64,000 bases of DNA from Gammaproteobacteria bacterium (GTDB taxonomy: Bacteria > Pseudomonadota > Gammaproteobacteria > CBDBNL01 > JAAOII01), in the NCBI GenBank assembly GCA_965207705.1, contig OZ242292.1, forward strand, positions 1,247,696 through 1,311,695. Direction: 5' to 3'. The notes below the pieces were generated by a model. That model worked only from the letters and a program-made list of their open reading frames with translations, did no database searches and had not been told where the DNA came from. Positions within the stretch are counted from its first letter, which is position 1, and the number at the start of each line of letters is the position of its first letter. Shown here piece after piece: positions 1 to 64,000 of this stretch. The translations under genes and the position numbers were made by a program.

Positions 1-3000
1 CCGAATCCACGGACTGGGATAAGGACACCTGGTACTTTGGTACAGCCAATGATCTTCCAAAATTATCTTCTGATTTTGTCCCTGATGTTGAACCGCCTCC
101 AGTTAATGTCCCCGCTAGCCCAAGAGGCGTTACTGTAGCGCCGTTGAATTCCACTTCTATAAGAGTATCATGGAATAGCGTGTCGGATGTTAAATTCTAT
201 AGATTGTACGACAACAGAGGGGGAGCAGTTATCAATATTGCCCCTCCCGCCACTAGCTACACCGCCACAGACCTATTACCTAACACTGGATACACCTATC
301 GTGTTGCGGCATGCAATGACTCTGGCTGCTCGGCTTTTACCAGCAGGTCTGCTGCTACCCCCATTCCCATTCCCGCCAGCCCCAGCAGTATTAGCGCTGC
401 AGGGCAGGACTTCACTTCTGTAACTATAACCTGGAGTAAAGTATTGGGAACCAAGCGCTATGAAGTGTATAATGGCGCCGCAAAGGTTGCCACTCTTGAT
501 GAATCTAGAACCACCTACATTATTAATAAAGATCTATTGCCCGCCACTGAATACATCTACAGTGTCAAAGCATGCAATGACGTTGGCTGCTCGGATTCTA
601 CTGAAATAGATTTTTTCACTCCCTCCATAGACATATCAAGCGCTCCACAAGTTACTGTAGTAGATTCAACAATCGGTCAAGCAAATCCTTCCTTAGATAT
701 TTCTTGGAACTATATATCGGGAGTTACCTCCTACCAAATATTTGATGCCGCTGAAAATAAGGTTGCAACAGTTCAATCTCCTACCACCAACCACATAATC
801 GCGGGTCTAACAGCAGGCACCCTGTATGAATATAAAGTCAGGGGCTGCTATACTCCGTCTGTTACTGCCCCCGGCGCTCCTGGAAGCACCGAGATATGCG
901 GCGATTTCTCCGCAGCTGGTTCCGCCACCACCCCCGTTGCCATTCCTGCTACTCCAAGCGGTGTTACTGCTGCAGTGCAGGGCTTAACCTCCATAAGAAT
1001 ATCCTGGGATAGTGTAGTTGGAGCCACATCTTATGAAGTGTATAATGGTGACGTGCAGGTTGCCACTATTGACGACCCCGCAACTAGCTACACTGTTAGC
1101 GGCCTATTGCCCGCCACAGAATACACTTACAGCGTCAAAGCATGCAATTTATCTGGCTGCTCGGATTCTGCCAGTGCCGCCACCACCAGAACCCCCGTTG
1201 CCATTCCTGCTACTCCAAGCGGTGTTACTGCTGCAGTGCAGGGCTTAACCTCCATAATAATATCCTGGAATAGTGTAGATGGAGCCACATCTTATGAAGT
1301 GTATAAGGGCGATGTGAAGGTTGCCACTATTGACGCTCCCACAACTAGACACACCGCCACAGGTCTATTGCCCTCCACTGAATACATCTACAGCGTCAAA
1401 GCATGTAATACATCTGGCTGCTCGGTTGCTGCCAGTGCCGCTACCACCAGAACCCCCGTTGCCATTCCCGACAGCTCCAGCAGCATTAGCACTGGATCTC
1501 TGAACTTAACTGCTAGAAGCATAACTTGGAGAGCAGTATCGGGGGCCACATCTTATGAAGTGTATAAGGGCGACGAGAAGGTAGACGCTATTGACGCTCC
1601 CACAACTAGCTACACCGCCACAGCCCTATTACCCAACACTGAATACACCTACAGTGTCAAGGCATGTAATATATCTGGCTGCTCAGTTTCCACTGAAGTA
1701 ACTTTTACTACCGAACCCATAGGTGTGTCAAGCACCCTAGAAGTTACTGTAGTTACTTCAACAATCGGTCAAGCAAATCCTTCCTTGATGGTATCTTGGG
1801 ACGGAATAACAGGAGTTACCTCCTACCAAATATTTGATGCCGCTGGAAACGCTGATGAAAACAAGGTTGCAACAGTTCCCGCCCCCAAAACCAGCCACAT
1901 AATCGCGGGTCTAACAGCAGGCACCCTATATGAATATAGGGTCAGGGGCTGCTATACCCCATCCGCTCCTGGAAGTTCTGAAGTGTGCGGCGACTTCTCC
2001 GCAGTTGATTCCGCCACCACCCCCGTTGCCATTCCAGCTGTTCCAAGCAATGTTGCTGCCGCAGTGCAGGGCTTAACCTCTATAAGAATATCTTGGGATA
2101 GTGTAGATGGAGCTGAATACTATGAGGTGCATAATGGCAATGTGCTAGTCGCCAACAACACACATCCTAATACTAGCTACACCGCCACAGACCTATTGCC
2201 CGCCACTGAATATACCTACAAAGTCAAAGCATGCAATTTATCTGGCTGCTCGGATTCTGCCAGTGCCGCCACCACCCCCACCCCCGTTGCCATTCCTGCT
2301 GTTCCAAGCAATGTTGCTGCCGCAGTGCAGGGCTTAACCTCCATAAGCATATCCTGGGATAGTGTAGAGGGTGCCACATCTTATGAGGTGCATAATGGCG
2401 ACGAACTAGTAACCACTATAAATAATCCCTCAACTACTAGCTACACTGTTAGTGACCTATCGCCCGCCACAGAATACACCTACAGCGTCAAAGCATGCAA
2501 TTTATCTGGCTGCTCGGATTCTGCCAGTACCGCCACCACCACCCCCGTTGCCATTCCTGACAGCCCCAGCAGCATTAGCGCCGCAGGGCAGGACTTCATT
2601 TCTATAAGCATAACTTGGAGAGCAGTATCGGGCGCCACATCTTATGAAGTGTATAAGGGCGACGTGAAGGTAGACACTATTAACGCTCCCACAACTAGAC
2701 ACACTGCCACAGACCTATTGCCCAACACAGAATATACCTATGGAGTCAAGGCATGTAATACATCTGGCTGCTCGGATTCCACAGAAGTGGATTTTTTCAG
2801 CCCCCCCATAGGCATATCAAGCGCCCCAGAAGTTACTGTAGTTGCTTCAACAATCGGTCAAGCAAATCCTTCCCTGATGCTATCTTGGGGCTACATAAGG
2901 GTAGTTACCTCCTACCAAATATTTGATGCCGCTGGAAACGCGGATGAGAACAAGGTTGCAACAGTTCCCGATTCCAAAACCAGCCACATAATCACCGATC

Positions 3001-4538
3001 TCTCAGCAGGCACTCTATATGAATATAGGGTCAGGGGCTGCTATACCCCATCCGCTCCTGGAAGCACCGAGATATGCGGCGACTTCTCCGCAGTTGGTTC
3101 CGCCACCACCCCCGTTGCCATTCCCGACAGCTCCGGCGGTGTTACAATAGGTTCGCTGGGATTCACCTCTATAAGCATAACTTGGGGAGAAGTATCAGGA
3201 GCCACATCTTATCAAGTACATAATAACGATGAAATAGTAAAAACCATCAAGAATCCTGAAACTACCATCTACACTGCCACAGACCTGTCGCCCAACAAGG
3301 AATACACCTACAGCGTCAAAGCATGCAATACATCTGGCTGCTCGGTTGTTGGCGAAATAACTGCAACTACGAAAGCCATAGGCGTATCAAGCGCTCCACG
3401 AATTACAGCGGTTGCTTCAACAATCGGTCAAGCAACGCCATCCTTGAATGTATCCTGGGACCACATATCGGGAGTCACCTCCTACCAAATATTTGACGCT
3501 GCTGAAAACACTGCTGAGAACAAGGTTGCAACAGTTCCCACTTCCAAAACCAGCCACATAATCGCCGACCTATCAGCAGGCGCCCTGTATACATATAAAG
3601 TCAGGGGCTGCTATACCCCATCCGCTCCTGGAAGCACCGAGATATGCGGCGACTTCTCCCCGGCTGGTTCCACCACCACCCCCGTCGTCATTCCCGACAG
3701 CCCCAGCAGCATTAGCGCCGGATCTCTGAGCTTAACTGCTAGAAGCATAACTTGGAGAGCAGTATCGGGAGCCACATCTTATGAAGTGTATAAGGGCGAC
3801 GAGAAAGTTGCCACTATTAACGCCCTGACAACTAGCTACACCGCCACAGCCCTATTGCCCAACACAGGATATACCTACAGCGTCAAAGCATGTAATCCAT
3901 CTGGCTGCTCGGTTTCAACTGAAGTATCTTTTACTACTGACCCCATAGACGTATCAAGCGCCCCACAAGTTACTGTAGTTACTTCAACAATCGGTCAAGC
4001 AAATCCATCCTTAAATGTATCTTGGGACAGAATATCGGGAGTCACCTCCTACCAAATATTTGATGCTAATGAGAACAAAGTTGCAACAGTTCCCACCCCT
4101 GCCACAAGCCACATAATCACTGACCTATCAGCAGGCACCCTATATGAATATAAAGTCAGGGGCTGCTATACCTCATCCGCTCCTGCCTCACCCCCTGGAA
4201 GCACCGAGATATGTGGCGATTTCTCCGCAGTTGGTTCCGTCACCACTCCTATTGCCATTCCTGCTACTCCAGGCAATGTTGCTGCCGTATCCTTGGGCTT
4301 CACCTCCATAAGAATATCTTGGGATAGTGTGGAAGGTGCTGAGTACTATGAGGTGCGTAATAGCGAAGGAGGGTTAGTAGCCAATACCACTCAACCTAAT
4401 ACTAGCTACACCGCCACAGACCTATTACCCGCCACCGAATACACCTACAATGTCAAAGCATGCAATACATCTGGCTGCTCGTCTACTGACAGCGCCACCA
4501 CTATTACTAATGGCAATAAAGTAGGAGGCACTACAAGC
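1..4538 (+). repeat. Tandem array of 16 FN3-like domains (two alternating subtypes) inside the giant CDS
   Basis: The ~87-100-aa units repeat at the DNA level. For example, 930-996 is identical to 1191-1257 (67 nt, period 261 nt). Subtype a ends in KACN.SGCS; subtype b (SSAPQVTVV.STIGQANPSL..VTSYQIFD..YEY.VRGCYTPSAPGSTEICGDFS) also carries a Cys pair. Confidence 0.8.
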
Positions 4539-7500
4539 ATCAGCAGCGCTGCAGAACTTGCAGCTATCCGCGCTAACAGCAACACTTTATCTGGCGATTA
4601 TAATCTAACAGGGAATATAGATCTATCAGACATATCCAATTGGCAACCAATTGGTGACGAAGATAACAAGTTTACTGGCAGTTTTGATGGCAATGGTTAC
4701 AATATAAGCGGGGTAAGCAGCTCGGGCTATCAGTTTGCTGGTCTGTTTGGTTATGTAGAAAACGCCAACATAAGCAATGTTGGGGTTTTGGTTGGTAATA
4801 TATCATCATCATTATCAAGTTCTTATTTAGGAGGTCTGGTTGGCAGGGTTGCTAATAGCCCGATAAGTAATTCTTATGCGGTAGTTGGGGGCAGTATATC
4901 ATCACCATCTTTTTATACAGGAGGTCTGGTTGGCGATGCTTATAATAGCCCGATAAGCAATTCTTATGCGGTTGTTGAAGGCAGTATATCATTATCATCA
5001 TCTTTTTATACAGGCGGTCTGGTTGGCAGTGCTGATAATAGCCCGATAAGTGATTCTTATGCAGTAGTTGAAGGCAATATATCATCATCAGCATATTCCG
5101 AGTCTTACTTAGGGGGGTTGGCTGGCTATGCTGATAATAGCCCGATAAGCAATTCTTATGCAGAAATTGGAGGCAGTATATCATCATCATCATTATATTC
5201 TTCTTCATTTACAGGAGGTCTAGTTGGCAGGGCTGAGAATAACAACCCGATTAGTAATTCTTATGCGGTGGTTGGAGGCAGTATATCATCATCAGCACCT
5301 GAATTTGCTTCTTATTCAGGAGGTCTAGTTGGCAGGGCTGAGAATAACAACCCGATCAGCAATTCTTATGCATTAGTTGGAGGCAGTATATTATCATCAG
5401 CGCTTTCTTATTCTGCTTCTTATTCAGGAGGTCTGGTTGGCTGGACTAAAAATAGCCCGATAAGCAATTCTTATGCAGTAGTTGAAGGCAGTATATCATC
5501 TGAGGATTATTCAGGCGGTCTGGTTGGCAATGCTCTTAATAGCCCGACAAATAATTCTTATGCTGTAGTTGAAGGCAATATATCATCATTTGCTTCTGAT
5601 TCTTATTCTTATTCAGGAGGCCTGATTGGCAAGGCTTCTAGCAGCCCGATAAGCAATTCTTATGTAGTAGTTATAGGCAGTATATCATCATCATCATCAT
5701 TATTTTCTTATGCAGGAGGTCTGGTTGGCAGTGCTGATAATAAGAGCCCGATAAGCTATTCTTATCACAGCACCAGCCGTAAACCTTCGGAAGGGGGATT
5801 TAGTAACTATTACAGTGCTCCCCGAACACCTGCTCAATTGCGTCGCTTAACTGCTGCGGCTACTACTTGGGATGGAGTCGTCTGGGATTTTGGCACTGAT
5901 GCAAACCTGCCGACATTACGCTCTTTGCCTTCTCCTTTTGCCTCTCGTTCTCCCGCAAGTCCCGGAGATGTTACTGCCACAGCGTCGGGTCTAAGTGCTA
6001 TAAGCATATCTTGGGGTAGTGTAGTTGGAGCCACATCTTATGAAGTGTATAATAGCAGCGCTCTAGTCACCGCTGTCTCTCACCTGGCAACTAGCTACGC
6101 CGCCACAGACCTATTGCCAGCCACTAAGTACACCTATCGCGTCAGAGCATGTAATGTATTTGGCTGCTCGGATTTTGCCAGTGCTTCCGCTACTACTGAT
6201 TCCACCGTAGGCACATCAAGCGCCCCACAAGTTACTTTAGTTGCTTCAACAATCGGGCGAGCAAATCCTTCCTTGATGCTATCTTGGGACAGCATAGCCG
6301 GAGTTACCTCCTACCAAATAGTTAATCGGGCTGGGGAAGAGGTCGCAACAGTTCCCGCCCTATCTACCGAATATATAGTTGTGGGCTTAGCAGCAGGCAC
6401 CCTATATGAATATCAGGTTAGGGGCTGCTATGACTCAGGCGTCTCTGCCTCTCCCCCTGAAAGCTCCGAGATATGTGGTGAGCTATCGGAAGTTGGTTCG
6501 GCAACCACGTCCAGATTCATTCCTTCTGCCCCAAGTGGTGTTACTGCCACAGCGTTGGGTATAACTTCGCTAAGCATATCTTGGAATAGTGTAGAGGGAG
6601 CGTTGACTTATCAAGTGCATAATAGCGGCGGGTTAGTTGCCACTATTGACGCCCCCACAACTAGCTATACTACCAGGGATCTGTTACCCAACACGGAATA
6701 CACCTACAGCGTCAAAGCATGTGATGGCTCTAGCTGCTCGGCTTCTGTTAGCGCTTCTGCCACCACTGAGAATGGAATCACTATCAGCAGCGCTGCTGAA
6801 CTTGCAGCTATCCGCACTGACAGCACTTCTTTAGCTGGCGACTACGCTCTAACAGGGAATATAGATCTATCTCACATACCCAATTGGCAGCCGATCGGCA
6901 ACTTCACTAACAAGTTTACTGGCAGTTTTAATGGCAATGGTTACAACATAAGCAGAGTAAGTAGCTCGGGTTATGTGTTTGCTGGTCTGTTTGGTTATGT
7001 GTCAAGCGCCAGCATAAGCAATGTTGGGGTTTTGATTGGCAGTATATCATCAACATCACCATCTGGTTATTCTATTTCAGGGGGTCTGGTTGGCAGAGCT
7101 GATTATAGCCCGATAAGCAATTCTTATGTAGTAGTTGAAGGCAGCATATCATCATCCTCATCATCATATTCTATTTCAGGGGGTCTGGTTGGCTATCCTG
7201 TGGATAGCCCGATAATCAATTCTTATGCGGTAGTTGGAGGGAGCATATCATCATCCTCATCATCAGATAATTCTTATTCAGGAGGTCTGGTTGGCTATGC
7301 AGATCGTAATAGCCCGACAAATAATTCTTATGCGGTAGTTGGAGGGATCATATCATCATCATCATCATCAAGATCTTCTCATTCAGGCGGTCTGGTTGGC
7401 TATGCTTCTAATAGCCCGATAAGCAATTCTTATGCAGTAGTTGGAGGCAGTATATCATCATCATCATTTTCTTCATCACATTCAGGCGGTCTGGTTGGCA

Positions 7501-10500
7501 GGGCTGATAATAACAGCCCGATAAGCAAATCTTATTACAGCGCCAGCCGTAAACCTTCGGAAGGGGGATTTACTAACACTCTCGGCACTTCCCAAAAACT
7601 TGCTGAATTGCGCGCCTTAACTGCTGAGGTTACCACTTGGGATGAAAACATCTGGGATTTTGGCACCGCTGCGAACCTGCCGATACTGCGCTCTTTGACT
7701 TCTCCTGCTGTTACCGCTATCCCTGGAGATGTTACTGCCACAGCATTGAGCTTAAGCTCTATAAGCATGTCTTGGAGTAGTGTAGTTGGAGCCACATCTT
7801 ATGAGGTATATAATAGTGAAGGGCTAGTCGGCTCTACCTCTCACCCCACAACTAACTACGCCGCCACAAACCTATTGCCCGACACCCAGTACACCTACCG
7901 CGTCAGAGCATGTAATTTATTTAGCTGCTCGGATTTTGCCAGTGATGTATCCGCTACTACTGATTCCACAATAGGCACATCAAGCGCCCCACAAGTTACT
8001 TTAGTTGCTTCAACAATTGGGCGAATTATGCCTTCCTTAAAGGTATCTTGGGACAGCATCGCGGGAGTTACCTCCTACCAAATAGTTAATCGGGCTGGGG
8101 AAGAGGTTGCAACAGTTTCCACCCCATCTACCGAATATGTAGTTGCGGGCTTAGCAGCAGGCGCCCTGTATGAATATCAGGTTAGGGGCTGCTATGACTC
8201 AGGCGTCTCTGCCTCCCCCCCTGAAAGCTCCGAGATATGTGGTGAGTTATCCCCAGTTGGTTCAGCAACCACGTCCAGATTCATTCCTGCCCCAAGTGGT
8301 GTTACTGCCACAGCTTTGGGTATAACTTCGCTAAGCATATCTTGGAATAGTGTAGAGGGAGCCACATCTTATCAAGTACATAATAGCGGCGGGTTAGTTG
8401 CCACTATTGAAGCCCCCACAACTAGCTATACTACCAGGGATCTGTTGCCTAACAAGAGATATACCTACAGCGTCAAAGCATGCAATGTCTCTGGCTGCTC
8501 TGCTTCTGTTAGCGCTTCCGCTACCACTGAGGATGGAATGACTATCAGCAGCGCCGCTGAGCTTGAGGCTATCCGCGCTAGTAGCAACGCCTTAGCTGGC
8601 AACTATGCTCTAACAGGGAATATAGACCTATCTCACATATCCAATTGGCAGCCGATTGGTGATTTCACCAACAAATTTACTGGAAGTTTTGATGGCAATG
8701 GTTACAGAATAAGCGGGATAAACAGTGCGGATTATGAAGTTGCCGGCCTATTTGGTTATATTGAAGATGCCAACATAAGCAATGTCGGGGTTTTGGTTGG
8801 TAATATATCATCATCATCTTCTTCTGATTCATATTCAGGCGGTCTGGTTGGCTTTGCTTCTGGTAGCCCGATTAGTAATTCTTATGCATTAGTTGAAGGC
8901 AGTATATCATCATCATCATCATCTTCTTCTTCTGATTCATATTCAGGCGGTCTGGTTGGCTATGCTTCTTCAAGCCCGATAAGCAATTCTTATGCGGTGG
9001 TTAAGGGCGATATATCATCATCAGCATTTGATTCTTATTCAGGAGGTCTGGTTGGCTATGCTTCTTCAAGCCCGATAAGCAATTCTTATGCGGTAGTTGA
9101 AGGCAGTATATCCTCCTCATCAGCATTTGATTCTTATTCAGGCGGTCTGGTTGGCAGAGCTGATGCTAATAGCCCGATAAGGAATTCTTATGTGGTTGTT
9201 GAAGGCAGCATATCATCATCAACAAGATCGTATTCTTCTTCTTATTCAGGCGGTCTGGTTGGCTCGGCTGTGAGTAGCCCGATAAGCAATTCTTATGCAG
9301 AAGTTGGAGGCAGTATATCATCATTAGATGATTCTCCTTTTTTTGTTGTTTCTTATTCAGGCGGTCTGGTTGGCTCGGCTGTGAGTAGCCCGATAAGCAA
9401 TTCTTATGCGGTTGTTGGAGGGAGTATATCATCATTCTCATTAGCACATGATTCTTATTCAGGAGGTCTGGTTGGCATTGCTGATAATAGCCCGATAAGT
9501 AATTCTTATGCGGTGGTTAAGGGCGATATATCATCATTATCAGGGGGATCATCATCTTCTAATTCAGGCGGTCTGGTTGGCGGTGCTGGTAATGATAGTG
9601 ATATCAGCAATTCTTATTACAGCGCCCGCCGTAAATCTTCGGAAGGGGCATTTGGCAACACTAATGGCACTTCCCAAAAACTTGCTGAATTGCGTGCCTT
9701 AACTGCTGATGCTACTGGCTGGGATGCAGGCATCTGGGATTTTGGTACTGCTGCGAATTTGCCGACATTACGCTCTTTGACTTCTCTCGCGAATCTTGGA
9801 GATGTTACTGCCACAGCGTTGAGTTTAAGCTCTATAAGCATGTCTTGGAGTAATGTGGTTGGAGCCACATCTTATGAGGTATATAATAGTGATGGGCTAG
9901 TCACCACTATTGACGCCCCCGCAACTAGCTACACCGCCACAGGTCTGTTGCCCGAGATGGAATATACCTACCGGGTCAGAGCATGTAATTTATTTGGCTG
10001 TTCGGCTTTTGCCAGTGCCTCCGCTATGACTATGGTTGCAAGCATTAGCAGTGCCGCAGATCTTGCAGCTATCCACACTAACAGCAACACTTTAGCTGGC
10101 GACTATGCCCTAACAGGGAATATAGATCTATCTGACATATCCAATTGGCAGCCGATTGGGGACGGAACTAATGCGTTTACTGGCAGTTTTAATGGCAATG
10201 GTTACAACATAAGCGGGGTAAGCAGCTCGGGCTATCAGTACACTGGTCTGTTTGGTTACGTGGAAAACGCCAGCATAAGCAATGTTGGGGTTGTGGTTGG
10301 CAGTCTATCATCCTCATCATCAGGTAATTCTTATTCAGGCGGTCTGGTTGGCTCTGCTTATAATAGTCCGATAAGCAATTCTTATGCGGTGGTTGAAGGA
10401 AGTATATCATCATCATCATCATCATCATCAAGAGTTTCATATTTATATTCAGGTGGTCTGGTTGGCTCTGCTTATAATAGCCCGATAAGCAAATCTTATG

Positions 10501-13500
10501 CATTAGTTGGAGGGAGCATATCCTCATCATACTCATTCTCATTCTCATTCTCATTCTCACCTAACACTTATTCAGGCGGTCTGGTTGGCGGTGCTTATTA
10601 TAGCCCGATAAGCAATTCTTATGCGGTGGTTGGCAGTATATCATCAACATCTTTGGATCTTTCTTCTTCTTCTTCTTCATATTCAGGTGGTCTGGTTGGT
10701 CATGCTGATAATCAAAACCCGATAAGTAATTCTTATGCAGTAGTTGAAGGCAGTATATCATCATTATTATACTCATCCTCATCCTCACCTAACACTTATT
10801 CAGGCGGTCTGGTTGGTAGAGTTGATGGTAGCTCGGTAACCAATTCTTATTACAACGCCAGCCGTGAATCTTCGGAAGGGGGATTTGATAACTCTCATGG
10901 TACTTCCCAAACAGTTGCTCAACTGCGCGCCTTAACTGCTGATGCTACTGGCTGGGATGAAGGCATCTGGGATTTTGGCACTGCTGCGAACCTACCGATA
11001 TTGCGCTCCTTGCCTTCCCCTGCTGTTACCACTATTCCTGGAGATTTTACTGCCACAGCTTTGGGTCCAACCTCTATAAGTATATCTTGGGATAGTGTAG
11101 TTGGAGCTACATCTTATGAAGTATATAATAGCGAAGGTCTAGTTGTCTCTACATCCCACTCCACAACTAACTACGCCGCTACAAACCTATTGCCCGACAC
11201 CCAGTATACCTACCGCGTCAGAGCATGTAATTTATTTGGCTGCTCGGCTTTTGTTAGCGCGTCCACCATTACTCGGGCTACAAGCGTTAGCAGTGCCGCA
11301 GAGCTTGCGACTATCCGCACTAATAGCGCTACTTTATCTGGCTACTATGCTCTAACGGGGAATATAGACCTATCTCACATACCCAATTGGCAGCCGATTG
11401 GCAACGAAACTAACCGGTTTACTGGCAATTTTAATGGCAATGGTTACAACATAAGCGGAGTAAGCAGCTCGGGCTATCAGTATGCTGGTCTGTTTGGTTG
11501 GGTAGAAAACGCCGACATAAGCAATGTTGGGGTTTTGGTTGGTAATATATCAACATCATCATATCGTTCTACTTATTCAGGAGGTCTGGTTGGCTATGCT
11601 AGCCGTAGCTCGATAAGCAATTCTTATGCGGTGGTTGAAGGTGGTATATCATCATTTCGTTCTTCTTTTTCATATTCAGGCGGTCTGGTTGGCATTGCTT
11701 ATAATAGCCCGATAAGTAATTCTTATGTGGTGGTTGGAGGGAGTATATCATCATCATCATCCTCATTATCATCTTTGTCTTATTCAGGCGGTCTGGTTGG
11801 ATTTACTTGGGGTAACCAGATAAATAATTCTTATGCGGTAGTTGAAGGCGGTATATCCTCCTCATCATCATCAGGATCTTCATATTCAGGGGGTCTGGTT
11901 GGATTTGCTCAGGGTAACCCGATAAGTAATTCTTATGCGGTGGTTGAAGGCGGTATATCCTCCTCATCAGCATTTGATTCTGATTCAGGAGGTCTGGTTG
12001 GCGGGGCAGATGATTATAGCCCGATAAGTAATTCTTATTACAGCACTAGCCACCAATCTTCGGAAGGGACATTTACCAACACTCTCGGCACATCCCAAAC
12101 ACTTGCTGAACTGCGTCGCTTAACTGCTGATGCTACTGGCTGGGATGAAGTCGTCTGGGATTTTGGTACTAATAATGACCTGCCGACATTGCGTTCATCA
12201 CATTCTGCTGGTATTGTCCCACCTTCCGATCCCGATCCCGACCCTGATCCCGATAGCAATAACGGTGTAGGGAAAGAAACAAATAGAGACACAGATGGAG
12301 ATGGGACACCAGATCACGTGGATACGGATGATGATGATGACAACTATTCCGATGCTCTGGACGTGGATGATGATGGCGATGGCTTGATAGAGATTGCCAC
12401 TGCGGAGCAACTTAACCAAGTGCGTCATAATCTGTTGGGTAGCAGCTTGAAGGCAAGCGCAGGAGATGCAGGCGCCGACACGGGGTGCGGTGGTCTAAAC
12501 GGCATCACCGAATGTAACGGCTATGAGCTTGTTGCTGATATATCCCTTGCTGGCTATAATAGCAATAATTGGCTGCCAATCGGTAGCTGCCCTACATTCA
12601 CTGAAGCCAATGTTTGCACTGATGTAAGCGCATTATTCAATACGGTTTTTGACGGCAATGGTTATACCATCAGCAACCTTACTATAACAAACTCTATTGA
12701 ATCTTATACTAATGCCACAGGTTTGTTTGGGGCAATCAGTCCCGCATCACAGTTGCGCAATATTCACATCCGTTCCGCCAACCTTATCGGTGGAGCCAAT
12801 AATGTGGGCGTGTTGGTTGGTTATGCGGCGAGAGCAAGTATTATAGATAGTTCCGCAGTAGGAGAGATTACTGCCTATGGCGCTAATGTCGGCGGTCTGG
12901 TTGGTTATGGGTGGAACACCACAATCATCTCGTCTTATGCGGCGGGTGGCAATATCGTAGGTGTTTCGGGTGTTGGCGGTCTGATAGGTTCAGGAGAGCG
13001 CGCCACGATAAGTTCGTCTTATGCGGCGGGTGGCGATGTAGGCGGTGTTTTGTATATTGGCGGTCTGGTAGGTTCAGGGAATAGTGTAACGATAAGTTTG
13101 TCTTATGCGGCGGGCGGTCATGTGGTCGCGGGTTTTGCTGGCGGCGGTGGTCTGGTAGGTTCAGGAGAGAATGCCAGGGTTATCTCGTCTTATGCGGCGG
13201 GCGGTAATGTGAGTGGGTTTGCGGATATCGGCGGTCTGATAGGTTCAGGGGAGAATGCCACGATCACCTCATCTTATGCAGCGGGTGGTGCAGTTCTCAC
13301 GGCTTTTGGTGTTGGCGATGGTCTGGTAGGTTCGGAGGGTGTAACCGCCACCGACTCCTATTGGGACAGCGACACTACTGGCGTAGCGGCAGGCATTTAT
13401 GGCTTGCCCCAAACTACCAGAGAATTGCAATCACCAACCAGCGCTACTGGTATTTATGCAAATTGGGATGATGAGTGTGATGATGGCGGTGATGCCTGGG

Positions 13501-13574
13501 ACTTTGGCACTGCGAGCCAGTATCCGGTTCTTAGTTGTACACCTGGTGGGATAGACGTCCAGCGTCAACGTTAA
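1..13574 (+). CDS. Giant multi-headed surface protein, 5'-truncated by the window edge (24 FN3-like domains, six GLUG-repeat head modules, Asp-rich Ca-binding-like linker)
   Basis: One open frame runs from the window edge (frame of nt 3) to TAA at 13572-13574. The track's TTG at 144 is internal: the 47 upstream codons (ESTDWDKDTWYFGTANDLPKL..) reproduce the WDFGT..LP.L cap that ends every head module. There are 24 copies of an FN3-type pattern (ISW..V.GATSYEVY / VTSYQIFD ... LLP.TEYTY.VKACN.SGCS). Six modules carry repeated GGLVG..SPISNSYAVV (GLUG-type) units, at 4539-5927, 6783-7697, 8544-9779, 10044-11012, 11286-12197 and 12384-13571. Confidence 0.85.
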   Translation, partial: ESTDWDKDTWYFGTANDLPKLSSDFVPDVEPPPVNVPASPRGVTVAPLNSTSIRVSWNSVSDVKFYRLYDNRGGAVINIAPPATSYTATDLLPNTGYTYRVAACNDSGCSAFTSRSAATPIPIPASPSSISAAGQDFTSVTITWSKVLGTKRYEVYNGAAKVATLDESRTTYIINKDLLPATEYIYSVKACNDVGCSDSTEIDFFTPSIDISSAPQVTVVDSTIGQANPSLDISWNYISGVTSYQIFDAAENKVATVQSPTTNHIIAGLTAGTLYEYKVRGCYTPSVTAPGAPGSTEICGDFSAAGSATTPVAIPATPSGVTAAVQGLTSIRISWDSVVGATSYEVYNGDVQVATIDDPATSYTVSGLLPATEYTYSVKACNLSGCSDSASAATTRTPVAIPATPSGVTAAVQGLTSIIISWNSVDGATSYEVYKGDVKVATIDAPTTRHTATGLLPSTEYIYSVKACNTSGCSVAASAATTRTPVAIPDSSSSISTGSLNLTARSITWRAVSGATSYEVYKGDEKVDAIDAPTTSYTATALLPNTEYTYSVKACNISGCSVSTEVTFTTEPIGVSSTLEVTVVTSTIGQANPSLMVSWDGITGVTSYQIFDAAGNADENKVATVPAPKTSHIIAGLTAGTLYEYRVRGCYTPSAPGSSEVCGDFSAVDSATTPVAIPAVPSNVAAAVQGLTSIRISWDSVDGAEYYEVHNGNVLVANNTHPNTSYTATDLLPATEYTYKVKACNLSGCSDSASAATTPTPVAIPAVPSNVAAAVQGLTSISISWDSVEGATSYEVHNGDELVTTINNPSTTSYTVSDLSPATEYTYSVKACNLSGCSDSASTATTTPVAIPDSPSSISAAGQDFISISITWRAVSGATSYEVYKGDVKVDTINAPTTRHTATDLLPNTEYTYGVKACNTSGCSDSTEVDFFSPPIGISSAPEVTVVASTIGQANPSLMLSWGYIRVVTSYQIFDAAGNADENKVATVPDSKTSHIITDLSAGTLYEYRVRGCYTPSAPGSTEICGDFSAVGSATTPVAIPDSSGGVTIGSLGFTSISITWGEVSGATSYQVHNNDEIVKTIKNPETTIYTATDLSPNKEYTYSVKACNTSGCSVVGEITATTKAIGVSSAPRITAVASTIGQATPSLNVSWDHISGVTSYQIFDAAENTAENKVATVPTSKTSHIIADLSAGALYTYKVRGCYTPSAPGSTEICGDFSPAGSTTTPVVIPDSPSSISAGSLSLTARSITWRAVSGATSYEVYKGDEKVATINALTTSYTATALLPNTGYTYSVKACNPSGCSVSTEVSFTTDPIDVSSAPQVTVVTSTIGQANPSLNVSWDRISGVTSYQIFDANENKVATVPTPATSHIITDLSAGTLYEYKVRGCYTSSAPASPPGSTEICGDFSAVGSVTTPIAIPATPGNVAAVSLGFTSIRISWDSVEGAEYYEVRNSEGGLVANTTQPNTSYTATDLLPATEYTYNVKACNTSGCSSTDSATTITNGNKVGGTTSISSAAELAAIRANSNTLSGDYNLTGNIDLSDISNWQPIGDEDNKFTGSFDGNGYNISGVSSSGYQFAGLFGYVENANISNVGVLVGNISSSLSSSYLGGLVGRVANSPISNSYAVVGGSISSPSFYTGGLVGDAYNSPISNSYAVVEGSISLSSSFYTGGLVGSADNSPISDSYAVVEGNISSSAYSESYLGGLAGYADNSPISNSYAEIGGSISSSSLYSSSFTGGLVGRAENNNPISNSYAVVGGSISSSAPEFASYSGGLVGRAENNNPISNSYALVGGSILSSALSYSASYSGGLVGWTKNSPISNSYAVVEGSISSEDYSGGLVGNALNSPTNNSYAVVEGNISSFASDSYSYSGGLIGKASSSPISNSYVVVIGSISSSSSLFSYAGGLVGSADNKSPISYSYHSTSRKPSEGGFSNYYSAPRTPAQLRRLTAAATTWDGVVWDFGTDANLPTLRSLPSPFASRSPASPGDVTATASGLSAISISWGSVVGATSYEVYNSSALVTAVSHLATSYAATDLLPATKYTYRVRACNVFGCSDFASASATTDSTVGTSSAPQVTLVASTIGRANPSLMLSWDSIAGVTSYQIVNRAGEEVATVPALSTEYIVVGLAAGTLYEYQVRGCYDSGVSASPPESSEICGELSEVGSATTSRFIPSAPSGVTATALGITSLSISWNSVEGALTYQVHNSGGLVATIDAPTTSYTTRDLLPNTEYTYSVKACDGSSCSASVSASATTENGITISSAAELAAIRTDSTSLAGDYALTGNIDLSHIPNWQPIGNFTNKFTGSFNGNGYNISRVSSSGYVFAGLFGYVSSASISNVGVLIGSISSTSPSGYSISGGLVGRADYSPISNSYVVVEGSISSSSSSYSISGGLVGYPVDSPIINSYAVVGGSISSSSSSDNSYSGGLVGYADRNSPTNNSYAVVGGIISSSSSSRSSHSGGLVGYASNSPISNSYAVVGGSISSSSFSSSHSGGLVGRADNNSPISKSYYSASRKPSEGGFTNTLGTSQKLAELRALTAEVTTWDENIWDFGTAANLPILRSLTSPAVTAIPGDVTATALSLSSISMSWSSVVGATSYEVYNSEGLVGSTSHPTTNYAATNLLPDTQYTYRVRACNLFSCSDFASDVSATTDSTIGTSSAPQVTLVASTIGRIMPSLKVSWDSIAGVTSYQIVNRAGEEVATVSTPSTEYVVAGLAAGALYEYQVRGCYDSGVSASPPESSEICGELSPVGSATTSRFIPAPSGVTATALGITSLSISWNSVEGATSYQVHNSGGLVATIEAPTTSYTTRDLLPNKRYTYSVKACNVSGCSASVSASATTEDGMTISSAAELEAIRASSNALAGNYALTGNIDLSHISNWQPIGDFTNKFTGSFDGNGYRISGINSADYEVAGLFGYIEDANISNVGVLVGNISSSSSSDSYSGGLVGFASGSPISNSYALVEGSISSSSSSSSSDSYSGGLVGYASSSPISNSYAVVKGDISSSAFDSYSGGLVGYASSSPISNSYAVVEGSISSSSAFDSYSGGLVGRADANSPIRNSYVVVEGSISSSTRSYSSSYSGGLVGSAVSSPISNSYAEVGGSISSLDDSPFFVVSYSGGLVGSAVSSPISNSYAVVGGSISSFSLAHDSYSGGLVGIADNSPISNSYAVVKGDISSLSGGSSSSNSGGLVGGAGNDSDISNSYYSARRKSSEGAFGNTNGTSQKLAELRALTADATGWDAGIWDFGTAANLPTLRSLTSLANLGDVTATALSLSSISMSWSNVVGATSYEVYNSDGLVTTIDAPATSYTATGLLPEMEYTYRVRACNLFGCSAFASASAMTMVASISSAADLAAIHTNSNTLAGDYALTGNIDLSDISNWQPIGDGTNAFTGSFNGNGYNISGVSSSGYQYTGLFGYVENASISNVGVVVGSLSSSSSGNSYSGGLVGSAYNSPISNSYAVVEGSISSSSSSSSRVSYLYSGGLVGSAYNSPISKSYALVGGSISSSYSFSFSFSFSPNTYSGGLVGGAYYSPISNSYAVVGSISSTSLDLSSSSSSYSGGLVGHADNQNPISNSYAVVEGSISSLLYSSSSSPNTYSGGLVGRVDGSSVTNSYYNASRESSEGGFDNSHGTSQTVAQLRALTADATGWDEGIWDFGTAANLPILRSLPSPAVTTIPGDFTATALGPTSISISWDSVVGATSYEVYNSEGLVVSTSHSTTNYAATNLLPDTQYTYRVRACNLFGCSAFVSASTITRATSVSSAAELATIRTNSATLSGYYALTGNIDLSHIPNWQPIGNETNRFTGNFNGNGYNISGVSSSGYQYAGLFGWVENADISNVGVLVGNISTSSYRSTYSGGLVGYASRSSISNSYAVVEGGISSFRSSFSYSGGLVGIAYNSPISNSYVVVGGSISSSSSSLSSLSYSGGLVGFTWGNQINNSYAVVEGGISSSSSSGSSYSGGLVGFAQGNPISNSYAVVEGGISSSSAFDSDSGGLVGGADDYSPISNSYYSTSHQSSEGTFTNTLGTSQTLAELRRLTADATGWDEVVWDFGTNNDLPTLRSSHSAGIVPPSDPDPDPDPDSNNGVGKETNRDTDGDGTPDHVDTDDDDDNYSDALDVDDDGDGLIEIATAEQLNQVRHNLLGSSLKASAGDAGADTGCGGLNGITECNGYELVADISLAGYNSNNWLPIGSCPTFTEANVCTDVSALFNTVFDGNGYTISNLTITNSIESYTNATGLFGAISPASQLRNIHIRSANLIGGANNVGVLVGYAARASIIDSSAVGEITAYGANVGGLVGYGWNTTIISSYAAGGNIVGVSGVGGLIGSGERATISSSYAAGGDVGGVLYIGGLVGSGNSVTISLSYAAGGHVVAGFAGGGGLVGSGENARVISSYAAGGNVSGFADIGGLIGSGENATITSSYAAGGAVLTAFGVGDGLVGSEGVTATDSYWDSDTTGVAAGIYGLPQTTRELQSPTSATGIYANWDDECDDGGDAWDFGTASQYPVLSCTPGGIDVQRQR
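10407..10430 (+). repeat. In-frame (TCA)8 microsatellite encoding Ser8
   Basis: Eight perfect TCA codons, counted directly, lie between GLUG units of head 4. Similar TCA/TCT runs occur at 8907-8935 and 10660-10680. Confidence 0.9.
10533..10556 (+). repeat. In-frame (TCATTC)4 hexanucleotide repeat encoding (SF)4
   Basis: Four perfect TCATTC units, read directly; the translation is SFSFSFSF. Confidence 0.9.
12222..12383 (+). other. Asp-rich linker with thrombospondin-type-3-like DxDxDG calcium-binding motifs
   Basis: Translation: PSDPDPDPDPDS..NRDTDGDGTPDHVDTDDDDDNYSDALDVDDDGDG, immediately before head 6 (LIEIATAEQLNQVRHNL). Confidence 0.6.
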
Positions 13575-13632
13575 TATCATTAAGCGGCGGGGATATTGCG
13601 AGCATGCCGATGGTGTGTCGTTAATTTATACA

Positions 13633-13668
13633 TTTTGCGGGCGGAGCATGGCTCCGCCCCTACAGACC
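13633..13668 (+). repeat. REP-like palindromic element, copy 1
   Basis: TTTTGCGGGCGGAGC-ATG-GCTCCGCCCCTACAGACC. It has a perfect 9-bp GC-rich stem (13639-13647 / 13651-13659) and a 3-nt loop. The reverse complement recurs at 29255-29290. Confidence 0.75.
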
Positions 13669-13676
13669 ATCATTCC

Positions 13677-13738
13677 AAGAATTTATACATCATATTTAAG
13701 CGCGACCGCACGGTTGCGTAGCAAGAATTTATACATCA
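13677..13738 (+). repeat. 16-nt direct repeat AAGAATTTATACATCA x2 flanking a small imperfect hairpin
   Basis: Identical copies lie at 13677-13692 and 13723-13738, and a third partial copy (AATTTATACAT) at 13623-13633. GCGACCG-ca-CGGTTGC lies between the two full copies. Confidence 0.7.
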
Positions 13739-13741
13739 AAT

Positions 13742-13781
13742 ACTCCAATATATTACAAATTACTAAAATTGGAGTTTTTTT
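13742..13781 (+). terminator. Candidate Rho-independent terminator of the giant CDS
   Basis: ACTCCAAT (13742-13749) pairs with ATTGGAGT (13768-13775) and runs into a T7 tract (13775-13781). The stem is AT-rich and the loop is long (18 nt), so it is moderate at best. Confidence 0.45.
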
Positions 13782-13807
13782 ACATTTTTACTTATTTTGT
13801 GTATAAT
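13779..13807 (+). promoter_or_regulatory. Sigma70-like promoter, probably for hupB
   Basis: TTTACA (13779-13784), a 17-nt spacer, then TATAAT (13802-13807). A weaker proximal candidate is TTGGCT (13913-13918), 17 nt, TATATT (13936-13941). Confidence 0.45.
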
Positions 13808-13964
13808 AAAAGCAAGCAATAACGGCAATAAATGATTATTTCTTTTAATTTTTATGTGAGATATTACTCATTGTCGCTTGTTTAGTTGAGTACTGCGAGA
13901 ATTCTCTTTATTTTTGGCTTTCTTGTAGTTGATTATTATATTTACCAAAATAGGAGTAATAGAT

Positions 13965-14240
13965 ATGAATAAAAAGGATCTAATAGATGCAATAGCTGAT
14001 GGCTCAGGGATAAATAAATCTCAAGCCGACACAGCCCTAAATGTATTTGTAGAGAGTGTTTCCAATGCTTTGGCAAGTGGGAATGACGTCGCTTTGCCTG
14101 GGTTTGGGAGTTTTGTGGTTAAAGACAGAGCTGCTCGCCAAGGGCGTAACCCAAGAACAGGAGAAACTATCAACATCGCTGCCTCTAAGGCGCCCGGCTT
14201 CAAAGCAAGTAGTGTTTTGAAGAAGAAGCTAAATTCTTAG
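13965..14240 (+). CDS. hupB: DNA-binding protein HU (HU/IHF family)
   Basis: A 91-aa product, MNKKDLIDAIA..GFGSFVVKDRAARQGRNPRTGETI..., is typical of HU. AGGAG at 13952-13956 lies 8 nt before ATG 13965, so the track's start at 13929 is an upstream extension. The gene sits immediately upstream of ppiD, as in many Gammaproteobacteria. Confidence 0.93.
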   Translation: MNKKDLIDAIADGSGINKSQADTALNVFVESVSNALASGNDVALPGFGSFVVKDRAARQGRNPRTGETINIAASKAPGFKASSVLKKKLNS

Positions 14241-14257
14241 TTATTGTTTGATTAAAA

Positions 14258-14296
14258 GGGTTTGTTGTCATTAAAAAGCCAACAAACCCTTTTTTA
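14258..14296 (+). terminator. Rho-independent terminator after hupB
   Basis: GGGTTTGTTG (14258-14267) pairs perfectly with CAACAAACCC (14280-14289) and is followed by TTTTTT (14290-14295). Confidence 0.8.
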
Positions 14297-14336
14297 GTTA
14301 ATTTATTTTTATAGCTTTGCGCAGCTTAGTAAACAA

Positions 14337-14395
14337 TTAATAGGGTATTAATAGGGCACTAATAGGTTAGGGATAATAGATTGAGGGCTAATAAG
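14337..14395. repeat. Five TAATAG(G)/TAATAA motifs spaced 10-15 bp apart, upstream of ppiD
   Basis: Motif starts are at 14339, 14350, 14360, 14374 and 14389 (ttaataggg ta ttaataggg cac taatagg ttagggataatag attgagggctaataag). Confidence 0.5.
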
Positions 14396-14466
14396 CGCGC
14401 AGCAGCATGAAATAATATATAGGGGGGCATATATAGCAACAACATACAGCAAACCGACAAAATTAA

Positions 14467-16380
14467 ATGTTACAGAAAATGAAAGATCAGGCAGGCAGTT
14501 GGATTGTCAAAATCGTTTTGGTTTTGGTATCCCTTAGCTTTGTCTTATGGGGCACTAGTTCAATTTGGAATCTCTTTACAAACGACAGTGTAGTTATTGA
14601 TATTAATGGCGACACCACATCCCTTCCTTATTTTGAAAGAGCGGTTTCCTCCAAAAAACAATCATTGACTAGTGAAACAGCAACTCTAAGCTTGGTTGAG
14701 CAATATCTTGAATCAAGTATTAGAAAGGAGGTTTTGGAAGAAATTATTAACACAACCCTTATAAGTCAAGGGGCAGAGGAAGATGGTATAGGACTAAGCG
14801 AACGACAAGTGGATGAGATTATTGTAAGCCAACCAGCATTTCATATAGACGGCAAGTTTAATACCCGTTCGTATGAATCATTCCTGCAAAGGTCAAGGGT
14901 AAGTTCTAATGATTATAAAGAATATCTGCGCGAGAATTTCCGTCAATCTGCCTACCAAGAAAGTATTGATAATAGCGCTTTTTTTACCCCCAATAATTTA
15001 GATTTTTATGCTAACTGGCAATATCAAGAATATTCATACCGCTACCTACAGATTGAAATAAGTGATTTTGTTGATAATGAACCATTAGATGAGAATATAG
15101 TTCGCTCTTTTTATGAAGAGAATATTGACAATTATTATTTGCCTGAAGAATTTGATGTTGCTTACGTTACATTAAATTCAGATGATGTTATTTCAACTAT
15201 TGAAGTTCCTGATGAGGAATTGAGAAGCGTATATCTTGATACTTATGGCTATTTGTACCAGGACGTTAATGTAACCCTACGCCAGATATTTTTTGCTGAC
15301 GAAGAAGGCATTAATGAAGAGCTAATCAGCAAAGCCGAAGAGATAAAGCAGTCAATTAATAGCGTTGCTGATTTTATTGCTGCGGTTGAAGAGAACTCAG
15401 AGGATGAAGTAACTAAAGTAAATGGCGGTTCATTGGGCACTAGCCCATTGGGGGACTTACCAACCTCTTTTGTAGATACTATACGCAACATGCCGAAGGA
15501 TGCGAAATTAGGCGGACCTTTTCGCTCACAGCTCGGGGTGCATCTTATATGGCTTGATGAAAGTTCTGATGTTGATGCTCCATCTTTTGATGAAGTTAAA
15601 GATGAGTTGCAGGAAGAGCTACGTTATAGTAAATTGGAAGAAACTATGCTGGAAAAGGCGGAAAATTTTTCTTATGAGATATTAACCCTGAATGATTTAC
15701 AGCGAGCAGCAAATGTTAGTGGTATAACCACAGGTGGAAGCGGCACTTTTGTTTTAGGGGACGGATTTGCGGAAGAGTTTGGCAATGCTTTCATAGAAGA
15801 AGCGCTGGCTATGCAAGAAGGAGATATTAGTGATGTAATTTTATTGGATGATGGTAATTACATGGCGATTGAAATGCAAGGTCGCAGAGAGCCAATTCTA
15901 CAAAGCTTTGCTGCTATCCAATCAAATATAGAAGAAGATTATCGTTTGTTTGTGGCGCAATCGCAACTTGAAGAGATTACGCAAGACATCATAGAAGCAA
16001 TAAAAAGTGGAGAGCAATCTTACGAAAATCCGCTAAATGTTATCCCCGTTCGCCGTTGGGCATCTTATGAATGGAAGGAAGAGAGCGGAATAAGTCGTAA
16101 TTATGCGCAAGATGATGCTGTTGCGTCTTTAATTCTTGACTTGCCAGTTGAGGACTTTCCTTATCCTGTTTCGGGCAAGATTTCTGATAATAGCTTTGTT
16201 GTGGCTATAGTTGAAGATATAGTCGCTAAAACTTATGAAGAATTAAGTGCCGCTGAAAAGATTAGTTTAAAAGAAGAGTATCTCCAAAGTAGTCGCCAAC
16301 TTGCTAATTCTTTAATAATTAGTGAACTGCGTAACGCAGCAGATATAGAGATAAATGAAGAACTCATCGGACTTCAATAA
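14467..16380 (+). CDS. ppiD: Periplasmic chaperone / peptidyl-prolyl isomerase PpiD
   Basis: 637 aa with an N-terminal membrane anchor (WIVKIVLVLVSLSFVLWG). The size and its position after hupB match PpiD. Confidence 0.85.
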   Translation: MLQKMKDQAGSWIVKIVLVLVSLSFVLWGTSSIWNLFTNDSVVIDINGDTTSLPYFERAVSSKKQSLTSETATLSLVEQYLESSIRKEVLEEIINTTLISQGAEEDGIGLSERQVDEIIVSQPAFHIDGKFNTRSYESFLQRSRVSSNDYKEYLRENFRQSAYQESIDNSAFFTPNNLDFYANWQYQEYSYRYLQIEISDFVDNEPLDENIVRSFYEENIDNYYLPEEFDVAYVTLNSDDVISTIEVPDEELRSVYLDTYGYLYQDVNVTLRQIFFADEEGINEELISKAEEIKQSINSVADFIAAVEENSEDEVTKVNGGSLGTSPLGDLPTSFVDTIRNMPKDAKLGGPFRSQLGVHLIWLDESSDVDAPSFDEVKDELQEELRYSKLEETMLEKAENFSYEILTLNDLQRAANVSGITTGGSGTFVLGDGFAEEFGNAFIEEALAMQEGDISDVILLDDGNYMAIEMQGRREPILQSFAAIQSNIEEDYRLFVAQSQLEEITQDIIEAIKSGEQSYENPLNVIPVRRWASYEWKEESGISRNYAQDDAVASLILDLPVEDFPYPVSGKISDNSFVVAIVEDIVAKTYEELSAAEKISLKEEYLQSSRQLANSLIISELRNAADIEINEELIGLQ

Positions 16381-17224
16381 TAAGTCAATAGCTTTTCTTG
16401 GCTGTGGCCATCTTGGGGGGTCTTTAGTGGAAGGCATGCTTGCCCAACAATATCAAGCGCAAAAAATTACAGTCACTCGCCGCAACCTTGATAAATTATC
16501 CTCACTTAAGGGTAAAGGAGTGCAGGTTACAGATGATAACACAGCCGCAGTTGCCGCCAGTGATGTTATTGTGCTATGTGTCCGCCCTGACCAACTGGCA
16601 ATCTTGTTGGACGAAATCCAACCACTACTAGCAGAATCTAATAAGATAGTTATAAGTGTCATAGCGGGGCTAAGTATTGCAGATATAAAGCATAAAATTA
16701 AATCCCCTATTATTCGTTCAATGCCGAACATTGCAAGTGCTTTAGGCGAGGGAGTAACTGTCGTATATTTTTCTGATGATGCTGATGAGAGCACCAAGCA
16801 AATAGCTAATAGCGTATTTGCTCCGTCTGGACTGGTAATAACAGCTAATAGTGATGAAGAGGTTGATAGTTACACCGCTTTATGCGGTAGCGGACCCGCC
16901 TATTTTTTCCAATTCGTTTTATTAATGTGTAAGTACGGAGAAGCACGTTCCCTGCCTGCAGCCGATGTTTATAAAGGAGTACTACAAACAATGAAAGGAG
17001 CTGCCGCCTTATTGCAAGCAAGTAACAAAGACCCTCAATCATTGATAAACGAGATTGCATTACCTGGAGAGCCAACTGCCACCGGCGCCGCCTTAAAGGT
17101 TTTAGCTACTAAGGAAATGGAAGAGATAGTTATGCATGCTTGTAGCAAATCAGAAGAGAGGGCGGCTGCAATAGGCAAAGAAATAGGAACGAAAATAAGG
17201 CAGGGAATAAGGAAAAACCTTTGA
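16355..17224 (+). CDS. proC: Pyrroline-5-carboxylate reductase
   Basis: Rossmann motif IAFLGCGHLGGSL plus P5CR-like body (..RSMPN.A..GEG.T...). It overlaps the ppiD end by 26 nt and is followed by yggT, a common pairing. Confidence 0.88.
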   Translation: MKNSSDFNNKSIAFLGCGHLGGSLVEGMLAQQYQAQKITVTRRNLDKLSSLKGKGVQVTDDNTAAVAASDVIVLCVRPDQLAILLDEIQPLLAESNKIVISVIAGLSIADIKHKIKSPIIRSMPNIASALGEGVTVVYFSDDADESTKQIANSVFAPSGLVITANSDEEVDSYTALCGSGPAYFFQFVLLMCKYGEARSLPAADVYKGVLQTMKGAAALLQASNKDPQSLINEIALPGEPTATGAALKVLATKEMEEIVMHACSKSEERAAAIGKEIGTKIRQGIRKNL

Positions 17225-17796
17225 ACATTACCATCTTTCTTATAAGCGCCTCTCTGGGGCTGCTATCTATTCTTTCTTTGTTGCGTTTTATGCTGCAACT
17301 TACAAAGGTGGATTTCTATAATCCTTCAGTTCAGTTTGTATGCCGCTTCACTGATATATATTGCGGTTTAATTAGAAAAATTATTCCTGCTACAGGGCGC
17401 TTTGATATTGCTAGTATATTTATGGCTTTTACTATTCAGTTCATCAGCATCTATATAATATTTACAATTTTTTCAAGTAGTATGCCAGCTATCACACAAA
17501 TCGCAATATGGTCATTGTTGGTGTTGGCAGGGTTAGCATTGCGCATATATTTTATTGCGCTAATATTGATGGTTATTTTTAGTTGGGTGCGTCCTCAGGG
17601 TTCGCAGGCGTTAATGGATCTAAGCAATCAATTGATACGTCCTTTGCTGGCGCCTTTTCATAAATTCATTCCGCCGTTGGGCGGATTAGATTTTTCTCCT
17701 ATGGCATTGTTCTTTTTAATTTATCTACTACAGTCGGCTTGGCGCAGTTATGCCATTTCTATGGAAGTTCCTTTAAGAATAATCTTTGCCGTCTAA
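17221..17796 (+). CDS. yggT: YggT-family integral membrane protein
   Basis: 191 aa with several hydrophobic helices. It has a TTG start that overlaps the proC stop (TTGA). proC-yggT adjacency is conserved. Confidence 0.8.
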   Translation: MNITIFLISASLGLLSILSLLRFMLQLTKVDFYNPSVQFVCRFTDIYCGLIRKIIPATGRFDIASIFMAFTIQFISIYIIFTIFSSSMPAITQIAIWSLLVLAGLALRIYFIALILMVIFSWVRPQGSQALMDLSNQLIRPLLAPFHKFIPPLGGLDFSPMALFFLIYLLQSAWRSYAISMEVPLRIIFAV

Positions 17797-17811
17797 ATAA
17801 ATATTAACTCC

Positions 17812-19086
17812 ATGAGCCCCAAAGAGTATGATGTGATTAACGGCAGGTGGTTATTGCCGTCAGCGGTTGATGATATCCTTCCCCCTCAAGCAGAGTGCTT
17901 TGTTAAGATGCAGCAAACAATACTAAAGATTATTTTGGGATACGGCTATCAATTAATTCATCCACCTTCGGTGGAATTTGCATCTGCGCTGAATATATCT
18001 AACAGCGAAAATTTGGAAGAAGATATGGTGCATTTCAACGATTATCCCACTGCCGATGTACTTGGGCTGCGCGCTGATTTTACTCCGCAGGCGGCGCGTA
18101 TTGATGCCAGGGTTTTGCATAATAGCGGGATTAATCGCTTCTGCTATTGCGGTGAGATATTTCGCGCCAAGAGAGTTTCTTCAGAGGATATGCGCAATAC
18201 CGTGCACATCGGAGCTGAATTATTTGGGGATAGTTCCATAAATAGCGATATGGAAATAATGGAATTAATGTTAACCTGCCTCAGAAGTTTTTGTACAGAA
18301 CCCATAGTTCTGTTTATAGGGCATGCTACTTTTGCCAAACGAGTACTACAACTTGCTAAGCTAAGTGAAGCGCAGGAACGGCAATATCTAAAATTGTTAT
18401 CCGCTAAGAGCATGGATTATGTTGATGATTTTGTTGGGCAGCTGGAAATTTCTTCTAGCTCCTCCGCTTCTTTGCGCGAGCTGCTGATACAATTGCCGCG
18501 TCTTTATGGCGATAGAAGTATTCTTAAGAACGCGGCTACTTTGATAAGTAAGTTGCAGGATAAACAATTAACTGCGATGCTGCAACAGGTTAAACGTTCC
18601 TCTGCAGCCATGCAAGATAAGGCAAGTGTTTATATTGATTTGGGCGAGATGCCAGGCAATGGCTATTCTTATCACAATGGATTAGTGTTTGGCGCTTATT
18701 TACAGAATATCTGCTTCGCTGAAGGCGGAAGGTATGACGCAATCGGCGAGCATTATGGCAAGGGGCGTCCCGCCACTGGGTTTAGTATGGACGCTAAGAA
18801 ATTGTTTTATCATGTAATCGGCAAGATGAGTGATAGAGATAGTTCTAGCAAACGGGGTGCTCCAGCACCGATCGCAGGATTAATTTTTGCTCCTTATATA
18901 GCAGATGGTATAGGGGATGATGCGGCACCCAAAGATGCTGCATTAAAAAAAGAAGTGGCAGCGCTCAGAAGTAGCGGTAAGAGGGTGGTGTGTGCTTTGA
19001 ATAAAAAACAGAATGCTAAAGAATTAAACTGCGCCAAAGAATTAATTTATTCTGGCAGGGGTTGGAAAATAAAATCCCTGACTTAG
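17812..19086 (+). CDS. hisZ: ATP phosphoribosyltransferase regulatory subunit HisZ (HisRS paralog)
   Basis: The N-terminus W.LP..V.D.LP..A is HisZ/HisRS-like, and the fold looks class II aaRS-like. It sits directly upstream of purA, as is typical for hisZ. Confidence 0.8.
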   Translation: MSPKEYDVINGRWLLPSAVDDILPPQAECFVKMQQTILKIILGYGYQLIHPPSVEFASALNISNSENLEEDMVHFNDYPTADVLGLRADFTPQAARIDARVLHNSGINRFCYCGEIFRAKRVSSEDMRNTVHIGAELFGDSSINSDMEIMELMLTCLRSFCTEPIVLFIGHATFAKRVLQLAKLSEAQERQYLKLLSAKSMDYVDDFVGQLEISSSSSASLRELLIQLPRLYGDRSILKNAATLISKLQDKQLTAMLQQVKRSSAAMQDKASVYIDLGEMPGNGYSYHNGLVFGAYLQNICFAEGGRYDAIGEHYGKGRPATGFSMDAKKLFYHVIGKMSDRDSSSKRGAPAPIAGLIFAPYIADGIGDDAAPKDAALKKEVAALRSSGKRVVCALNKKQNAKELNCAKELIYSGRGWKIKSLT

Positions 19087-19105
19087 ATTAACAACTTAAA
19101 CTAGT

Positions 19106-20485
19106 ATGGTGATTTCAAGATTAGCGCTTCTCGGCATGCAATGGGGAGATGAAGGCAAGGGTAAACTAATAGATGTGTTGGCGGAGCGCGCCGACTTTGT
19201 GGTGCGTTATCAAGGTGGTCATAATGCTGGCCACACAGTTATATTTTATGAAGATGAGCAGGATGCTAAGAATAATGCCCCTGCTAATGCTCCCCGCAAA
19301 ATGGTCTTGCATTTGCTTCCTTGTGGAGTGGCGCATAAGGATACGCATTGTGTCATAGCCAATGGCGTTATACTTTCTTTGCCGGCGCTACAAGAAGAAA
19401 TTCATAAAACACAAGAAGTCGGTTATGATATTTTGCCGCGCCTTTCAATTAGTCGCGACTGTTCGTTGGTCCTGCCGAGTCATATAGCGTTAGATAAAAT
19501 GGCGGAAGCCAAGCTTAGTAAAAGCAATAAAAGCATAGGCACTACTTGTCGCGGCATAGGTCCCGCTTACGAAGACCACTATGCCAGACGCGCCATCAAA
19601 TTAAAAGATGTTGCCACCTCCAATTTTGACGAACGACTTAAATCACTTCTTGATTATCATAATTTTTTGCTGCGCAATTATTATGGCGGGGCAAATTCCT
19701 GTTCCTTTGATTACAAAGAAGTTGGAGATGAAATGCGTGACATTTATCAGAATATTAAACCAACGATTAAGGATACTGTCGCTTTATTACAATCTGCTGT
19801 AGAGAATAATAAAAAAATTATTTGGGAGGGAGCTCAGGGATGTGGCTTGGATGTTAACCACGGCACCTATCCTTTTGTAACTTCATCGGCAACTTGCATA
19901 GGCGGGCTTTTTACTGGCAGTGGCGTATCGCATAAAAGCGTGGAGCAAGTGGTTGGGATTGTCAAGGCGTATGCTACACGGGTAGGTGAAGGACCTTTTG
20001 CCACCGAGCTCAATGATGCCGATGGAAAAATGTTGCAAGACAAGGGCAAAGAGTTTGGTTCCACCACTGGACGTCCGCGCCGTTGCGGTTGGCTTGATTT
20101 AGAATATCTAAAGCGCTCAGTTAAGCTAAACGGAGTGGATGGCATCTTTCTTACCAAAGCGGATGTGTTGGATGGCTTTGCAATTATTAAGTTGGGGCTG
20201 GGTGAGAGAATGGGAGGGAAGCAACATCACTCCCAAAATAAACACAGCGTAACATCAGAACAAAACCTTGATAATAAGAAATACGAAAGCATGCCAGGAT
20301 GGCAACAGGATATTAGCAACATACAAGAATATGAAGAATTGCCTGCTGAGCTCAAAAATTTCATTCACAGGATTGAGAGTGAGATTGGGATTCCAGTATG
20401 GGGAGTATCTGTGGGAGCGCAACGGTCGCAACTAATTGTGCGTCAGGATAAATGCCCTCAGTTGAAGGGCTGGCTATTCGTATGA
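19106..20485 (+). CDS. purA: Adenylosuccinate synthetase
   Basis: Motifs QWGDEGKGK, YQGGHNAGHT, GTTCRGIGPAYED and GSTTGRPRRCGWLD are present. It has a ~14-aa insertion after GHNAGHT relative to E. coli PurA. Confidence 0.95.
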   Translation: MVISRLALLGMQWGDEGKGKLIDVLAERADFVVRYQGGHNAGHTVIFYEDEQDAKNNAPANAPRKMVLHLLPCGVAHKDTHCVIANGVILSLPALQEEIHKTQEVGYDILPRLSISRDCSLVLPSHIALDKMAEAKLSKSNKSIGTTCRGIGPAYEDHYARRAIKLKDVATSNFDERLKSLLDYHNFLLRNYYGGANSCSFDYKEVGDEMRDIYQNIKPTIKDTVALLQSAVENNKKIIWEGAQGCGLDVNHGTYPFVTSSATCIGGLFTGSGVSHKSVEQVVGIVKAYATRVGEGPFATELNDADGKMLQDKGKEFGSTTGRPRRCGWLDLEYLKRSVKLNGVDGIFLTKADVLDGFAIIKLGLGERMGGKQHHSQNKHSVTSEQNLDNKKYESMPGWQQDISNIQEYEELPAELKNFIHRIESEIGIPVWGVSVGAQRSQLIVRQDKCPQLKGWLFV

Positions 20486-21597
20486 CGGCTGGTGAATTAC
20501 AAGAGTCACTGGTAGCCCTGCAAAAAAAACTGGAAGACCTTAAACTTATGCTGCATTATGCAGCGAATAACAAGGAACTTGCGGAAGTCCGTACTCAGAT
20601 GAAAGAACCCTCTTTGTGGGATAATCCCGCAAGAGCAAAATTGTTGGGTAAGAGAGAGGCGCGCCTTGTTGAAATAATTGAAGTCATAGATAAGTTTGCC
20701 TCTCGTATTCAAGATGCAAATGAGATATTTGACCTGGCGCAGGAAAGCAGTGATGAACAAAACTTATTGCATGACTTATCCATAGAAGTAGAGGACTTGA
20801 AAACTGAGGTTGAGAAAATTGAAGATAAAGCAATGTTTGGCGGCATCCATGATGATGACAATGCGTTTATGGAGATTCAGGCAGGTCAAGGAGGCACCGA
20901 AGCGCAGGACTGGGCAGAGATGTTGCTACGGATGTACTTAAAATGGGGCGATAGTCATAAGATGAAGAGCGAGGTTTTAGAATTATCCCCAGGAGAAGTT
21001 GCTGGCATCAAAGGGGCGAGCATCAGGTTCATTGGCTTGCGCGCTTATGGTTGGCTGCGCACCGAGACGGGCATTCATCGCCTGGTGCGCAAATCCCCGT
21101 TTAACTCTGGCAATCGTCGCCACACTTCGTTTGCTTCTGTTTTTGTAACTCCCGAGCTAGATGCAAATATTGAAGTGGAAATTAATGCTAAGGACTTGCG
21201 TATAGATACTTACCGCGCCAGTGGCGCTGGCGGACAACATATTAATAAGACCGACTCGGCAGTAAGGATAACTCATTTACCGAGTGGGGTTGTAGTGCAG
21301 TGTCAAAATCAAAGATCGCAACATCAAAACAAAGACAGCGCCATGCGTCAACTAAAGTCAAAACTTTATCTTATTGAGGAAGAGAAACAAAATGCTGAGA
21401 AAAGGTCATTGGAGGAGACAAAGGATGAAATATCCTGGGGGAGACAGATAAGGTCTTATGTTTTAGATGATTCACGTATTAAAGACCTGCGCACGGGAAT
21501 TGAGAAAAGTGATTGCCCGCGAGTTTTAGATGGGGACTTGGACGACTTTATCTTTGCATCTTTGCAACAACAAGCCCGTTCCGCAATTTCTAAATGA
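20482..21597 (+). CDS. prfB: Peptide chain release factor 2, encoded in a single frame
   Basis: It carries the SPF motif (RKSPFNSG) and the GGQ motif ([11 protein letters not shown]), and aligns to RF2 over its full length. The start at 20482 overlaps the purA stop as ATGA. ATG 20452 is an in-frame alternative that lies inside purA. Confidence 0.9.
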
Positions 21598-22643
21598 TGC
21601 CAATGTTTCCTCTTGCTGACATTGTCCGCGCCACAGATAGTCAATTATTAAGAGGAGATGATTCTTATACTATTAGCGGGGTTAACTCTTTAGATAATGC
21701 CATTGCAACTCAACTGGCTTTTTGCATTAAGTCCGATTATCTTCCCTTGCTATCATCCACTAAAGCGGGGGCAATAATAACCTCGCAACAACTTGCCGCG
21801 CAAGCAATGGATAAGGCGTCAAATAACTGCGCTATTTTATCCGCTAAAGACGGAGAACTTGCATACTTAGAGGCAATGAAAGTTTTTGCGCCGCGCGACT
21901 TGTTTGATAAAGGCGTATCCCCTCAGGCAACAATAGCTGCGGACGCTAAAATTGGCAAGGGTGTTTCGTTAGGCGCTGCAAGTGTTATTGGCAGTGGATG
22001 TGTTATTGGAGATAATTGTCAAATAAGCAATGGGGTATCAATTGCTGCCGATGTGCGGGTGGGCAATGATTGCATTATTCATGCCAATGTATCTATATAT
22101 AGAGGAAGCGAAATTCATAATCGGGTGATACTGCATTCCAATTGTGTAATTGGCGGAGATGGCTTTGGCTATATTAAAGTGGGTAAAGCAGGCATAGCAG
22201 GGATGGAGCATAACAAGATTCCACATAACGGAGGGGTGGTGTTGGAAGACGATGTGGAGATTGGTGCAAACTCAGCGGTAGATCGCGCCACTATGGGTGT
22301 AACTCGTATAGGCGCTGGAACCAAGATAGATAATCTTGTTCAGATTGCTCATAATGTTATTATCGGCAAGAGATGTATTATATGCGGCAATTGCGGCATA
22401 GGCGGTTCGGCGCAGGTGGGTGATGATTGTGTGTTTGCCGGTAAAAGTGGTTGTATTGATAATGTTAAGGTTGGCAACAAGACAACCGTATATGTAGGAG
22501 GGATAATCGTTGGCGATACTCCCGAGGGTTCTCACATCCAAGGGGTGTGGGGACGCGATAGAAAGCGATACCTGCGCGAAATGGCGTTGCTGCGCAAACT
22601 ACCTCAATTATTCAAACGGATTAAGAACTCAACTAAAAAATAA
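21594..22643 (+). CDS. lpxD: UDP-3-O-acylglucosamine N-acyltransferase
   Basis: It has an LpxD-like N-terminus (LADIV....L.GD....I.GV) and long hexapeptide (left-handed beta-helix) repeats. Its start overlaps the prfB stop as ATGA. Confidence 0.88.
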
Positions 22644-22665
22644 TTATCTAAGAGGGTTTGTTCGT

Positions 22666-23058
22666 CTATTCTTTAGTTAGGATAACAAAGGCAATTGCAT
22701 AACCCCCTTCATCGCTTCCCTCATCACTGATGGTTACGTGAGAGTTATTGGCGCCTAATTGATTAAACCTTGCCAACGCCCCTTGACGTAATAGCAAATA
22801 TGGAGCGCCGCTTGGTTTGTTAATAGCTGCTATGTTTTTCCAGTAGACACCTCTTTTCATTCCCGTGCCAAGCGCTTTTGCTGTCGCCTCTTTTACTGCA
22901 AATCTTTTTGCCAGGTATGCTGCTTTGTGCGGGCGTTTTTTGTAAGACGCTATTTCCTCATTTGATAAAATACGCTGCACGAACTTCTCGCCATATTTTT
23001 CATATACTCTGGTTATCCGTTTGATGTCAGTAATATCACTTCCTATGCCAATTATCAT
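22666..23058 (-). CDS. acpS: Holo-[acyl-carrier-protein] synthase
   Basis: 130 aa: MIIGIGSDI..I.R......K...R.LS..E......AAYLAKRFAVKEATAKALGTG, colinear with AcpS. Confidence 0.92.
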   Translation of the reverse strand: MIIGIGSDITDIKRITRVYEKYGEKFVQRILSNEEIASYKKRPHKAAYLAKRFAVKEATAKALGTGMKRGVYWKNIAAINKPSGAPYLLLRQGALARFNQLGANNSHVTISDEGSDEGGYAIAFVILTKE

Positions 23059-23084
23059 TTTGTCAATATCTTTGTATACATCAT

Positions 23085-23111
23085 TGTATTTTACAAATAA
23101 TGTGTTATAAT
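23085..23111 (+). promoter_or_regulatory. Extended -10 promoter candidate for the three-headed lipoprotein gene
   Basis: TGtTATAAT at 23103-23111 with TTGTAT at 23085-23090 (15-nt spacer). It lies 48 nt upstream of ATG 23159; AGGGG at 23146-23150 serves as the RBS. Confidence 0.4.
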
Positions 23112-23158
23112 GGGGTTCGGATTAACATATAATATCATATAATTTAGGGGAACATCTT

Positions 23159-26100
23159 ATGGGGGAATTATCTTTGCGGCTATCTTTTGAGCCATCGTCT
23201 CAGACGTATATAAAAACGTATTCTTATTTAAAAGCAGCATTTGTAGATAACATATATCTATCATTTATAGCGCAAAAATTAACTACGCGCAATTCACTTT
23301 TTGTGGCGCTGATTTGTGGCATGCTGGCGCTGAGTGCTTGTGAGGGGGGTGGTAGCAGTACCAGCCATATAAATTCAGCTGGGAGTACCAATCCCATCCC
23401 CACCCCAATGGAAGAGTTAAATGCCATAGACCCACAATATTTCACAACTCATATTTCTAATAGCATTGAAGAGGATACAGATGGTGATGGCATTATTAAC
23501 GCTTATGATTTTTATTATGATAATCGTAGCGTTCAGGTTGTAGGTGATGGCACTTCCGATGATCCTTTTCTTATTCGCAATATTTATCAATTGCAGGCAA
23601 TTGCTGGGCTTGACCATAATGGGCGGCGCCTGAATATTTCTGCATTCACTAATAACACCTGGCTTTATGGCATGGACGCCAAGCAGCAGCTTAGTAGTTC
23701 TTATGCTCTTTCTGGTGATATAGATGCCCTGCCTACTGCCAATTGGCAACACAACATTAATAGTAAAGATAGCGCGCAGGCGGACTTATCTACCTCGCTA
23801 AATCGGACAGAGAATGGGACTAATGCAAATATTACTCAACCATTCGCCGATAACGATTCCACCATAATTATTGGCTTTCTTCCAATCGGTAACTGCGGAG
23901 ATAATGATATTTGCAATGATGAAGATGATGAGTCCTTTATGGGTAATTTAATAGGCGGCAATTATATAATTGATAATCTGCATCAAAACCGTACTGATTC
24001 CGCATATAGTGGTTTATTTGGCAGCATAGGGGAAGGCGGGCGTATTGATTCATTAGGTTTGACTTCATTGGTTGTTTACGGCAAAGAACTTGTTGGCGCC
24101 TTAGCGGCAATTAGTAGCGGCGAAATTCATAACTCATACATAATAGGATTTGTTAGTGGCAATGAACAGGTGGGCGGCTTAGTAGGAAAGAACACAGGAG
24201 AAATTATAGATTCTTATGCGATAGGCGAGGTTGTTGGCAATGAACAGGTGGGTGGCTTGAGTGGAGTTAATAATAACATTATTGATTCATCTCATGCGGT
24301 TTCCCGTATATCCAAACAGGTATCCAAACAGATATCTAATGGGGGGCAAGCAGGAGAGGATGTAAAGAAGGAGAACTTTGGCGGCTTAGTTGGACTAAGT
24401 AGTCCATCATCAATTATTAGCGCCTCTTATGCATCTGGCCTAGTAAATGGTACCGATCATGTTGGAGGATTGGTCGGTGAAAATCAAGGAATGATTTTTA
24501 ACTCTTATGCCAGCGTCACTGCTTTAGGCAGGGAAGAAATAGGGGGCTTAGTAGGCAGAGACCAAGGGCAAATTATCGCCTCTTATGCTTTGGGTGATGT
24601 GGTAGGTCAAAGTTACGTTGGAGGATTAGTAGGTTTTAGCAGTGGAGAAATTGGTTATTCTTATGCGCACGGCGCTGTTACAGGAAATAGCCGAGTTGGC
24701 GGTTTAGTGGGGTTTTATAATTCACGTTATCCGTTGGATGTCTCTTATGCTAGCGGTTTAGTTAAAGGAGATAACTCGGTAGGAGGGCTAGTAGGTTTTA
24801 GTGTATTAGGATTCAGTTCCTCTTCTTATTGGGATGTCCAAACATCCAATCAACCGCGTGGGGTAGGTGAATATCCTGATGGCATATTAGATGAAACACA
24901 ACCATTAATCACTTCTCAAATAACAGGATGCGCGCTAAATGGTATTCGTTTGGCGGGAAGCCCTGATTTCCTTAACTGCAATGATTTATTCCCAGCATAC
25001 TTATGGGGACAACATCTTTACGAAGGAATATCTTCTGCTAACTATGCTATCTCTTGGGATTTTGCAACCGCGGATAGCTATCCACGCATTGTAGTTAGAG
25101 ATGGTGAACAGAACATTAAGATTCCCCCAGCAGTGTGTGTGTCTGGTTTGTATGAAGAAGGAGAATGCTCAATCTTGCTGGATATTAATGATGCAACAGC
25201 AGGCACAGAACTTGGCAGAGTTATAGTTTTCTCAGACAGCCATGAAGTTTATAGTTATGCTCTGCAATCTTTGCTCAGTGATTTACCGCAGGGCTTGTTT
25301 GCAGTCCATGACGATAGCGCTTCCAGTGGGTTAATTACCTTGCAAAGAAATGCAAATGAAGATGATGAGGGGACTTATACTTTAGTTATTCTCGCAAGTC
25401 AACGCGAGGATAGCCGCATCAAAGATGAAGGAGAGTTCCTTTTAACAGAACAATATCCAGTTGAGTTTCAGGTGACCTTAATGAAATTTGAGGAACAAAT
25501 AGCAACCCCCGAAGATGATGACGCTGATGGAGTGCAAAATGAATACGATGACTTCCCCGATGATCCGATAAGGTTTGTTGACGGAGAAGGAAGCATGACC
25601 AACCCTTATGTTATTCGCAACATTTATCAACTGCAAGCAATCGCTGGTTTAGACCATAATGGAATAGCACTTAATGATATTAGTTCCGCCACTAAAGGTA
25701 GATGGCTTTATGGGGGCAGCAAAAGAGAGCAACTCAACAAACATTATATTCTTGGCAATACTATATGGGCGTCTGTGACTCGCTATTGGCGAGATGGCGG
25801 CGGCTTTATTCCCATTGGCAGTTGCACAGCAAACGATGTGTGCGCGGATTCTTTCAATGGTAGTTTAAATGGGGCTGGCAATATTATTATAGATCCAACT
25901 ATAAACGCTTTTTATAGCAAAAACGGAGTAGGGATTTTCGGCGCCTTAGCTCCAGGCGTATTAATAAGGGACGTAATAATTAGGGACGCTAATATATTTG
26001 GCGGCTTTAATGATGTGGGTATTTTAGCTGGTTATGCCCGCGAAGTAACTATTATAAATAGCTCAGTAGCTGGCACAGTAATAGCGGCTAATCCTCAATC

Positions 26101-29100
26101 TGATGGAGTGGGAGCTTTGCTCGGTGATGGAGCAGGAGCGTTAATTGTAAACTCTAACGCAGAAACACAACAAGTGCGCGGCATTAGTAATGTGGGCGGC
26201 TTAGTTGGCAATGGTAGAGGTACGAGGGTTATTTCCTCTTATGCAACTAATGATAATGTGCGGGGTTCAAATAATATAGGCGGTTTGCTTGGCAATGGTG
26301 AAGAAGCAAATATAGTTTTTTCGCATTCTTCTTCGCGAGAAATCAGCGGGACTTTCAATATTGGTGGATTAGCTGGCAATGGACGACAAGTGAATATTTT
26401 ATTTTCTTATGTTGCGGGCGGGATAGATGCGCGTGGCATAGTTAGCGGCAATATATTGGGCAACGATAGAATAGGCGGAATGCTCGGCAATGGCACCTTT
26501 GCGAATATCACTGCTTCTTATGTGACAGGCGGTAGTATTCTTGGCGCTGATTATATTGGTGGTTTAATTGGAGATGCAAATAACGCTATTATTAGGACTT
26601 CTTATTCTGCAATGAATCAGATTGAAGGCGCAGGTTTAAAAGTGGGCGGATTGGTTGGCCACGTTGGCGCTGAAGAAGCAACTACTACTGTGGTTAATTC
26701 CTACTGGGATTATGAAACTACAGGGCTTACAATGCGGTTGGATGTTCCCGCTGAGGCGCAAGGAATTGCTAAGGAAAGTTCTGAACTACAAAATACTACG
26801 GATTTTAGCAGCGGTATTTATGAGTTATGGGCGAGCTATTGGTGCAATCCTAATGCAATTAATGATGTTGAGTATAGTTTAGATGGCGCGGCGTCTTATG
26901 CTACTGACGAAAATATTGTATGGGATCTTGGCTATGATACACAGTATCCCGCCCTTAAGTGTAGCCCGCAAGGACTTAGTGTTTTACAAGGCAGAGATAA
27001 AGATGGCGATGGAATTATTGACGCTATTGACACTGATGATGATGGCGATGGAATTTTAGATGTTGATGATTTATGTCCCGCAGGAGAGACGGCTTGGACA
27101 TCCGATTCTATATCTGATATTGATGTGGATGGTTGCCGCAATGATGAAGATATTGATGTTGACAATGACGGGATATTGAATACTGCGGACTTGTGTCCCG
27201 CTGGTGTAGTTAACTGGGTATCAAATAAAGATGTTGATTATGACGGAGATGGCTGTCGTTACGATGAAGATGATGACCGTGATAATGATGGAATATTGAA
27301 TACAGCGGATAGTTGTCCGCTTGGCGATTTAGGTTGGATTAGCAGCCCCACTACCGACTTTGATGGAGATGGCTGCCGCAATTCTGAAGATGACGATGAT
27401 GACAACGATGGCTTCCCCGATAATATTGACGTGTTTGACTTTGACCCAAATGAATATCAAGATGCGGATGGAGATGGCACTGGAGACAATGCAGATGATG
27501 ACGCCGACAATGATGGTGTTGCAGATGATATTGATATTGATGATGATGGCGATGGACTAATTGAAATTAGTACTATTGCAGGATTAAATAATATTCGCTA
27601 TAGTTTGAGCGGCAATCGCTTAGTCCGCTATTTCGGTGATATTGGCATATCGTTAGGGTGCGGTGGCTTGAATGGAATTGTCCTGTGCAATGGCTACGAA
27701 CTAATGGTTGATTTATCCTTGGAGACGACTTATTTTACTTGGCAACCAATTGGCGAATGTGTCACAAATAACGAGTGCACTAGGTCTTTTTCTGGAATAT
27801 TTGATGGCAATGGAAGAATAATTCGTGACCTCACCATGATTAATTCCTATCCAGCGGGAGTAGGATTATTTGCCTCTTTTACAAACAGCGCAGTAGTGCG
27901 AAATCTTCGTATGAGAGATGTGACTATTACTACCTCAGCTGCAGATGGCGTGGGAGCTTTGGTTGGCTACGGAGGCGGCGCTGAGATTACAGATGTTTCG
28001 TTGACTACCGCAAAAATTCTAGCGGCAAGCGCTTATGGAGTTGGCAGCTTAGTGGGCGATATGGAGGGAGGCAGCATAAGAAATACTTACGTAGTTCAAG
28101 TAGAAGTTCAAGCTGTGGAAGAAGTGGGCGGCTTGGTTGGCAGAGCTGTTGGGACTGAAATGACGTCTGCTTCTGTATTGGGGGCTTATGTCCGAGGAAG
28201 CAATAATGTTGGCGGCTTGGTTGGCAATGGGCAATCAGCTAGGATAACTAGTTCCCGCACTAATTTTGCTAATGTCCGGTCATATAGTAATAATGTCGGC
28301 GGCTTGGTTGGCTGGGGGCGCTTTGCTGACATTACTTCTTCCATTGCGTTTGATGCTATTGTGCGTGGAGTAGAGAATGTTGGCGGCTTGGTAGGAGATG
28401 CTTCCAATGGCATAATTCGTAGATCTTACGTTGATAGAATTACTGCTACTGCCGATGGTGGAACTATCGGCGGCTTAGTTGGCAGAATGGATGAAGGCGC
28501 TATAATGCAGTGTAATGTAGAAGGAGGAACTGTAGCAGGAAGCACTTCAGTGGGGGGGCTGCTTGGTTCTGGCACTAACGGCGTTAATGTTACTTCTTCC
28601 AGTGTTACATTAAGTAGTGTGAGCGGAACGAACAGCGTAGCTGGATTAGTTGCTCGTGGTGACAATATAATTATTGATTCATCGTCTACTAATGTAGGGC
28701 AGATTACAGGCAATAGTTATGTGGCTGGTTTACTTGCTTGGGGAGCATCAGCTACGATAAGGGCATCTTATGCTAAGGGGGGCAATATATTTGGAGGCAG
28801 CTTTGTTGGCGGTTTGGTTGGCGATGGCTCAGGAGCTACTATTAAGGCATCTTATGCTGCAGCTGGTCCAACGACAGGGCTTTTCTTTATTGCCGGCCTC
28901 ATCGCCTATCCTGGCGGCGACAGCTTTTTAGCTCCTATTAATAGAGATTCAGGATATTCTCGCACTCCAACAATTCTGGTTGCATCCTATTGGGATAGGA
29001 CTGTTAGCGGACAAGGGTACCGTACTGGGATTGTTCAGGGACAAGAAGGTGAGGTATATCTTACTGCTGAGTTGCAAACACCAACAACTTTTAGCGGTAT

Positions 29101-29245
29101 TTACTCTGAGTGGGATAATTATTGGTGCGACCCTGCTACTGGAGAGTTAACCGAGGATTCTACTTCTACTTTTGCTACTACTGATAATCTGGCATGGAAC
29201 CTCGGAGATAGCAACGAATATCCATACCTAACCTGCGGTAGGTAA
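23159..29245 (+). CDS. Giant three-headed lipoprotein with GLUG repeats and TSP3-like Ca-binding repeats
   Basis: 2,028 aa with a lipobox LALSAC about 60 aa from the ATG. The heads are at 23558-25095, 25601-26961 and 27557-29242. The first two open with (F/V)IRNIYQLQAIAGLDHNG and the third with LIEISTIAGLNNIRYSL. Each head contains (E/N)VGGLVG GLUG units and ends in SYWD...(W)D(F/L)G...YP.L. Confidence 0.85.
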   Translation: MGELSLRLSFEPSSQTYIKTYSYLKAAFVDNIYLSFIAQKLTTRNSLFVALICGMLALSACEGGGSSTSHINSAGSTNPIPTPMEELNAIDPQYFTTHISNSIEEDTDGDGIINAYDFYYDNRSVQVVGDGTSDDPFLIRNIYQLQAIAGLDHNGRRLNISAFTNNTWLYGMDAKQQLSSSYALSGDIDALPTANWQHNINSKDSAQADLSTSLNRTENGTNANITQPFADNDSTIIIGFLPIGNCGDNDICNDEDDESFMGNLIGGNYIIDNLHQNRTDSAYSGLFGSIGEGGRIDSLGLTSLVVYGKELVGALAAISSGEIHNSYIIGFVSGNEQVGGLVGKNTGEIIDSYAIGEVVGNEQVGGLSGVNNNIIDSSHAVSRISKQVSKQISNGGQAGEDVKKENFGGLVGLSSPSSIISASYASGLVNGTDHVGGLVGENQGMIFNSYASVTALGREEIGGLVGRDQGQIIASYALGDVVGQSYVGGLVGFSSGEIGYSYAHGAVTGNSRVGGLVGFYNSRYPLDVSYASGLVKGDNSVGGLVGFSVLGFSSSSYWDVQTSNQPRGVGEYPDGILDETQPLITSQITGCALNGIRLAGSPDFLNCNDLFPAYLWGQHLYEGISSANYAISWDFATADSYPRIVVRDGEQNIKIPPAVCVSGLYEEGECSILLDINDATAGTELGRVIVFSDSHEVYSYALQSLLSDLPQGLFAVHDDSASSGLITLQRNANEDDEGTYTLVILASQREDSRIKDEGEFLLTEQYPVEFQVTLMKFEEQIATPEDDDADGVQNEYDDFPDDPIRFVDGEGSMTNPYVIRNIYQLQAIAGLDHNGIALNDISSATKGRWLYGGSKREQLNKHYILGNTIWASVTRYWRDGGGFIPIGSCTANDVCADSFNGSLNGAGNIIIDPTINAFYSKNGVGIFGALAPGVLIRDVIIRDANIFGGFNDVGILAGYAREVTIINSSVAGTVIAANPQSDGVGALLGDGAGALIVNSNAETQQVRGISNVGGLVGNGRGTRVISSYATNDNVRGSNNIGGLLGNGEEANIVFSHSSSREISGTFNIGGLAGNGRQVNILFSYVAGGIDARGIVSGNILGNDRIGGMLGNGTFANITASYVTGGSILGADYIGGLIGDANNAIIRTSYSAMNQIEGAGLKVGGLVGHVGAEEATTTVVNSYWDYETTGLTMRLDVPAEAQGIAKESSELQNTTDFSSGIYELWASYWCNPNAINDVEYSLDGAASYATDENIVWDLGYDTQYPALKCSPQGLSVLQGRDKDGDGIIDAIDTDDDGDGILDVDDLCPAGETAWTSDSISDIDVDGCRNDEDIDVDNDGILNTADLCPAGVVNWVSNKDVDYDGDGCRYDEDDDRDNDGILNTADSCPLGDLGWISSPTTDFDGDGCRNSEDDDDDNDGFPDNIDVFDFDPNEYQDADGDGTGDNADDDADNDGVADDIDIDDDGDGLIEISTIAGLNNIRYSLSGNRLVRYFGDIGISLGCGGLNGIVLCNGYELMVDLSLETTYFTWQPIGECVTNNECTRSFSGIFDGNGRIIRDLTMINSYPAGVGLFASFTNSAVVRNLRMRDVTITTSAADGVGALVGYGGGAEITDVSLTTAKILAASAYGVGSLVGDMEGGSIRNTYVVQVEVQAVEEVGGLVGRAVGTEMTSASVLGAYVRGSNNVGGLVGNGQSARITSSRTNFANVRSYSNNVGGLVGWGRFADITSSIAFDAIVRGVENVGGLVGDASNGIIRRSYVDRITATADGGTIGGLVGRMDEGAIMQCNVEGGTVAGSTSVGGLLGSGTNGVNVTSSSVTLSSVSGTNSVAGLVARGDNIIIDSSSTNVGQITGNSYVAGLLAWGASATIRASYAKGGNIFGGSFVGGLVGDGSGATIKASYAAAGPTTGLFFIAGLIAYPGGDSFLAPINRDSGYSRTPTILVASYWDRTVSGQGYRTGIVQGQEGEVYLTAELQTPTTFSGIYSEWDNYWCDPATGELTEDSTSTFATTDNLAWNLGDSNEYPYLTCGR
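26995..27555 (+). other. Thrombospondin-type-3-like repeat region with paired cysteines
   Basis: There are three ~40-aa repeats, DNDGILNTAD(L/S)CP.G...W.S....D.DGDGCR.(D/S)EDDD, plus flanking DxDxDGxxD runs. Confidence 0.65.
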
Positions 29246-29254
29246 ATGGGCGGT

Positions 29255-29290
29255 GGTCTGTAGGGGCGGAGCTGCGCTCCGCCCGCAAAA
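29255..29290 (-). repeat. REP-like palindromic element, copy 2 (inverted relative to copy 1)
   Basis: GGTCTGTAGGGGCGGAGC-TGC-GCTCCGCCCGCAAAA is the reverse complement of the 13633-13668 element except for the loop. The 9-bp stem is 29264-29272 / 29276-29284, 10 nt downstream of the CDS stop. Confidence 0.75.
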
Positions 29291-29371
29291 CCTGCGCTCC
29301 GCCCGCAAAACCTGCGCTCCGCCCGCAAAACCTGCGCTCCGCCCGCAAAACCTGCGCTCCGCCCGCAAAAC
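29272..29371 (+). repeat. Perfect tandem repeat, 5 x 20 nt (CTGCGCTCCGCCCGCAAAAC)
   Basis: Five identical units were counted at 29272, 29292, 29312, 29332 and 29352. The unit is the 3' arm of the REP-like hairpin. Confidence 0.95.
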
Positions 29372-29386
29372 CAGCGGCAGGTAATG

Positions 29387-29392
29387 TATAAT
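29387..29392 (+). promoter_or_regulatory. Consensus -10 hexamer TATAAT upstream of trpE
   Basis: TATAAT lies 31 nt upstream of the TTG start. The position where a -35 would sit falls in the last tandem-repeat unit (CGCAAA, a poor match). Confidence 0.3.
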
Positions 29393-29423
29393 AAAGCTTT
29401 ACATTTACAACATCGGCACTATT

Positions 29424-31061
29424 TTGCATACCAAAGAAAACTTTCTACGCTTGGCGGCTCAGGGACAAAGACGAATCCCTGTTACACGCTCGTTGTTTGC
29501 TGACCTCGACACTCCAGTTAGCACTTATATAAAGGTAGGCAATAAACCCTATAGTTATTTATTGGAATCCGTGCAAGGTGGAGAGAAATGGGGAAGATAC
29601 TCTTTTATTGGCTTGCCAGCAAAGCGGATAATCAAGGTTACTGGTTACCAAGTAAGTGAATTAGTGAGTGAATCTACGGACGTAACTTCTACTAGGGATT
29701 ATAATTATAGAGATTATAAAGAAACAACTAACACTAAGGTTGCTGACCCGCTTGATTATGTCTGGCAGCAATGTCAAGATAAAAGCATCCCTGCCTTTGC
29801 CGAGGGGATGGAACTATTGCCTCGTTTCTGTGGAGGGTTTGTTGGCTACTTCAGTTATGAATGCGCGGCTTATGCTGAAAAAAGGTTGCAGCATCTATTG
29901 GATAAACCCGACCCATTAGATTGTCCGCAAATTGTGCTGATGCAAAGCGACGAGGTTATCGCCTTTGATAATCTGCTCGGTAAAATAATGCTAATTTGTT
30001 ATGCTGAATTGCCGGGGCTATTATCGGATAAATTATCGGATGCTAGCCCCGCCAAGGGAGCCATGGAGTCGCCTCATTCATTAGATGCATCATATCAAAA
30101 AGCCCAACAACAACTTGATGCAATGGAGGAAGCATTAACTCGTCCTCTTGACACAACATCTGCAACGCATACTCTGCGAGCGCAGGTTGCTGCCAATGAT
30201 GATAATCTGCGCAATGCGCTATCGCAGGAATCTGCCGCCAAAGGTGACGGGTATCGCGCTAATGTGAGTCGCATCAAAGAATATATCCGCGCTGGCGATG
30301 CCATGCAAGTAGTTCCCTCGCAAAGAATGGAAATTGATTATCCGCACGATTCGTTTGATTTTTACCGCACTCTGCGCACGGTAAACCCTGCCCCTTATAT
30401 GTTCCATCTGGACTTGGATGATTTTTGTGTGGCGGGGGCTTCCCCCGAAATACTGGCTCGCTTAGAAGAAACTCCACAGGGTAGAATTGCCACTCTGCGC
30501 CCTATAGCGGGCACTCGTCCCAGAGGTAAAACTCCAGCAGAAGATAAAGCATTGGAACAAGAGTTGCTTGCCGACCCAAAGGAAGTTGCTGAACATGTTA
30601 TGTTGATTGATTTAGGGCGTAACGATGTTGGCAGGATAGCCAAGATAGGAACAGTGAAAGTATCCGATGAGTTTAGTATTGAAAAATATTCTCATGTAAT
30701 GCACATTGTCTCCAATGTTACTGGCGAGTTGCAAGATGAACTAAACCTTATGGATGTCCTGCGCGCCGCATTGCCAGCCGGCACTCTTAGCGGCGCCCCT
30801 AAAATTAGGGCAATGGAGATTATTGATGAGGTGGAGCCAGTCAAGCGCGGCATCTATGGCGGAGCATTGGGATACTTGGGCTGGCAGGGCAATATGGATT
30901 TGTGCATTGGAATCCGCACCGCAGTAATTAAGAATAACAAACTCTTCGTGCAGGCGGGAGGTGGCATAGTGGCGGACTCTGACCCAGATAAAGAATGGCA
31001 GGAAACCTTAAACAAGCGGGGCGCTATTTTGCGGGTGGCAGGAATGTTGGGGTTAAGTTAG
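29424..31061 (+). CDS. trpE: Anthranilate synthase component I
   Basis: The N-terminus ..ENFLRLAAQG.RRIPV...LFADLDTPVS.Y is TrpE-like. Chorismate-binding motifs are present (LRTVNPAPYMF, GTLSGAPKIRAMEIIDE, RGIYGGALGYL). A TTG start is inferred because no ATG is nearby. No trpG/trpD follows. Confidence 0.9.
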   Translation: MHTKENFLRLAAQGQRRIPVTRSLFADLDTPVSTYIKVGNKPYSYLLESVQGGEKWGRYSFIGLPAKRIIKVTGYQVSELVSESTDVTSTRDYNYRDYKETTNTKVADPLDYVWQQCQDKSIPAFAEGMELLPRFCGGFVGYFSYECAAYAEKRLQHLLDKPDPLDCPQIVLMQSDEVIAFDNLLGKIMLICYAELPGLLSDKLSDASPAKGAMESPHSLDASYQKAQQQLDAMEEALTRPLDTTSATHTLRAQVAANDDNLRNALSQESAAKGDGYRANVSRIKEYIRAGDAMQVVPSQRMEIDYPHDSFDFYRTLRTVNPAPYMFHLDLDDFCVAGASPEILARLEETPQGRIATLRPIAGTRPRGKTPAEDKALEQELLADPKEVAEHVMLIDLGRNDVGRIAKIGTVKVSDEFSIEKYSHVMHIVSNVTGELQDELNLMDVLRAALPAGTLSGAPKIRAMEIIDEVEPVKRGIYGGALGYLGWQGNMDLCIGIRTAVIKNNKLFVQAGGGIVADSDPDKEWQETLNKRGAILRVAGMLGLS

Positions 31062-31066
31062 TTTCA

Positions 31067-32524
31067 ATGCCTAAAATTGCTACCCCGAAAGCCGCCGTTA
31101 GCCCCTCATCCATTCCCTCTTCATCAATGATTCTTCCCAAAATTGATAAAAGCGAATATCATAAAATACTTAAGCTAATCAAAGGTGATAAACAATGTGT
31201 ACTGGTCTCTGGCAGCGCCGGCACTGGCAAGACCACCTTCATAGAATATTTATGTAGCGAGGAAGGGAAAAAGGACTTGCCAATCGCTAATTTAATGGGA
31301 GTGGTGGCTCCCACTGGCATCGCCGCCATGCAAGCGGGTGGCGCTACCATTCATTCCTTCTTTCAATTCCCGCCCGAAACTTATGATTACGAAAATAGCC
31401 GTTTTGCTGGCGGCGAAATTGTAGAAATACTTGACCATAAAAGAGACACGTTTCGCAAAATGGAACTGCTTATAATTGATGAAATTTCTATGGTGCGCGC
31501 CGACATAATGGATGCAATTGATAAAGCCATGCGGGTGAATCGCGGTATATTTGATTTACCGTTTGGCGGAGTCAAGCTGTTATTGATTGGTGATATATTT
31601 CAATTACAACCAGTAGTTACTGGTGATGACCGTGAATTCTTAGATGCGCGCTATCAGGATAGTGAGGGGATGTTCTTTTTTAACTCCTTGGCATTGCAGG
31701 GGTTGATGTCGCGGGGACGAATGGGGTTTGTGGAACTTGCAATCCCGCGGCGCTTTATCAATTTGGATGATAAGAAAGATAATTTTTATGATATGCTAAA
31801 TCGTATTCGCATGGGCGATACTACAGACCTGAATAAAATTAATCGGTGGCTCAATCGCCGCCAGCATTACGAGAAGTTGTTAGAAAATAATGCAGTGATG
31901 CTAACAGGCAGGCGCGATGTAGCTGCAAGAAGCAATAATACAAAATTGGCAGAGCTCAAAGGTGAATTGCATTCTTTTGAGGGGCTGGCAGAAGGTAAGT
32001 GCGAGAATTACAACGACAATAAATTACCAGCGCCGCGTAATTTAGAAGTAAAAAAAGGAGCGCAGGTTATTTTTGTGCGTAATGGTCCAGAAGGCGCTTG
32101 GCACAATGGCAGTTTGGCGCATATTGTGGACTTTCACCGTGATGAAGAAGGAACAGAGTATCTTGACGTTAAATTATTAGAAGATGACAGCCAAGTAACA
32201 GTGGAGCGTGAAACCTGGCGAGTTATGGACTATAAGTATAACAAAAAGAATGATGAGATTGAATCTGAAGAGGTTGGGAGTTACCAACAGTACCCGTTGA
32301 TGTTGGCATGGGCTATGACGATTCATCGCGCTCAGGGGAAAACCTTGTCACGCGCAGTTATAAACTTACATGGAGGCGCGTTTAGCGCTGGACAAGCTTA
32401 TGTGGCGCTTAGTCGTTGCCGTGAGGCAAAAGATGTAGGATTGGTCTCACCACTGCAATCAAGTGACATAATTTGCCATCCACAAGTTACTAATTTTTAT
32501 CACCAAATGCAAAGTTCTCTGTAG
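31067..32524 (+). CDS. pif1: Pif1-family (RecD-like SF1B) DNA helicase
   Basis: Motifs present: Walker A GSAGTGKTT, Ia APTGIAA, II LIIDEISMV, a Pif1-signature-like DKAMRVNRGIFDLPFGGVKLLLIGDIFQLQPV, V MTIHRAQGKT and VI AYVALSRCR. ATG 31067 lies 5 nt after the trpE stop; the track start at 30995 lies inside trpE. Confidence 0.85.
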   Translation: MPKIATPKAAVSPSSIPSSSMILPKIDKSEYHKILKLIKGDKQCVLVSGSAGTGKTTFIEYLCSEEGKKDLPIANLMGVVAPTGIAAMQAGGATIHSFFQFPPETYDYENSRFAGGEIVEILDHKRDTFRKMELLIIDEISMVRADIMDAIDKAMRVNRGIFDLPFGGVKLLLIGDIFQLQPVVTGDDREFLDARYQDSEGMFFFNSLALQGLMSRGRMGFVELAIPRRFINLDDKKDNFYDMLNRIRMGDTTDLNKINRWLNRRQHYEKLLENNAVMLTGRRDVAARSNNTKLAELKGELHSFEGLAEGKCENYNDNKLPAPRNLEVKKGAQVIFVRNGPEGAWHNGSLAHIVDFHRDEEGTEYLDVKLLEDDSQVTVERETWRVMDYKYNKKNDEIESEEVGSYQQYPLMLAWAMTIHRAQGKTLSRAVINLHGGAFSAGQAYVALSRCREAKDVGLVSPLQSSDIICHPQVTNFYHQMQSSL

Positions 32525-32617
32525 CCCCTTAGAGATACTCCCTTTATCCTTGTTACTTTGTGTGCATATAATCATAAATATTTAGAAGATTGGCATAAAT
32601 ATTAAGAAAAATAACAT

Positions 32618-32772
32618 AAATATGCAATATTAATGATATACTTCATATTACAGAGGGCGGGTGTTCACTCTAAAAAATGTGTATGTTGAATACTAGGCAG
32701 TAATATATTTGCTATAGTAATTCAACTAATGTTTATTATATAATTTAATCATGAATACAAATAACAATCTTT
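32618..32772 (+). promoter_or_regulatory. Conserved upstream leader of array paralog 1
   Basis: It contains AAATATGCAATATTAATG (32618-32635), then ATATACTTCATATTACAGAG..GTATGTTGAATA..TTGCTATAGTAATTCAACTAATGTTTATTATATAAT. The block recurs upstream of paralogs 2 and 3. TATAAT is at 32739-32744. Confidence 0.4.
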
Positions 32773-35700
32773 ATGAAAATTGCATATATGAAAAGTAGAT
32801 TAAAGAGTAGATTTATTATTATTTTCTTATCTCTGATCGCGGTGGGGTGTGCTGGATCAGAAAATAATAATGGAAGCGGTCAGTCCCCTACTCCCCTTAC
32901 CCCTACTCCCCTTACCCCTACTCCCCTTACATGCGCCGATAATCCCGATGTATGTTCGCCGCCCCATCTTACGGCTTTATACGGCGGCGGTGTGTTCTAC
33001 TTTAACGAAGCTACGGAGATTAACCAAACTGTCAACATTAGCGAAGGAGAGAAACAAACTTTCTATGCTATTATCCATGATTCCGATATTTTATCTGGCG
33101 AATCTATTAATGTTACCATCAATAGTACTATTAAATTAGATACTAATATTACAGATAGTTTATATGGCTATGTTTCTCCACCACTTAAGATGGATTCCGA
33201 GAGTATTCCATCCGCGCTTGAAAACTACACAAATGCTGAAGGATATGAGATTTTTATCTTTACCTTAGGAGAAGACCTTTTATTAGATGATAGAGTGGTC
33301 GGAGAACATAAGATTTTAGTTGTCTCTATTGATACCAAGGGATTGGAGGGTTCTTCTAAGATAGTAGTTGTGATTGAGAACGTCAATGATGCTCCCGTAA
33401 TATCCGCCCTGACTAGTTTAGATGGGGTTGTCTCAATAGGTGGAGATGTTTTTGAAGTATTTGAGGGAGGCGATAATGGGGCTATTAAAGTAATTGTAAA
33501 TGATGCGGATATACAACATGGAGACGTTGTTGGCTTGAATATTACTGACGCTAATCTGCCGACTGGAGTTATATCCATTGAAGCGAATAAATTATCCCAG
33601 CCCGATGTTGTAAATAATCAAGTAGAGTTTACAATCCATATTGCCTCTGAGCTTATGCAGGATACTGATATAGGTGAATATCCATTAGACCTTTTGGCTT
33701 ATGATGAACTTGGCGAAGCAAAAGATAAAAGGACCATTACTCTGAAAGTGAAAAACACCGATGATACAGGTAAAATCAACGATCCGGCAATTAGCGGTGG
33801 GGTTAGTAAGCTGGGTAGCGTGGATGGTAGCCCGGATACCTTCACAATTGATGAGAGGCAAAACGGGCAGATTAAAGTTGTAATCTCTGATGAGGATTTA
33901 ATCCACTCTTCGCAGCTTGAATATACAATAACCGGCGACCCTATTAGGGAAGGATTATTAAACATAACCAGAGTTGAATCCTTGTCTTCTGCTGAGGAAC
34001 ATATATTTCTCATTGATATCGGCAAGAGTGGCGGTCCGATTGATGATGCGGATATTGGAAATTACAACTTGAATCTGCGCATATTTGATGTTGGCGCAGA
34101 TAGGAGAGTAGACGCCCTTTATCCTTTTGTGTTGGAGATAAACAATGTGCCTGAACCGACTGCTATTATTAATGTGCAGGCGGGACAGGGAGCTGTAGCA
34201 GGAACAGGAGCCAATTATTTTGTGCTTAAAGAGGAAATTTTAGCATCCCTTGACATTATAGTTATGGATGAAGACCTTGTTAATCCGCTTGCTCAAGAGA
34301 ACATAACAATGGAAACTATACCTAGCGATTTACCGAATGACTTACTGCTTACTAAAAGTTTATATGTTACCCGTCCTAATACGGTTGGCGGAAATCAGGC
34401 AACGTTTACCCTGGAAATTGCTGCTCCACGCAACGAAGATGCGCGGGACGATAATTACACAATCCCCTTCATAATAAGCGGCGCAGGAGGCAGATCATTA
34501 GTGGGCGAGATTAGCATTAAAATTGAGAACGTAAATGATGCGCCTGTAATATCTGCCCTGACTCACTCAGGCGGAGTTAGCAGGGCAGCTCCCGCAGAGG
34601 AGAATACCTTTATAGTGTCCGAAGGCGGAGTTAATGGAGCTATTACAGTAACGGTTGAGGATCCTGATATACAGCATGGAGACATAGTCAGCTTAGAGAT
34701 AAGCAATGATGCGCTATTAGGTGACTCTGCATTTATTGATAAATATTTTTCAGTTGAAGAAAACATAACAGCGCCCAATCAAGTAGAGTTTACAATCCAT
34801 ATTGCCTCTGAGCTTATGCAGGATACTGATATAGGTGAGCATCATTTTCAATTGTCGGTTTACGATGATTTTGCCGGCTCTGCTACTCGCGACTTCATTG
34901 TTATAGTTGAAGACACCAATGACTTAACTACTATTTCTAATTTCGGTTGGACGGGTAATTTGACGAGCATTAGTCGGGCGCCGAACAACGGAGGAGACCT
35001 ATTTACAATTTATGAAGGACAAAGCGGACAAATTGAGTTCACATTTTCTGATGAGGATTTAGCCCTCACTCCGCTAGTTATATCTAACATAACAGGCGAC
35101 TCTATAGATTCGCAAATTATAAACGCTACTATTAGAACGAAACTATCATCGCCTGATGAAAGAATATTGACGATTAATATTGGAAACAACTCAAGCGGAA
35201 CTCAGAAAATTGATGATGCGCATATTGGTACTTATGAGCTTAGTTTAAATATTTCCAGTTCTGCTGGAGAAGTCGCCATTAGCTATCCATTCGCTTTACA
35301 GATTATTAATGTTGAGGAGCAACCGCGTATTATTAAAATATTGCCTAACTTTGGATTGAATAGCGGACCTATTGCCAATTCATTTATATTGACACAAAAT
35401 ATAGCGACATCTTTTATAATTGTGGTGGAGGATGAAGATTTTGCCAGTCCTCAAAACCAAGAAAATATTAGAATAGCTGCCTCTCATCCCACCGACTCTA
35501 ATTATCCATTTTTAACTCTGGTGTCTTATGAGAGTCCGCAGATTAATCTGCCAGACATAGCGGGAGGCAAGCGCGCCACCTTTATAGCCAAGATTGCCGC
35601 ACCGTCAAATGATTTTGTGGGCGAGCATACTCTATCCATAACTGCTATTGATTCTTCAGTCAGGACTGCGCATTTAAATTTAAATCTCACCGTTCTAAAT

Positions 35701-38580
35701 GTCAATGATGCTCCGAGGATTATTAATATAACGAGTTCGGGCTCTGTTAGACGCAGCAGTGTGGATAATTTCGTTGTTGCTGAGGGAGCAAGCCCTGAAG
35801 GTGGTATTGACGTAACAGTCGAAGATATAGATTTTGTTTTGCGCGATAGGGTTAGTTTGGCTGTTGCCAGCGCCACCCTTGACGCTAAGTTTATATCCGT
35901 TGCCAAAGCGCATACAGATGAATCGGATGCCGATTCTAACCACCAAGTAATATTTAATATAGATATTCCATCCGAGTCGTTGAATGATGCCGAGGTGGGA
36001 ACTCATATCTTGGAAATAAACGCAACAGATGCTGAGGGAGTAGTCGCTACACGCCAAGTTAATTTAGTTGTTGAGAATGTTAATGATGCTCCTGAAATTG
36101 TTGAGATTACTCATGTAGGGGGAATCAGTAAGACACGATCAGGTGAATTTGATCTATATCAACTGAATGAGGGCGGCGCTGGATTTTTGAATATTACGAT
36201 TGCGGATGAAGATTTAGTTCATTCACACGAGAATATAACAGTCAGCTGGGATAACCCCTTATCTGATGAATTATTATCATTTAACAAACAATTTTTTACT
36301 TCTGTTGATGCTAATGATGGGACAGTTAATCTTGTCTTGTGGTTAGGGCAAGGAGCTGACTTTGATGATGTTCACATAGACAACTACGTTATAGCTCTAT
36401 CAATATTTGATGGTAATGATGTAAGAATTAATCCGATAAAATCAAGTATACTCCTTGAGATTGTTAATGTCCCTGAACGTCCTTTCTTTCCACAGCCAAA
36501 CCATCATATAACTATATTTCAACAATCTGGCGCAGTTATAATGCCAGCTGGGACAGTCATAGCAACCATCGGGGAGGCATACTGTTCAGTAGCAGATTCA
36601 ACATCTGGTTGTGAGTATCCTGCGCCAGTTCTCGTGGCAAGTGATCCAGATTCTGGTGATGCGGCAAAATTAATTTATGAAATTGGACCTCGTGGCGCAG
36701 AAAAATTTTATGTAGACGGTTTGCAAATCAAAAATCGTATCACGCTCATAACTGGTGTTCGTCCGAATTTTATTATTAACGCTATAGATCCTAGTGGTAT
36801 GAAGGTGGCTCGATACAGAGAAGCGTTTGTTACTGTGTATGTTAAAGATACAAATAATTTCAATCAAGATTTTGATGGTGATGGAGTTTATGACCCTTAT
36901 GATGGGGCTCCCATCAACCCTGCTGCGCAAACCATGGGCAGTGGAACACGCGCTGACCCGTATCTTATCCATAATATTTATCAATTGCAGGCAATAGCTG
37001 GAGTTGACCATGAAGGGAATAGTTTGCAAGCATCTGAGTTTACAGGGAACTCTTATTTGTATGGGAATGGGGATGGGGTGAATGAATTGGCGGAGCAGCT
37101 CAGCCGCCATTATCGTTTGGCAAATAATGTAATAGCTTCCATCACCTCAGATTGGAATGACGGCGGCGGATTTACACCTATAGGGGTAGGTGTTTGTAAT
37201 AGCGATAACACGCAATGCGATGCCTCCACGGTAGCTCGCAGAGTGGTTGGATCCCCAGTGCGCTTTAGCGGAACATTTGATGGAGCGAATTTTGAAATTA
37301 GTAACTTAGCGATCAATAGGAAATCAAGCTATCTTGGACTATTCGGCGAGGCAGGAGATGGCAGTGTTATTGTTAATTTAAAATTAACTTCGGCAAATAT
37401 TATAAATTCTGCCACTCGCTCAAATCCAAGCGCTGCAGTCAAATTTAGCCATGGAGGTCTCTTAGTGGGGCAAATGTTAGGCGGCACCATAGATAATGTC
37501 CATACTACTGGAAGGTTAGTTGCTTTGGATTATAAATATGCAGGCGGTGTGGTGGGGTCGCTTAGTCCATCGACGAATAGAACAATACCTGGCATAATAA
37601 CAAACTCTATGGCGGACGTTGATATTACTGCCAATGGCATTGAATTTGGTGGATTAGTGGGTGTGTTGGGGATTAACTCTCTCATACAAGCATCTAACGC
37701 CAAAGGGAATGTAATGTCCGCTGTAAATGATAATAATGCGCTTCTTGCTAATTATGTAGGAGGTTTAGTCGGAATATCTCGTGGCTATATATTTGCTTCT
37801 TATGCTAAGGGTGATGTGCGCGGCTTTTCTAATGTGGGCGGGTTGGCTGGAAACGTGCTCGGAGGCGCAACAACTGCTAGCTTTGCTACTGGTGATGTTG
37901 AAGGAATCATACAAGTTGGTGGATTAGTTGGTCAGATGTTAGCGGGTACTCACAGATATTTGTATTATAGCGGACAGCTTATTCGTTCTTCTTATACCTC
38001 GGCAACACCAGAATTTATAGGAGGTATAATAGGAAGATTATGGGCAAGAACAACTATTTACAGTGTTATTAATATGCGCTCCAGCAATCCTTATGACACA
38101 CCTAAAGGAGGGTTAGTATTTGGTCTCCTTGATCTAACTGTAGTTCAAGATATCCCTAATATTCATAATGCCTATTCAATTTACTTCCCTGACAATCCTT
38201 TGGGTTACATTGCACATAAAAGTTATGGAACAGCACAGGGCGGACCGCTTTCTCTTCTTGGGGACAACGCCGCTAGTATTAAAGCAATACCTGTGGTTCA
38301 GTTGAAATATTGCTCTAACGACGCACTTTTTCAGGGGTTGTTTTGCACTGGTTTATTCAATAATAATTTTTGGAGGGATTTACGTGTCTCGTCATTAGGT
38401 TCAAGCTATAATGTTGATTGGTCCATTCCCTCTGATAATTATCCCGCCCTTAAAGTGCAACGAGTTACTGGGACGGGAGAGCTTGATGATGCCAGTATTC
38501 TTCCTTCGCCCGAAGAGCAAAGATGTCATACTGAACCGCAATATACTCACCCCATTCACTGCCCGACAACTACTCGCTAA
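32773..38580 (+). CDS. Giant cadherin-like/GLUG lipoprotein, array paralog 1 (no central cassettes)
   Basis: 1,935 aa. The leader is MKIAYMKSRLKSRFIIIFLSLIAVGC (lipobox AVGC). Cadherin-like domains end in (I/V)ENVNDAP. The C-terminal head at 36955-38577 (DPYLIHNIYQLQAIAGVDH.., GLUG units) follows a DFDGDGVYDPYDG motif. Confidence 0.88.
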   Translation: MKIAYMKSRLKSRFIIIFLSLIAVGCAGSENNNGSGQSPTPLTPTPLTPTPLTCADNPDVCSPPHLTALYGGGVFYFNEATEINQTVNISEGEKQTFYAIIHDSDILSGESINVTINSTIKLDTNITDSLYGYVSPPLKMDSESIPSALENYTNAEGYEIFIFTLGEDLLLDDRVVGEHKILVVSIDTKGLEGSSKIVVVIENVNDAPVISALTSLDGVVSIGGDVFEVFEGGDNGAIKVIVNDADIQHGDVVGLNITDANLPTGVISIEANKLSQPDVVNNQVEFTIHIASELMQDTDIGEYPLDLLAYDELGEAKDKRTITLKVKNTDDTGKINDPAISGGVSKLGSVDGSPDTFTIDERQNGQIKVVISDEDLIHSSQLEYTITGDPIREGLLNITRVESLSSAEEHIFLIDIGKSGGPIDDADIGNYNLNLRIFDVGADRRVDALYPFVLEINNVPEPTAIINVQAGQGAVAGTGANYFVLKEEILASLDIIVMDEDLVNPLAQENITMETIPSDLPNDLLLTKSLYVTRPNTVGGNQATFTLEIAAPRNEDARDDNYTIPFIISGAGGRSLVGEISIKIENVNDAPVISALTHSGGVSRAAPAEENTFIVSEGGVNGAITVTVEDPDIQHGDIVSLEISNDALLGDSAFIDKYFSVEENITAPNQVEFTIHIASELMQDTDIGEHHFQLSVYDDFAGSATRDFIVIVEDTNDLTTISNFGWTGNLTSISRAPNNGGDLFTIYEGQSGQIEFTFSDEDLALTPLVISNITGDSIDSQIINATIRTKLSSPDERILTINIGNNSSGTQKIDDAHIGTYELSLNISSSAGEVAISYPFALQIINVEEQPRIIKILPNFGLNSGPIANSFILTQNIATSFIIVVEDEDFASPQNQENIRIAASHPTDSNYPFLTLVSYESPQINLPDIAGGKRATFIAKIAAPSNDFVGEHTLSITAIDSSVRTAHLNLNLTVLNVNDAPRIINITSSGSVRRSSVDNFVVAEGASPEGGIDVTVEDIDFVLRDRVSLAVASATLDAKFISVAKAHTDESDADSNHQVIFNIDIPSESLNDAEVGTHILEINATDAEGVVATRQVNLVVENVNDAPEIVEITHVGGISKTRSGEFDLYQLNEGGAGFLNITIADEDLVHSHENITVSWDNPLSDELLSFNKQFFTSVDANDGTVNLVLWLGQGADFDDVHIDNYVIALSIFDGNDVRINPIKSSILLEIVNVPERPFFPQPNHHITIFQQSGAVIMPAGTVIATIGEAYCSVADSTSGCEYPAPVLVASDPDSGDAAKLIYEIGPRGAEKFYVDGLQIKNRITLITGVRPNFIINAIDPSGMKVARYREAFVTVYVKDTNNFNQDFDGDGVYDPYDGAPINPAAQTMGSGTRADPYLIHNIYQLQAIAGVDHEGNSLQASEFTGNSYLYGNGDGVNELAEQLSRHYRLANNVIASITSDWNDGGGFTPIGVGVCNSDNTQCDASTVARRVVGSPVRFSGTFDGANFEISNLAINRKSSYLGLFGEAGDGSVIVNLKLTSANIINSATRSNPSAAVKFSHGGLLVGQMLGGTIDNVHTTGRLVALDYKYAGGVVGSLSPSTNRTIPGIITNSMADVDITANGIEFGGLVGVLGINSLIQASNAKGNVMSAVNDNNALLANYVGGLVGISRGYIFASYAKGDVRGFSNVGGLAGNVLGGATTASFATGDVEGIIQVGGLVGQMLAGTHRYLYYSGQLIRSSYTSATPEFIGGIIGRLWARTTIYSVINMRSSNPYDTPKGGLVFGLLDLTVVQDIPNIHNAYSIYFPDNPLGYIAHKSYGTAQGGPLSLLGDNAASIKAIPVVQLKYCSNDALFQGLFCTGLFNNNFWRDLRVSSLGSSYNVDWSIPSDNYPALKVQRVTGTGELDDASILPSPEEQRCHTEPQYTHPIHCPTTTR
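32887..32931 (+). repeat. 15-nt tandem repeat x3 encoding (PTPLT)3 just after the lipobox Cys
   Basis: CCTACTCCCCTTACC is present three times here and twice in paralogs 3 and 4 (PTPLTPTPLT). Paralog 2 has a variant, PTPLTPTPPT. Confidence 0.85.
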
Positions 38581-38624
38581 ATACCCTCCCTTGGCAATCA
38601 TAGATATTTATATATAATTACCAC

Positions 38625-38777
38625 AAATATGCAATATTAATGGTATACTTCATATTGCAGAGGTGGTGTGTTCATGTGAAAAGTGCGTATGTTGAATATT
38701 AGATAGTAATGTACTTGCTATAATAATTCAACTAATGTTTATTATATAATTAAATCATGAATATAGATAACGATCTT
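38625..38777 (+). promoter_or_regulatory. Conserved upstream leader of array paralog 2
   Basis: Same block as 32618-32772, with AAATATGCAATATTAATG at 38625-38642 and TATAAT at 38745-38750. Confidence 0.4.
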
Positions 38778-41700
38778 ATGAAAATTACATATATGAAAAG
38801 TAGATTAAAGAGTAGATTTATTATTGTTTTCTTGTCTCTGATCGCTGTGGGGTGTGCTGGATCAGGAAATAATAATGGAAGCGGTCAGTCCCCTACTCCC
38901 CTTACCCCTACTCCCCCTACATGTGCCGATAATCCCGATGTCTGTTCGGTGCCCTATCTTACAGCTTTATACGGCGGCGGTGTATTCTACTTTAACGAAG
39001 CTACGGAGATTAACCAAACTGTCAAAATTAGCGAAGGAGAGAAGCAAACCTTCTATGCTATTATCCATGATTCCGATATATCATCTGGAGAATCTATTAA
39101 TGTTACCATCAATAGTACTATTAAATTAGATACTGATATTATAGATAGTTTAAATGGCTATGTTTCTCCACCACTTAAGATGGATCCCGAGACGGATCCC
39201 GAGAGTATTCCATCCGCGCTTGAAAACTACACAAATGCTGAAGGATATGAGATTTTTAACTTTACCTTAGGGGAAGACCTTTTATTAGATGATAAAGTGG
39301 TCGGAGAACATGAGATTTTAGTTGTCTCTATTGATGCCCGGGGATTGGAGGGTTCTTCTAAGATAGTAGTTGTGATAGAGAACGTCAACGATACGCCTGT
39401 AATATCCTCCTTGGAACGTTCAGGCGGAGTTACCGCAAGCAGTGAAAATATTTTTGAAGTATATGAGGGAGGTGAAGAAGGAATTATTAGGGTAAAAGTT
39501 AGAGATGATGATATACAGCACGGAGATATTGTTAGCTTAAATCTTATCAGTGCCGATTTGCCTGGCATTATATCTATTGAGGAGGATAAATTATCCCAGT
39601 CCGATGCTGTAAATAACCAAGTAGAGTTTGTGTTAAATGTTGCGTCTGGTCTTCTGCGGGATGCTGATATAGGCGAGCATCAGTTTCGTTTTTTAGTGCA
39701 TGATGAATTTGGTGGGATAGATGGCAGCGGGAATTTTACTCTGAATGTCAAAAATACTGATGACGCAAGCAGCGCTACCTATTCAGCAATTAGAGGCGGG
39801 GTTAGTAAGCTGGACAGTGTGGATGGTAGCCCAGATATATTCGCAATTAGTGAAGGACAAAGCGGGCAGATTGAGGTTATTATCTCTGATGAGGATTTGT
39901 CCCGCACTTCGCAGCTTGAATATACAATAACTAGCGACTCTATTAGGCAAGGGGTTAGGGCAGGATTATTAAATATAAGCAGAGTTGAATCCTCATCTTC
40001 TGCTGAGGAACAAATATTCCTCATTGATATTGGAAAAAATGGCAGTCCGATTGATGATGCGGATATTGGAATTTACAACTTGAATCTGCGCGTAGCAGAT
40101 GATGACAGGGCTGTAAATGCCAATTATCCTTTTGTTCTCAAGGTTAATAATGTTGTTGAGCAGCCCAATATTATTAGCGTGTTGGCGGGAGAAGGTGTTA
40201 GCGCTTCAGCCGATAATAACTCTTGGATATTATCAGAAGATGTTGTAGGTTCTTTGAGTATCGTGGTGGAGGATGAAGATTTTGGTAGTGCGCAAAATCA
40301 AGAGAGTATAAACATTACCATTACAAGCCCCATTCTTCCTGAGAACTTCATAACTGTTCCACAATCAGAGATTAGCCGCCCCGATAGTTCTACGAATAAC
40401 AGAGCCACTTTTAGAATTGAATTTACCGCTCCTGCTAATGAACTGGTTGGAGAACATAATATTACTTTTTCCTTTACTGATACAGATGGGAACATAGTTT
40501 TATATAAGAGGGAGTTTAGAATTGAGAACGTCAATGATGCTCCCGTAATATCCGCCCTGACTAGTTTAGATGGGGTTGTCTCAATAGGTGGAGATGTTTT
40601 TGAAGTATATGAGGGAGGTGAAGAAGGAATTATTAGGGTAAAAGTTAGAGATGTGGATATACAGCATGGAGATATTGTTAGCTTGAATATTACCAGTGCT
40701 AATCTGCCGACTGGGGTTATATCCATTGAAAAGGATAAATTATCCCAGTTGGATACTATAAATAATCAAGTGGAGTTTGTATTAAATGTAGCGTCTGGGC
40801 TTCTGCGGGATGCTGATATAGGTGAACATTTGTTGAACTTCTTGGTTTATGATGAATTTGGCGGGGCAGAGGACACAAGAACTATTACTCTAAAAATCAA
40901 AAATACTGATGACGCAAGCAGCGCTACCTATTCAGCAATTAGAGGCGGGGTTAGTAAGCTGGACAGTGTGGATGGTAGCCCAGATACATTCGCAATTAGT
41001 GAAGGACAAAGCGGGCAGATTGAGGTTATTATCTCTGATGAGGATTTGTCCCGCACTTCGCAGCTTGAATATACAATAACTAGCGACTCTATTAGGCGAG
41101 GGGTTAGGGCAGGATTATTAAATATAAGCAGAGTTGAATCCTCATCTTCTGCTGAGGAAAATATATTCCTCATTGATATCGGCAAGAGCGGCAGTCCGAT
41201 TGATGATGCGGATATCGGAAGTTACAACTTGAATCTACGAGTAGAGAATGATGCTGGAACTGTGAATGCAAATTATCCTTTTGTTCTCACAGTTAATAAT
41301 GTTGTTGAGCAGCCCAATATTATTAGCGTGTTGGCGGGAACAGGTGTTAGCGCTTCAGCCGATAATAATTCTTGGATATTATCAGAAGATGTTGTAGGTT
41401 CTTTGAGTATCGTGGTGGAGGATGAAGATTTTGGTAGTGCGCAAAATCAAGAGAGTATAAACATTACCATTACAAGCCCCACTCTTCCTGAGAACTTCAT
41501 AACTGTTCCACAATCAGAGATTAGCCGCCCCGATAGCTCTACGAATAACAGAGTCACTTTTAGAATAGAATTTACCGCTCCTGCTAATCAACTAGTTGGA
41601 GAACATAATATCACTTTTTCCTTTACTGATACTGATGGAAATACAGCATTATATGAGAGGGAGTTTAGAATTGAGAACGTCAATGATGCCCCCGTAATAT

Positions 41701-44700
41701 CCGCTCTGACTCGTTCAGACGGAGTTACCTCAAACGGTGAAAATATTTTTGAAGTATATGAGGGAGGTGAAGAAGGAACTATTAGGGTGGCAGTTAGAGA
41801 TGATGATATACAGCATGGAGATATTGTTAGCTTGAATATTACTAGCGCTAATCTGCCAGCTGGAGTTATATCTATTGAAAAGGATAAATTATCCCAGTCC
41901 GATGTTGTAAATAACCAGGTAGAGTTTGTAGTCCATATTGCGTCTGGGCTTCTGCGGGATGCTGATATAGGTGAATATATATTAGACCTTTTGGTTTATG
42001 ATGAACTTGGCAAGGCAGAAGACAGTAGAACTATTACTCTAAAAGTTAATAATGTTGTTGAGCAACCGAATATTATTAGTGTGTTGGCGGGAGCAGGTGT
42101 TAGCGCTTCAGCCGATGGCAGCTCTTGGATATTATCAGAAGATGTTGCGGGTTCTTTGAGTATCGTGGTGGAGGATGAAGATTTTGGTAGTGTGCAAAAT
42201 CAAGAGAGTATAAACATTACCATTATGAGTCCTACCCTTCCTGAGAACTTCATAACTGTTCAACAATCAGAGATTAGCCGCCCCGACAGTTCTACAAATA
42301 ACAGAGTCACTTTTAGAATTGAATTTACCGCTCCTGCTAATGAACTAGTTGGAGAACATAATATCACTTTTTCCTTTACTGATACTGATGGAAATACAGC
42401 ATTATATGAAGGGAAGTTTAGAATTGAGAACGTCAATGATGCCCCCGTAATATCCGCTCTGACTAGTTTAGATGGGGTTGTCTCAAGCGGTGAAAATATT
42501 TTTGAAGTATATGAGGGAGGTGAAGAAGGAATTATTAGGGTAAAAGTTAGAGATGCGGATATACAGCATGGAGATATTATTGGCTTGAATATTACTGGCG
42601 CTAATCTACCGACTGGAGTTATATCTATTGAAAAGGATAAATTATCCCAGTCGGATACTATAAATAATCAAGTAGAGTTTATAGTTCGTATTGCATCTGA
42701 GCTTTTGCAGGACAGTGACACAGGTGAATATTCATTGGACTTCTTAGTTTATGATGAATTTGGTAAGGCAGAAGACAGTAGAACTATTACTCTAAAAGTT
42801 ATAAACACTGATGACGCAAGCAGCGCTACCTATTCAGCAATTAGAGGCGGGGTTAGTAAGCTGGGTAGTGTGGATGGTAGCCCGGATACCTTCGCAATTA
42901 GTGAGGGAGAAAGCGGACAAATTAATGTCACTATCTCTGATGAGGATTTAATCCACACTTCACAGCTTGAATATACAATAACTGGCGACTCTATTAGGCA
43001 AGGATTATTAAATATAAGCAGAGTTGAATCCTCATCTTCTGCTGAGGAAAATATATTCCTCATTGATATTGGGAAAAATGGCAACCCGATTGATGATGCG
43101 GATATTGGAAGTTACAACTTGAATCTGCGAGTAACGGATGATGCTGGAACTGTGAATGCGAATTATCCTTTTGTTCTCAAGGTTAATAATGTTGTTGAGC
43201 CGCCAAATATTATTAGCGTGTTGGCGGGGGCAGGTGTTAGCGCCGCAGCCGATGGTAGCTCTTGGACGTTATCAGAAGATGTTGCAGGTTCTTTGAATAT
43301 CGTGGTGGAGGATGAAGATTTTGGTAGTCCACAAAACCAAGAGAGCATAAACATTACCATTACAAGCCCCACTCTTCCTGAGAACTTCATAACTGTTCAA
43401 CAATCAGAGATTAGCCGTCCCGACAGTTCTACGAATAACAGAGTCACTTTTAGAATTGAATTTACCGCTCCTGCTAATCAACTAGTCGGAGAACACAATG
43501 TTACTTTTTCCTTTACTGATACAGATGGAAACAGAGCATTATATGAGGGGGAGTTTAGAATTGAGAACGTTAATGATGCTCCTGTAATATTCTCATTGAC
43601 TCGTTCAGACGGAGTTTTCTCAAGCGGTGAAAATATTTTTGAAGCGTTTGAAGGTGGTGAAGAAGGAACTATTAGGGTAGCAGTTAGAGATGTGGATATA
43701 CAGCATGGAGATATTGTTAGCTTGAATATTACCAGTGCTAATCTGCCGACTGGGGTTATATCCATTGAAAAGGATAAATTATCCCAGTTGGATACTATAA
43801 ATAATCAAGTGGAGTTTGTATTAAATGTAGCGTCTGGGCTTCTGCGGGATGCTGATATAGGTGAATATCTATTAGACCTTTTGGTTTATGATGAATTTGA
43901 CGGAGCAAAAGACAAAAGAACTATAACTCTAAAAATTAAAAACACTGATGACGCAAGCAGCGCTACCTATTCAGCAATTAGAGGCGGGGTTAGTAAGCTG
44001 GACAGTGTGGATGGCGCTTCAGATACATTCGCAATTAGTGAAGGACAAAGCGGGCAGATTGAGGTTATTATCTCTGATGAGGATTTGTCCCGCACTTCGC
44101 AGCTTGAATATACAATAACTAGCGACTCTATTAGGCAAGGGGTTAGGGCAGGCTTATTAAATATAAGCAGAGTTGAATCCTCATCTTCTGCTGAGGAAAA
44201 TATATTCCTCATTGATATCGGCAAGAGCGGCAGTCCGATTGATGATGCGGATATCGGAAGTTACAACTTGAATCTGCGAGTAGAGGATGATGCAGGGACT
44301 GTGAATGCAAACTATCCTTTTGTTCTCAAGGTTAATAATGTTGTTGAGCAGCCCAATATTATTAGCGTGTTGGCAGGAACAGGTATTAGCGCTTCAGCCA
44401 ATAATAACTCTTGGATATTATCAGAAGATGTTGCAGGTTCTTTGAGTATCGTGGTGGAGGATGAAGATTTTGGTAGTGCGCAAAATCAAGAGAGTATAAA
44501 TATCACCATTATGAGCCCCACCCTTCCTCAGAACTTCATAACTGTTCAACAATCAGAGATTAGCCGCCCCGATAGTTCTACGAATAACAGAGCCACTTTT
44601 AGAATTGAATTTACCGCTCCTGCTAATGAACTAGTTGGAGAACATAATATTACTTTTTCCTTTACTGATACAGATGGGAACATAGTTTTATATAAGAGGA

Positions 44701-47700
44701 AGTTTAAAATTGAGAACGTTAATGATGCTCCTGTAATATTCTCATTGACTCGTTCAGACGGAGTTTTCTCAAGCGGTGAAAATATTTTTGAAGTATATGA
44801 GGGAGGTGAAGAAGGAATTATTAGGGTAACAGTTAGAGATGCGGATATACAGCATGGAGATATTGTTGGCTTGAATATTACTGACGCTAATCTGCCGACT
44901 GGAGTTATATCTATTGAAGCGGATAAATTATCCCAGTCCGATGCTATAAATAATCAAGTGGAGTTTGTATTAAATGTAGCGTCTGGGCTTCTGCGGGATA
45001 CTGATATAGGTGAATATCTATTAGACCTTTTGGTTTATGATGAATTTGGCGGGGCAGAGGACACAAGAACTATTACTCTAAAAGTTAATAATGTTGTTGA
45101 GCAGCCCAATATTATTAGTGTGTTGGCGGGAGCAGGTGTTAGCGCTTCAGCCGATGGTAGCTCTTGGATATTATCAGAAGATGTTGCGGGTTCTTTGAGT
45201 ATCGTGGTGGAGGATGAGGACTTAGAAAGCCCACAAAACCAAGAGAGTATAAACATTACTATTACAAGCCCCACTCTGTCTGAGAACTTCATAACTGTTC
45301 AACAATCAGAGATTAGCCGTCCCGATAGTTCTACGAATAACAGAGTCACTTTTAGAATTGAATTTACCGCTCCTGCTAATCAACTAGTTGGAGAACATAA
45401 TGTTACTTTTTCCTTTACTGATACTACTGGGAACATAGTTTTATATAAGAGGGAGTTTAAAATTGAGAACGTTAATGATGCTCCCGTAATATCCGCCATC
45501 ACTAGTTTAGACGGGGTTGTCTCAATAGGTGGAGATGTTTTTGAAGTATTTGAGGGAGGCGATAATGGGGCTATTAAAGTAATTGTAAATGATGCGGATA
45601 TACAACATGGAGATGTTGTTGGCTTGAATATTACTGGCGCTAATCTGCCGACTGGAGTTATATCTATTGAAGCGAATAAATTATCCCAGTCGGATGCTAT
45701 AAATAACCAAGTAGAGTTTATAGTTCGTATTGCCTCTGAGCTTTTGCAGGACAGTGACACAGGTGAATATTCATTGGACTTCTTAGTTTATGATGAACTT
45801 GGCAAGGCAGAAGACAGTAGAACGATTACTCTAAAAGTTATAAACATTGATGATGCAAGCAGCGCTACCTATTCAGCAATTAGCGGCGGGGTTAGTAAGC
45901 TGGACAGTGTGGATGATAGCCCAGATATATTCGCAATTAGTGAGGGGCAAAGCGGGCAGATTAAGATAGCAATCTCTGATGAAGATCTAATCCACAGCTC
46001 GCAACTTGAATATACAATAACTGGCGACTCTATTAGGCAAGGGATTAGGGTAGGATTATTAAACATAACCAGGGTTGAACCCTCTTCTTCTGCCGAGGAA
46101 CATATATTCCTCATTGATATCGGCAAGAGCGGCAGTCCAATTGATGATGCGGATATCGGAAGTTACAACTTGAATCTACGAGTAGAGAATGATGCTGGAA
46201 CTGTGAATGCGAATTATCCTTTTATCCTTAAGGTTAATAATGTTGTTGAGCAGCCGAATATTATTAGCGTGTTGGCGGGAGCAGGTGTTAGCGCTTCAGC
46301 CGATGGCAGCTCTTGGACATTATCAGAAGATGTTGCGGGTTCTTTGAGTATCGTGGTGGAGGATGAAGATTTTGGTAGTCCACAAAACCAAGAGAGTATA
46401 AACATTACTATTATGAGCCCCACTCTGCCTGAGAACTTCATAACTGTTCCACAATCAGAGATTAGCCGCCCCGATAGTTCTACGAATAACAGAGTCACTT
46501 TTAGAATTGAATTTACCGCTCCTGCTAATCAACTAGTTGGAGAACATAATATTACTTTTTCCTTTACTGATACTACGGGGAACATAGTTTTATATAAGAG
46601 GGAGTTTAGAATTGAGAACGTCAACGATGTTCCTGAGATATCCATGATGGATTCTGCTCGCGGAGTTACTTCAAACGGTGAAAATATTTTTGAAGTATAT
46701 GAGGGAGGTGAAGAAGGAATTATTAGGGTAAAAGTTAGAGATGTAGATATACAGCATGGAGATATTGTTAGCTTAAATCTTATCAGTGCCGATTTGCCTG
46801 GCATTATATCTATTGAGGAGGATAAATTATCCCAGTCGGATGCTATGAATAATCAAGTGGAGTTTGTATTAAATGTAGCGTCTGGTCTTCTGCGGGATGC
46901 TGATATAGGCGAGCATCAGTTTCGTTTTTTAGTGCATGATGAATTTGGTGGGATAGATGGCAGCGGGAATTTTACTCTGAATGTCAAAAATACCGATGAC
47001 ACAAGCAGCATCAATTATTTAGCAATTAGCGGAAGGATTAATAAGCTGAGTAATGCGGATGGCGTCCCAGATACCTTCGCAATTAGTGAGGGGCAAAGCG
47101 GGCAAATTCAAGTTATAATCTCTGATGAGGATTTAATTCACACTTCGCAGCTTGAATATACAATAACTAGCGACTCTATTAGGCAAGGGATTAGGGAAGG
47201 ATTATTAAACATAACCAGAGTTGAATCCTTGTCTTCTGCTGAGGAACATATATTTCTCATTGATGTCGGTAAGAGTGGCGGTCCGATTGATGATGCGGAC
47301 ATTGGAAATTACAACTTGAATCTGCGCATATTTGATGTTAGCGCAGATAGGAGAGTAGACGCCCTTTATCCTTTTGTGTTGGAGATAAACAATGTGCCTG
47401 AACCGACTGCTATTATTAATGTGCAGGCGGGACAGGGAGCTGTAGCAGGAACAGGAACCAATTATTTTGTGCTTATAGAGGAGATTTTAGCATCCCTTGA
47501 CATTATAGTTATGGATGAAGACCTTGTAAATCCGCTTGCTCAAGAGAACATAACAATGGAAACTATACCTAGCGATTTACCGAATGACTTACTGCTTACT
47601 AAAAGTTTATATGTTACCCGTCCTGATACGGTTGGCGGAAATCAGGCAACGTTTACCCTGGAAATTGCTGCTCCACGCAACGAAGATGCGCGGGACGATA

Positions 47701-50700
47701 ATTACACAATCCCCTTCATAATAAGTGGCGCAGGAGGCAAATCATTAGTGGGCGAGATTAGCATTAGAATTGAGAACGTCAACGATACGCCTGTAATATC
47801 TGCCCTGACTCACTCAGGCGGAGTTGGCAGGGCAGCTCCCGCAGATGAGAATACCTTTATAGTGTCCGAGGGTGGAGTTAATGGAGCTATTACAGTAACG
47901 GTTGAGGATCCTGATATACAGCATGGAGATACAGTCAGCTTAGACATAATTAATGATGCGCTATTAGGTGACTCTGCATTTATTGATAAATATTTTTCAG
48001 TTGAATCAAGTATAGCCGGGACCAACCAAGTAGAGTTTACAATTCATATTGCTTCTGGACTTATGCAAGAAATTGATATAGGCGAATATCATTTTCAATT
48101 GTCGGTTTACGATAATTTTGGCGGCTCTGCTACTCGCGACCTCATTGTTATAGTGGAAGACACCGATGACTTAACCACTATTTCTAATTTCGGCTGGACG
48201 GGTAATTTGACGAGTATTAGTCCGGCGCCGAGCAACGAACGCGACCTATTTATAATTTATGAAGGGCAAAGCGGACAAATTGAATTCACATTTTCTGATG
48301 AGGATTTAGCCCTCACTCCGTTGGTTGTATCTAACATAACAGGCGACCCTATAGATTCGCAAATTATAAACGCGACTATTAGAACAAAACCATCATCGCC
48401 TGATGAAAGAATATTAACAATTAATATTGGAAACAACTCAAGCGGAACTCAGAAAATTGATGATATGCATATTGGTACTTATGAACTTAGCTTAAATATT
48501 TCCAGTTCTGCTGGAGAAGTTGCCATTAACTATCCATTTACTTTACAGATTATTAATGTTGAGGAGCAACCGCGAATTATTAAAATATTGCCTAGCTTTG
48601 GATTGAGTAGCGGACCTATTGCCAATTCCTTTATATTGACACAAAATATAGCGACAACTTTTATAATTGTGGTGGAGGATGAAGATTTTGCCAATCCTCA
48701 AAACCAAGAGAATATTATAATGACTTCCTCTCATCCCACCGACCCTAATCATCCATTTTTAACTCTGGTGTCTTATGTTAGTCCGCAGATTAATCTGCCA
48801 GACACAAGGGGAGGCAAGCGCGCTACCTTTGTAGCCAAGATTGCCGCGCCGTCAAATGATTTTGTGGGCGAGCATGCTCTATCCATAACTACTATTGATT
48901 CTTCCGCTCGCACTGCCAATTTAGATTTAAATCTTACTATTCTAAATGCCAATGATGCTCCGAGGATTATTAATATAACAAGTTCGGGTTCTGTTAGGCG
49001 CAGCAGTGTGGATAATTTCGTTGTTGCTGAGGGAGCAAGCCCTAATGGAGGCATTGACGTCATAGTTGAAGATGTAGATTTTCTTTTTGGTGATAAAGTT
49101 AGTTTGGCTGTTGCCAGCGCCACTCTTAACACTAAGTTTATATCCGTTGCCAAAGCGCATATAGATGAATCGGATGCCGACCCTAACCACCAAGTAATAT
49201 TTAATATAGATATTCTTTCCGAATCCTTGAATGATGCCGAAGTAGGAACTCATATCTTGGAAATAAACGCAACAGATGCTGAGGGAGTAGTCGCTACACG
49301 CCAAGTTAATTTAGTTGTTGAGAATGTTAATGACGCTCCTGAAATTGTTTCAATTACTTATTCAGAGAGCATTAGCAAGAACCTTAAAGATGCAGGTAAT
49401 ACAGGTGATGAATATACATATAATTTGAATGAGGGGGACAGCGGGGTTTTATATATTAAGATTATGGATGAAGATTTAATTCATTCGCACGAGAATATAA
49501 CAGTCAGCTGGACTAACCCTCTTACTCGTGAGTTATTGTCATTTGACAAAACATCATTTAGCTCCACGGATGTGCTTGAGGATGGGACAGTTAATTTTAT
49601 TTTGCGGCTGGGGCAAGACGCTGACTTTGATAATATTCATGTAGGTCCCCACTTTATATTTTTTTCAATATCTGATAGCACTGGCGCGGTGGTTAACGCA
49701 GGCGGTGAGCTAGCGAGATCAAGAATAATTATTAATATTGTTAATGTCCAGGAACGTCCCTTCTTTCCACAGATAGACCATAATATAGTTGTATTTGAAC
49801 AATCTGGAGGAGCTGAATTGTCAGCTGGGACAGTCATAGCAACTATCGGGCAGGCATACTGTTCAGCAGTAGGTTCAACATCTGGTTGCGCGTCTCCTGC
49901 GCCAGTTCTCGAGGCAAACGACCCAGATCCTGGTGATACGATAAGATTATCTTATGAACTTCAATCTATTGGCACAGAAAATTTTTATCTAGACGGTTTG
50001 AAACTCAAAAACCGCCACCCTATTAGAGTGGGTGAGAAAGAAAGTGTTATTATACATGTTGTAGATCCTTATAATAATAGGGAATTGCTAGAGGGGTATA
50101 TTGTTGTGCATGTTAAAAGATTAAATAATCTCAATCAAGATTCTGATGGTGATGGAGTTCGCGACCCTTATGATGGCGCTCCCGGCAACCCTGCTGCGCA
50201 AACCATGGGCAGTGGAACACATGCTGACCCGTATCTCATCCATAATATTTATCAACTGCAGGCAATAGCTGGAGTTGACCATCAAGGGAATAGTTTGCAG
50301 GCATCTGAGTTTACGGGGAACTCTTATTTGTATGGGAATGGATTGTTGCGACAGCTTAGCAGTCACTATCGTTTGGTAAATGATGTAAGCGCTTCCATCA
50401 CCTCAACTTGGAATCGCGGCGGCGGATTTATACCTATAGGGACAGGTGTTTGTAATAGTAGTGACGTACGATGCGATACTGCAACGGCAGCCCGTTTGGT
50501 GGATGGAACCCCAGTGCGCTTTAGCGGAACATTTGATGGATCGAATTTTGAAATTAGCGGCTTAACCATCAATAGGCAATCAAGCTATCTTGGACTATTT
50601 GGTGAAGCAGGAGTTGGCAGTGTTATTGCTAATCTAGAATTAACTTCGGCAAATATTATAAATTCTGCCACTCGCTCAAATCCAAGCGATGCAGTCAAAT

Positions 50701-51836
50701 TTAGCCATGGAGGGGTATTAGTGGGACAAATGTTAGGCGGCACCATAGATAATGTTCGTGTTACTGGAAGGTTCATGGGAATTGATTATAAATATGCAGG
50801 CGGTGTGGCGGGGTCGCTTAGTTCATCGGCGAATGGAGCAATACCTGGCATAATAACAAACTCTATGGCGGACGTTGACATTACTGCCAATGGCATTGAA
50901 TTTGGTGGATTAGTGGGTGTGTTGGGGCGGAACTCTCTCATACAAGCATCTAACGCCAAAGGGAATGTAATGTCCGCTGTAAATGATAATAATGCGCTTC
51001 TTGCTAATTATGTAGGCGGTTTAGTCGGAATATCTCGTGGCTATATATTTGCTTCTTATGCTACGGGTAATGTGCGCGGCTATTATAATGTGGGCGGGTT
51101 GGTTGGAAACGTGCTCGGAGGAGCAACAACTGCTAACTTTGCTACTGGTGATGTTGAAGGAATCATACAAGTTGGTGGATTAGTTGGTGAGATGTTAGGG
51201 GGTACTCACAGATATTTGTATTATAGCGGACAGCTTATTCGTTCTTCTTATACCTCTGCCACACCAGAATTTATAGGAGGTATAATAGGAAAATTATGGG
51301 CAAGAACAACTATTTACAGTGTTATTAATATGCGCTCCAGCAATCCTTATGACACACCTAAAGGAGGGTTAGTATTTGGTCTCCTTGATCTAACTGTAGT
51401 TCAAGATATCCCTAATATTCATAATGCCTATTCAATTTACGTCCTTGACAATTCTTTGGGTTACATTGCACATAAAAGTTATGGAACAGCACAGGGCGGA
51501 CCGCTTTCTCTTCTTGGGGACAACGCCGCTAGTATTAAAGCAATACCTATGATTCAGTTGAAATATTGCTCTAACGACGCACTTTTGCAGGGGTTGCTTT
51601 GCACTGGTTTATTCAATAATAATTTTTGGAGGGATTTACGTGTCTCGTCATTAGGTTCAAGCTATAATGTTGATTGGTCCATTCCCTCTGATAATTATCC
51701 CGCCCTTAAAGTGCAACGAGTTACTGGGACGGGAGAGCTTGATGATGCCAGTATTCTTCCTTCGCCCGAAGAGCAAAGATGTCATATTGAACCAGAATAT
51801 ACTCACCCCACCTACTGCCCAACAACCATCCGCTAA
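38778..51836 (+). CDS. Giant cadherin-like/GLUG lipoprotein, array paralog 2 (seven central cassettes)
   Basis: The open frame runs 38757-51836. I prefer ATG 38778 (MKITYMKSRLKSRF..) because it is the start shared with paralogs 1 and 3. The upstream ATG 38757 is in frame here only because of a 1-nt difference from paralog 1 (CTTATG vs CTTTATG). The head is at 50226-51833. Confidence 0.88.
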   Translation: MKITYMKSRLKSRFIIVFLSLIAVGCAGSGNNNGSGQSPTPLTPTPPTCADNPDVCSVPYLTALYGGGVFYFNEATEINQTVKISEGEKQTFYAIIHDSDISSGESINVTINSTIKLDTDIIDSLNGYVSPPLKMDPETDPESIPSALENYTNAEGYEIFNFTLGEDLLLDDKVVGEHEILVVSIDARGLEGSSKIVVVIENVNDTPVISSLERSGGVTASSENIFEVYEGGEEGIIRVKVRDDDIQHGDIVSLNLISADLPGIISIEEDKLSQSDAVNNQVEFVLNVASGLLRDADIGEHQFRFLVHDEFGGIDGSGNFTLNVKNTDDASSATYSAIRGGVSKLDSVDGSPDIFAISEGQSGQIEVIISDEDLSRTSQLEYTITSDSIRQGVRAGLLNISRVESSSSAEEQIFLIDIGKNGSPIDDADIGIYNLNLRVADDDRAVNANYPFVLKVNNVVEQPNIISVLAGEGVSASADNNSWILSEDVVGSLSIVVEDEDFGSAQNQESINITITSPILPENFITVPQSEISRPDSSTNNRATFRIEFTAPANELVGEHNITFSFTDTDGNIVLYKREFRIENVNDAPVISALTSLDGVVSIGGDVFEVYEGGEEGIIRVKVRDVDIQHGDIVSLNITSANLPTGVISIEKDKLSQLDTINNQVEFVLNVASGLLRDADIGEHLLNFLVYDEFGGAEDTRTITLKIKNTDDASSATYSAIRGGVSKLDSVDGSPDTFAISEGQSGQIEVIISDEDLSRTSQLEYTITSDSIRRGVRAGLLNISRVESSSSAEENIFLIDIGKSGSPIDDADIGSYNLNLRVENDAGTVNANYPFVLTVNNVVEQPNIISVLAGTGVSASADNNSWILSEDVVGSLSIVVEDEDFGSAQNQESINITITSPTLPENFITVPQSEISRPDSSTNNRVTFRIEFTAPANQLVGEHNITFSFTDTDGNTALYEREFRIENVNDAPVISALTRSDGVTSNGENIFEVYEGGEEGTIRVAVRDDDIQHGDIVSLNITSANLPAGVISIEKDKLSQSDVVNNQVEFVVHIASGLLRDADIGEYILDLLVYDELGKAEDSRTITLKVNNVVEQPNIISVLAGAGVSASADGSSWILSEDVAGSLSIVVEDEDFGSVQNQESINITIMSPTLPENFITVQQSEISRPDSSTNNRVTFRIEFTAPANELVGEHNITFSFTDTDGNTALYEGKFRIENVNDAPVISALTSLDGVVSSGENIFEVYEGGEEGIIRVKVRDADIQHGDIIGLNITGANLPTGVISIEKDKLSQSDTINNQVEFIVRIASELLQDSDTGEYSLDFLVYDEFGKAEDSRTITLKVINTDDASSATYSAIRGGVSKLGSVDGSPDTFAISEGESGQINVTISDEDLIHTSQLEYTITGDSIRQGLLNISRVESSSSAEENIFLIDIGKNGNPIDDADIGSYNLNLRVTDDAGTVNANYPFVLKVNNVVEPPNIISVLAGAGVSAAADGSSWTLSEDVAGSLNIVVEDEDFGSPQNQESINITITSPTLPENFITVQQSEISRPDSSTNNRVTFRIEFTAPANQLVGEHNVTFSFTDTDGNRALYEGEFRIENVNDAPVIFSLTRSDGVFSSGENIFEAFEGGEEGTIRVAVRDVDIQHGDIVSLNITSANLPTGVISIEKDKLSQLDTINNQVEFVLNVASGLLRDADIGEYLLDLLVYDEFDGAKDKRTITLKIKNTDDASSATYSAIRGGVSKLDSVDGASDTFAISEGQSGQIEVIISDEDLSRTSQLEYTITSDSIRQGVRAGLLNISRVESSSSAEENIFLIDIGKSGSPIDDADIGSYNLNLRVEDDAGTVNANYPFVLKVNNVVEQPNIISVLAGTGISASANNNSWILSEDVAGSLSIVVEDEDFGSAQNQESINITIMSPTLPQNFITVQQSEISRPDSSTNNRATFRIEFTAPANELVGEHNITFSFTDTDGNIVLYKRKFKIENVNDAPVIFSLTRSDGVFSSGENIFEVYEGGEEGIIRVTVRDADIQHGDIVGLNITDANLPTGVISIEADKLSQSDAINNQVEFVLNVASGLLRDTDIGEYLLDLLVYDEFGGAEDTRTITLKVNNVVEQPNIISVLAGAGVSASADGSSWILSEDVAGSLSIVVEDEDLESPQNQESINITITSPTLSENFITVQQSEISRPDSSTNNRVTFRIEFTAPANQLVGEHNVTFSFTDTTGNIVLYKREFKIENVNDAPVISAITSLDGVVSIGGDVFEVFEGGDNGAIKVIVNDADIQHGDVVGLNITGANLPTGVISIEANKLSQSDAINNQVEFIVRIASELLQDSDTGEYSLDFLVYDELGKAEDSRTITLKVINIDDASSATYSAISGGVSKLDSVDDSPDIFAISEGQSGQIKIAISDEDLIHSSQLEYTITGDSIRQGIRVGLLNITRVEPSSSAEEHIFLIDIGKSGSPIDDADIGSYNLNLRVENDAGTVNANYPFILKVNNVVEQPNIISVLAGAGVSASADGSSWTLSEDVAGSLSIVVEDEDFGSPQNQESINITIMSPTLPENFITVPQSEISRPDSSTNNRVTFRIEFTAPANQLVGEHNITFSFTDTTGNIVLYKREFRIENVNDVPEISMMDSARGVTSNGENIFEVYEGGEEGIIRVKVRDVDIQHGDIVSLNLISADLPGIISIEEDKLSQSDAMNNQVEFVLNVASGLLRDADIGEHQFRFLVHDEFGGIDGSGNFTLNVKNTDDTSSINYLAISGRINKLSNADGVPDTFAISEGQSGQIQVIISDEDLIHTSQLEYTITSDSIRQGIREGLLNITRVESLSSAEEHIFLIDVGKSGGPIDDADIGNYNLNLRIFDVSADRRVDALYPFVLEINNVPEPTAIINVQAGQGAVAGTGTNYFVLIEEILASLDIIVMDEDLVNPLAQENITMETIPSDLPNDLLLTKSLYVTRPDTVGGNQATFTLEIAAPRNEDARDDNYTIPFIISGAGGKSLVGEISIRIENVNDTPVISALTHSGGVGRAAPADENTFIVSEGGVNGAITVTVEDPDIQHGDTVSLDIINDALLGDSAFIDKYFSVESSIAGTNQVEFTIHIASGLMQEIDIGEYHFQLSVYDNFGGSATRDLIVIVEDTDDLTTISNFGWTGNLTSISPAPSNERDLFIIYEGQSGQIEFTFSDEDLALTPLVVSNITGDPIDSQIINATIRTKPSSPDERILTINIGNNSSGTQKIDDMHIGTYELSLNISSSAGEVAINYPFTLQIINVEEQPRIIKILPSFGLSSGPIANSFILTQNIATTFIIVVEDEDFANPQNQENIIMTSSHPTDPNHPFLTLVSYVSPQINLPDTRGGKRATFVAKIAAPSNDFVGEHALSITTIDSSARTANLDLNLTILNANDAPRIINITSSGSVRRSSVDNFVVAEGASPNGGIDVIVEDVDFLFGDKVSLAVASATLNTKFISVAKAHIDESDADPNHQVIFNIDILSESLNDAEVGTHILEINATDAEGVVATRQVNLVVENVNDAPEIVSITYSESISKNLKDAGNTGDEYTYNLNEGDSGVLYIKIMDEDLIHSHENITVSWTNPLTRELLSFDKTSFSSTDVLEDGTVNFILRLGQDADFDNIHVGPHFIFFSISDSTGAVVNAGGELARSRIIINIVNVQERPFFPQIDHNIVVFEQSGGAELSAGTVIATIGQAYCSAVGSTSGCASPAPVLEANDPDPGDTIRLSYELQSIGTENFYLDGLKLKNRHPIRVGEKESVIIHVVDPYNNRELLEGYIVVHVKRLNNLNQDSDGDGVRDPYDGAPGNPAAQTMGSGTHADPYLIHNIYQLQAIAGVDHQGNSLQASEFTGNSYLYGNGLLRQLSSHYRLVNDVSASITSTWNRGGGFIPIGTGVCNSSDVRCDTATAARLVDGTPVRFSGTFDGSNFEISGLTINRQSSYLGLFGEAGVGSVIANLELTSANIINSATRSNPSDAVKFSHGGVLVGQMLGGTIDNVRVTGRFMGIDYKYAGGVAGSLSSSANGAIPGIITNSMADVDITANGIEFGGLVGVLGRNSLIQASNAKGNVMSAVNDNNALLANYVGGLVGISRGYIFASYATGNVRGYYNVGGLVGNVLGGATTANFATGDVEGIIQVGGLVGEMLGGTHRYLYYSGQLIRSSYTSATPEFIGGIIGKLWARTTIYSVINMRSSNPYDTPKGGLVFGLLDLTVVQDIPNIHNAYSIYVLDNSLGYIAHKSYGTAQGGPLSLLGDNAASIKAIPMIQLKYCSNDALLQGLLCTGLFNNNFWRDLRVSSLGSSYNVDWSIPSDNYPALKVQRVTGTGELDDASILPSPEEQRCHIEPEYTHPTYCPTTIR
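39378..46613 (+). repeat. Cassette array in paralog 2: seven units of 1146, 1149, 753, 1137, 1149, 753 and 1149 nt
   Basis: Unit lengths are the distances between successive ENVND landmarks (GAG at 39378, 40524, 41673, 42426, 43563, 44712, 45465, 46614). The ~1.15-kb units are domain types A-B-C and the 753-nt units are A-C. Confidence 0.85.
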
Positions 51837-51984
51837 AAATGATATACTTCATATTGCAGAGGCAGGGCGCTCATCTGAAAAGTAGATATGTTGAATATTA
51901 GGCAGTAATATGTTTGCTATATATAATTCGACTAATATTTGTTATATAATTCAATGAATAAATATAAATATAGATAATGATCTT
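51837..51984 (+). promoter_or_regulatory. Conserved upstream leader of array paralog 3 (5' part deleted)
   Basis: The block begins right at the stop of paralog 2 with ..AATGATATACTTCATATTGCAGAGG. The AAATATGCAATATT half of the motif is missing. Confidence 0.35.
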
Positions 51985-54900
51985 ATGAAAATTACATATA
52001 TGAAAAGTAGATTAAAGAGTAGATTTATTATTATTTTCTTGTCTCTGATCGCGGTGGGGTGCGGTGGATCAAATAATAATACAAGCGGTCAGTCCCCTAC
52101 TCCCCTTACCCCTACTCCCCTTACATGCGCCGATGATTTCCAGGTATGTTCGCCGCCCCATCTTACGGCTTTATACGGCGGCGATGTGTTCTACTTTAAC
52201 GAAGCTACGGGGATTAACCAAACTGTCAAAATTAGCGAAGGAGAGAAGCAAACCTTCTATGCTATTATCCATGATTCTGATATATCATCTGGAGAATCTA
52301 TTAATGTTACCATCAATAGTACAACTATTGATTTTGCGGATAGTTTATATGGCTATGTTTCTCCACCACTTAAGATGGATCCCGAGACGGATCCCGAGAG
52401 TATTCCATCCGCGCTTGAAAACTACACAAATACTGAAGGATATGAGATTTTTAACTTTACCTTAGGGGAAGACCTTTTATTAGATGATAAAGTGGTCGGA
52501 GAACATGAGATTTCAGTTGTCTCTATTGATACCCGGGGATTGGAGGGTTCTTCTAAGATAGTAGTTGTGATAGAGAACGTCAACGATACGCCTGTAATAT
52601 CCTCCTTGGAACGTTCAGGCGGAGTTACCGCAAGCAGTGAAAATATTTTTGAAGTATATGAGGGAGGTGAAGAAAGAATTATTAGGGTAAAAGTTAGAGA
52701 TGATGATATACAGCACGGAGATATTGTTGGCTTGAATATTACCAGTGCTAATCTACCGACTGGAGTTATATCCATTGAAAAGGATAAATTATCCCAGTCG
52801 GATACTGTAAATAATCAAGTAGAGTTTATAGTCCATATTGCGTCCGGGCTTCTGCGGGATGCTGATATAGGCGAACATTTGTTGAACTTCTTAGTTTATG
52901 ATGAACTTGGCAAGGCAGAAGACAGTAGAACTATTACTCTAAAAGTTAATAATGTTGCTGAGCAGCCCAATATTATTAGCGTGTTGGCGGGAGCAGGTGT
53001 TAGCGCTTCAGCCGATGGTAGCTCTTGGATATTATCAGAAGATGTTGCAGGTTCTTTGAGTATCGTGGTGGAGGATGAGGATTTCGGTAGTACGGAAAAT
53101 CAAGAGAGTTTGCGCATTGACATTAGGAGTTCTACCCTGCCTGAGAACTTCATAACTGTTCAACAATCAGAGATTAGCAGCCCTGATAGTTCTACGAATA
53201 ACAGAGTCACTTTTAGAATTGAATTTACCGCTCCTGCTAATCAACTAGTTGGAGAACATAATATCACTTTTTCCTTTACTGATACAGATGGAAATACAGC
53301 ATTATATGAGGGGGAGTTTAGAATTGAGAATGTTAATGATGCTCCTGTAATATCCGCCCTGACTAGTTTAGATGGGGTTGTCTCAATAGGTGAAAATATT
53401 TTTGAAGCGTTTGAAGGTGGTGAAGAAGGAACTATTAGGGTGGCAGTTAGAGATGATGATATACCGCATGGAGATATTGTTGGCTTGAATATTACCAGCG
53501 CTAATCTACCAGCTGGAGTTATATCTATTGAAAAGGATAAATTATCCCAGTCCGATACTATAAATAATCAAGTGGAGTTTATAGTCCATATTGCGTCTGG
53601 GCTTCTGCGGGATGCTGATATAGGCGAACATTTGTTGAACTTCTTGGTTTATGATGAATTTGGTAAGGCAGAGGACACAAGAACTATAACTCTAAAAGTT
53701 AATAATGTTGTTGAGCAACCGAATATTATTAGCGTGTTGGCGGGAGCAGGTGTTAGCGCTTCAGCCGATGGTAGCTCTTGGATATTATCAGAAGATGTTG
53801 CGGGTTCTTTGAGTATCGTGGTGGAGGATGAAGATTTCGGTAGTACGGAAAATCAAGAGAGTTTGCGCATTGACATTAGGAGTTCTACCCTTCCTGAGAA
53901 CTTCATAACTGTTCAACAATCAGAGATTAGCAGCCCTGATAGCTCTACAAATAATAGAGTCACTTTTAGAATTGAATTTACCGCTCCTGCTAATCAACTA
54001 GTTGGAGAACATAATATCACTTTTTCCTTTACTGATACAGATGAAAATAGAGCGCTATATGAGGGGGAGTTTAGAATTGAGAATGTTAATGATGCTCCTG
54101 TAATATCCGCCCTGACTAGTTTAGATGGGGTTGTCTCAAGCGGTGAAAATATTTTTGAAGTATATGAGGGAGGTGAAGAAGGAATTATTAGGGTAACAGT
54201 TAGAGATGAGGATATACCGCATGGAGATATTGTTAGCTTGAATATTACTAGCGCTAATCTGCCGACTGGAGTTATATCTATTGAAAAGGATAAATTATCC
54301 CAGTCGGATACTGTAAATAATCAAGTGGAGTTTGTATTAAATGTAGCGTCTGGGCTTCTGCGGGATGCTGATATAGGCGAACATTTGTTGAACTTCTTGG
54401 TTTATGATGAATTTGGCGGGGCAGAGGACACAAGAACTATTACTCTAAAAGTTAATAATGTTGTTGAGCAACCGAATATTATTAGCGTGTTGGCGGGAGC
54501 AGGTGTTAGCGCTTCAGCCAATAATAACTCTTGGACATTATCAGAAGATGTTGCAGGTTCTTTGAGTATCGTAGTGGAGGATGAAGATCTCGGCAGCCCG
54601 CAAAATCAAGAGAGTATAAACATCACCATTACAAGCCCCACTCTTCCTGAGAACTTCATAACTGTTCAACAATCAGAGATTAGCCGCCCCGACAGTTCTA
54701 CGAATAACAGAGTCACTTTTAGAATTGAATTTACCGCTCCTGCTAATGAACTAGTTGGAGAACATAATATTACTTTTTCCTTTACTGATACAGATGGGAA
54801 CATAGTTTTATATAAGAGGGAGTTTAGAATTGAGAACGTCAACGATGTTCCTGAGATATCCATGATGGATTCTGCTCGCGGAGTTACCTCAAGCGGTGAA

Positions 54901-57900
54901 AATATTTTTGAAGCATTTGAAGGTGGTGAAGAAGGAATTATTAGGGTAAAAGTTAGAGATGATGATATACCGCATGGAGATATTATTGGCTTGAATATTA
55001 CCAGCGCTAATCTGCCAGCTGGGATTATATCCATTGAAAAGGATAAATTATCCCAGTCCGATGTTGTAAATAACCAGGTAGAGTTTGTAGTCCATATTGC
55101 GTCTGGGCTTCTGCGGGATGCTGATATAGGTGAATATCTATTAGACCTTTTGGTTTATGATGAACTTGGCAAGGCAGAAGACAGTAGAACTATTACTCTA
55201 AAAGTTAATAATGTTGTTGAGCAGCCAAATATTATTAGCGTGTTGGCGGGAGAAGGTGTTAGCGCTTCAACCGATGGCAGCTCTTGGATATTATCAGAAG
55301 ATGTTGCGGGTTCTTTGAGTATCGTGGTGGAGGATGAAGATTTCGGTAGTACGGAAAACCAAGAGAGTATAAACATTACTATTATGAGTTCCACTCTGTC
55401 TGAGAACTTCATAACTGTTCAACAATCAGAGATTAGCCGCCCCGACAGTTCTACGAATAACAGAGCCACTTTTAGAATTGAATTTACCGCTCCTGCTAAT
55501 GAACTAGTTGGAGAACATAATATTACTTTTTCCTTTACTGATACAGATGGGAACATAGTTTTATATAAGAGGGAGTTTAGAATTGAGAACGTCAATGATG
55601 CTCCTGAGGTATATATGATGGATTCTGCTCGCGGAGTTACCTCGATTGGTGAAAATATTTTTGAAGTATATGAGGGAGGTGAAGATGGAATTATTAGGGT
55701 AAAAGTTAGAGATGTGGATATACAGCATGGAGATATTGTTAGCTTAAATCTTATCAGCGCCGATTTGCCTGGCATTATATCTATTGAGGAGGATAAATTA
55801 TCCCAGTCGGATGCTATGAATAATCAAGTGGAGTTTGTATTAAATGTAGCGTCTGGTCTTCTGCGGGATGCTGATATAGGCGAGCATCAGTTTCGTTTTT
55901 TAGTGCATGATGAATTTGGTGGGATAGACGGCAGCGGGAACTTTACTCTGAATGTCAAAAATACCGATGACACAAGCAGCATCAATTATTCAGCAATTAG
56001 CGGAAGGATTAATAAGCTGAGTAATGCGGATGGCGTCCCAGATACCTTCGCAATTAGTGAGGGGCAAAGCGGGCAAATTCAAGTTATAATCTCTGATGAG
56101 GATTTAATCCACTCTTCGCAGCTTGAATATACAATAACTGGCAACTCTATTAGGCAAGGGATTAGGGAAGGATTATTAAACATAACCAGAGTTGAATCCT
56201 CATCTTCTGCTGAGGAACATATATTTCTCATTGATATCGGCAAGAGCGGCAGTCCAATTGATGATGCGGATATTGGAAATTACAACTTGAATCTGCGCAT
56301 ATTTGATGTTGGCGCAGATAGGAGAGTAGACGCCCTTTATCCTTTTGTGTTGGAGATAAACAATGTGCCTGAACCGACTGCTATTATTAATGTGCAGGCG
56401 GGACAGGGAGCTGTAGCAGGAACAGGAACTAATTATTTTGTGCTTACAGAGAAAATTTTAGCATCCTTTGACATTATAGTTATGGATGAAGACCTTGTAA
56501 ATCCGCTTGCTCAAGAGAACATAACAATGGAAACTATACCTAGCGATTTACCGAATGACTTACTGCTTACTAAAAGTTTATATGTTACCCGTCCTGATAC
56601 GGTTGGCGGAAATCAGGCAACCTTTACCCTGGGAATTGCTGCTCCACGCAACGAAGATGCGCGGGACGATAATTACACAATCCCCTTCATAATAAGTGGC
56701 GCAGGAGGCAGATCATTAGTGGGCGAAATTAGCATTAAAATTGAGAACGTCAATGATGCGCCTGTAATATCTGCCCTGACTCACTCAGGCGGAGTTAGCA
56801 GGACCGGCCTGCCTGTAGAGAGTAATACTTTTATAGTGTCCGAGGGCGGAGTTAATGGATCTATTACAGTAACGGTTGAGGATCCTGATATACAGCATGG
56901 AGACACAGTAGGTTTAGAGATAAGCAATGATGCGTTATTAGGGGACGCTACATTTATTGATAAATATTTTTCAGTTGAAGAAAACATAGCAGCGCCCAAT
57001 CAGGTAGAGTTTGCAATCCATATTGCTTCTGAGCTTATGCAGGATACTGATATAGGCGAGCATCATTTTCAATTAGTGGTTTTTGATGATTTTGGCGGCT
57101 CTGCTACTCGCGACTTCATTGTTATAGTGGAAGACACCGATGACTTAACCACTATTTCTAATTTCGGCTGGACGGGTAATTTGACGAAGGTTGCTCCAAT
57201 ATCTAGTCCGGCGCCGAGCAACGGAGGAGACCTGTTTACAATTTATGAAGGACAAAGCGGACAAATTGAGTTCACATTTTCTGATGAAGATTTATCTCTC
57301 GCTTCGTTAGTTGTATCTAACATAACAGGCGACCCTATAGATTCGCAAATTATAAACGCTACTATTAGAACAAAACCATCATCGCCTGATGAAAGAATAT
57401 TGACAATTAATATTGGAAACAACTCAAGCGGAACTCAGAAAATTGATGATGTCCATATCGGCACTTATGAACTTAGCTTAAATATTTCCAGTTCTGCTGG
57501 AGAAGTTGCCATTAGCTATCCATTCACTTTACAGATTATTAATGTTGAGGAGCAACCGCGTATTATTAAAATATTGCCTAGCTTTGGATTGAGTAGCGGA
57601 CCTGCTGCCAATTCCTTTATATTGACACAAAATGTAGCGACAACTTTTATAATTGTGGTGGAGGATGAAGATTTTGCCAGCCCGCAAAACCAAGAGAATA
57701 TTATAATGACTTCCTCTCATCCCACCGACTCTAATTATCCATTTTTAACTCTGGTGTCTTATGAGAGTCCGCAGATTAATCTTCCAGACATAGCGGGAGG
57801 CAAGCGCGCCACCTTTATAGCCAAGATTGCCGCACCGTCAAATGATTTTGTGGGCGAGCATACTCTATCCATAACTGCTATTGATTCTTCAGTCAGGACT

Positions 57901-60828
57901 GCGCATTTAAATTTAAATCTCACCGTTCTAAATGTCAATGATGCTCCGAGGATTATTAATATAACAAGTTCGGGTTCTGTTAGCCGCATTGATATGGATA
58001 ATTTTGTTGTTGCTGAGGGAGCAAGCCATGAGGGTGGCATTGACGTAACAGTTGAAGATATAGATTTTCTCGTGCGCGATAGGGTTAGTTTGACTGTTGC
58101 CAGCGCCACTCTTAACACTAAGTTTATATCCGTTGCCAAAGCGCATACAGATGAATCGGATGCCAACCCTAACCACCAAGTAATATTTAATATAGATATT
58201 CTTTCCGAATCCTTGAATGATGCCGAGGTGGGAACTCATATCTTGGAAATAAACGCAACAGATGCTGAGGGAGTAGTCGCTACACGCCAAGTTAATTTAG
58301 TTGTTGAGAATGTTAATGACGCTCCTGAAATTGTTTCAATTACTTATACAGGGGATATCAGTAAGACACGAATGGGTAAATTTGATATATATCAACTGAA
58401 TGAGGGCGGCGCTGGATTTTTGCATATTAATATTATGGATGAAGATTTAATTCATTCACACGAGAATATAACAGTAAGATGGAATAACCCCTACCGCTTA
58501 TCTGATAGATTATTATCATTTAACAAACAATTTTTTACTTCTATTGATGCTGATGATGGGACAGTTAATCTTATTTTGCAGCTGGGGCAAGGCGCTGACT
58601 TTGATGATATTCACATAAACGGCTACGTTATAGGTCTATCAATATTTGATGGTAATAATGTAAGAATTAATCCGATAAAGTCAAGTATATTTCTTAAGAT
58701 TATTAATGTCCCTGAACCTCCCTTTTTCCCACAGCTAGACCACCATATAGCTGTATTTGAACAATCTGGCGCAGACCAATTGCCAGCTGGGACAGTCATA
58801 GCAACTGTCGGGGAGGCATACTGTTCAGTAGTAGGTTCAACATCTGGTTGTGGGTCTCCTGCGCCAGTTCTCGTGGCAGATGATCCAGATCCTGGTGATG
58901 CGGCAAATTTAATTTATGAAATTAGATCTGTTGGCACAGAAAAACTTTATGTGGACGGTTTGCAAATTAAAAATCGTATTCCGCTCATAGTTGATTCTCA
59001 AGCAAGTTTTTTTATTAACGCTATAGATCCTAGTGGTATGAAGGTGGCTCCAGACACAGAAGCGATTGTTACTGTGCATGTTAAAGGTACAAATAATCTC
59101 AATCAAGATTTTGATGGTGATGGAGTTCGTGACCCTTATGATGGCGCTCCCACCAACCCTGCTGCGCAAACCAAGGGCAGTGGGACACGCGCTGACCCAT
59201 ATCTTATCCATAATATTTTTCAACTGCAGGCAATAGCTGGAGTTGACCATCTAGGGAATAGTTTGCAAGCATCTGAGTTTACGAGGAACTCTTATTTGTA
59301 TGGGAATGGATTAGCAGCTCAGCTTGGCAGTCACTATCGTTTGGCAAATGATGTAAGTGCTTCCATCACCTCAGCTTGGAATGGTGGTAGTGGATTTATA
59401 CCTATAGGGACAGGTGTTTGTAATAGCGATGACACGCAATGCGATGCCACAACGGCAGCCCGTTTGGTGTATGGAACCTCAGTGCGCTTTAGCGGAACAT
59501 TTAATGGAGCGAATTTTGAAATCAGCGGCTTAACCATCAATAGACAGTCAAGCTATATTGGACTATTCGGTGAAGCAGGGTATGGCAGCATTATTTCTAA
59601 TTTAAGATTAACCTCGGCAAACATTATAAACCCCGCCACTCGCTCACATCCAAGCGATACAGTCAAATTTAGCCATGGAGGAGTATTAGTGGGACAAATG
59701 TTAGGAGGCACCATAGATAATGTCCATACTACTGGAACGTTAACTGGAGTTGGTTACAGATATGGAGGTGTAGCGGGAACACTTGGTCCATCGGCGAGTT
59801 TAGGAATACCTGGCATAATAACAAACTCTATGGCGGACGTTGACATTACTGCCAATGGCGCTGGATTTGGCGGATTGGTGGGTTTATTAGGGGGCAACTC
59901 TTTCATAAATGCATCTAATGCCAAAGGGAATGTGAGGCCCGCTTTAGATAATATCAATCAACTTCTTGCTCATGATGTAGGCGGATTAGTTGGAATATCT
60001 TACGGTAATATATTTGCTTCTTATGCTTTGGGTGACGTGCGCGCCTCTGATTATGTGGGCGGATTGGTCGGTAAAGTACTACAAGGCGCAACAACTGCAA
60101 GCTTCGCTGCTGGTGATGTTAGAGGGAATGAATACGTTGGTGGATTATTTGGTGCAGCGTCAGCGGGCATTCACAGGTATTTGTATTATAGTGGTTTGCT
60201 CATTGGTTCTGGTTATATCATGGGTGGCATAGTAGGGGAATTGGGGTATGCGGCAATTATTTACAGCGTTATTAATATGCGTTCCCCGCATCCTGGTAAT
60301 AGACCTATTAATGGGGGGCTAATATTTGGTCATATTGATCTGACTGCCAATCCCGGCCCTAATATTAATCCCAGCCCTAGTATTCGTGATGCCTATTCAA
60401 TTGATGTCGCTGCCGATTCTTTGGGTTATATTGTACATGAAAGTTATGAAGGGGGAGAGGGTGCGCCGCTTTCTCTTCTTGATGGCAACTCAGGGAGTAT
60501 TAAAAAAATATCTGCAAATCAGCTAAAATATTGTAGCGGTAACGGACATACTTTTAGCGGCAGCGGTATTGCTTCTATCGTTAATGTAGATTGCACTGGT
60601 TTATTCCATGATAATTATTGGGGGGATAGAACTATCCAATCATTAGGTGCAAACTATAATATTGATTGGAATTTGGTTGCTGGTTCTTATCCTACCATTA
60701 AAGTGCAACGAGTTACTGGGGTGGGAGTGCTTGATGCTGCCAATATTATTCCTTCGCATAGAGAGCAAAGATGTTATATTGAACCTGCATATACTCACGT
60801 CACCTACTGCCCGATAACTCCTCCCTAA
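51985..60828 (+). CDS. Giant cadherin-like/GLUG lipoprotein, array paralog 3 (four A-C cassettes, divergent head)
   Basis: 2,947 aa. The leader is MKITYMKSRLKSRFIIIFLSLIAVGC. The head at 59194-60825 diverges more from paralogs 1 and 2 than the rest of the protein does. Confidence 0.88.
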   Translation: MKITYMKSRLKSRFIIIFLSLIAVGCGGSNNNTSGQSPTPLTPTPLTCADDFQVCSPPHLTALYGGDVFYFNEATGINQTVKISEGEKQTFYAIIHDSDISSGESINVTINSTTIDFADSLYGYVSPPLKMDPETDPESIPSALENYTNTEGYEIFNFTLGEDLLLDDKVVGEHEISVVSIDTRGLEGSSKIVVVIENVNDTPVISSLERSGGVTASSENIFEVYEGGEERIIRVKVRDDDIQHGDIVGLNITSANLPTGVISIEKDKLSQSDTVNNQVEFIVHIASGLLRDADIGEHLLNFLVYDELGKAEDSRTITLKVNNVAEQPNIISVLAGAGVSASADGSSWILSEDVAGSLSIVVEDEDFGSTENQESLRIDIRSSTLPENFITVQQSEISSPDSSTNNRVTFRIEFTAPANQLVGEHNITFSFTDTDGNTALYEGEFRIENVNDAPVISALTSLDGVVSIGENIFEAFEGGEEGTIRVAVRDDDIPHGDIVGLNITSANLPAGVISIEKDKLSQSDTINNQVEFIVHIASGLLRDADIGEHLLNFLVYDEFGKAEDTRTITLKVNNVVEQPNIISVLAGAGVSASADGSSWILSEDVAGSLSIVVEDEDFGSTENQESLRIDIRSSTLPENFITVQQSEISSPDSSTNNRVTFRIEFTAPANQLVGEHNITFSFTDTDENRALYEGEFRIENVNDAPVISALTSLDGVVSSGENIFEVYEGGEEGIIRVTVRDEDIPHGDIVSLNITSANLPTGVISIEKDKLSQSDTVNNQVEFVLNVASGLLRDADIGEHLLNFLVYDEFGGAEDTRTITLKVNNVVEQPNIISVLAGAGVSASANNNSWTLSEDVAGSLSIVVEDEDLGSPQNQESINITITSPTLPENFITVQQSEISRPDSSTNNRVTFRIEFTAPANELVGEHNITFSFTDTDGNIVLYKREFRIENVNDVPEISMMDSARGVTSSGENIFEAFEGGEEGIIRVKVRDDDIPHGDIIGLNITSANLPAGIISIEKDKLSQSDVVNNQVEFVVHIASGLLRDADIGEYLLDLLVYDELGKAEDSRTITLKVNNVVEQPNIISVLAGEGVSASTDGSSWILSEDVAGSLSIVVEDEDFGSTENQESINITIMSSTLSENFITVQQSEISRPDSSTNNRATFRIEFTAPANELVGEHNITFSFTDTDGNIVLYKREFRIENVNDAPEVYMMDSARGVTSIGENIFEVYEGGEDGIIRVKVRDVDIQHGDIVSLNLISADLPGIISIEEDKLSQSDAMNNQVEFVLNVASGLLRDADIGEHQFRFLVHDEFGGIDGSGNFTLNVKNTDDTSSINYSAISGRINKLSNADGVPDTFAISEGQSGQIQVIISDEDLIHSSQLEYTITGNSIRQGIREGLLNITRVESSSSAEEHIFLIDIGKSGSPIDDADIGNYNLNLRIFDVGADRRVDALYPFVLEINNVPEPTAIINVQAGQGAVAGTGTNYFVLTEKILASFDIIVMDEDLVNPLAQENITMETIPSDLPNDLLLTKSLYVTRPDTVGGNQATFTLGIAAPRNEDARDDNYTIPFIISGAGGRSLVGEISIKIENVNDAPVISALTHSGGVSRTGLPVESNTFIVSEGGVNGSITVTVEDPDIQHGDTVGLEISNDALLGDATFIDKYFSVEENIAAPNQVEFAIHIASELMQDTDIGEHHFQLVVFDDFGGSATRDFIVIVEDTDDLTTISNFGWTGNLTKVAPISSPAPSNGGDLFTIYEGQSGQIEFTFSDEDLSLASLVVSNITGDPIDSQIINATIRTKPSSPDERILTINIGNNSSGTQKIDDVHIGTYELSLNISSSAGEVAISYPFTLQIINVEEQPRIIKILPSFGLSSGPAANSFILTQNVATTFIIVVEDEDFASPQNQENIIMTSSHPTDSNYPFLTLVSYESPQINLPDIAGGKRATFIAKIAAPSNDFVGEHTLSITAIDSSVRTAHLNLNLTVLNVNDAPRIINITSSGSVSRIDMDNFVVAEGASHEGGIDVTVEDIDFLVRDRVSLTVASATLNTKFISVAKAHTDESDANPNHQVIFNIDILSESLNDAEVGTHILEINATDAEGVVATRQVNLVVENVNDAPEIVSITYTGDISKTRMGKFDIYQLNEGGAGFLHINIMDEDLIHSHENITVRWNNPYRLSDRLLSFNKQFFTSIDADDGTVNLILQLGQGADFDDIHINGYVIGLSIFDGNNVRINPIKSSIFLKIINVPEPPFFPQLDHHIAVFEQSGADQLPAGTVIATVGEAYCSVVGSTSGCGSPAPVLVADDPDPGDAANLIYEIRSVGTEKLYVDGLQIKNRIPLIVDSQASFFINAIDPSGMKVAPDTEAIVTVHVKGTNNLNQDFDGDGVRDPYDGAPTNPAAQTKGSGTRADPYLIHNIFQLQAIAGVDHLGNSLQASEFTRNSYLYGNGLAAQLGSHYRLANDVSASITSAWNGGSGFIPIGTGVCNSDDTQCDATTAARLVYGTSVRFSGTFNGANFEISGLTINRQSSYIGLFGEAGYGSIISNLRLTSANIINPATRSHPSDTVKFSHGGVLVGQMLGGTIDNVHTTGTLTGVGYRYGGVAGTLGPSASLGIPGIITNSMADVDITANGAGFGGLVGLLGGNSFINASNAKGNVRPALDNINQLLAHDVGGLVGISYGNIFASYALGDVRASDYVGGLVGKVLQGATTASFAAGDVRGNEYVGGLFGAASAGIHRYLYYSGLLIGSGYIMGGIVGELGYAAIIYSVINMRSPHPGNRPINGGLIFGHIDLTANPGPNINPSPSIRDAYSIDVAADSLGYIVHESYEGGEGAPLSLLDGNSGSIKKISANQLKYCSGNGHTFSGSGIASIVNVDCTGLFHDNYWGDRTIQSLGANYNIDWNLVAGSYPTIKVQRVTGVGVLDAANIIPSHREQRCYIEPAYTHVTYCPITPP
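52573..55584 (+). repeat. Cassette array in paralog 3: four 753-nt A-C units
   Basis: ENVND landmarks are at 52573, 53326, 54079, 54832 and 55585, giving exactly 753 nt for each interval. Confidence 0.88.
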
Positions 60829-60963
60829 ATTAGAATAACACATCGCAATACTTGCGGTTATGTTACTGCAAGTAGGGAGTCGCTTATTCCTTTCAGGTTT
60901 ATGTATTTCCTTGCCCAACCCCTACCTTATTACCTTGCGTAAATATAAGTATAAAAATGGTAT

Positions 60964-61064
60964 AAATATGCAATATTAATGATACAATTACAGAACCTTT
61001 GATGGTAATGCAATGACAATGCATTTATTCAGCTGTCAATTGGTAGGAGTATATGGTAATATTT
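60964..61064 (+). promoter_or_regulatory. Upstream region of array paralog 4 (keeps only the AAATATGCAATATTAATGATAC motif)
   Basis: The motif is at 60964-60981. The sequence downstream is unrelated to the leader of paralogs 1-3. Confidence 0.3.
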
Positions 61065-64000
61065 ATGAAGGTTACATGTTTAAAAGGTAATTTATTTAAA
61101 TTATTAAAGAATAAATTATTTATTGTTTTCTTGTCTCTGATCGCGGTGGGGTGCGGTGGATCAAATAATAATACAAGCGGTCAGTCCCCTACTCCCCTTA
61201 CCCCTACTCCCCTTACATGCGCCGATGATTTCCAGGTATGTTCGCCGCCCCATCTTACAGCTTTATACGGCGGCGGTGTATTCTACTTTAACGAAGCTAC
61301 GGGGATTAACCAAACTGTCAAAATTAGCGAAGGAGAGAAGCAAACTTTCTATGCTATTATCCATGATTCCGATATATCATCTGGTGAATCTATTAATGTT
61401 ACCATCAATAGTACAACTATTGATTTTGCGGATAGTTTAGATGGCTATGTTTCTCCACCACTTAAGATGGATCCCAAGACGGATCCCGAGAGTATTCCAT
61501 CCGCGCTTGAAAACTACACAAATGCTGAAGAATATGAAATTTTTAACTTTACCTTAGGGGAAGACCTTTTATTAGATGATAAAGTGGTCGGAGAACATAA
61601 TATTTCAGTTGTCTCTATTGATACCAAGGGATTGAAGGGTTCTTCTAAGATAGTAGTTGTGATAGAGAACGTCAACGATACGCCTGTGATATCCGCTCTT
61701 ACCACTTCAGGCGGAGTAAGAGCAAGAAATGGAAATATTTTTGAAGTATATGAGGGAGGTGAAGAAGGAATTATTAGGGTAAAAGTTAGAGATGATGATA
61801 TACAGCATGGAGATATTGTTGGCTTGAATATTACCAGCGCTAATCTGCCAGCTGGGATTATATCCATTGAAAAGGATAAATTATCCCAGTCCGATGTTAT
61901 AAATAATCAAGTGGAGTTTGTAGTCCATATTGCGTCCGGGCTTCTGCAGGACACTGACATAGGTGAATATCCATTAGACCTTTTGGTTTATGATGAATTT
62001 GGCGGAGAAAAAGATAAAAGAACTATAACTCTAAAAGTTAATAATGTTGCTGAGCAGCCCAATATTATTAGCGTGTTGGCGGGAACAGGTATTAGCGCCG
62101 CAGCGAGTGATAACTCTTGGATATTATCAGAAGATGTTGCGGGTTCTTTGAGTATCGTGGTGGAGGATGAGGATTTCGGTAGTACGGAAAATCAAGAGAG
62201 TTTGCGCATTGACATTAGGGGTTCTACCCTGCCTGAGAACTTCATAACTGTTCCACAATCAGAGATTAGCAGCCCTGATAGCTCTACAAATAATAGAGTC
62301 ACTTTTAGAATAGAATTTACCGCTCCTGCTAATCAACTAGTTGGAGAACATAATATCACTTTTTCCTTTACTGATACAGATGGAAATACAGCATTATATG
62401 AGGGGGAGTTTAGAATTGAGAACGTTAATGATGCTCCTGTAATATTCTCATTGACTCGTTCAGACGGAGTTTTCTCAAGTGGTGAAAATATTTTTGAAGC
62501 GTTTGAAGGTGGTGAAGAAGGAACTATTAGGGTGGCAGTTAGAGATGATGATATACCGCATGGAGATATTATTGGCTTGAATATTACTGGCGCTAATCTG
62601 CCGACTGGAGTTATATCTATTGAAGCGGATAAATTATCCCAGTCGGATACTGTAAATAACCAAGTAGAGTTTATAGTCCATATTGCGTCTGGGCTTCTGC
62701 GGGATGCTGATATAGGCGAACATTTGTTGAACTTCTTGGTTTATGATGAATTTGGTAAGGCAGAAGACAGTAGAACTATAACTCTAAAGGTTAATAATGT
62801 TGTTGAGCAACCGAATATTATTAGCGTGTTGGCGGGGGCAGGTGTTAGCGCCGCAGCCGATGGTAGCTCTTGGACGTTATCAGAAGATGTTGCGGGTTCT
62901 TTGAGTATCGTGGTGGAGGATGAAGATTTTGGTAGTGTGCAAAATCAAGAGAGTATAAATATTACCATTACAAGCCCCACCCTTCCTGAGAACTTCATAA
63001 CTGTTCAACAATCGGAGATTAGCCGCCCCGATAGTTCTACGAATAACAGAGTCACTTTTAGAATTGAATTTACCGCTCCTACTAATCAACTAGTTGGAGA
63101 ACATAATATCACTTTTTCCTTTACTGATACTGATGGGAACATAGTTTTATATAAGAGGGAGTTTAGAATTGAGAACGTCAATGATGCTCCCGTAATATTC
63201 GCCCTGACTAGTTTAGATGGGGTTGTCTCAATAGGTGGAGATGTTTTTGAAGTATTTGAGGGAGGCGATAATGGGGCTATTAAAGTAATTGTAAATGATG
63301 CGGATATACCGCATGGAGATATTATTGGCTTGAATATTACTAGCACTAATCTACCGACTGGAGTTATATCTATTGAAGCGGATAAATTATCCCAGCCGGA
63401 TACTATAAATAATCAAGTGGAGTTTGTAGTCCATATTGCGTCCGGGCTTCTGCGGGATGCTGATATAGGCGAACATTTGTTGAACTTCTTGGTTTATGAT
63501 GAATTTGGCGGGGCAGAGGACACAAGAACTATTACTCTAAAAGTTAATAATGTTGTTGAGCAGCCCAATATTATTAGCGTATTGGCGGGAACAGGTGTTA
63601 GCGCCGCAGCCGATGGTAGCTCTTGGATATTATCAGAAGATGTTGCAGGTTCTTTGAGTATCGTGGTGGAGGATGAAGATTTTGGTAGTGCGCAAAATCA
63701 AGAGAGTATAAACATCACCATTACAAGCCCCACTCTTCCTGAGAACTTCATAACTGTTCAACAATCAGAGATTAGCCGCCCCGACAGTTCTACGAATAAC
63801 AGAGTCACTTTTAGAATTGAATTTACCGCTCCTGCTAATGAACTAGTTGGAGAACATAATATTACTTTTTCCTTTACTGATACAGATGGGAACATAGTTT
63901 TATATAAGAGGGAGTTTAGAATTGAGAACGTCAACGATGTTCCTGAGATATCCATGATGGATTCTGCTCGCGGAGTTACCTCAAGCGGTGAAAATATTTT
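61065..64000 (+). CDS. Giant cadherin-like lipoprotein, array paralog 4 (3'-truncated by the window edge)
   Basis: The frame is open from ATG 61065 (alternative ATG 61053) to the window end, which is why it is missing from the ORF track. The product starts MKVTCLKGNLFKLLKNKLFIVFLSLIAVGCGGSNNNTSGQSPTPLTPTPLTCADDFQVCS.. and is near-identical to paralog 3 from FLSLIAVGC onward. Confidence 0.85.
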   Translation, partial: MKVTCLKGNLFKLLKNKLFIVFLSLIAVGCGGSNNNTSGQSPTPLTPTPLTCADDFQVCSPPHLTALYGGGVFYFNEATGINQTVKISEGEKQTFYAIIHDSDISSGESINVTINSTTIDFADSLDGYVSPPLKMDPKTDPESIPSALENYTNAEEYEIFNFTLGEDLLLDDKVVGEHNISVVSIDTKGLKGSSKIVVVIENVNDTPVISALTTSGGVRARNGNIFEVYEGGEEGIIRVKVRDDDIQHGDIVGLNITSANLPAGIISIEKDKLSQSDVINNQVEFVVHIASGLLQDTDIGEYPLDLLVYDEFGGEKDKRTITLKVNNVAEQPNIISVLAGTGISAAASDNSWILSEDVAGSLSIVVEDEDFGSTENQESLRIDIRGSTLPENFITVPQSEISSPDSSTNNRVTFRIEFTAPANQLVGEHNITFSFTDTDGNTALYEGEFRIENVNDAPVIFSLTRSDGVFSSGENIFEAFEGGEEGTIRVAVRDDDIPHGDIIGLNITGANLPTGVISIEADKLSQSDTVNNQVEFIVHIASGLLRDADIGEHLLNFLVYDEFGKAEDSRTITLKVNNVVEQPNIISVLAGAGVSAAADGSSWTLSEDVAGSLSIVVEDEDFGSVQNQESINITITSPTLPENFITVQQSEISRPDSSTNNRVTFRIEFTAPTNQLVGEHNITFSFTDTDGNIVLYKREFRIENVNDAPVIFALTSLDGVVSIGGDVFEVFEGGDNGAIKVIVNDADIPHGDIIGLNITSTNLPTGVISIEADKLSQPDTINNQVEFVVHIASGLLRDADIGEHLLNFLVYDEFGGAEDTRTITLKVNNVVEQPNIISVLAGTGVSAAADGSSWILSEDVAGSLSIVVEDEDFGSAQNQESINITITSPTLPENFITVQQSEISRPDSSTNNRVTFRIEFTAPANELVGEHNITFSFTDTDGNIVLYKREFRIENVNDVPEISMMDSARGVTSSGENI
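61665..64000 (+). repeat. Cassette array in paralog 4: at least three 753-nt A-C units
   Basis: ENVND landmarks are at 61665, 62418, 63171 and 63924 (753 nt apart). The array continues past the window end. Confidence 0.85.

Follow-up and report, generated by a model that had tools for sequence, protein, structure and literature searches.

A tandem array of giant adhesin-like lipoprotein paralogues in a gammaproteobacterium, with stalk cassettes probably re-dealt by slow homologous recombination

Introduction

In regard to giant genes lying side by side and built from related modules, the question arises of how such modules are exchanged, and whether the exchange is driven by a dedicated variation system or by ordinary homologous recombination on an evolutionary time scale. 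The locus considered here raises this question in an uncultured, deep-branching gammaproteobacterial clade. It occupies the second half of a 64-kb stretch of DNA (the window, to which all coordinates refer), and the original prediction described it as a candidate recombination-driven surface-variation locus made of shuffled cadherin-like cassettes. The reading that we consider probable is that of a tandem array of giant adhesin-like lipoprotein paralogues, the cassettes of which are re-dealt by slow homologous recombination.

Results

Array layout and leaders

The four same-strand paralogous genes that had been predicted were borne out as open reading frames. The first gene, g1 (32773..38580, + strand), encodes a 1,935-aa lipoprotein composed of an N-domain, one ABC cassette, the distal stalk domains A'B'C'A'', a domain X, a cadherin-type EC domain, a GLUG beta-helix and a Cys-containing C-terminal domain. 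Its paralogue g2 (38778..51836, +) encodes 4,352 aa in the order ABC ABC AC ABC ABC AC ABC ABC, followed by A'B'C'A'' X EC and the head; an alternative in-frame ATG at 38757, which would give 4,359 aa, has no counterpart in the other genes. The paralogue g3 (51985..60828, +; 2,947 aa) is organized as AC AC AC AC ABC, A'B'C'A'' X EC and head, while g4 (61065..64000, +) is clipped by the window end, its frame staying open throughout (>978 aa) and holding an N-domain followed by AC AC AC A.... The 3′ parts common to g1, g2 and g3, predicted at about 4.06-4.09 kb, measure 4,056, 4,065 and 4,086 nt. Altogether, giant GLUG-motif proteins, six in number, fill 78% of the window; the other genes are of housekeeping type (PpiD-like, ProC, YggT, HisZ/HisS-like, PurA, RF, LpxD, TrpE, Pif1-like), and no secretion genes are present among them.

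Upstream of g1 lies a conserved region of ~150-190 nt (32590..32772, +) which is duplicated with each gene (38591-38777 for g2, 51837-51984 for g3 and, partly, 60829-61064 for g4), and a sigma-70-like match of 11/12 is found upstream of g2 at 38591-38618. Each copy of this region probably holds a promoter and 5′ UTR for the gene that follows it, and the intergenic stretches of the array showed no terminator-like hairpins.

The lipoprotein signal was defined by a charged n-region, a hydrophobic h-region and a lipobox [LVI][ASTVI][GAS]C located ~15-35 residues from the start. All four genes carry it: the n-region is rich in K/R, FLSLIAV forms the h-region, and G|C falls at residues 26-30. The predicted leader ..FLSLIAVGC(A/G)GS..SGQSPTPLTPTP..TCAD.. 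likewise recurs in 4/4 genes. In g1 the signal peptide spans 32773..32850 (+), with the lipobox IAVG|C and Cys26, and its equivalents are found at 38778-38855 (g2), 51985-52062 (g3) and 61065-61154 (g4, Cys30), the last differing from the others in its n-region. The signal peptide is followed by a PT-rich linker that contains a 15-nt repeat. The lipobox Cys is kept in all 18 homologues from seven assemblies, as are the n-region and the h-region. The proteins would be exported by Sec and lipidated on this conserved Cys, which would tether their N-terminus to the outer membrane. The terms adhesin and surface-exposed are likewise used here as suggested by the architecture. The predicted protein masses amount to 200-450 kDa, with a diderm outer membrane to be crossed.

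Cassettes and stalk

The stalk consists of beta-sandwich domains of ~125 aa each, which are grouped as triplets (ABC cassettes, 1,137-1,158 nt) or as doublets (AC cassettes, 753 nt). Because Tandem Repeats Finder is blind to periods above 500 nt, the cassettes were mapped by landmarks and custom domain HMMs. All 18 predicted GAGAACGT(C/T)AA(C/T)GAT landmarks were recovered in place, with intervals of 1146, 1149, 753, 1137, 1149, 753, 1149 and then 1158 nt in g2, four times 753 nt plus 1158 nt in g3, and three times 753 nt in g4. The ENVND landmark regarded as the last one in each complete gene is correctly positioned but is not the last, as another ENVND boundary lies downstream (in g1 at aa 1101, nt 36073). 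The count of no internal cassettes in g1 also needs a small correction, since g1 carries one ABC unit, the 'P' cassette (33376..34524, +), a positional orthologue of the last cassettes of g2 (46614-47771) and g3 (55585-56742). These three share 77-95% aa identity and are positional orthologues of the last cassette in distant relatives. The internal arrays are found in the remaining genes: five ABC (1137-1149 nt) and two AC cassettes (753 nt; 41673-42425 and 44712-45464) in g2 (39378..46613, +), four AC cassettes of 753 nt in g3 (52573..55584, +), and three AC cassettes of 753 nt in g4 (61665..63923, +), where a fourth A domain starts at 63924. The distal stalk A'B'C'A'' (34525..36072, +, in g1; 47772-49319 in g2; 56743-58305 in g3) shows 86-90% aa identity between paralogues, with omega ~0.32.

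The description of the cassettes as cadherin-like stood in regard to fold and remote homology, and did not stand in regard to the Pfam threshold. AlphaFold modelled an ABC cassette as three beta-sandwiches (pLDDT 76), Foldseek matched it to both Ig and cadherin chains, and remote matches of the cassette profile belong to He_PIG/Big_9/Cadherin_4/5 proteins. The Pfam Cadherin profile PF00028 gave 15.5 bits (E 0.024) on an ABC cassette, below the gathering threshold of 28.8, and did not match whole g1 at E 0.01, where Pfam altogether returned nothing; in relatives, PF00028 gives only faint matches, on the head-proximal domain. Against PDB sequences, neither the cassette profile nor the head gave a meaningful match, and the g3 matches to DUF4625, RHH_8, MG2 and HYR were rejected as sub-threshold beta-sandwich noise. 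Compared with the cadherin Ca2+ motifs XEX, DXD, DRE and DXNDN, invariant acidic residues follow the same order (E30, D43xD45, D98, D110, with the linkers ENVNDAP and NTDD), and the B-to-C linker NNVxEQP is without the acidic pattern. As Pfam Cadherin stays below threshold for the cassettes, Ca2+-rigidified cadherin behaviour of the stalk is conjectural. Such a rod of cadherin-like/Ig-like beta-sandwiches could project the C-terminal module tens to >100 nm from the cell, with a length that depends on how many AC (753-nt) and ABC (~1,149-nt) cassettes are present.

Neck, head and C-terminal domain

The neck, formed by domain X and the cadherin-type EC domain, spans 36073..36927 (+; aa 1101-1385) in g1, with equivalents starting at 49320 (g2) and 58306 (g3). 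It is the fastest-evolving part of the proteins, with omega of 0.8-1.05 overall and 1.0-1.55 in the EC domain, and its Foldseek matches are mostly cadherin EC pairs, with E values of 1e-6 to 1e-4 and TM scores of at most 0.51. The adjoining head (36928..38073, +; aa 1386-1767 in g1) shows six GG[LIV][VAIL]G turns spaced by 26-37 aa, and 5-6 turns per head were counted across the genes. Its assignment as a GLUG head is upheld by Pfam PF07581, which scores 32.5 bits in g1 against a gathering cutoff of 20.5. AlphaFold presents the head as a beta-helix (pLDDT ~90), Foldseek weakly matched it to 6xja, the GLUG-containing IgA1 protease of S. pneumoniae, and in its database homologues Glug occurs together with Peptidase_M26_N or TPS domains. 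The C-terminal domain (38074..38577, +, in g1) is 168 aa long and has conserved cysteines. Between g1 and g2 it is near-identical (dS 0.045), which by this divergence reads as a recent conversion tract, while in comparison with g3 omega is ~0.9. The EC domain, the GLUG beta-helix and the Cys-containing end domain could together form a ligand-binding C-terminal module.

Recombination signals

Both exact identities named in the original prediction are present: 33424-33524 equals 45513-45613 over 101 nt, and 43561-43644 equals 44710-44793 and extends to 86 nt, while the longest exact repeat reaches 310 nt (54599 = 63691). At ~80-92% identity, the cassettes keep the reading frame and have exact tracts of 80-310 nt in common, which points to a putative RecA-type mechanism of gene conversion and unequal crossover, acting inside single paralogues as well as from one paralogue to another. 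In a GENECONV-like test of nine AC cassettes, concordant runs were detected in 23 of 36 pairs (p<0.01 by a permutation that ignores phylogenetic structure), and the nearest neighbour of an AC cassette (n=9) changes between thirds of the unit. By these comparisons, the cassettes read as mosaics. In addition, dS between the g1 and g2 3′ ends is 0-0.06 versus 0.1-0.6 elsewhere, and internal C domains are homogenised, with 90-98% identity within the window genome versus 55-87% to relatives. Cassettes show pairwise dS ~0.26, which marks them as old, and omega ~0.3 (0.15-0.5), indicating purifying selection; diversifying selection in the cassettes was rejected on the same omega range. Near-neutral evolution (omega ~1) is limited to two domains, the head-proximal EC and the C-terminal one.

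Related assemblies at the trpE-pif1 junction

Large family members were located by scanning genomes and by moving outwards from the Pif1 orthologue cluster. The locus order RF-LpxD-ACPS-GLUG protein-TrpE-Pif1-array is kept throughout the clade; more distant species have arrays whose products measure 3066/3197/1301 aa in one case and 2595/1918/2843/1324 aa in another. Among five related assemblies, in which the flanks match at 96-97% identity over >15 kb, the first gene at the trpE-pif1 junction encodes 1,527, 1,530, 1,790 or 1,935 aa. It is organized as N-ABC-A'B'C'A''X in the window (1,935 aa), as N-AC-AB'C'A''X in L009 (1,790 aa), and as N-AC-AB'X in L008 and L010 (1,530 and 1,527 aa, respectively); L009 and L010 are separated by a clean in-frame indel of ~783 nt, equal to two domains. 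The second gene encodes 4,352 aa, 3,990 aa or ~1,670-1,685 aa among these loci. The first genes of L008 and L010 are chimeric, joining a g1-like start to a g4-like N-domain and AC cassette (89-90%) and a g1-like head (95-96%). Two assemblies from one metagenome sample, L010 (10x coverage) and L011 (3x), also differ in the structure of the first gene; the related assemblies are metagenomic, and the 3x contig L011 has frameshifts. As the flanks of these two differ by ~4%, they represent different strains and not switch products.

The comparison of related genomes that had been proposed as a check therefore finds cassette number and order varying at the same junction. The predicted recombination is substantiated by mosaic cassettes, recent conversion tracts, and this difference at one chromosomal junction; from the mosaic tests and the comparison of six syntenic loci, we conclude that recombination reshapes these proteins. 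Its outcome would be that closely related strains differ in stalk length and in their combinations of leader, stalk and head.

Discussion

Several explanations for such an array could be proposed. One is programmed high-frequency antigenic or length variation, in which one gene, or each gene in turn, would be the expression site and would often be converted, within a clonal population, from neighbouring paralogues acting as donor cassettes, in the manner of pilE/pilS, vlsE or msp2. A tandem of same-strand paralogues, long exact identities among them, mosaic cassettes, the near-identical g1/g2 3′ tract and two structural variants in one sample would all be expected from it. However, none of g1, g2 and g3 lacks a start, a leader or a stop, each has its conserved 150-190-nt upstream region and promoter-like hexamers, and no silent, truncated or promoterless cassettes occur in the array. 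The cassette dS of ~0.26 and omega of ~0.3 also speak against it, and the variants within one sample, L010 and L011, belong to different strains. Within 32.5-64 kb, gene starts included, there are no simple-sequence tracts of more than four dinucleotide units, nor are there homopolymers of >=8 nt (>=7 for G or C) in that region, and no recombinase, invertase or reverse transcriptase was found among the window ORFs. Programmed variation is thus unlikely. The opposite explanation is an ordinary paralogue family shaped by old duplications and point mutation, in which repeats are structural spacers and recombination has no current role. The same cassette dS, together with purifying selection and terminal cassettes that are positionally orthologous across species, would fit it, but mosaic tracts in 23/36 cassette pairs, a g1-g2 tract with dS near 0, the chimeric first genes of L008 and L010, cassette indels between genomes with 96-97% identical flanks, and the homogenised internal C domains would not, and this explanation, already disfavoured, is decidedly unlikely. 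What these signals support instead is variation by ordinary homologous recombination on an evolutionary, strain-level time scale, with no dedicated switching machine. Rearrangement is not very frequent, because cassette dS is ~0.26 and positional orthologues are kept in distant relatives.

Two further explanations concern the reality of the genes and their route of export. A highly repetitive region, probably from a metagenome assembly, invites the suspicion that repeats were expanded, collapsed or mis-joined, and that neither the giant ORFs nor the cassette counts are real. With the longest exact repeat at just 310 nt and the cassettes differing by 8-16%, such a region is easily resolved by long accurate reads; reading frames are uninterrupted over as much as 13 kb, and six independent assemblies, one of them labelled circular and another titled chromosome, hold equivalent genes at the syntenic site, with products of 1,301-3,990 aa. 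In the names of the related contigs, coverage is given together with a suffix l or c; we take this to be the convention of a long-read metagenome assembler. An assembly artefact is accordingly very improbable. The array proteins could also be giant adhesins or toxins of the type 1 secretion (RTX) kind, with the N-terminal Cys motif being incidental, and their size and tandem Ig-like stalk do resemble those of LapA, SiiE and MpIBP-type adhesins. This is hardly credible when n-region, h-region and lipobox Cys are kept in 18/18 homologues. RTX nonapeptides GGxGxDxUx number 0 in g1-g4, HemolysinCabind (Pfam) has no match in the array proteins, T1SS components are found neither in the proteins nor in the window, and no ABC transporter, membrane fusion or TolC-like genes are adjacent, either in the window or at the syntenic loci. 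Bolder than lipid-anchored paralogues under slow recombination would be a population-level diversity generator, with lipoproteins of up to 450 kDa exported by a route undescribed for such size in Gammaproteobacteria, to which we give a small but appreciable chance. If this were true, AC/ABC cassettes, N-domains and heads would be continually re-dealt within a single host-associated population, and stalk length and binding head would differ from cell to cell.

In regard to known systems, the original prediction, in which no described adhesin family was recognised, applies to the exact architecture and not to the design principle. The cassette profile has 9 strong matches (E<=1e-30) among 1.84 billion representative proteins, so the combination of lipobox, cadherin-like cassette stalk and GLUG appears confined to this clade, and no literature joining GLUG, cadherin and symbiont was found. 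On the other hand, a lipobox, a tandem Ig-like stalk, a distinct C-terminal module and recombining paralogues are known together in Leptospira Lig (PMC7821625). We read the array as a clade-restricted form of the well-known modular repeat adhesin, with the Lig lipoproteins as its closest analogue, in design and not in membership. LigA/LigB/LigC likewise have a lipoprotein signal peptide, a tandem Ig-like stalk and a distinct C-terminal extension, with identical upstream and 5′ coding sequence among paralogues and documented recombination between members. However, their domains are Big_2 and not near-identical repeats, the proteins have 1,200-1,900 aa, and the genes are not in a tandem array and are without multi-domain cassettes or a GLUG beta-helix, whereas the window proteins have 2- and 3-domain cassettes, reach 4,352 aa, belong to a gammaproteobacterial host and show no Pfam match to Big_2 (PF02368).

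Very large surface proteins with strain-variable repeat number are otherwise represented in Gram-negative bacteria by LapA, SiiE, MpIBP, FrhA and BapA. The RTX giant adhesins resemble the array proteins in their long tandem Ig-like extender and in bearing ligand-binding modules distally, at the C-terminus, a placement that is putative in the array. They also have C-terminal RTX repeats with a T1SS signal, a retention module at the N-terminus and T1SS genes next to their own, all absent here, where anchoring would be by N-terminal lipid. In-frame repeats that change copy number by homologous recombination, altering protein length, shielding or reach, characterize Mycoplasma Vlp/Vsa and the Gram-positive Alp/Rib, Aap/SasG and Esp. 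The array shares in-frame tandem repeats and copy number shifted by homologous recombination with them, yet their repeats are short or near-identical, leading to high-frequency change, and several have phase-variable promoters or invertases, in contrast to units of 753-1,149 nt that are 8-16% divergent and without a switch element. Like the GLUG proteins (PF07581), such as the N-terminal region of streptococcal IgA1 protease/Zmp and some FHA-type TpsA exoproteins, the array proteins have a head that passes the Glug threshold, but they contain no peptidase or TPS domain. Finally, NCBIfam NF012211 'tandem-95 repeat protein' scores 92.9 bits in g3, barely above the cutoff of 90, and 46 in g1, below it, matching only profile positions 52-94, that is, the last 40-45 residues of the domain (F-G strands and linker), and its domains have ~95 aa versus ~125 aa here; it is to this family and to the He_PIG/Big_9/Cadherin_4/5 repeat proteins that the remote cassette matches belong.

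The locus offers a natural, sequence-resolved case in which the length and modular make-up of proteins are re-dealt in whole folded domains, with related genomes at the same locus as snapshots of this process. The fast-evolving EC domain and the C-terminal domain are candidates for the ligand-binding surface. The locus also raises the questions of how a diderm displays a 4,000-aa lipoprotein, which ligand the GLUG beta-helix has, and whether stalk length serves as a tuner of reach. As six giant GLUG-motif proteins fill 78% of the window in a clade with related assemblies of ~1.8-2.2 Mb, the array proteins are likely central to the lifestyle of the organism, which is probably host- or particle-associated.

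Organization of the array

The ORF scan of the window (cutoff 150 aa) returned 14 ORFs, on the plus strand without exception, and placed the four paralogous giant lipoprotein genes exactly at the coordinates originally predicted: g1 at 32773-38580 (1,935 aa), g2 at 38778-51836 (4,352 aa), g3 at 51985-60828 (2,947 aa) and g4 from 61065 to the window end, where its frame is still open. An in-frame ATG further upstream in g2, at 38757, is not conserved in g1, g3 and g4. The DNA landmark GAGAACGT(C/T)AA(C/T)GAT occurs 18 times, with spacings of 1146, 1149, 753, 1137, 1149, 753, 1149 and 1158 nt in g2, of three times 753, then 753 and 1158 nt in g3, and of three times 753 nt in g4, while ENVND boundaries in the proteins are set at intervals of 251, ~383 and 386 aa. 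The landmarks and their spacings confirm the tandem array of paralogues, which the original prediction described well. The two exact identities it quoted proved true in the exact-repeat check, where the longest exact repeat in the array region spans 310 nt (54599 = 63691).

According to all-against-all BLASTP, the landmark-delimited segments fall into four classes: long cassettes of ~383 aa (76-90% mutual identity), short cassettes of 251 aa (78-91%), a penultimate P cassette of 383-386 aa common to g1, g2 and g3 (77-95%), and a shared C-terminal part of ~1,350 aa. Sequence reading resolves the long cassette into three ~125-aa domains, A-B-C, and the short one into A-C, i.e. the long unit minus B. 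Mapping with HMMs built from the window's own A/B/C-type domains gave the architectures N-ABC-A'B'C'A''-X-EC-head for g1, N-ABC ABC AC ABC ABC AC ABC ABC-A'B'C'A''-X-EC-head for g2, N-AC AC AC AC ABC-A'B'C'A''-X-EC-head for g3 and N-AC AC AC A... for g4, open at the window end (primes, conserved distal stalk versions; EC, cadherin-type domain next to the head).

The AlphaFold2 model of the ABC cassette consists of three beta-sandwiches (mean pLDDT 76) with multi-Ig and cadherin ectodomains as Foldseek matches, but Pfam Cadherin remains below threshold on the cassette (15.5 vs 28.8 bits), and the label "cadherin-like" thus holds for the predicted fold and not for the Pfam family. The last 835 aa of g1 were modelled as two beta-sandwiches followed by a beta-helix (overall pLDDT 69); the sandwiches best match cadherin EC pairs, and the helix (pLDDT ~90) has the GLUG-containing IgA1 protease of S. 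pneumoniae as its sole large-scale structural match. The isolated head scores above the Pfam Glug threshold (32.5 vs 20.5 bits), in support of the predicted GLUG head. For the NCBIfam "tandem-95 repeat" (cutoff 90), g3 is borderline with 92.9 and g1 scores 46.

In the leader, a basic n-region is followed by the hydrophobic FLSLIAV and a G↓C lipobox; every one of the 18 family members recovered from seven assemblies retains the lipobox cysteine. Small in-frame repeats vary here among paralogues and strains: a 15-nt repeat (PTPLT) just 3′ of the lipobox (32851-32930 and equivalents) has three copies in g1, two in g2-g4 and zero to one in relatives, and the LKNKL unit of the signal-peptide n-region has one copy in g4 and four in its counterpart (16552-16690) at locus L008 of assembly ERZ25069760.

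Neighbourhood and clade

Other window genes are chromosomal housekeeping genes (PpiD/SurA-like, ProC, YggT, HisS/HisZ-like, PurA, release factor, LpxD, TrpE, Pif1-like helicase), and the presence of LpxD indicates a diderm. A giant FN3/GLUG ORF on the plus strand (144-13574, open at the left end) holds FN3-like repeats of 87 aa (about seven, with a period of 261 nt) and, within serine-rich ~34-aa repeats, 38 GLUG turns; its orthologue in the related assembly L007 was called at 7,174 aa. Upstream of the array, also on the plus strand, lies a GLUG lipoprotein gene (23159-29245, 2,028 aa) with its own lipobox, LSAC. These two and g1-g4 occupy 78% of the window.

Between the 2,028-aa gene and trpE, at 29272-29376, there is a G+C-rich 20-nt tandem repeat, CTGCGCTCCGCCCGCAAAAC (5.2 copies, 98% matches). 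The block is missing from L009, L010 and L011, as their alignments skip from 29248 to 29382, and probably partly present in L008, which aligns to ~29336; it looks like a strain-variable minisatellite. In relatives, a holo-ACP synthase (ACPS, 126-134 aa, minus strand) is annotated between lpxD and the GLUG lipoprotein gene, and a putative counterpart in the window would lie at 22643-23159 (minus), below the ORF cutoff. A restriction-modification pair, N6_N4 methyltransferase and CfrBI-like endonuclease (L008 1-2027 vs window 21594-23158), sits upstream of the 2,029-aa GLUG gene of ERZ25069760, a close relative, at the position that LpxD and ACPS (the latter putative in the window) take in the window and in the other relatives. 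A Pif1-family helicase gene (30995-32524) immediately precedes the array, as it does in every related genome examined (orthologues 98% to ~90% identical).

PurA matches proteins on two ENA contigs (1.29 and 1.86 Mb) at 92% and 87% identity, and the next-best matches fall to 63% and ~50%, which places the organism in an uncultured gammaproteobacterial clade, small and deep-branching, whose genomes measure ~1.8-2.2 Mb. L013 and L001 (OZ242303.1) are one contig, ctg6811_24x_c of sample ERZ25069764. At least three related genomes of the clade come from this sample: one is a circular species of 1.86 Mb, and L010 and L011 are two strains of the species group to which the window belongs. Their co-occurrence suggests that several strains and species form a consortium in a single habitat or host.

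Recombination and variation of the array

Three independent lines, mosaicism, paralogue conversion and comparison of loci, argue from sequence that recombination in the array is real. The nine AC cassettes of 753 nt need no gaps to be aligned and share 84-93% identity, the nearest neighbour of each differs across the three thirds of the unit, and in a GENECONV-like test with permuted polymorphic sites 23 of the 36 pairs had concordant runs above expectation (p<0.01). In the shared C-terminal part, dS between g1 and g2 drops to 0-0.06 across the last ~850 nt, compared to 0.1-0.6 elsewhere, while g3 differs from both in the same tract with dS ~0.4; we interpret the low-dS 3′ tract as conversion between paralogues. 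Within the window genome, internal C domains have been homogenised to 90-98%, and the P cassette at the terminal position has positional orthologues in the other species.

Syntenic loci in six assemblies, reached by walking from the Pif1 orthologue cluster, share the order RF-LpxD-ACPS-~2,000-aa GLUG protein-TrpE-Pif1 followed by the array, with the restriction-modification pair at the LpxD/ACPS position in L008. In four of them, flanking sequence of up to 17 kb matches the window at 96-97% identity, yet the arrays differ from that of the window. The window's first gene, N-ABC-A'B'C'A''X-head (1,935 aa, second gene 4,352 aa), corresponds to N-AC-A B'C'A''X-head in L009 (1,790 and 3,990 aa) and to N-AC-A B'X-head in L008 (1,530 and ~1,685 aa) and L010 (1,527 and ~1,670 aa), L009 and L010 being separated by a clean two-domain indel of ~783 nt. 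In both L008 and L010 the first gene is a chimera relative to the window, with a g1-like start, an N-domain and AC closest to g4 (89-90%) and the head of g1 (95-96%). The predicted recombination-driven variation in length and modules is therefore backed by comparative data, cassette number and order differing at the same site. First-gene structure also differs between two contigs of ERZ25069764, covered 10x and 3x; since their flanks are ~4% apart, the contigs stem from two strains present together in the sample and do not represent products of a switch. In more distant species the arrays encode proteins of 3066/3197/1301 aa and 2595/1918/2843/1324 aa. Among the genomes compared, AC doublets are seen only in the window's species-level group and ABC triplets in distant relatives.

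Discussion

Such a locus could be read as a programmed (antigenic) variation system with a dedicated mechanism, a reading that we do not favour. Each of g1, g2 and g3 has a full leader and a stop codon, and the three share a conserved 150-190-nt upstream region with sigma-70-like hexamers, which indicates duplication of whole transcription units. Truncated donor cassettes are absent from the window array, no homopolymer or simple-sequence tracts were found near the gene starts, and no recombinase, invertase or reverse transcriptase is encoded among the window ORFs. Furthermore, with a mean dS of 0.26 and dN/dS of 0.32 (0.15-0.5 along the unit), the AC cassettes are old and under purifying rather than diversifying selection. 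Between paralogues, omega is ~0.32 in the conserved stalk, 0.42-0.58 in the beta-helix and 1.0-1.55 in the head-proximal cadherin-type domain (g1 aa 1236-1385), where the g1-g2 confidence interval (0.91-2.66) does not overlap that of the stalk (0.23-0.45); the C-terminal 168 aa reach ~0.9 for g3 against g1 and g2. The higher omega marks the distal modules as the place where the paralogues diverge in protein sequence.

In design, the locus comes closest to the Leptospira Lig family, with a lipoprotein signal, a tandem Ig-like stalk and a C-terminal extension, whose paralogues are identical from -266 to +1890 and recombine with each other (PMC7821625). Lig proteins, however, are built of Big_2 domains without cassette organization or GLUG head, and the window locus is therefore not a Lig member. 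Giant RTX adhesins work in a similar way, but RTX nonapeptides were not found in g1-g4 by motif search, and the array was rejected as an RTX adhesin locus since the defining RTX and T1SS features were tested and are absent from the window. Repeat variation of the Mycoplasma Vlp/Vsa and Gram-positive Alp/Aap type follows the same principle; the repeats there are short or nearly identical, and several of these systems have dedicated switches. Of 1.84 billion representative proteins, only 48 match the ABC cassette profile at E<=1e-3, and 9 do so at E<=1e-30. The weak matches are confined to a cadherin-like motif of 45 residues (F-G strand and linker) in He_PIG/Big_9/Cadherin_4/5 proteins. So few matches imply a clade-restricted, effectively unannotated architecture. 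The claim that this is not a described adhesin family thus stands for the exact architecture, which appears restricted to the clade, though its kind is familiar from Lig.

The mechanism we propose builds on what is observed, i.e. the domain grammar, the lipobox conservation, the GLUG beta-helix, the mosaic and conversion tracts, and the differences in cassettes between near-identical genomes at one fixed locus. Sec export and lipidation would anchor the N-terminus in the outer membrane. A cadherin domain is ~4.5 nm long, and beta-sandwich rods of ~10 (g1), ~29 (g2) and ~18 (g3) domains would accordingly measure roughly 45, 125 and 80 nm, presenting the C-terminal module (EC domain, GLUG helix and end domain) for putative binding. 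Through RecA, in-frame cassettes would undergo unequal crossover and gene conversion with each other, which would alter the length of the rod and may also re-assort leaders, stalks and heads.

What the first reader, a model, noticed from the sequence alone, without database searches (positions are those of the whole stretch)
49340..50160. Segment-wise discordant similarity among paralogs (mosaicism indicating gene conversion)
In the ~0.8-kb stretch before the DxDGDG motif that precedes the head, paralog 1 (36103-36890) and paralog 3 (58334-59130) encode clearly similar sequence (..ISKTR.G.FD.YQLNEGGAGFL...NKQFFTS.DA.DGTVNL.L.LGQGADFDD.HI..). Paralog 2 (49346-50160) is strongly divergent there (..ISKNLKDAGNTGDEYTYNLNEGDSGVLYI...DKTSFSSTDVLEDGTVNFILRLGQDADFDNIHV..). 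Immediately downstream the pattern flips. The head domains of paralogs 1 and 2 are nearly identical, while paralog 3 is the outlier. Different segments therefore have different histories, as expected from patchy gene conversion between array members.
Basis: seen in the sequence. Interest (0 to 1): 0.62.

Follow-up and report, generated by a model that had tools for sequence, protein, structure and literature searches.

The report
Recombination mosaics in giant adhesin genes
Five neighbouring genes for giant surface proteins in a small-genome, uncultured gammaproteobacterium keep swapping short stretches of DNA, so the outer tip of each protein is a patchwork; this is a well-known way for bacteria to vary their surface, seen here in an unstudied protein family.

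Summary
In p2 49250-50100, p2 is only 60-76% identical in DNA to p1 and p3, which are 85-92% alike. From about 50535 to the stop, p1 and p2 are 95-100% alike and p3 is the outlier at 58-78%.

The ranking flips many times along the 3' 4.65 kb. Among 303 quartet-informative sites there are 50 switches, against 190±8 in shuffles. AU tests reject each segment's tree on the other segment (p from 3e-5 to 1e-118). GARD-like breakpoints fall at 49347 and 50244.

Rate acceleration does not explain this. p2's divergent segment groups with gene q3 of a sister species and shares indels with it. p3's head also groups with q3's head. All four combinations of two segment types and two head types exist.

Conversion is recent and within the genome:
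- Paralog tracts are 99.6-100% identical, while their orthologues in a strain with 97% identical housekeeping genes are 91-95%.
- A near-clonal strain differs from p3 in a 290-bp patch where G000 p3 equals G000 p4.
- An independent assembly reproduces both 3' ends.

RecA is present. No reverse transcriptase or inverted repeats were found. This is patchy gene conversion, a known mechanism, in a new family.

The parts
32773..38580 (+). p1, 1935-aa lipoprotein gene: lipobox leader, beta-rich repeat stalk, neck, GLUG head. First member of the tandem array.
   Evidence: ORF list, translation; positional orthologue r1 follows LpxD, a GLUG giant, TrpE and Pif1 in a related genome.
38757..51836 (+). 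p2, 4359-aa paralog that carries the segment of the finding.
   Evidence: The Pfam GLUG motif scores 24.2 bits on its tail, against a cut-off of 20.5.
51985..60828 (+). p3, 2947-aa paralog.
   Evidence: The last 1,726 residues are identical in an independent assembly of a near-clonal strain.
61053..64000 (+). 5' part of p4. The gene runs to window-relative 74150 (4365 aa). p5 follows at 74401-77643.
   Evidence: Whole-genome ORF scan; blastn of array pieces.
49347..50243 (+). Segment A of p2, the stretch of the finding: the last beta-rich module(s) before the neck. It is the 'beta' sequence type, with elevated dN/dS.
   Evidence: GARD-like breakpoints at 49347 and 50244. Clade (p2,q3) has 98/98 support. 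Indels are shared with q3. dN/dS is 0.7-1.0, against 0.2-0.5 in the stalk.
36103..36890 (+). Segment A of p1, 'alpha' type.
   Evidence: Clade (p1,p3) has 99/99 support in segment A. DNA identity to p3 is 84-93%.
58334..59130 (+). Segment A of p3, 'alpha' type.
49185..49334 (+). Conserved anchor upstream of segment A, ending in VENVNDAP. It marks the 5' border of the exchanged region.
   Evidence: Nucleotide diversity among p1-p4 is 0.02 in most 30-nt windows and 0.12 in one. The breakpoint at 49347 lies just after it.
50133..50330 (+). Conserved neck (NQDSDGDGVRDPYDGAP..., thrombospondin-type-3-like Asp-rich motif) between segment A and the head. Likely a homology anchor for exchange.
   Evidence: Diversity is 0.02-0.08 among p1-p4. 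TSP_3 hits are weak and below threshold, E 0.02-0.09. Breakpoints fall at 50244 and 50514.
50535..51833 (+). Head of p2 (GLUG beta-helix-like), type I, nearly identical to p1's head at 37279-38577.
   Evidence: Three runs of 57, 9 and 48 consecutive p1=p2 | p3=p4 informative sites. Clade (p1,p2) has 100/100 support. dS is 0.045-0.11.
59503..60825 (+). Head of p3, type II, orthologous to the head of q3 in the sister species.
   Evidence: Clade (p3,q3) has 100/99 support. Indels are shared. dS of 0.265 is near the species-level 0.15-0.22.
47535..48113 (+). Recent conversion tract: p2 equals p4 (window-relative 69786-70364), 579 bp with 1 mismatch.
   Evidence: p<0.0002. dS is 0 over 128 codons. 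The orthologue in the r genome is only 91.6% identical.
45405..47183 (+). Longest near-identical inter-paralog tract: p2 equals p4 (67668-69446), 1779 bp at 99.6%.
   Evidence: The orthologous stretch in the r genome is 91.2% identical.
35480..35732 (+). Conversion tract p1 = p3 (57713-57965), 253 bp with 1 mismatch.
   Evidence: p<0.0002.
54606..54895 (+). Patch in p3 that is 100% identical to p4 63698-63987 but differs at 38 of 290 positions from the same gene in near-clonal strain w.
   Evidence: Sequence on both sides is identical or nearly so between the two strains.
63698..63987 (+). Partner copy in p4 of the 290-bp patch.
   Evidence: 290/290 identical.

Best explanation
The window holds the first four of five tandem, same-strand genes (p1-p5) for giant lipoproteins. 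Each has a lipobox leader, a long stalk of beta-rich cadherin/Ig-like repeats, a conserved Asp-rich neck and a GLUG-motif head. RecA-type homologous recombination between misaligned or aligned copies repeatedly copies short stretches (about 100 bp to 1.8 kb) from one paralog into another. This is non-reciprocal gene conversion.

In the stalk this homogenises the copies within a genome, which is concerted evolution. At the distal end it has a different effect. There, two variable modules (segment A and the head) lie between conserved anchors: the VENVNDAP block, an MDEDLIHSHE island and the neck. Exchange at the anchors re-assorts old, strongly diverged module types.

p2 has a 'beta' segment A of the type found in q3 of the sister species, joined to a type-I head recently copied from or shared with p1. 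p3 has an 'alpha' segment A, like p1, joined to a type-II head orthologous to q3's.

Shown: the mosaic, its statistical support, its reproduction in an independent assembly, events younger than strain splits, and the presence of recA and recO.

Inferred: that the process is gene conversion in the strict non-reciprocal sense, that the anchors are preferred exchange points, and that the outcome (a varied adhesin tip) is selected for interaction with a host or partner surface.
For: - Segment-wise identity flips among all pairs.
- Among 303 quartet-informative sites there are 50 switches, against 190±8 in 10,000 shuffles. The longest run is 57, against a maximum of 17.
- A GENECONV-like test gives p<0.0002 for 5 of 6 pairs.
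- Segment trees: A gives (p2,q3) 98/98 and (p1,p3) 99/99. The head gives (p1,p2) 100/100 and (p3,q3) 100/99. AU tests reject the other segment's clades, with p from 2.8e-5 to 1e-118.
- GARD-like breakpoints fall at 49347, 50244, 50514, 50967 and 51390, with a total dAICc of 1359.
- p2 and q3 share indels in segment A; p3 and q3 share indels in the head.
- Module-level four-gamete test: p1 = alpha+I, p2 = beta+I, p3 = alpha+II, q3 = beta+II.
- r1 of a strain with 97% identical housekeeping genes alternates beta, alpha, beta, alpha in pieces of about 100-350 bp inside segment A.
- Paralog tracts within G000 are 99.6-100% identical, while their orthologues are 91-95% and housekeeping genes 97.2-97.5%.
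- The 290-bp p3 patch equals p4 but differs at 38 sites from near-clonal strain w.
- An independent assembly reproduces the 3' 4.7 kb of p2 and the 3' 5 kb of p3 with about 10 and 1 differences.
- dS: alpha versus beta 0.63; p2-q3 0.37; species-level 0.15-0.22; p1-p2 head 0.045.
- RecA (470 bits) and RecO are present.
Against: - Within-population variation and event frequency are therefore unknown.
- For the single A/head junction of p2, one unequal crossover would give the same picture as a long conversion tract.
- p2's beta segment has no donor in this genome, so its presence could be retention or import from another strain.
- The GARD-like AICc gain also rewards free branch lengths, not only changed topologies.
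- Several clades in the AU tests were named after seeing the trees.
- Function is untested. The structure model was poor (pLDDT 44.7).
- dN/dS of 0.7-1.0 does not by itself show positive selection, and recombination confounds such estimates.
Confidence: 0.85

Rival explanations
1. Unequal crossing-over or segmental duplication within the tandem array, a reciprocal event with one breakpoint, created chimeric genes. Under this view p2's beta segment A became joined to a type-I head by one crossover in the neck, not by a conversion tract.
For: - Gene lengths differ greatly between strains: p2 is 4359 aa, w2 4238 and r2 3990, and the s genome's genes are 1530-1685 aa. Unequal crossovers among repeats therefore do occur.
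- The p1=p2 similarity runs from 50535 to the stop codon as one block.
Against: - The near-identity ends near the stop codon. The two downstream intergenic regions differ by a ~55-bp indel and many mismatches, so no duplicated unit spans the gene boundary.
- Most other patches have two breakpoints within 100-600 bp, which crossovers do not produce.
Confidence: 0.2
2. The divergent pieces were imported by homologous recombination with DNA from other strains or species (allelic replacement after horizontal transfer), not copied between members of the same array.
For: - The beta type of segment A is shared with q3 of the sister species and with r1 of another strain.
- No donor for it exists in G000.
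- Earlier notes on other GLUG arrays in this genome also suggest exchange between co-occurring strains.
Against: - dS between p2 and q3 in segment A (0.30-0.37) is above the species-level 0.15-0.22, so this is not a recent import from a G001-like genome.
- The youngest tracts have their exact partners inside the same genome.
Confidence: 0.15
3. There was no recombination. p2 evolved faster in segment A and p3 faster in the head (lineage-specific positive or relaxed selection), so that similarity rankings flip on one underlying tree.
For: - dN/dS is raised in segment A (0.7-1.0) and in the distal head (0.6-0.8) relative to the stalk.
- With three sequences and no outgroup, a ranking flip alone does not prove recombination.
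Against: - Shared-derived sites form long incompatible runs.
- p2's segment clusters with q3 and r1, and p3's head with q3, with shared indels.
- dS is also raised, 0.63 against 0.13.
- Tracts 100% identical between different pairs cannot come from rate variation.
Confidence: 0.03
4. The mosaic is an assembly or polishing artefact of a repeat-rich locus.
For: - The locus is highly repetitive.
- Reads could not be inspected.
- The internal repeat parts of p2 and p4 differ by 5-13% between two near-clonal assemblies. This could partly reflect collapsed or mis-registered repeats.
Against: - An independent assembly from another sample (L019) reproduces the 3' ends of p2 and p3 almost base for base.
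- The same module types recur in different combinations in at least five other assemblies.
- The genome is a single 2.06-Mb contig without N.
Confidence: 0.02

Closest known systems
Segmental gene conversion in bacterial surface-antigen families (Neisseria pilE/pilS, Borrelia vlsE, Anaplasma msp2), as reviewed in PMC4534519
   Same: Short, variably sized tracts are exchanged at conserved islands inside or beside hypervariable regions. This gives mosaic variable domains and a large combinatorial repertoire (PMC4534519). Tract sizes are comparable: up to 423 bp for vlsE, against about 100-600 bp for most patches here.
   Different: Those systems have one expression site and promoterless silent cassettes, with one-way transfer. 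Here all five members are complete ORFs with start codon and lipobox leader. No silent fragments were found, and exchange appears to go among full-length genes. Switching frequency is unknown.
Tandem arrays of full-length, promoter-bearing surface protein genes (Ehrlichia p28/map1 family, Mycoplasma gallisepticum vlhA), as described in PMC4534519
   Same: Tandemly arranged, mostly complete genes with their own intergenic spacers encode variable outer-surface proteins.
   Different: The protein families are unrelated: small porin-like or haemagglutinin proteins there, 1,000-4,400-aa repeat-stalk lipoproteins with a GLUG head here. The trinucleotide-repeat promoter switch of vlhA was not examined here.
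Bartonella badA island (PMC8859334)
   Same: A giant modular adhesin gene with a head and a repetitive stalk sits among related copies. Long-read genomes show strain-to-strain reshuffling of homologous domain arrays, attributed to recombination (abstract).
   Different: BadA is a trimeric autotransporter flanked by pseudogenes. Here the proteins are lipoproteins with no autotransporter anchor, all copies are intact, and the tip modules, not only the stalk repeats, are re-assorted.
GLUG-motif proteins (Pfam PF07581)
   Same: The head carries repeated GGLVG units, and p2's tail passes the Pfam cut-off. Distant homologues named GLUG motif-containing proteins are widespread. An earlier follow-up in this scan matched the head to PDB 3N6Z.
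   Different: That is a statement about the fold of the head, not about the recombination. The combination of segment A, neck and head at >45% identity was found only in this genus.

Membership tests
Mosaic paralogs produced by intragenomic gene conversion (concerted evolution with patchy tracts) | Adjacent segments of the same genes support incompatible trees | tested here: met
   Quartet-site runs, AU tests and a GARD-like scan.
Mosaic paralogs produced by intragenomic gene conversion (concerted evolution with patchy tracts) | Short tracts with a breakpoint on both sides, not single crossovers | tested here: met
   r1 alternates types in pieces of about 100-350 bp. The 290-bp p3 patch sits between sequence that is identical or nearly so in strain w. 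Significant inner fragments occur in 5 of 6 pairs.
Mosaic paralogs produced by intragenomic gene conversion (concerted evolution with patchy tracts) | Paralog tracts within a genome are more alike than the orthologues between close genomes | tested here: met
   Identity is 99.6-100% within G000, against 91-95% to the r genome, whose housekeeping genes are 97.2-97.5% identical. The stalk tree groups all p copies apart from all q copies, with modest support of 89/65.
Mosaic paralogs produced by intragenomic gene conversion (concerted evolution with patchy tracts) | Homologous recombination machinery is present and required | tested here: inconclusive
   recA is intact (470 bits) and recO is present. 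A RecB-like gene scores below the equivalog cut-off. Dependence on them cannot be tested with these tools.
Programmed antigenic variation with an expression site and silent cassettes (pilE/pilS, vlsE, msp2 type) | One expressed copy plus promoterless or truncated donor cassettes | tested here: not met
   All five array members are complete ORFs with start codon and lipobox leader. blastn of segment A and the head finds only the full-length paralogs.
Programmed antigenic variation with an expression site and silent cassettes (pilE/pilS, vlsE, msp2 type) | High-frequency switching within one population | not testable with these tools
Diversity-generating retroelement target | A reverse transcriptase and a template repeat matching the variable region | tested here: not met
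   No RVT_1 match in the genome. The only similar sequences are the paralogous segments, at 74-79% identity.
Invertible shufflon or site-specific inversion system | Inverted repeats flanking the exchanged segments | tested here: not met
   No inverted repeat of 25 bp or more in 32000-64000. All genes lie on one strand.
GLUG-motif proteins (Pfam PF07581) | Match to the GLUG model above the gathering score | tested here: met
   p2's tail scores 24.2 bits against a cut-off of 20.5, in 5 stretches. p3's tail scores only 14.7 bits, and whole p1 gave no hit at E<=0.01.
Cadherin-like / bacterial Ig-like repeat proteins | Significant match of the repeats, and of segment A, to a cadherin or Big model | tested here: inconclusive
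   The stalk piece 46002-49100 matches DUF4625 at 29.5 bits (cut-off 27) and Big_13 below its cut-off. Segment A alone has no hit better than E 0.15. Precomputed PF00028 hits exist on homologues. The model is all-beta but of low confidence.

The most novel reading that the evidence does not exclude
The array may be a selected combinatorial diversity system without silent cassettes. A few long-lived types of two tip modules (segment A and the head) would be older than the split of the sister species and kept by balancing selection. They would be continually re-dealt among five full-length giant lipoproteins, using conserved anchors (VENVNDAP, the Asp-rich neck) as exchange points. Each strain of this small-genome, probably host-associated bacterium would then display its own set of adhesin tips. 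The rest of the GLUG repertoire, about 13% of the genome, may behave the same way.
Probability: 0.3. Interest if true: 0.65.

Novelty: new member of a known kind. Interest (0 to 1): 0.45.

Why it matters
Patchy gene conversion among surface-protein paralogs is textbook biology in pathogens. Here it is documented with unusually clean evidence in an uncultured, small-genome gammaproteobacterial genus. That genus devotes about 13% of its DNA to GLUG-head giants.

The evidence comes in three layers:
- old module types shared across species;
- re-assortment between strains;
- events younger than the split between near-clonal strains.

The result points to the distal module and the head as the parts under diversifying pressure, which makes them the likely ligand-binding end. 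It also gives concrete exchange borders. Finally, it warns that gene trees, orthology calls and dN/dS tests on these genes are unreliable unless done segment by segment.

Tried and rejected
- Sequence search of the head against PDB chains: no match at E<=1.
- AlphaFold2 on the p2 tail with a 7-row alignment: pLDDT 44.7. The model was not good enough for a fold search, so none was run.
- Pfam and NCBIfam on segment A: nothing significant.
- BLAST with identity filters failed to list short identical tracts because its HSPs extend into diverged flanks. It was replaced by a k-mer diagonal scan.
- Fetching the whole r genome through its locus: the record is not held, so r2's tail could not be compared.
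- DGR and shufflon explanations were rejected.
- A segmental duplication spanning the p1/p2 and p2/p3 gene boundaries was rejected, because the intergenic regions are not near-identical.
- Two literature searches found no description of this family or locus.
Full report
**Layout**

The window lies in a single-contig genome of 2,057,196 bp with 40.5% G+C and no N. From 32773 onward it holds same-strand genes for giant lipoproteins:
- p1, 32773-38580 (1935 aa);
- p2, 38757-51836 (4359 aa);
- p3, 51985-60828 (2947 aa);
- the start of p4 at 61053.

In the whole genome p4 ends at window-relative 74150 (4365 aa). A shorter p5 follows at 74401-77643, and then come more distant GLUG-motif giants. Upstream lie housekeeping genes, another GLUG giant, trpE and a Pif1-like helicase.

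Each array member has a lipobox leader and a long repetitive stalk with NVNDAP-type repeat borders. The stalk is followed by a last variable module (segment A), a conserved Asp-rich neck and a head with GGLVG units. The head passes the Pfam GLUG cut-off on p2.

**Check of the observation**

A 150-nt sliding window on the aligned last 5 kb gives the following:
- Across p2 49251-50100, identity is 59-84% for p1-p2 and 62-88% for p2-p3, against 84-93% for p1-p3.
- From about 50774 to the stop, identity is 95-100% for p1-p2 and 58-86% for either pair with p3.

I counted sites where exactly two of the three sequences agree. The finding's stretch gives 151 (p1=p3), 30 (p1=p2) and 52 (p2=p3). The head gives 23, 252 and 35. 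The chi-square is 267 (p = 1e-58). A MaxChi scan gives 303, against at most 23 in shuffles.

The flip is not quite immediate. A conserved neck (50133-50330) comes first, then a short piece where p2 and p3 are the closest pair. The p1=p2 signal starts at 50535.

**The mosaic is general**

With p4 added, every pair of genes has its own near-identical tracts at homologous positions:
- p2=p4 over 47535-48113 (579 bp, 1 mismatch) and over 45405-47183 (1779 bp, 99.6%);
- p1=p4 over 34841-35327;
- p1=p3 over 35480-35732;
- p3=p4 over 58954-59312 and 59536-59907.

Of 303 quartet-informative sites in the last 4.65 kb, 146 support 12|34, 93 support 13|24 and 64 support 14|23. They lie in long runs. There are only 50 switches, against 190±8 in 10,000 shuffles, and the longest run is 57, against at most 17. 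A GENECONV-like test on runs of concordant polymorphic sites is significant (p<0.0002) for five of the six pairs.

**Excluding rate variation**

A ranking flip among three sequences could come from unequal rates alone, so I added outgroups.

A sister species of the same genus has a syntenic array, q1-q3, after trpE and the helicase. It is a MAG titled Gammaproteobacteria bacterium, OZ242303.1. Trees on codon alignments give:
- in segment A, (p2,q3) at 98/98 and (p1,p3) at 99/99;
- in the head, (p1,p2) at 100/100, (p3,q3) at 100/99 and p4 with q1/q2 at 100/100;
- in the stalk, all p copies together.

AU tests on segment A reject (p1,p2) with p = 2.8e-5 and (p3,q3) with p = 5.6e-4. On the head they reject (p2,q3) with p = 8e-49 and (p1,p3) with p = 1e-118.

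p2 and q3 share indels in segment A: the NLKD insertion and a four-residue AGGE/ADGS insertion. p3 and q3 share indels in the head.

Call the two segment-A types alpha and beta, and the two head types I and II. All four combinations then exist: p1 alpha+I, p2 beta+I, p3 alpha+II and q3 beta+II. This requires at least one exchange between the two modules.

A greedy GARD-like scan places breakpoints at p2 49347, 50244, 50514, 50967 and 51390 (total dAICc 1359). The first two bracket the finding's coordinates. The gain also includes freed branch lengths, so the AU tests are the cleaner evidence for changed topology.

**Ages**

Synonymous divergence of trpE and the helicase is 0.15-0.22 between this genome and the sister species. 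It is 0.07-0.10 to a closer genome, r. Against that scale:
- The heads of p3/q3 (0.265) and p4/q1 (0.246) are about species-level, consistent with orthology.
- Alpha versus beta in the first half of segment A is 0.63, so the two types are older than the species split.
- The p1/p2 head is 0.045, so it is younger than the split from r.

dN/dS is 0.7-1.0 in segment A and 0.6-0.8 in the distal head. It is 0.2-0.5 in the stalk and about 0.08 in the housekeeping genes.

**Ongoing, patchy and intragenomic exchange**

A protein search found close relatives in several other ENA assemblies.

r1 is the positional orthologue of p1 in a 2.24-Mb genome whose housekeeping genes are 97.2-97.5% identical. Inside segment A it alternates between types:
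- beta at 49305-49400 (93-97% to p2, 47-88% to p1);
- alpha at 49425-49570 (90-98% to p1, 67-93% to p2);
- beta at 49599-49720;
- alpha at 49749-50070.

A block-type matrix over 19 proteins shows further combinations.

The tracts that are 99.6-100% identical between paralogs of G000 are only 91-95% identical to their orthologues in r. They were therefore homogenised after the strains split.

An independent assembly of a near-clonal strain, w (L019, another sample), gives the strongest evidence. Its p3 orthologue is identical over the last 1,726 residues. Its DNA matches the 3' 4.7 kb of p2 with about 10 differences and the 3' 5 kb of p3 with 1 difference. This also rules out an assembly artefact for the finding.

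The few differences in p3 are clustered. One 290-bp patch (54606-54895) has 38 differences from w, yet it is 290/290 identical to p4 63698-63987 in G000. That is a two-breakpoint copy event between array members, younger than the split between the two strains.

**Mechanism**

The exchange borders coincide with the most conserved stretches:
- the VENVNDAP block just before 49347;
- the MDEDLIHSHE island near 49464;
- the neck at 50133-50330.

Homology-dependent recombination is expected to behave this way. recA is intact and recO is present. There is no reverse transcriptase in the genome, and there are no inverted repeats in the array. A DGR or an inversion shufflon is therefore excluded.

The near-identity of the p1 and p2 heads fades at the stop codon, and the downstream spacers differ by an indel and many mismatches. 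This argues against a duplicated unit spanning the gene boundary. A single crossover in the neck still cannot be excluded for that one junction.

p2's beta segment has no donor in this genome. It is either retained from the ancestor or imported. Its dS to q3 argues against a recent import from the sister species.

**Comparison with known systems and verdict**

The process matches segmental gene conversion in bacterial surface-antigen families (PMC4534519) and recombinational reshuffling of a giant adhesin locus (PMC8859334). It differs from the classical expression-site and silent-cassette systems, because all members are complete genes.

The protein family is a GLUG-head lipoprotein. The architecture of segment A, neck and head was found only in this genus. 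An earlier follow-up in this scan linked the head fold to PDB 3N6Z; I confirmed only the Pfam motif.

My own structure model was too poor to use.

This is a new member of a known kind. It is of moderate interest, mainly for people working on symbiont or host-associated surface proteins and for anyone building trees from these genes.

Noticed in passing
whole genome G000 (C1), list: Forty open frames of 1000 aa or more carry at least three GGLxG (GLUG-like) motifs. Together they cover about 265 kb, or 12.9% of a 2.06-Mb genome. All frames of 1000 aa or more cover 20.2%.
   Followed up: partly
window 41991-47076 and 61176-65055 versus L019: Between two otherwise near-identical strains, the internal repeat parts of p2 and p4 differ by 5-13% per 300 bp, and the genes differ in length (p2 4359 aa, w2 4238 aa). 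This suggests repeat-register changes or heavy reshuffling. Assembly error in the 9x contig cannot be excluded.
   Followed up: partly
L019:19057-28340: In strain w the p4 orthologue is called as three ORFs (2472, 383 and 239 aa) instead of one of 4365 aa. This could be a frameshift, pseudogenisation or low-coverage assembly errors.
   Followed up: no
heads of p4 (window-relative 72768-74147) and q1 (L002:~12500-13909): Head orthology does not follow gene order. p4, fourth in the array, pairs with q1, first in the sister array. p3 pairs with q3 and p5 with q4. p4, q1 and P0013 share a 16-residue insertion in the head. The arrays have therefore been rearranged, or heads have moved between positions.
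   Followed up: partly
window-relative 74401-77643 (p5) and L001:14094-18068 (q4): The short last member is the most conserved between species. The (p5,q4) head clade has 99-100% support, and near-identical block types occur in the u and v assemblies. It shows the least sign of exchange with the others.
   Followed up: no
window 32773-60828 versus L018: Array genes are 91-96% identical between G000 and the r genome, while trpE and the helicase next to them are 97.2-97.5% identical. The array evolves faster than its neighbours.
   Followed up: partly
window 52377-52388: A 12-bp insertion (DPET) is present in G000 p3 and at p2 39182 but absent from strain w's p3. This is another small difference whose variant form exists in a neighbouring paralog.
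   Followed up: partly
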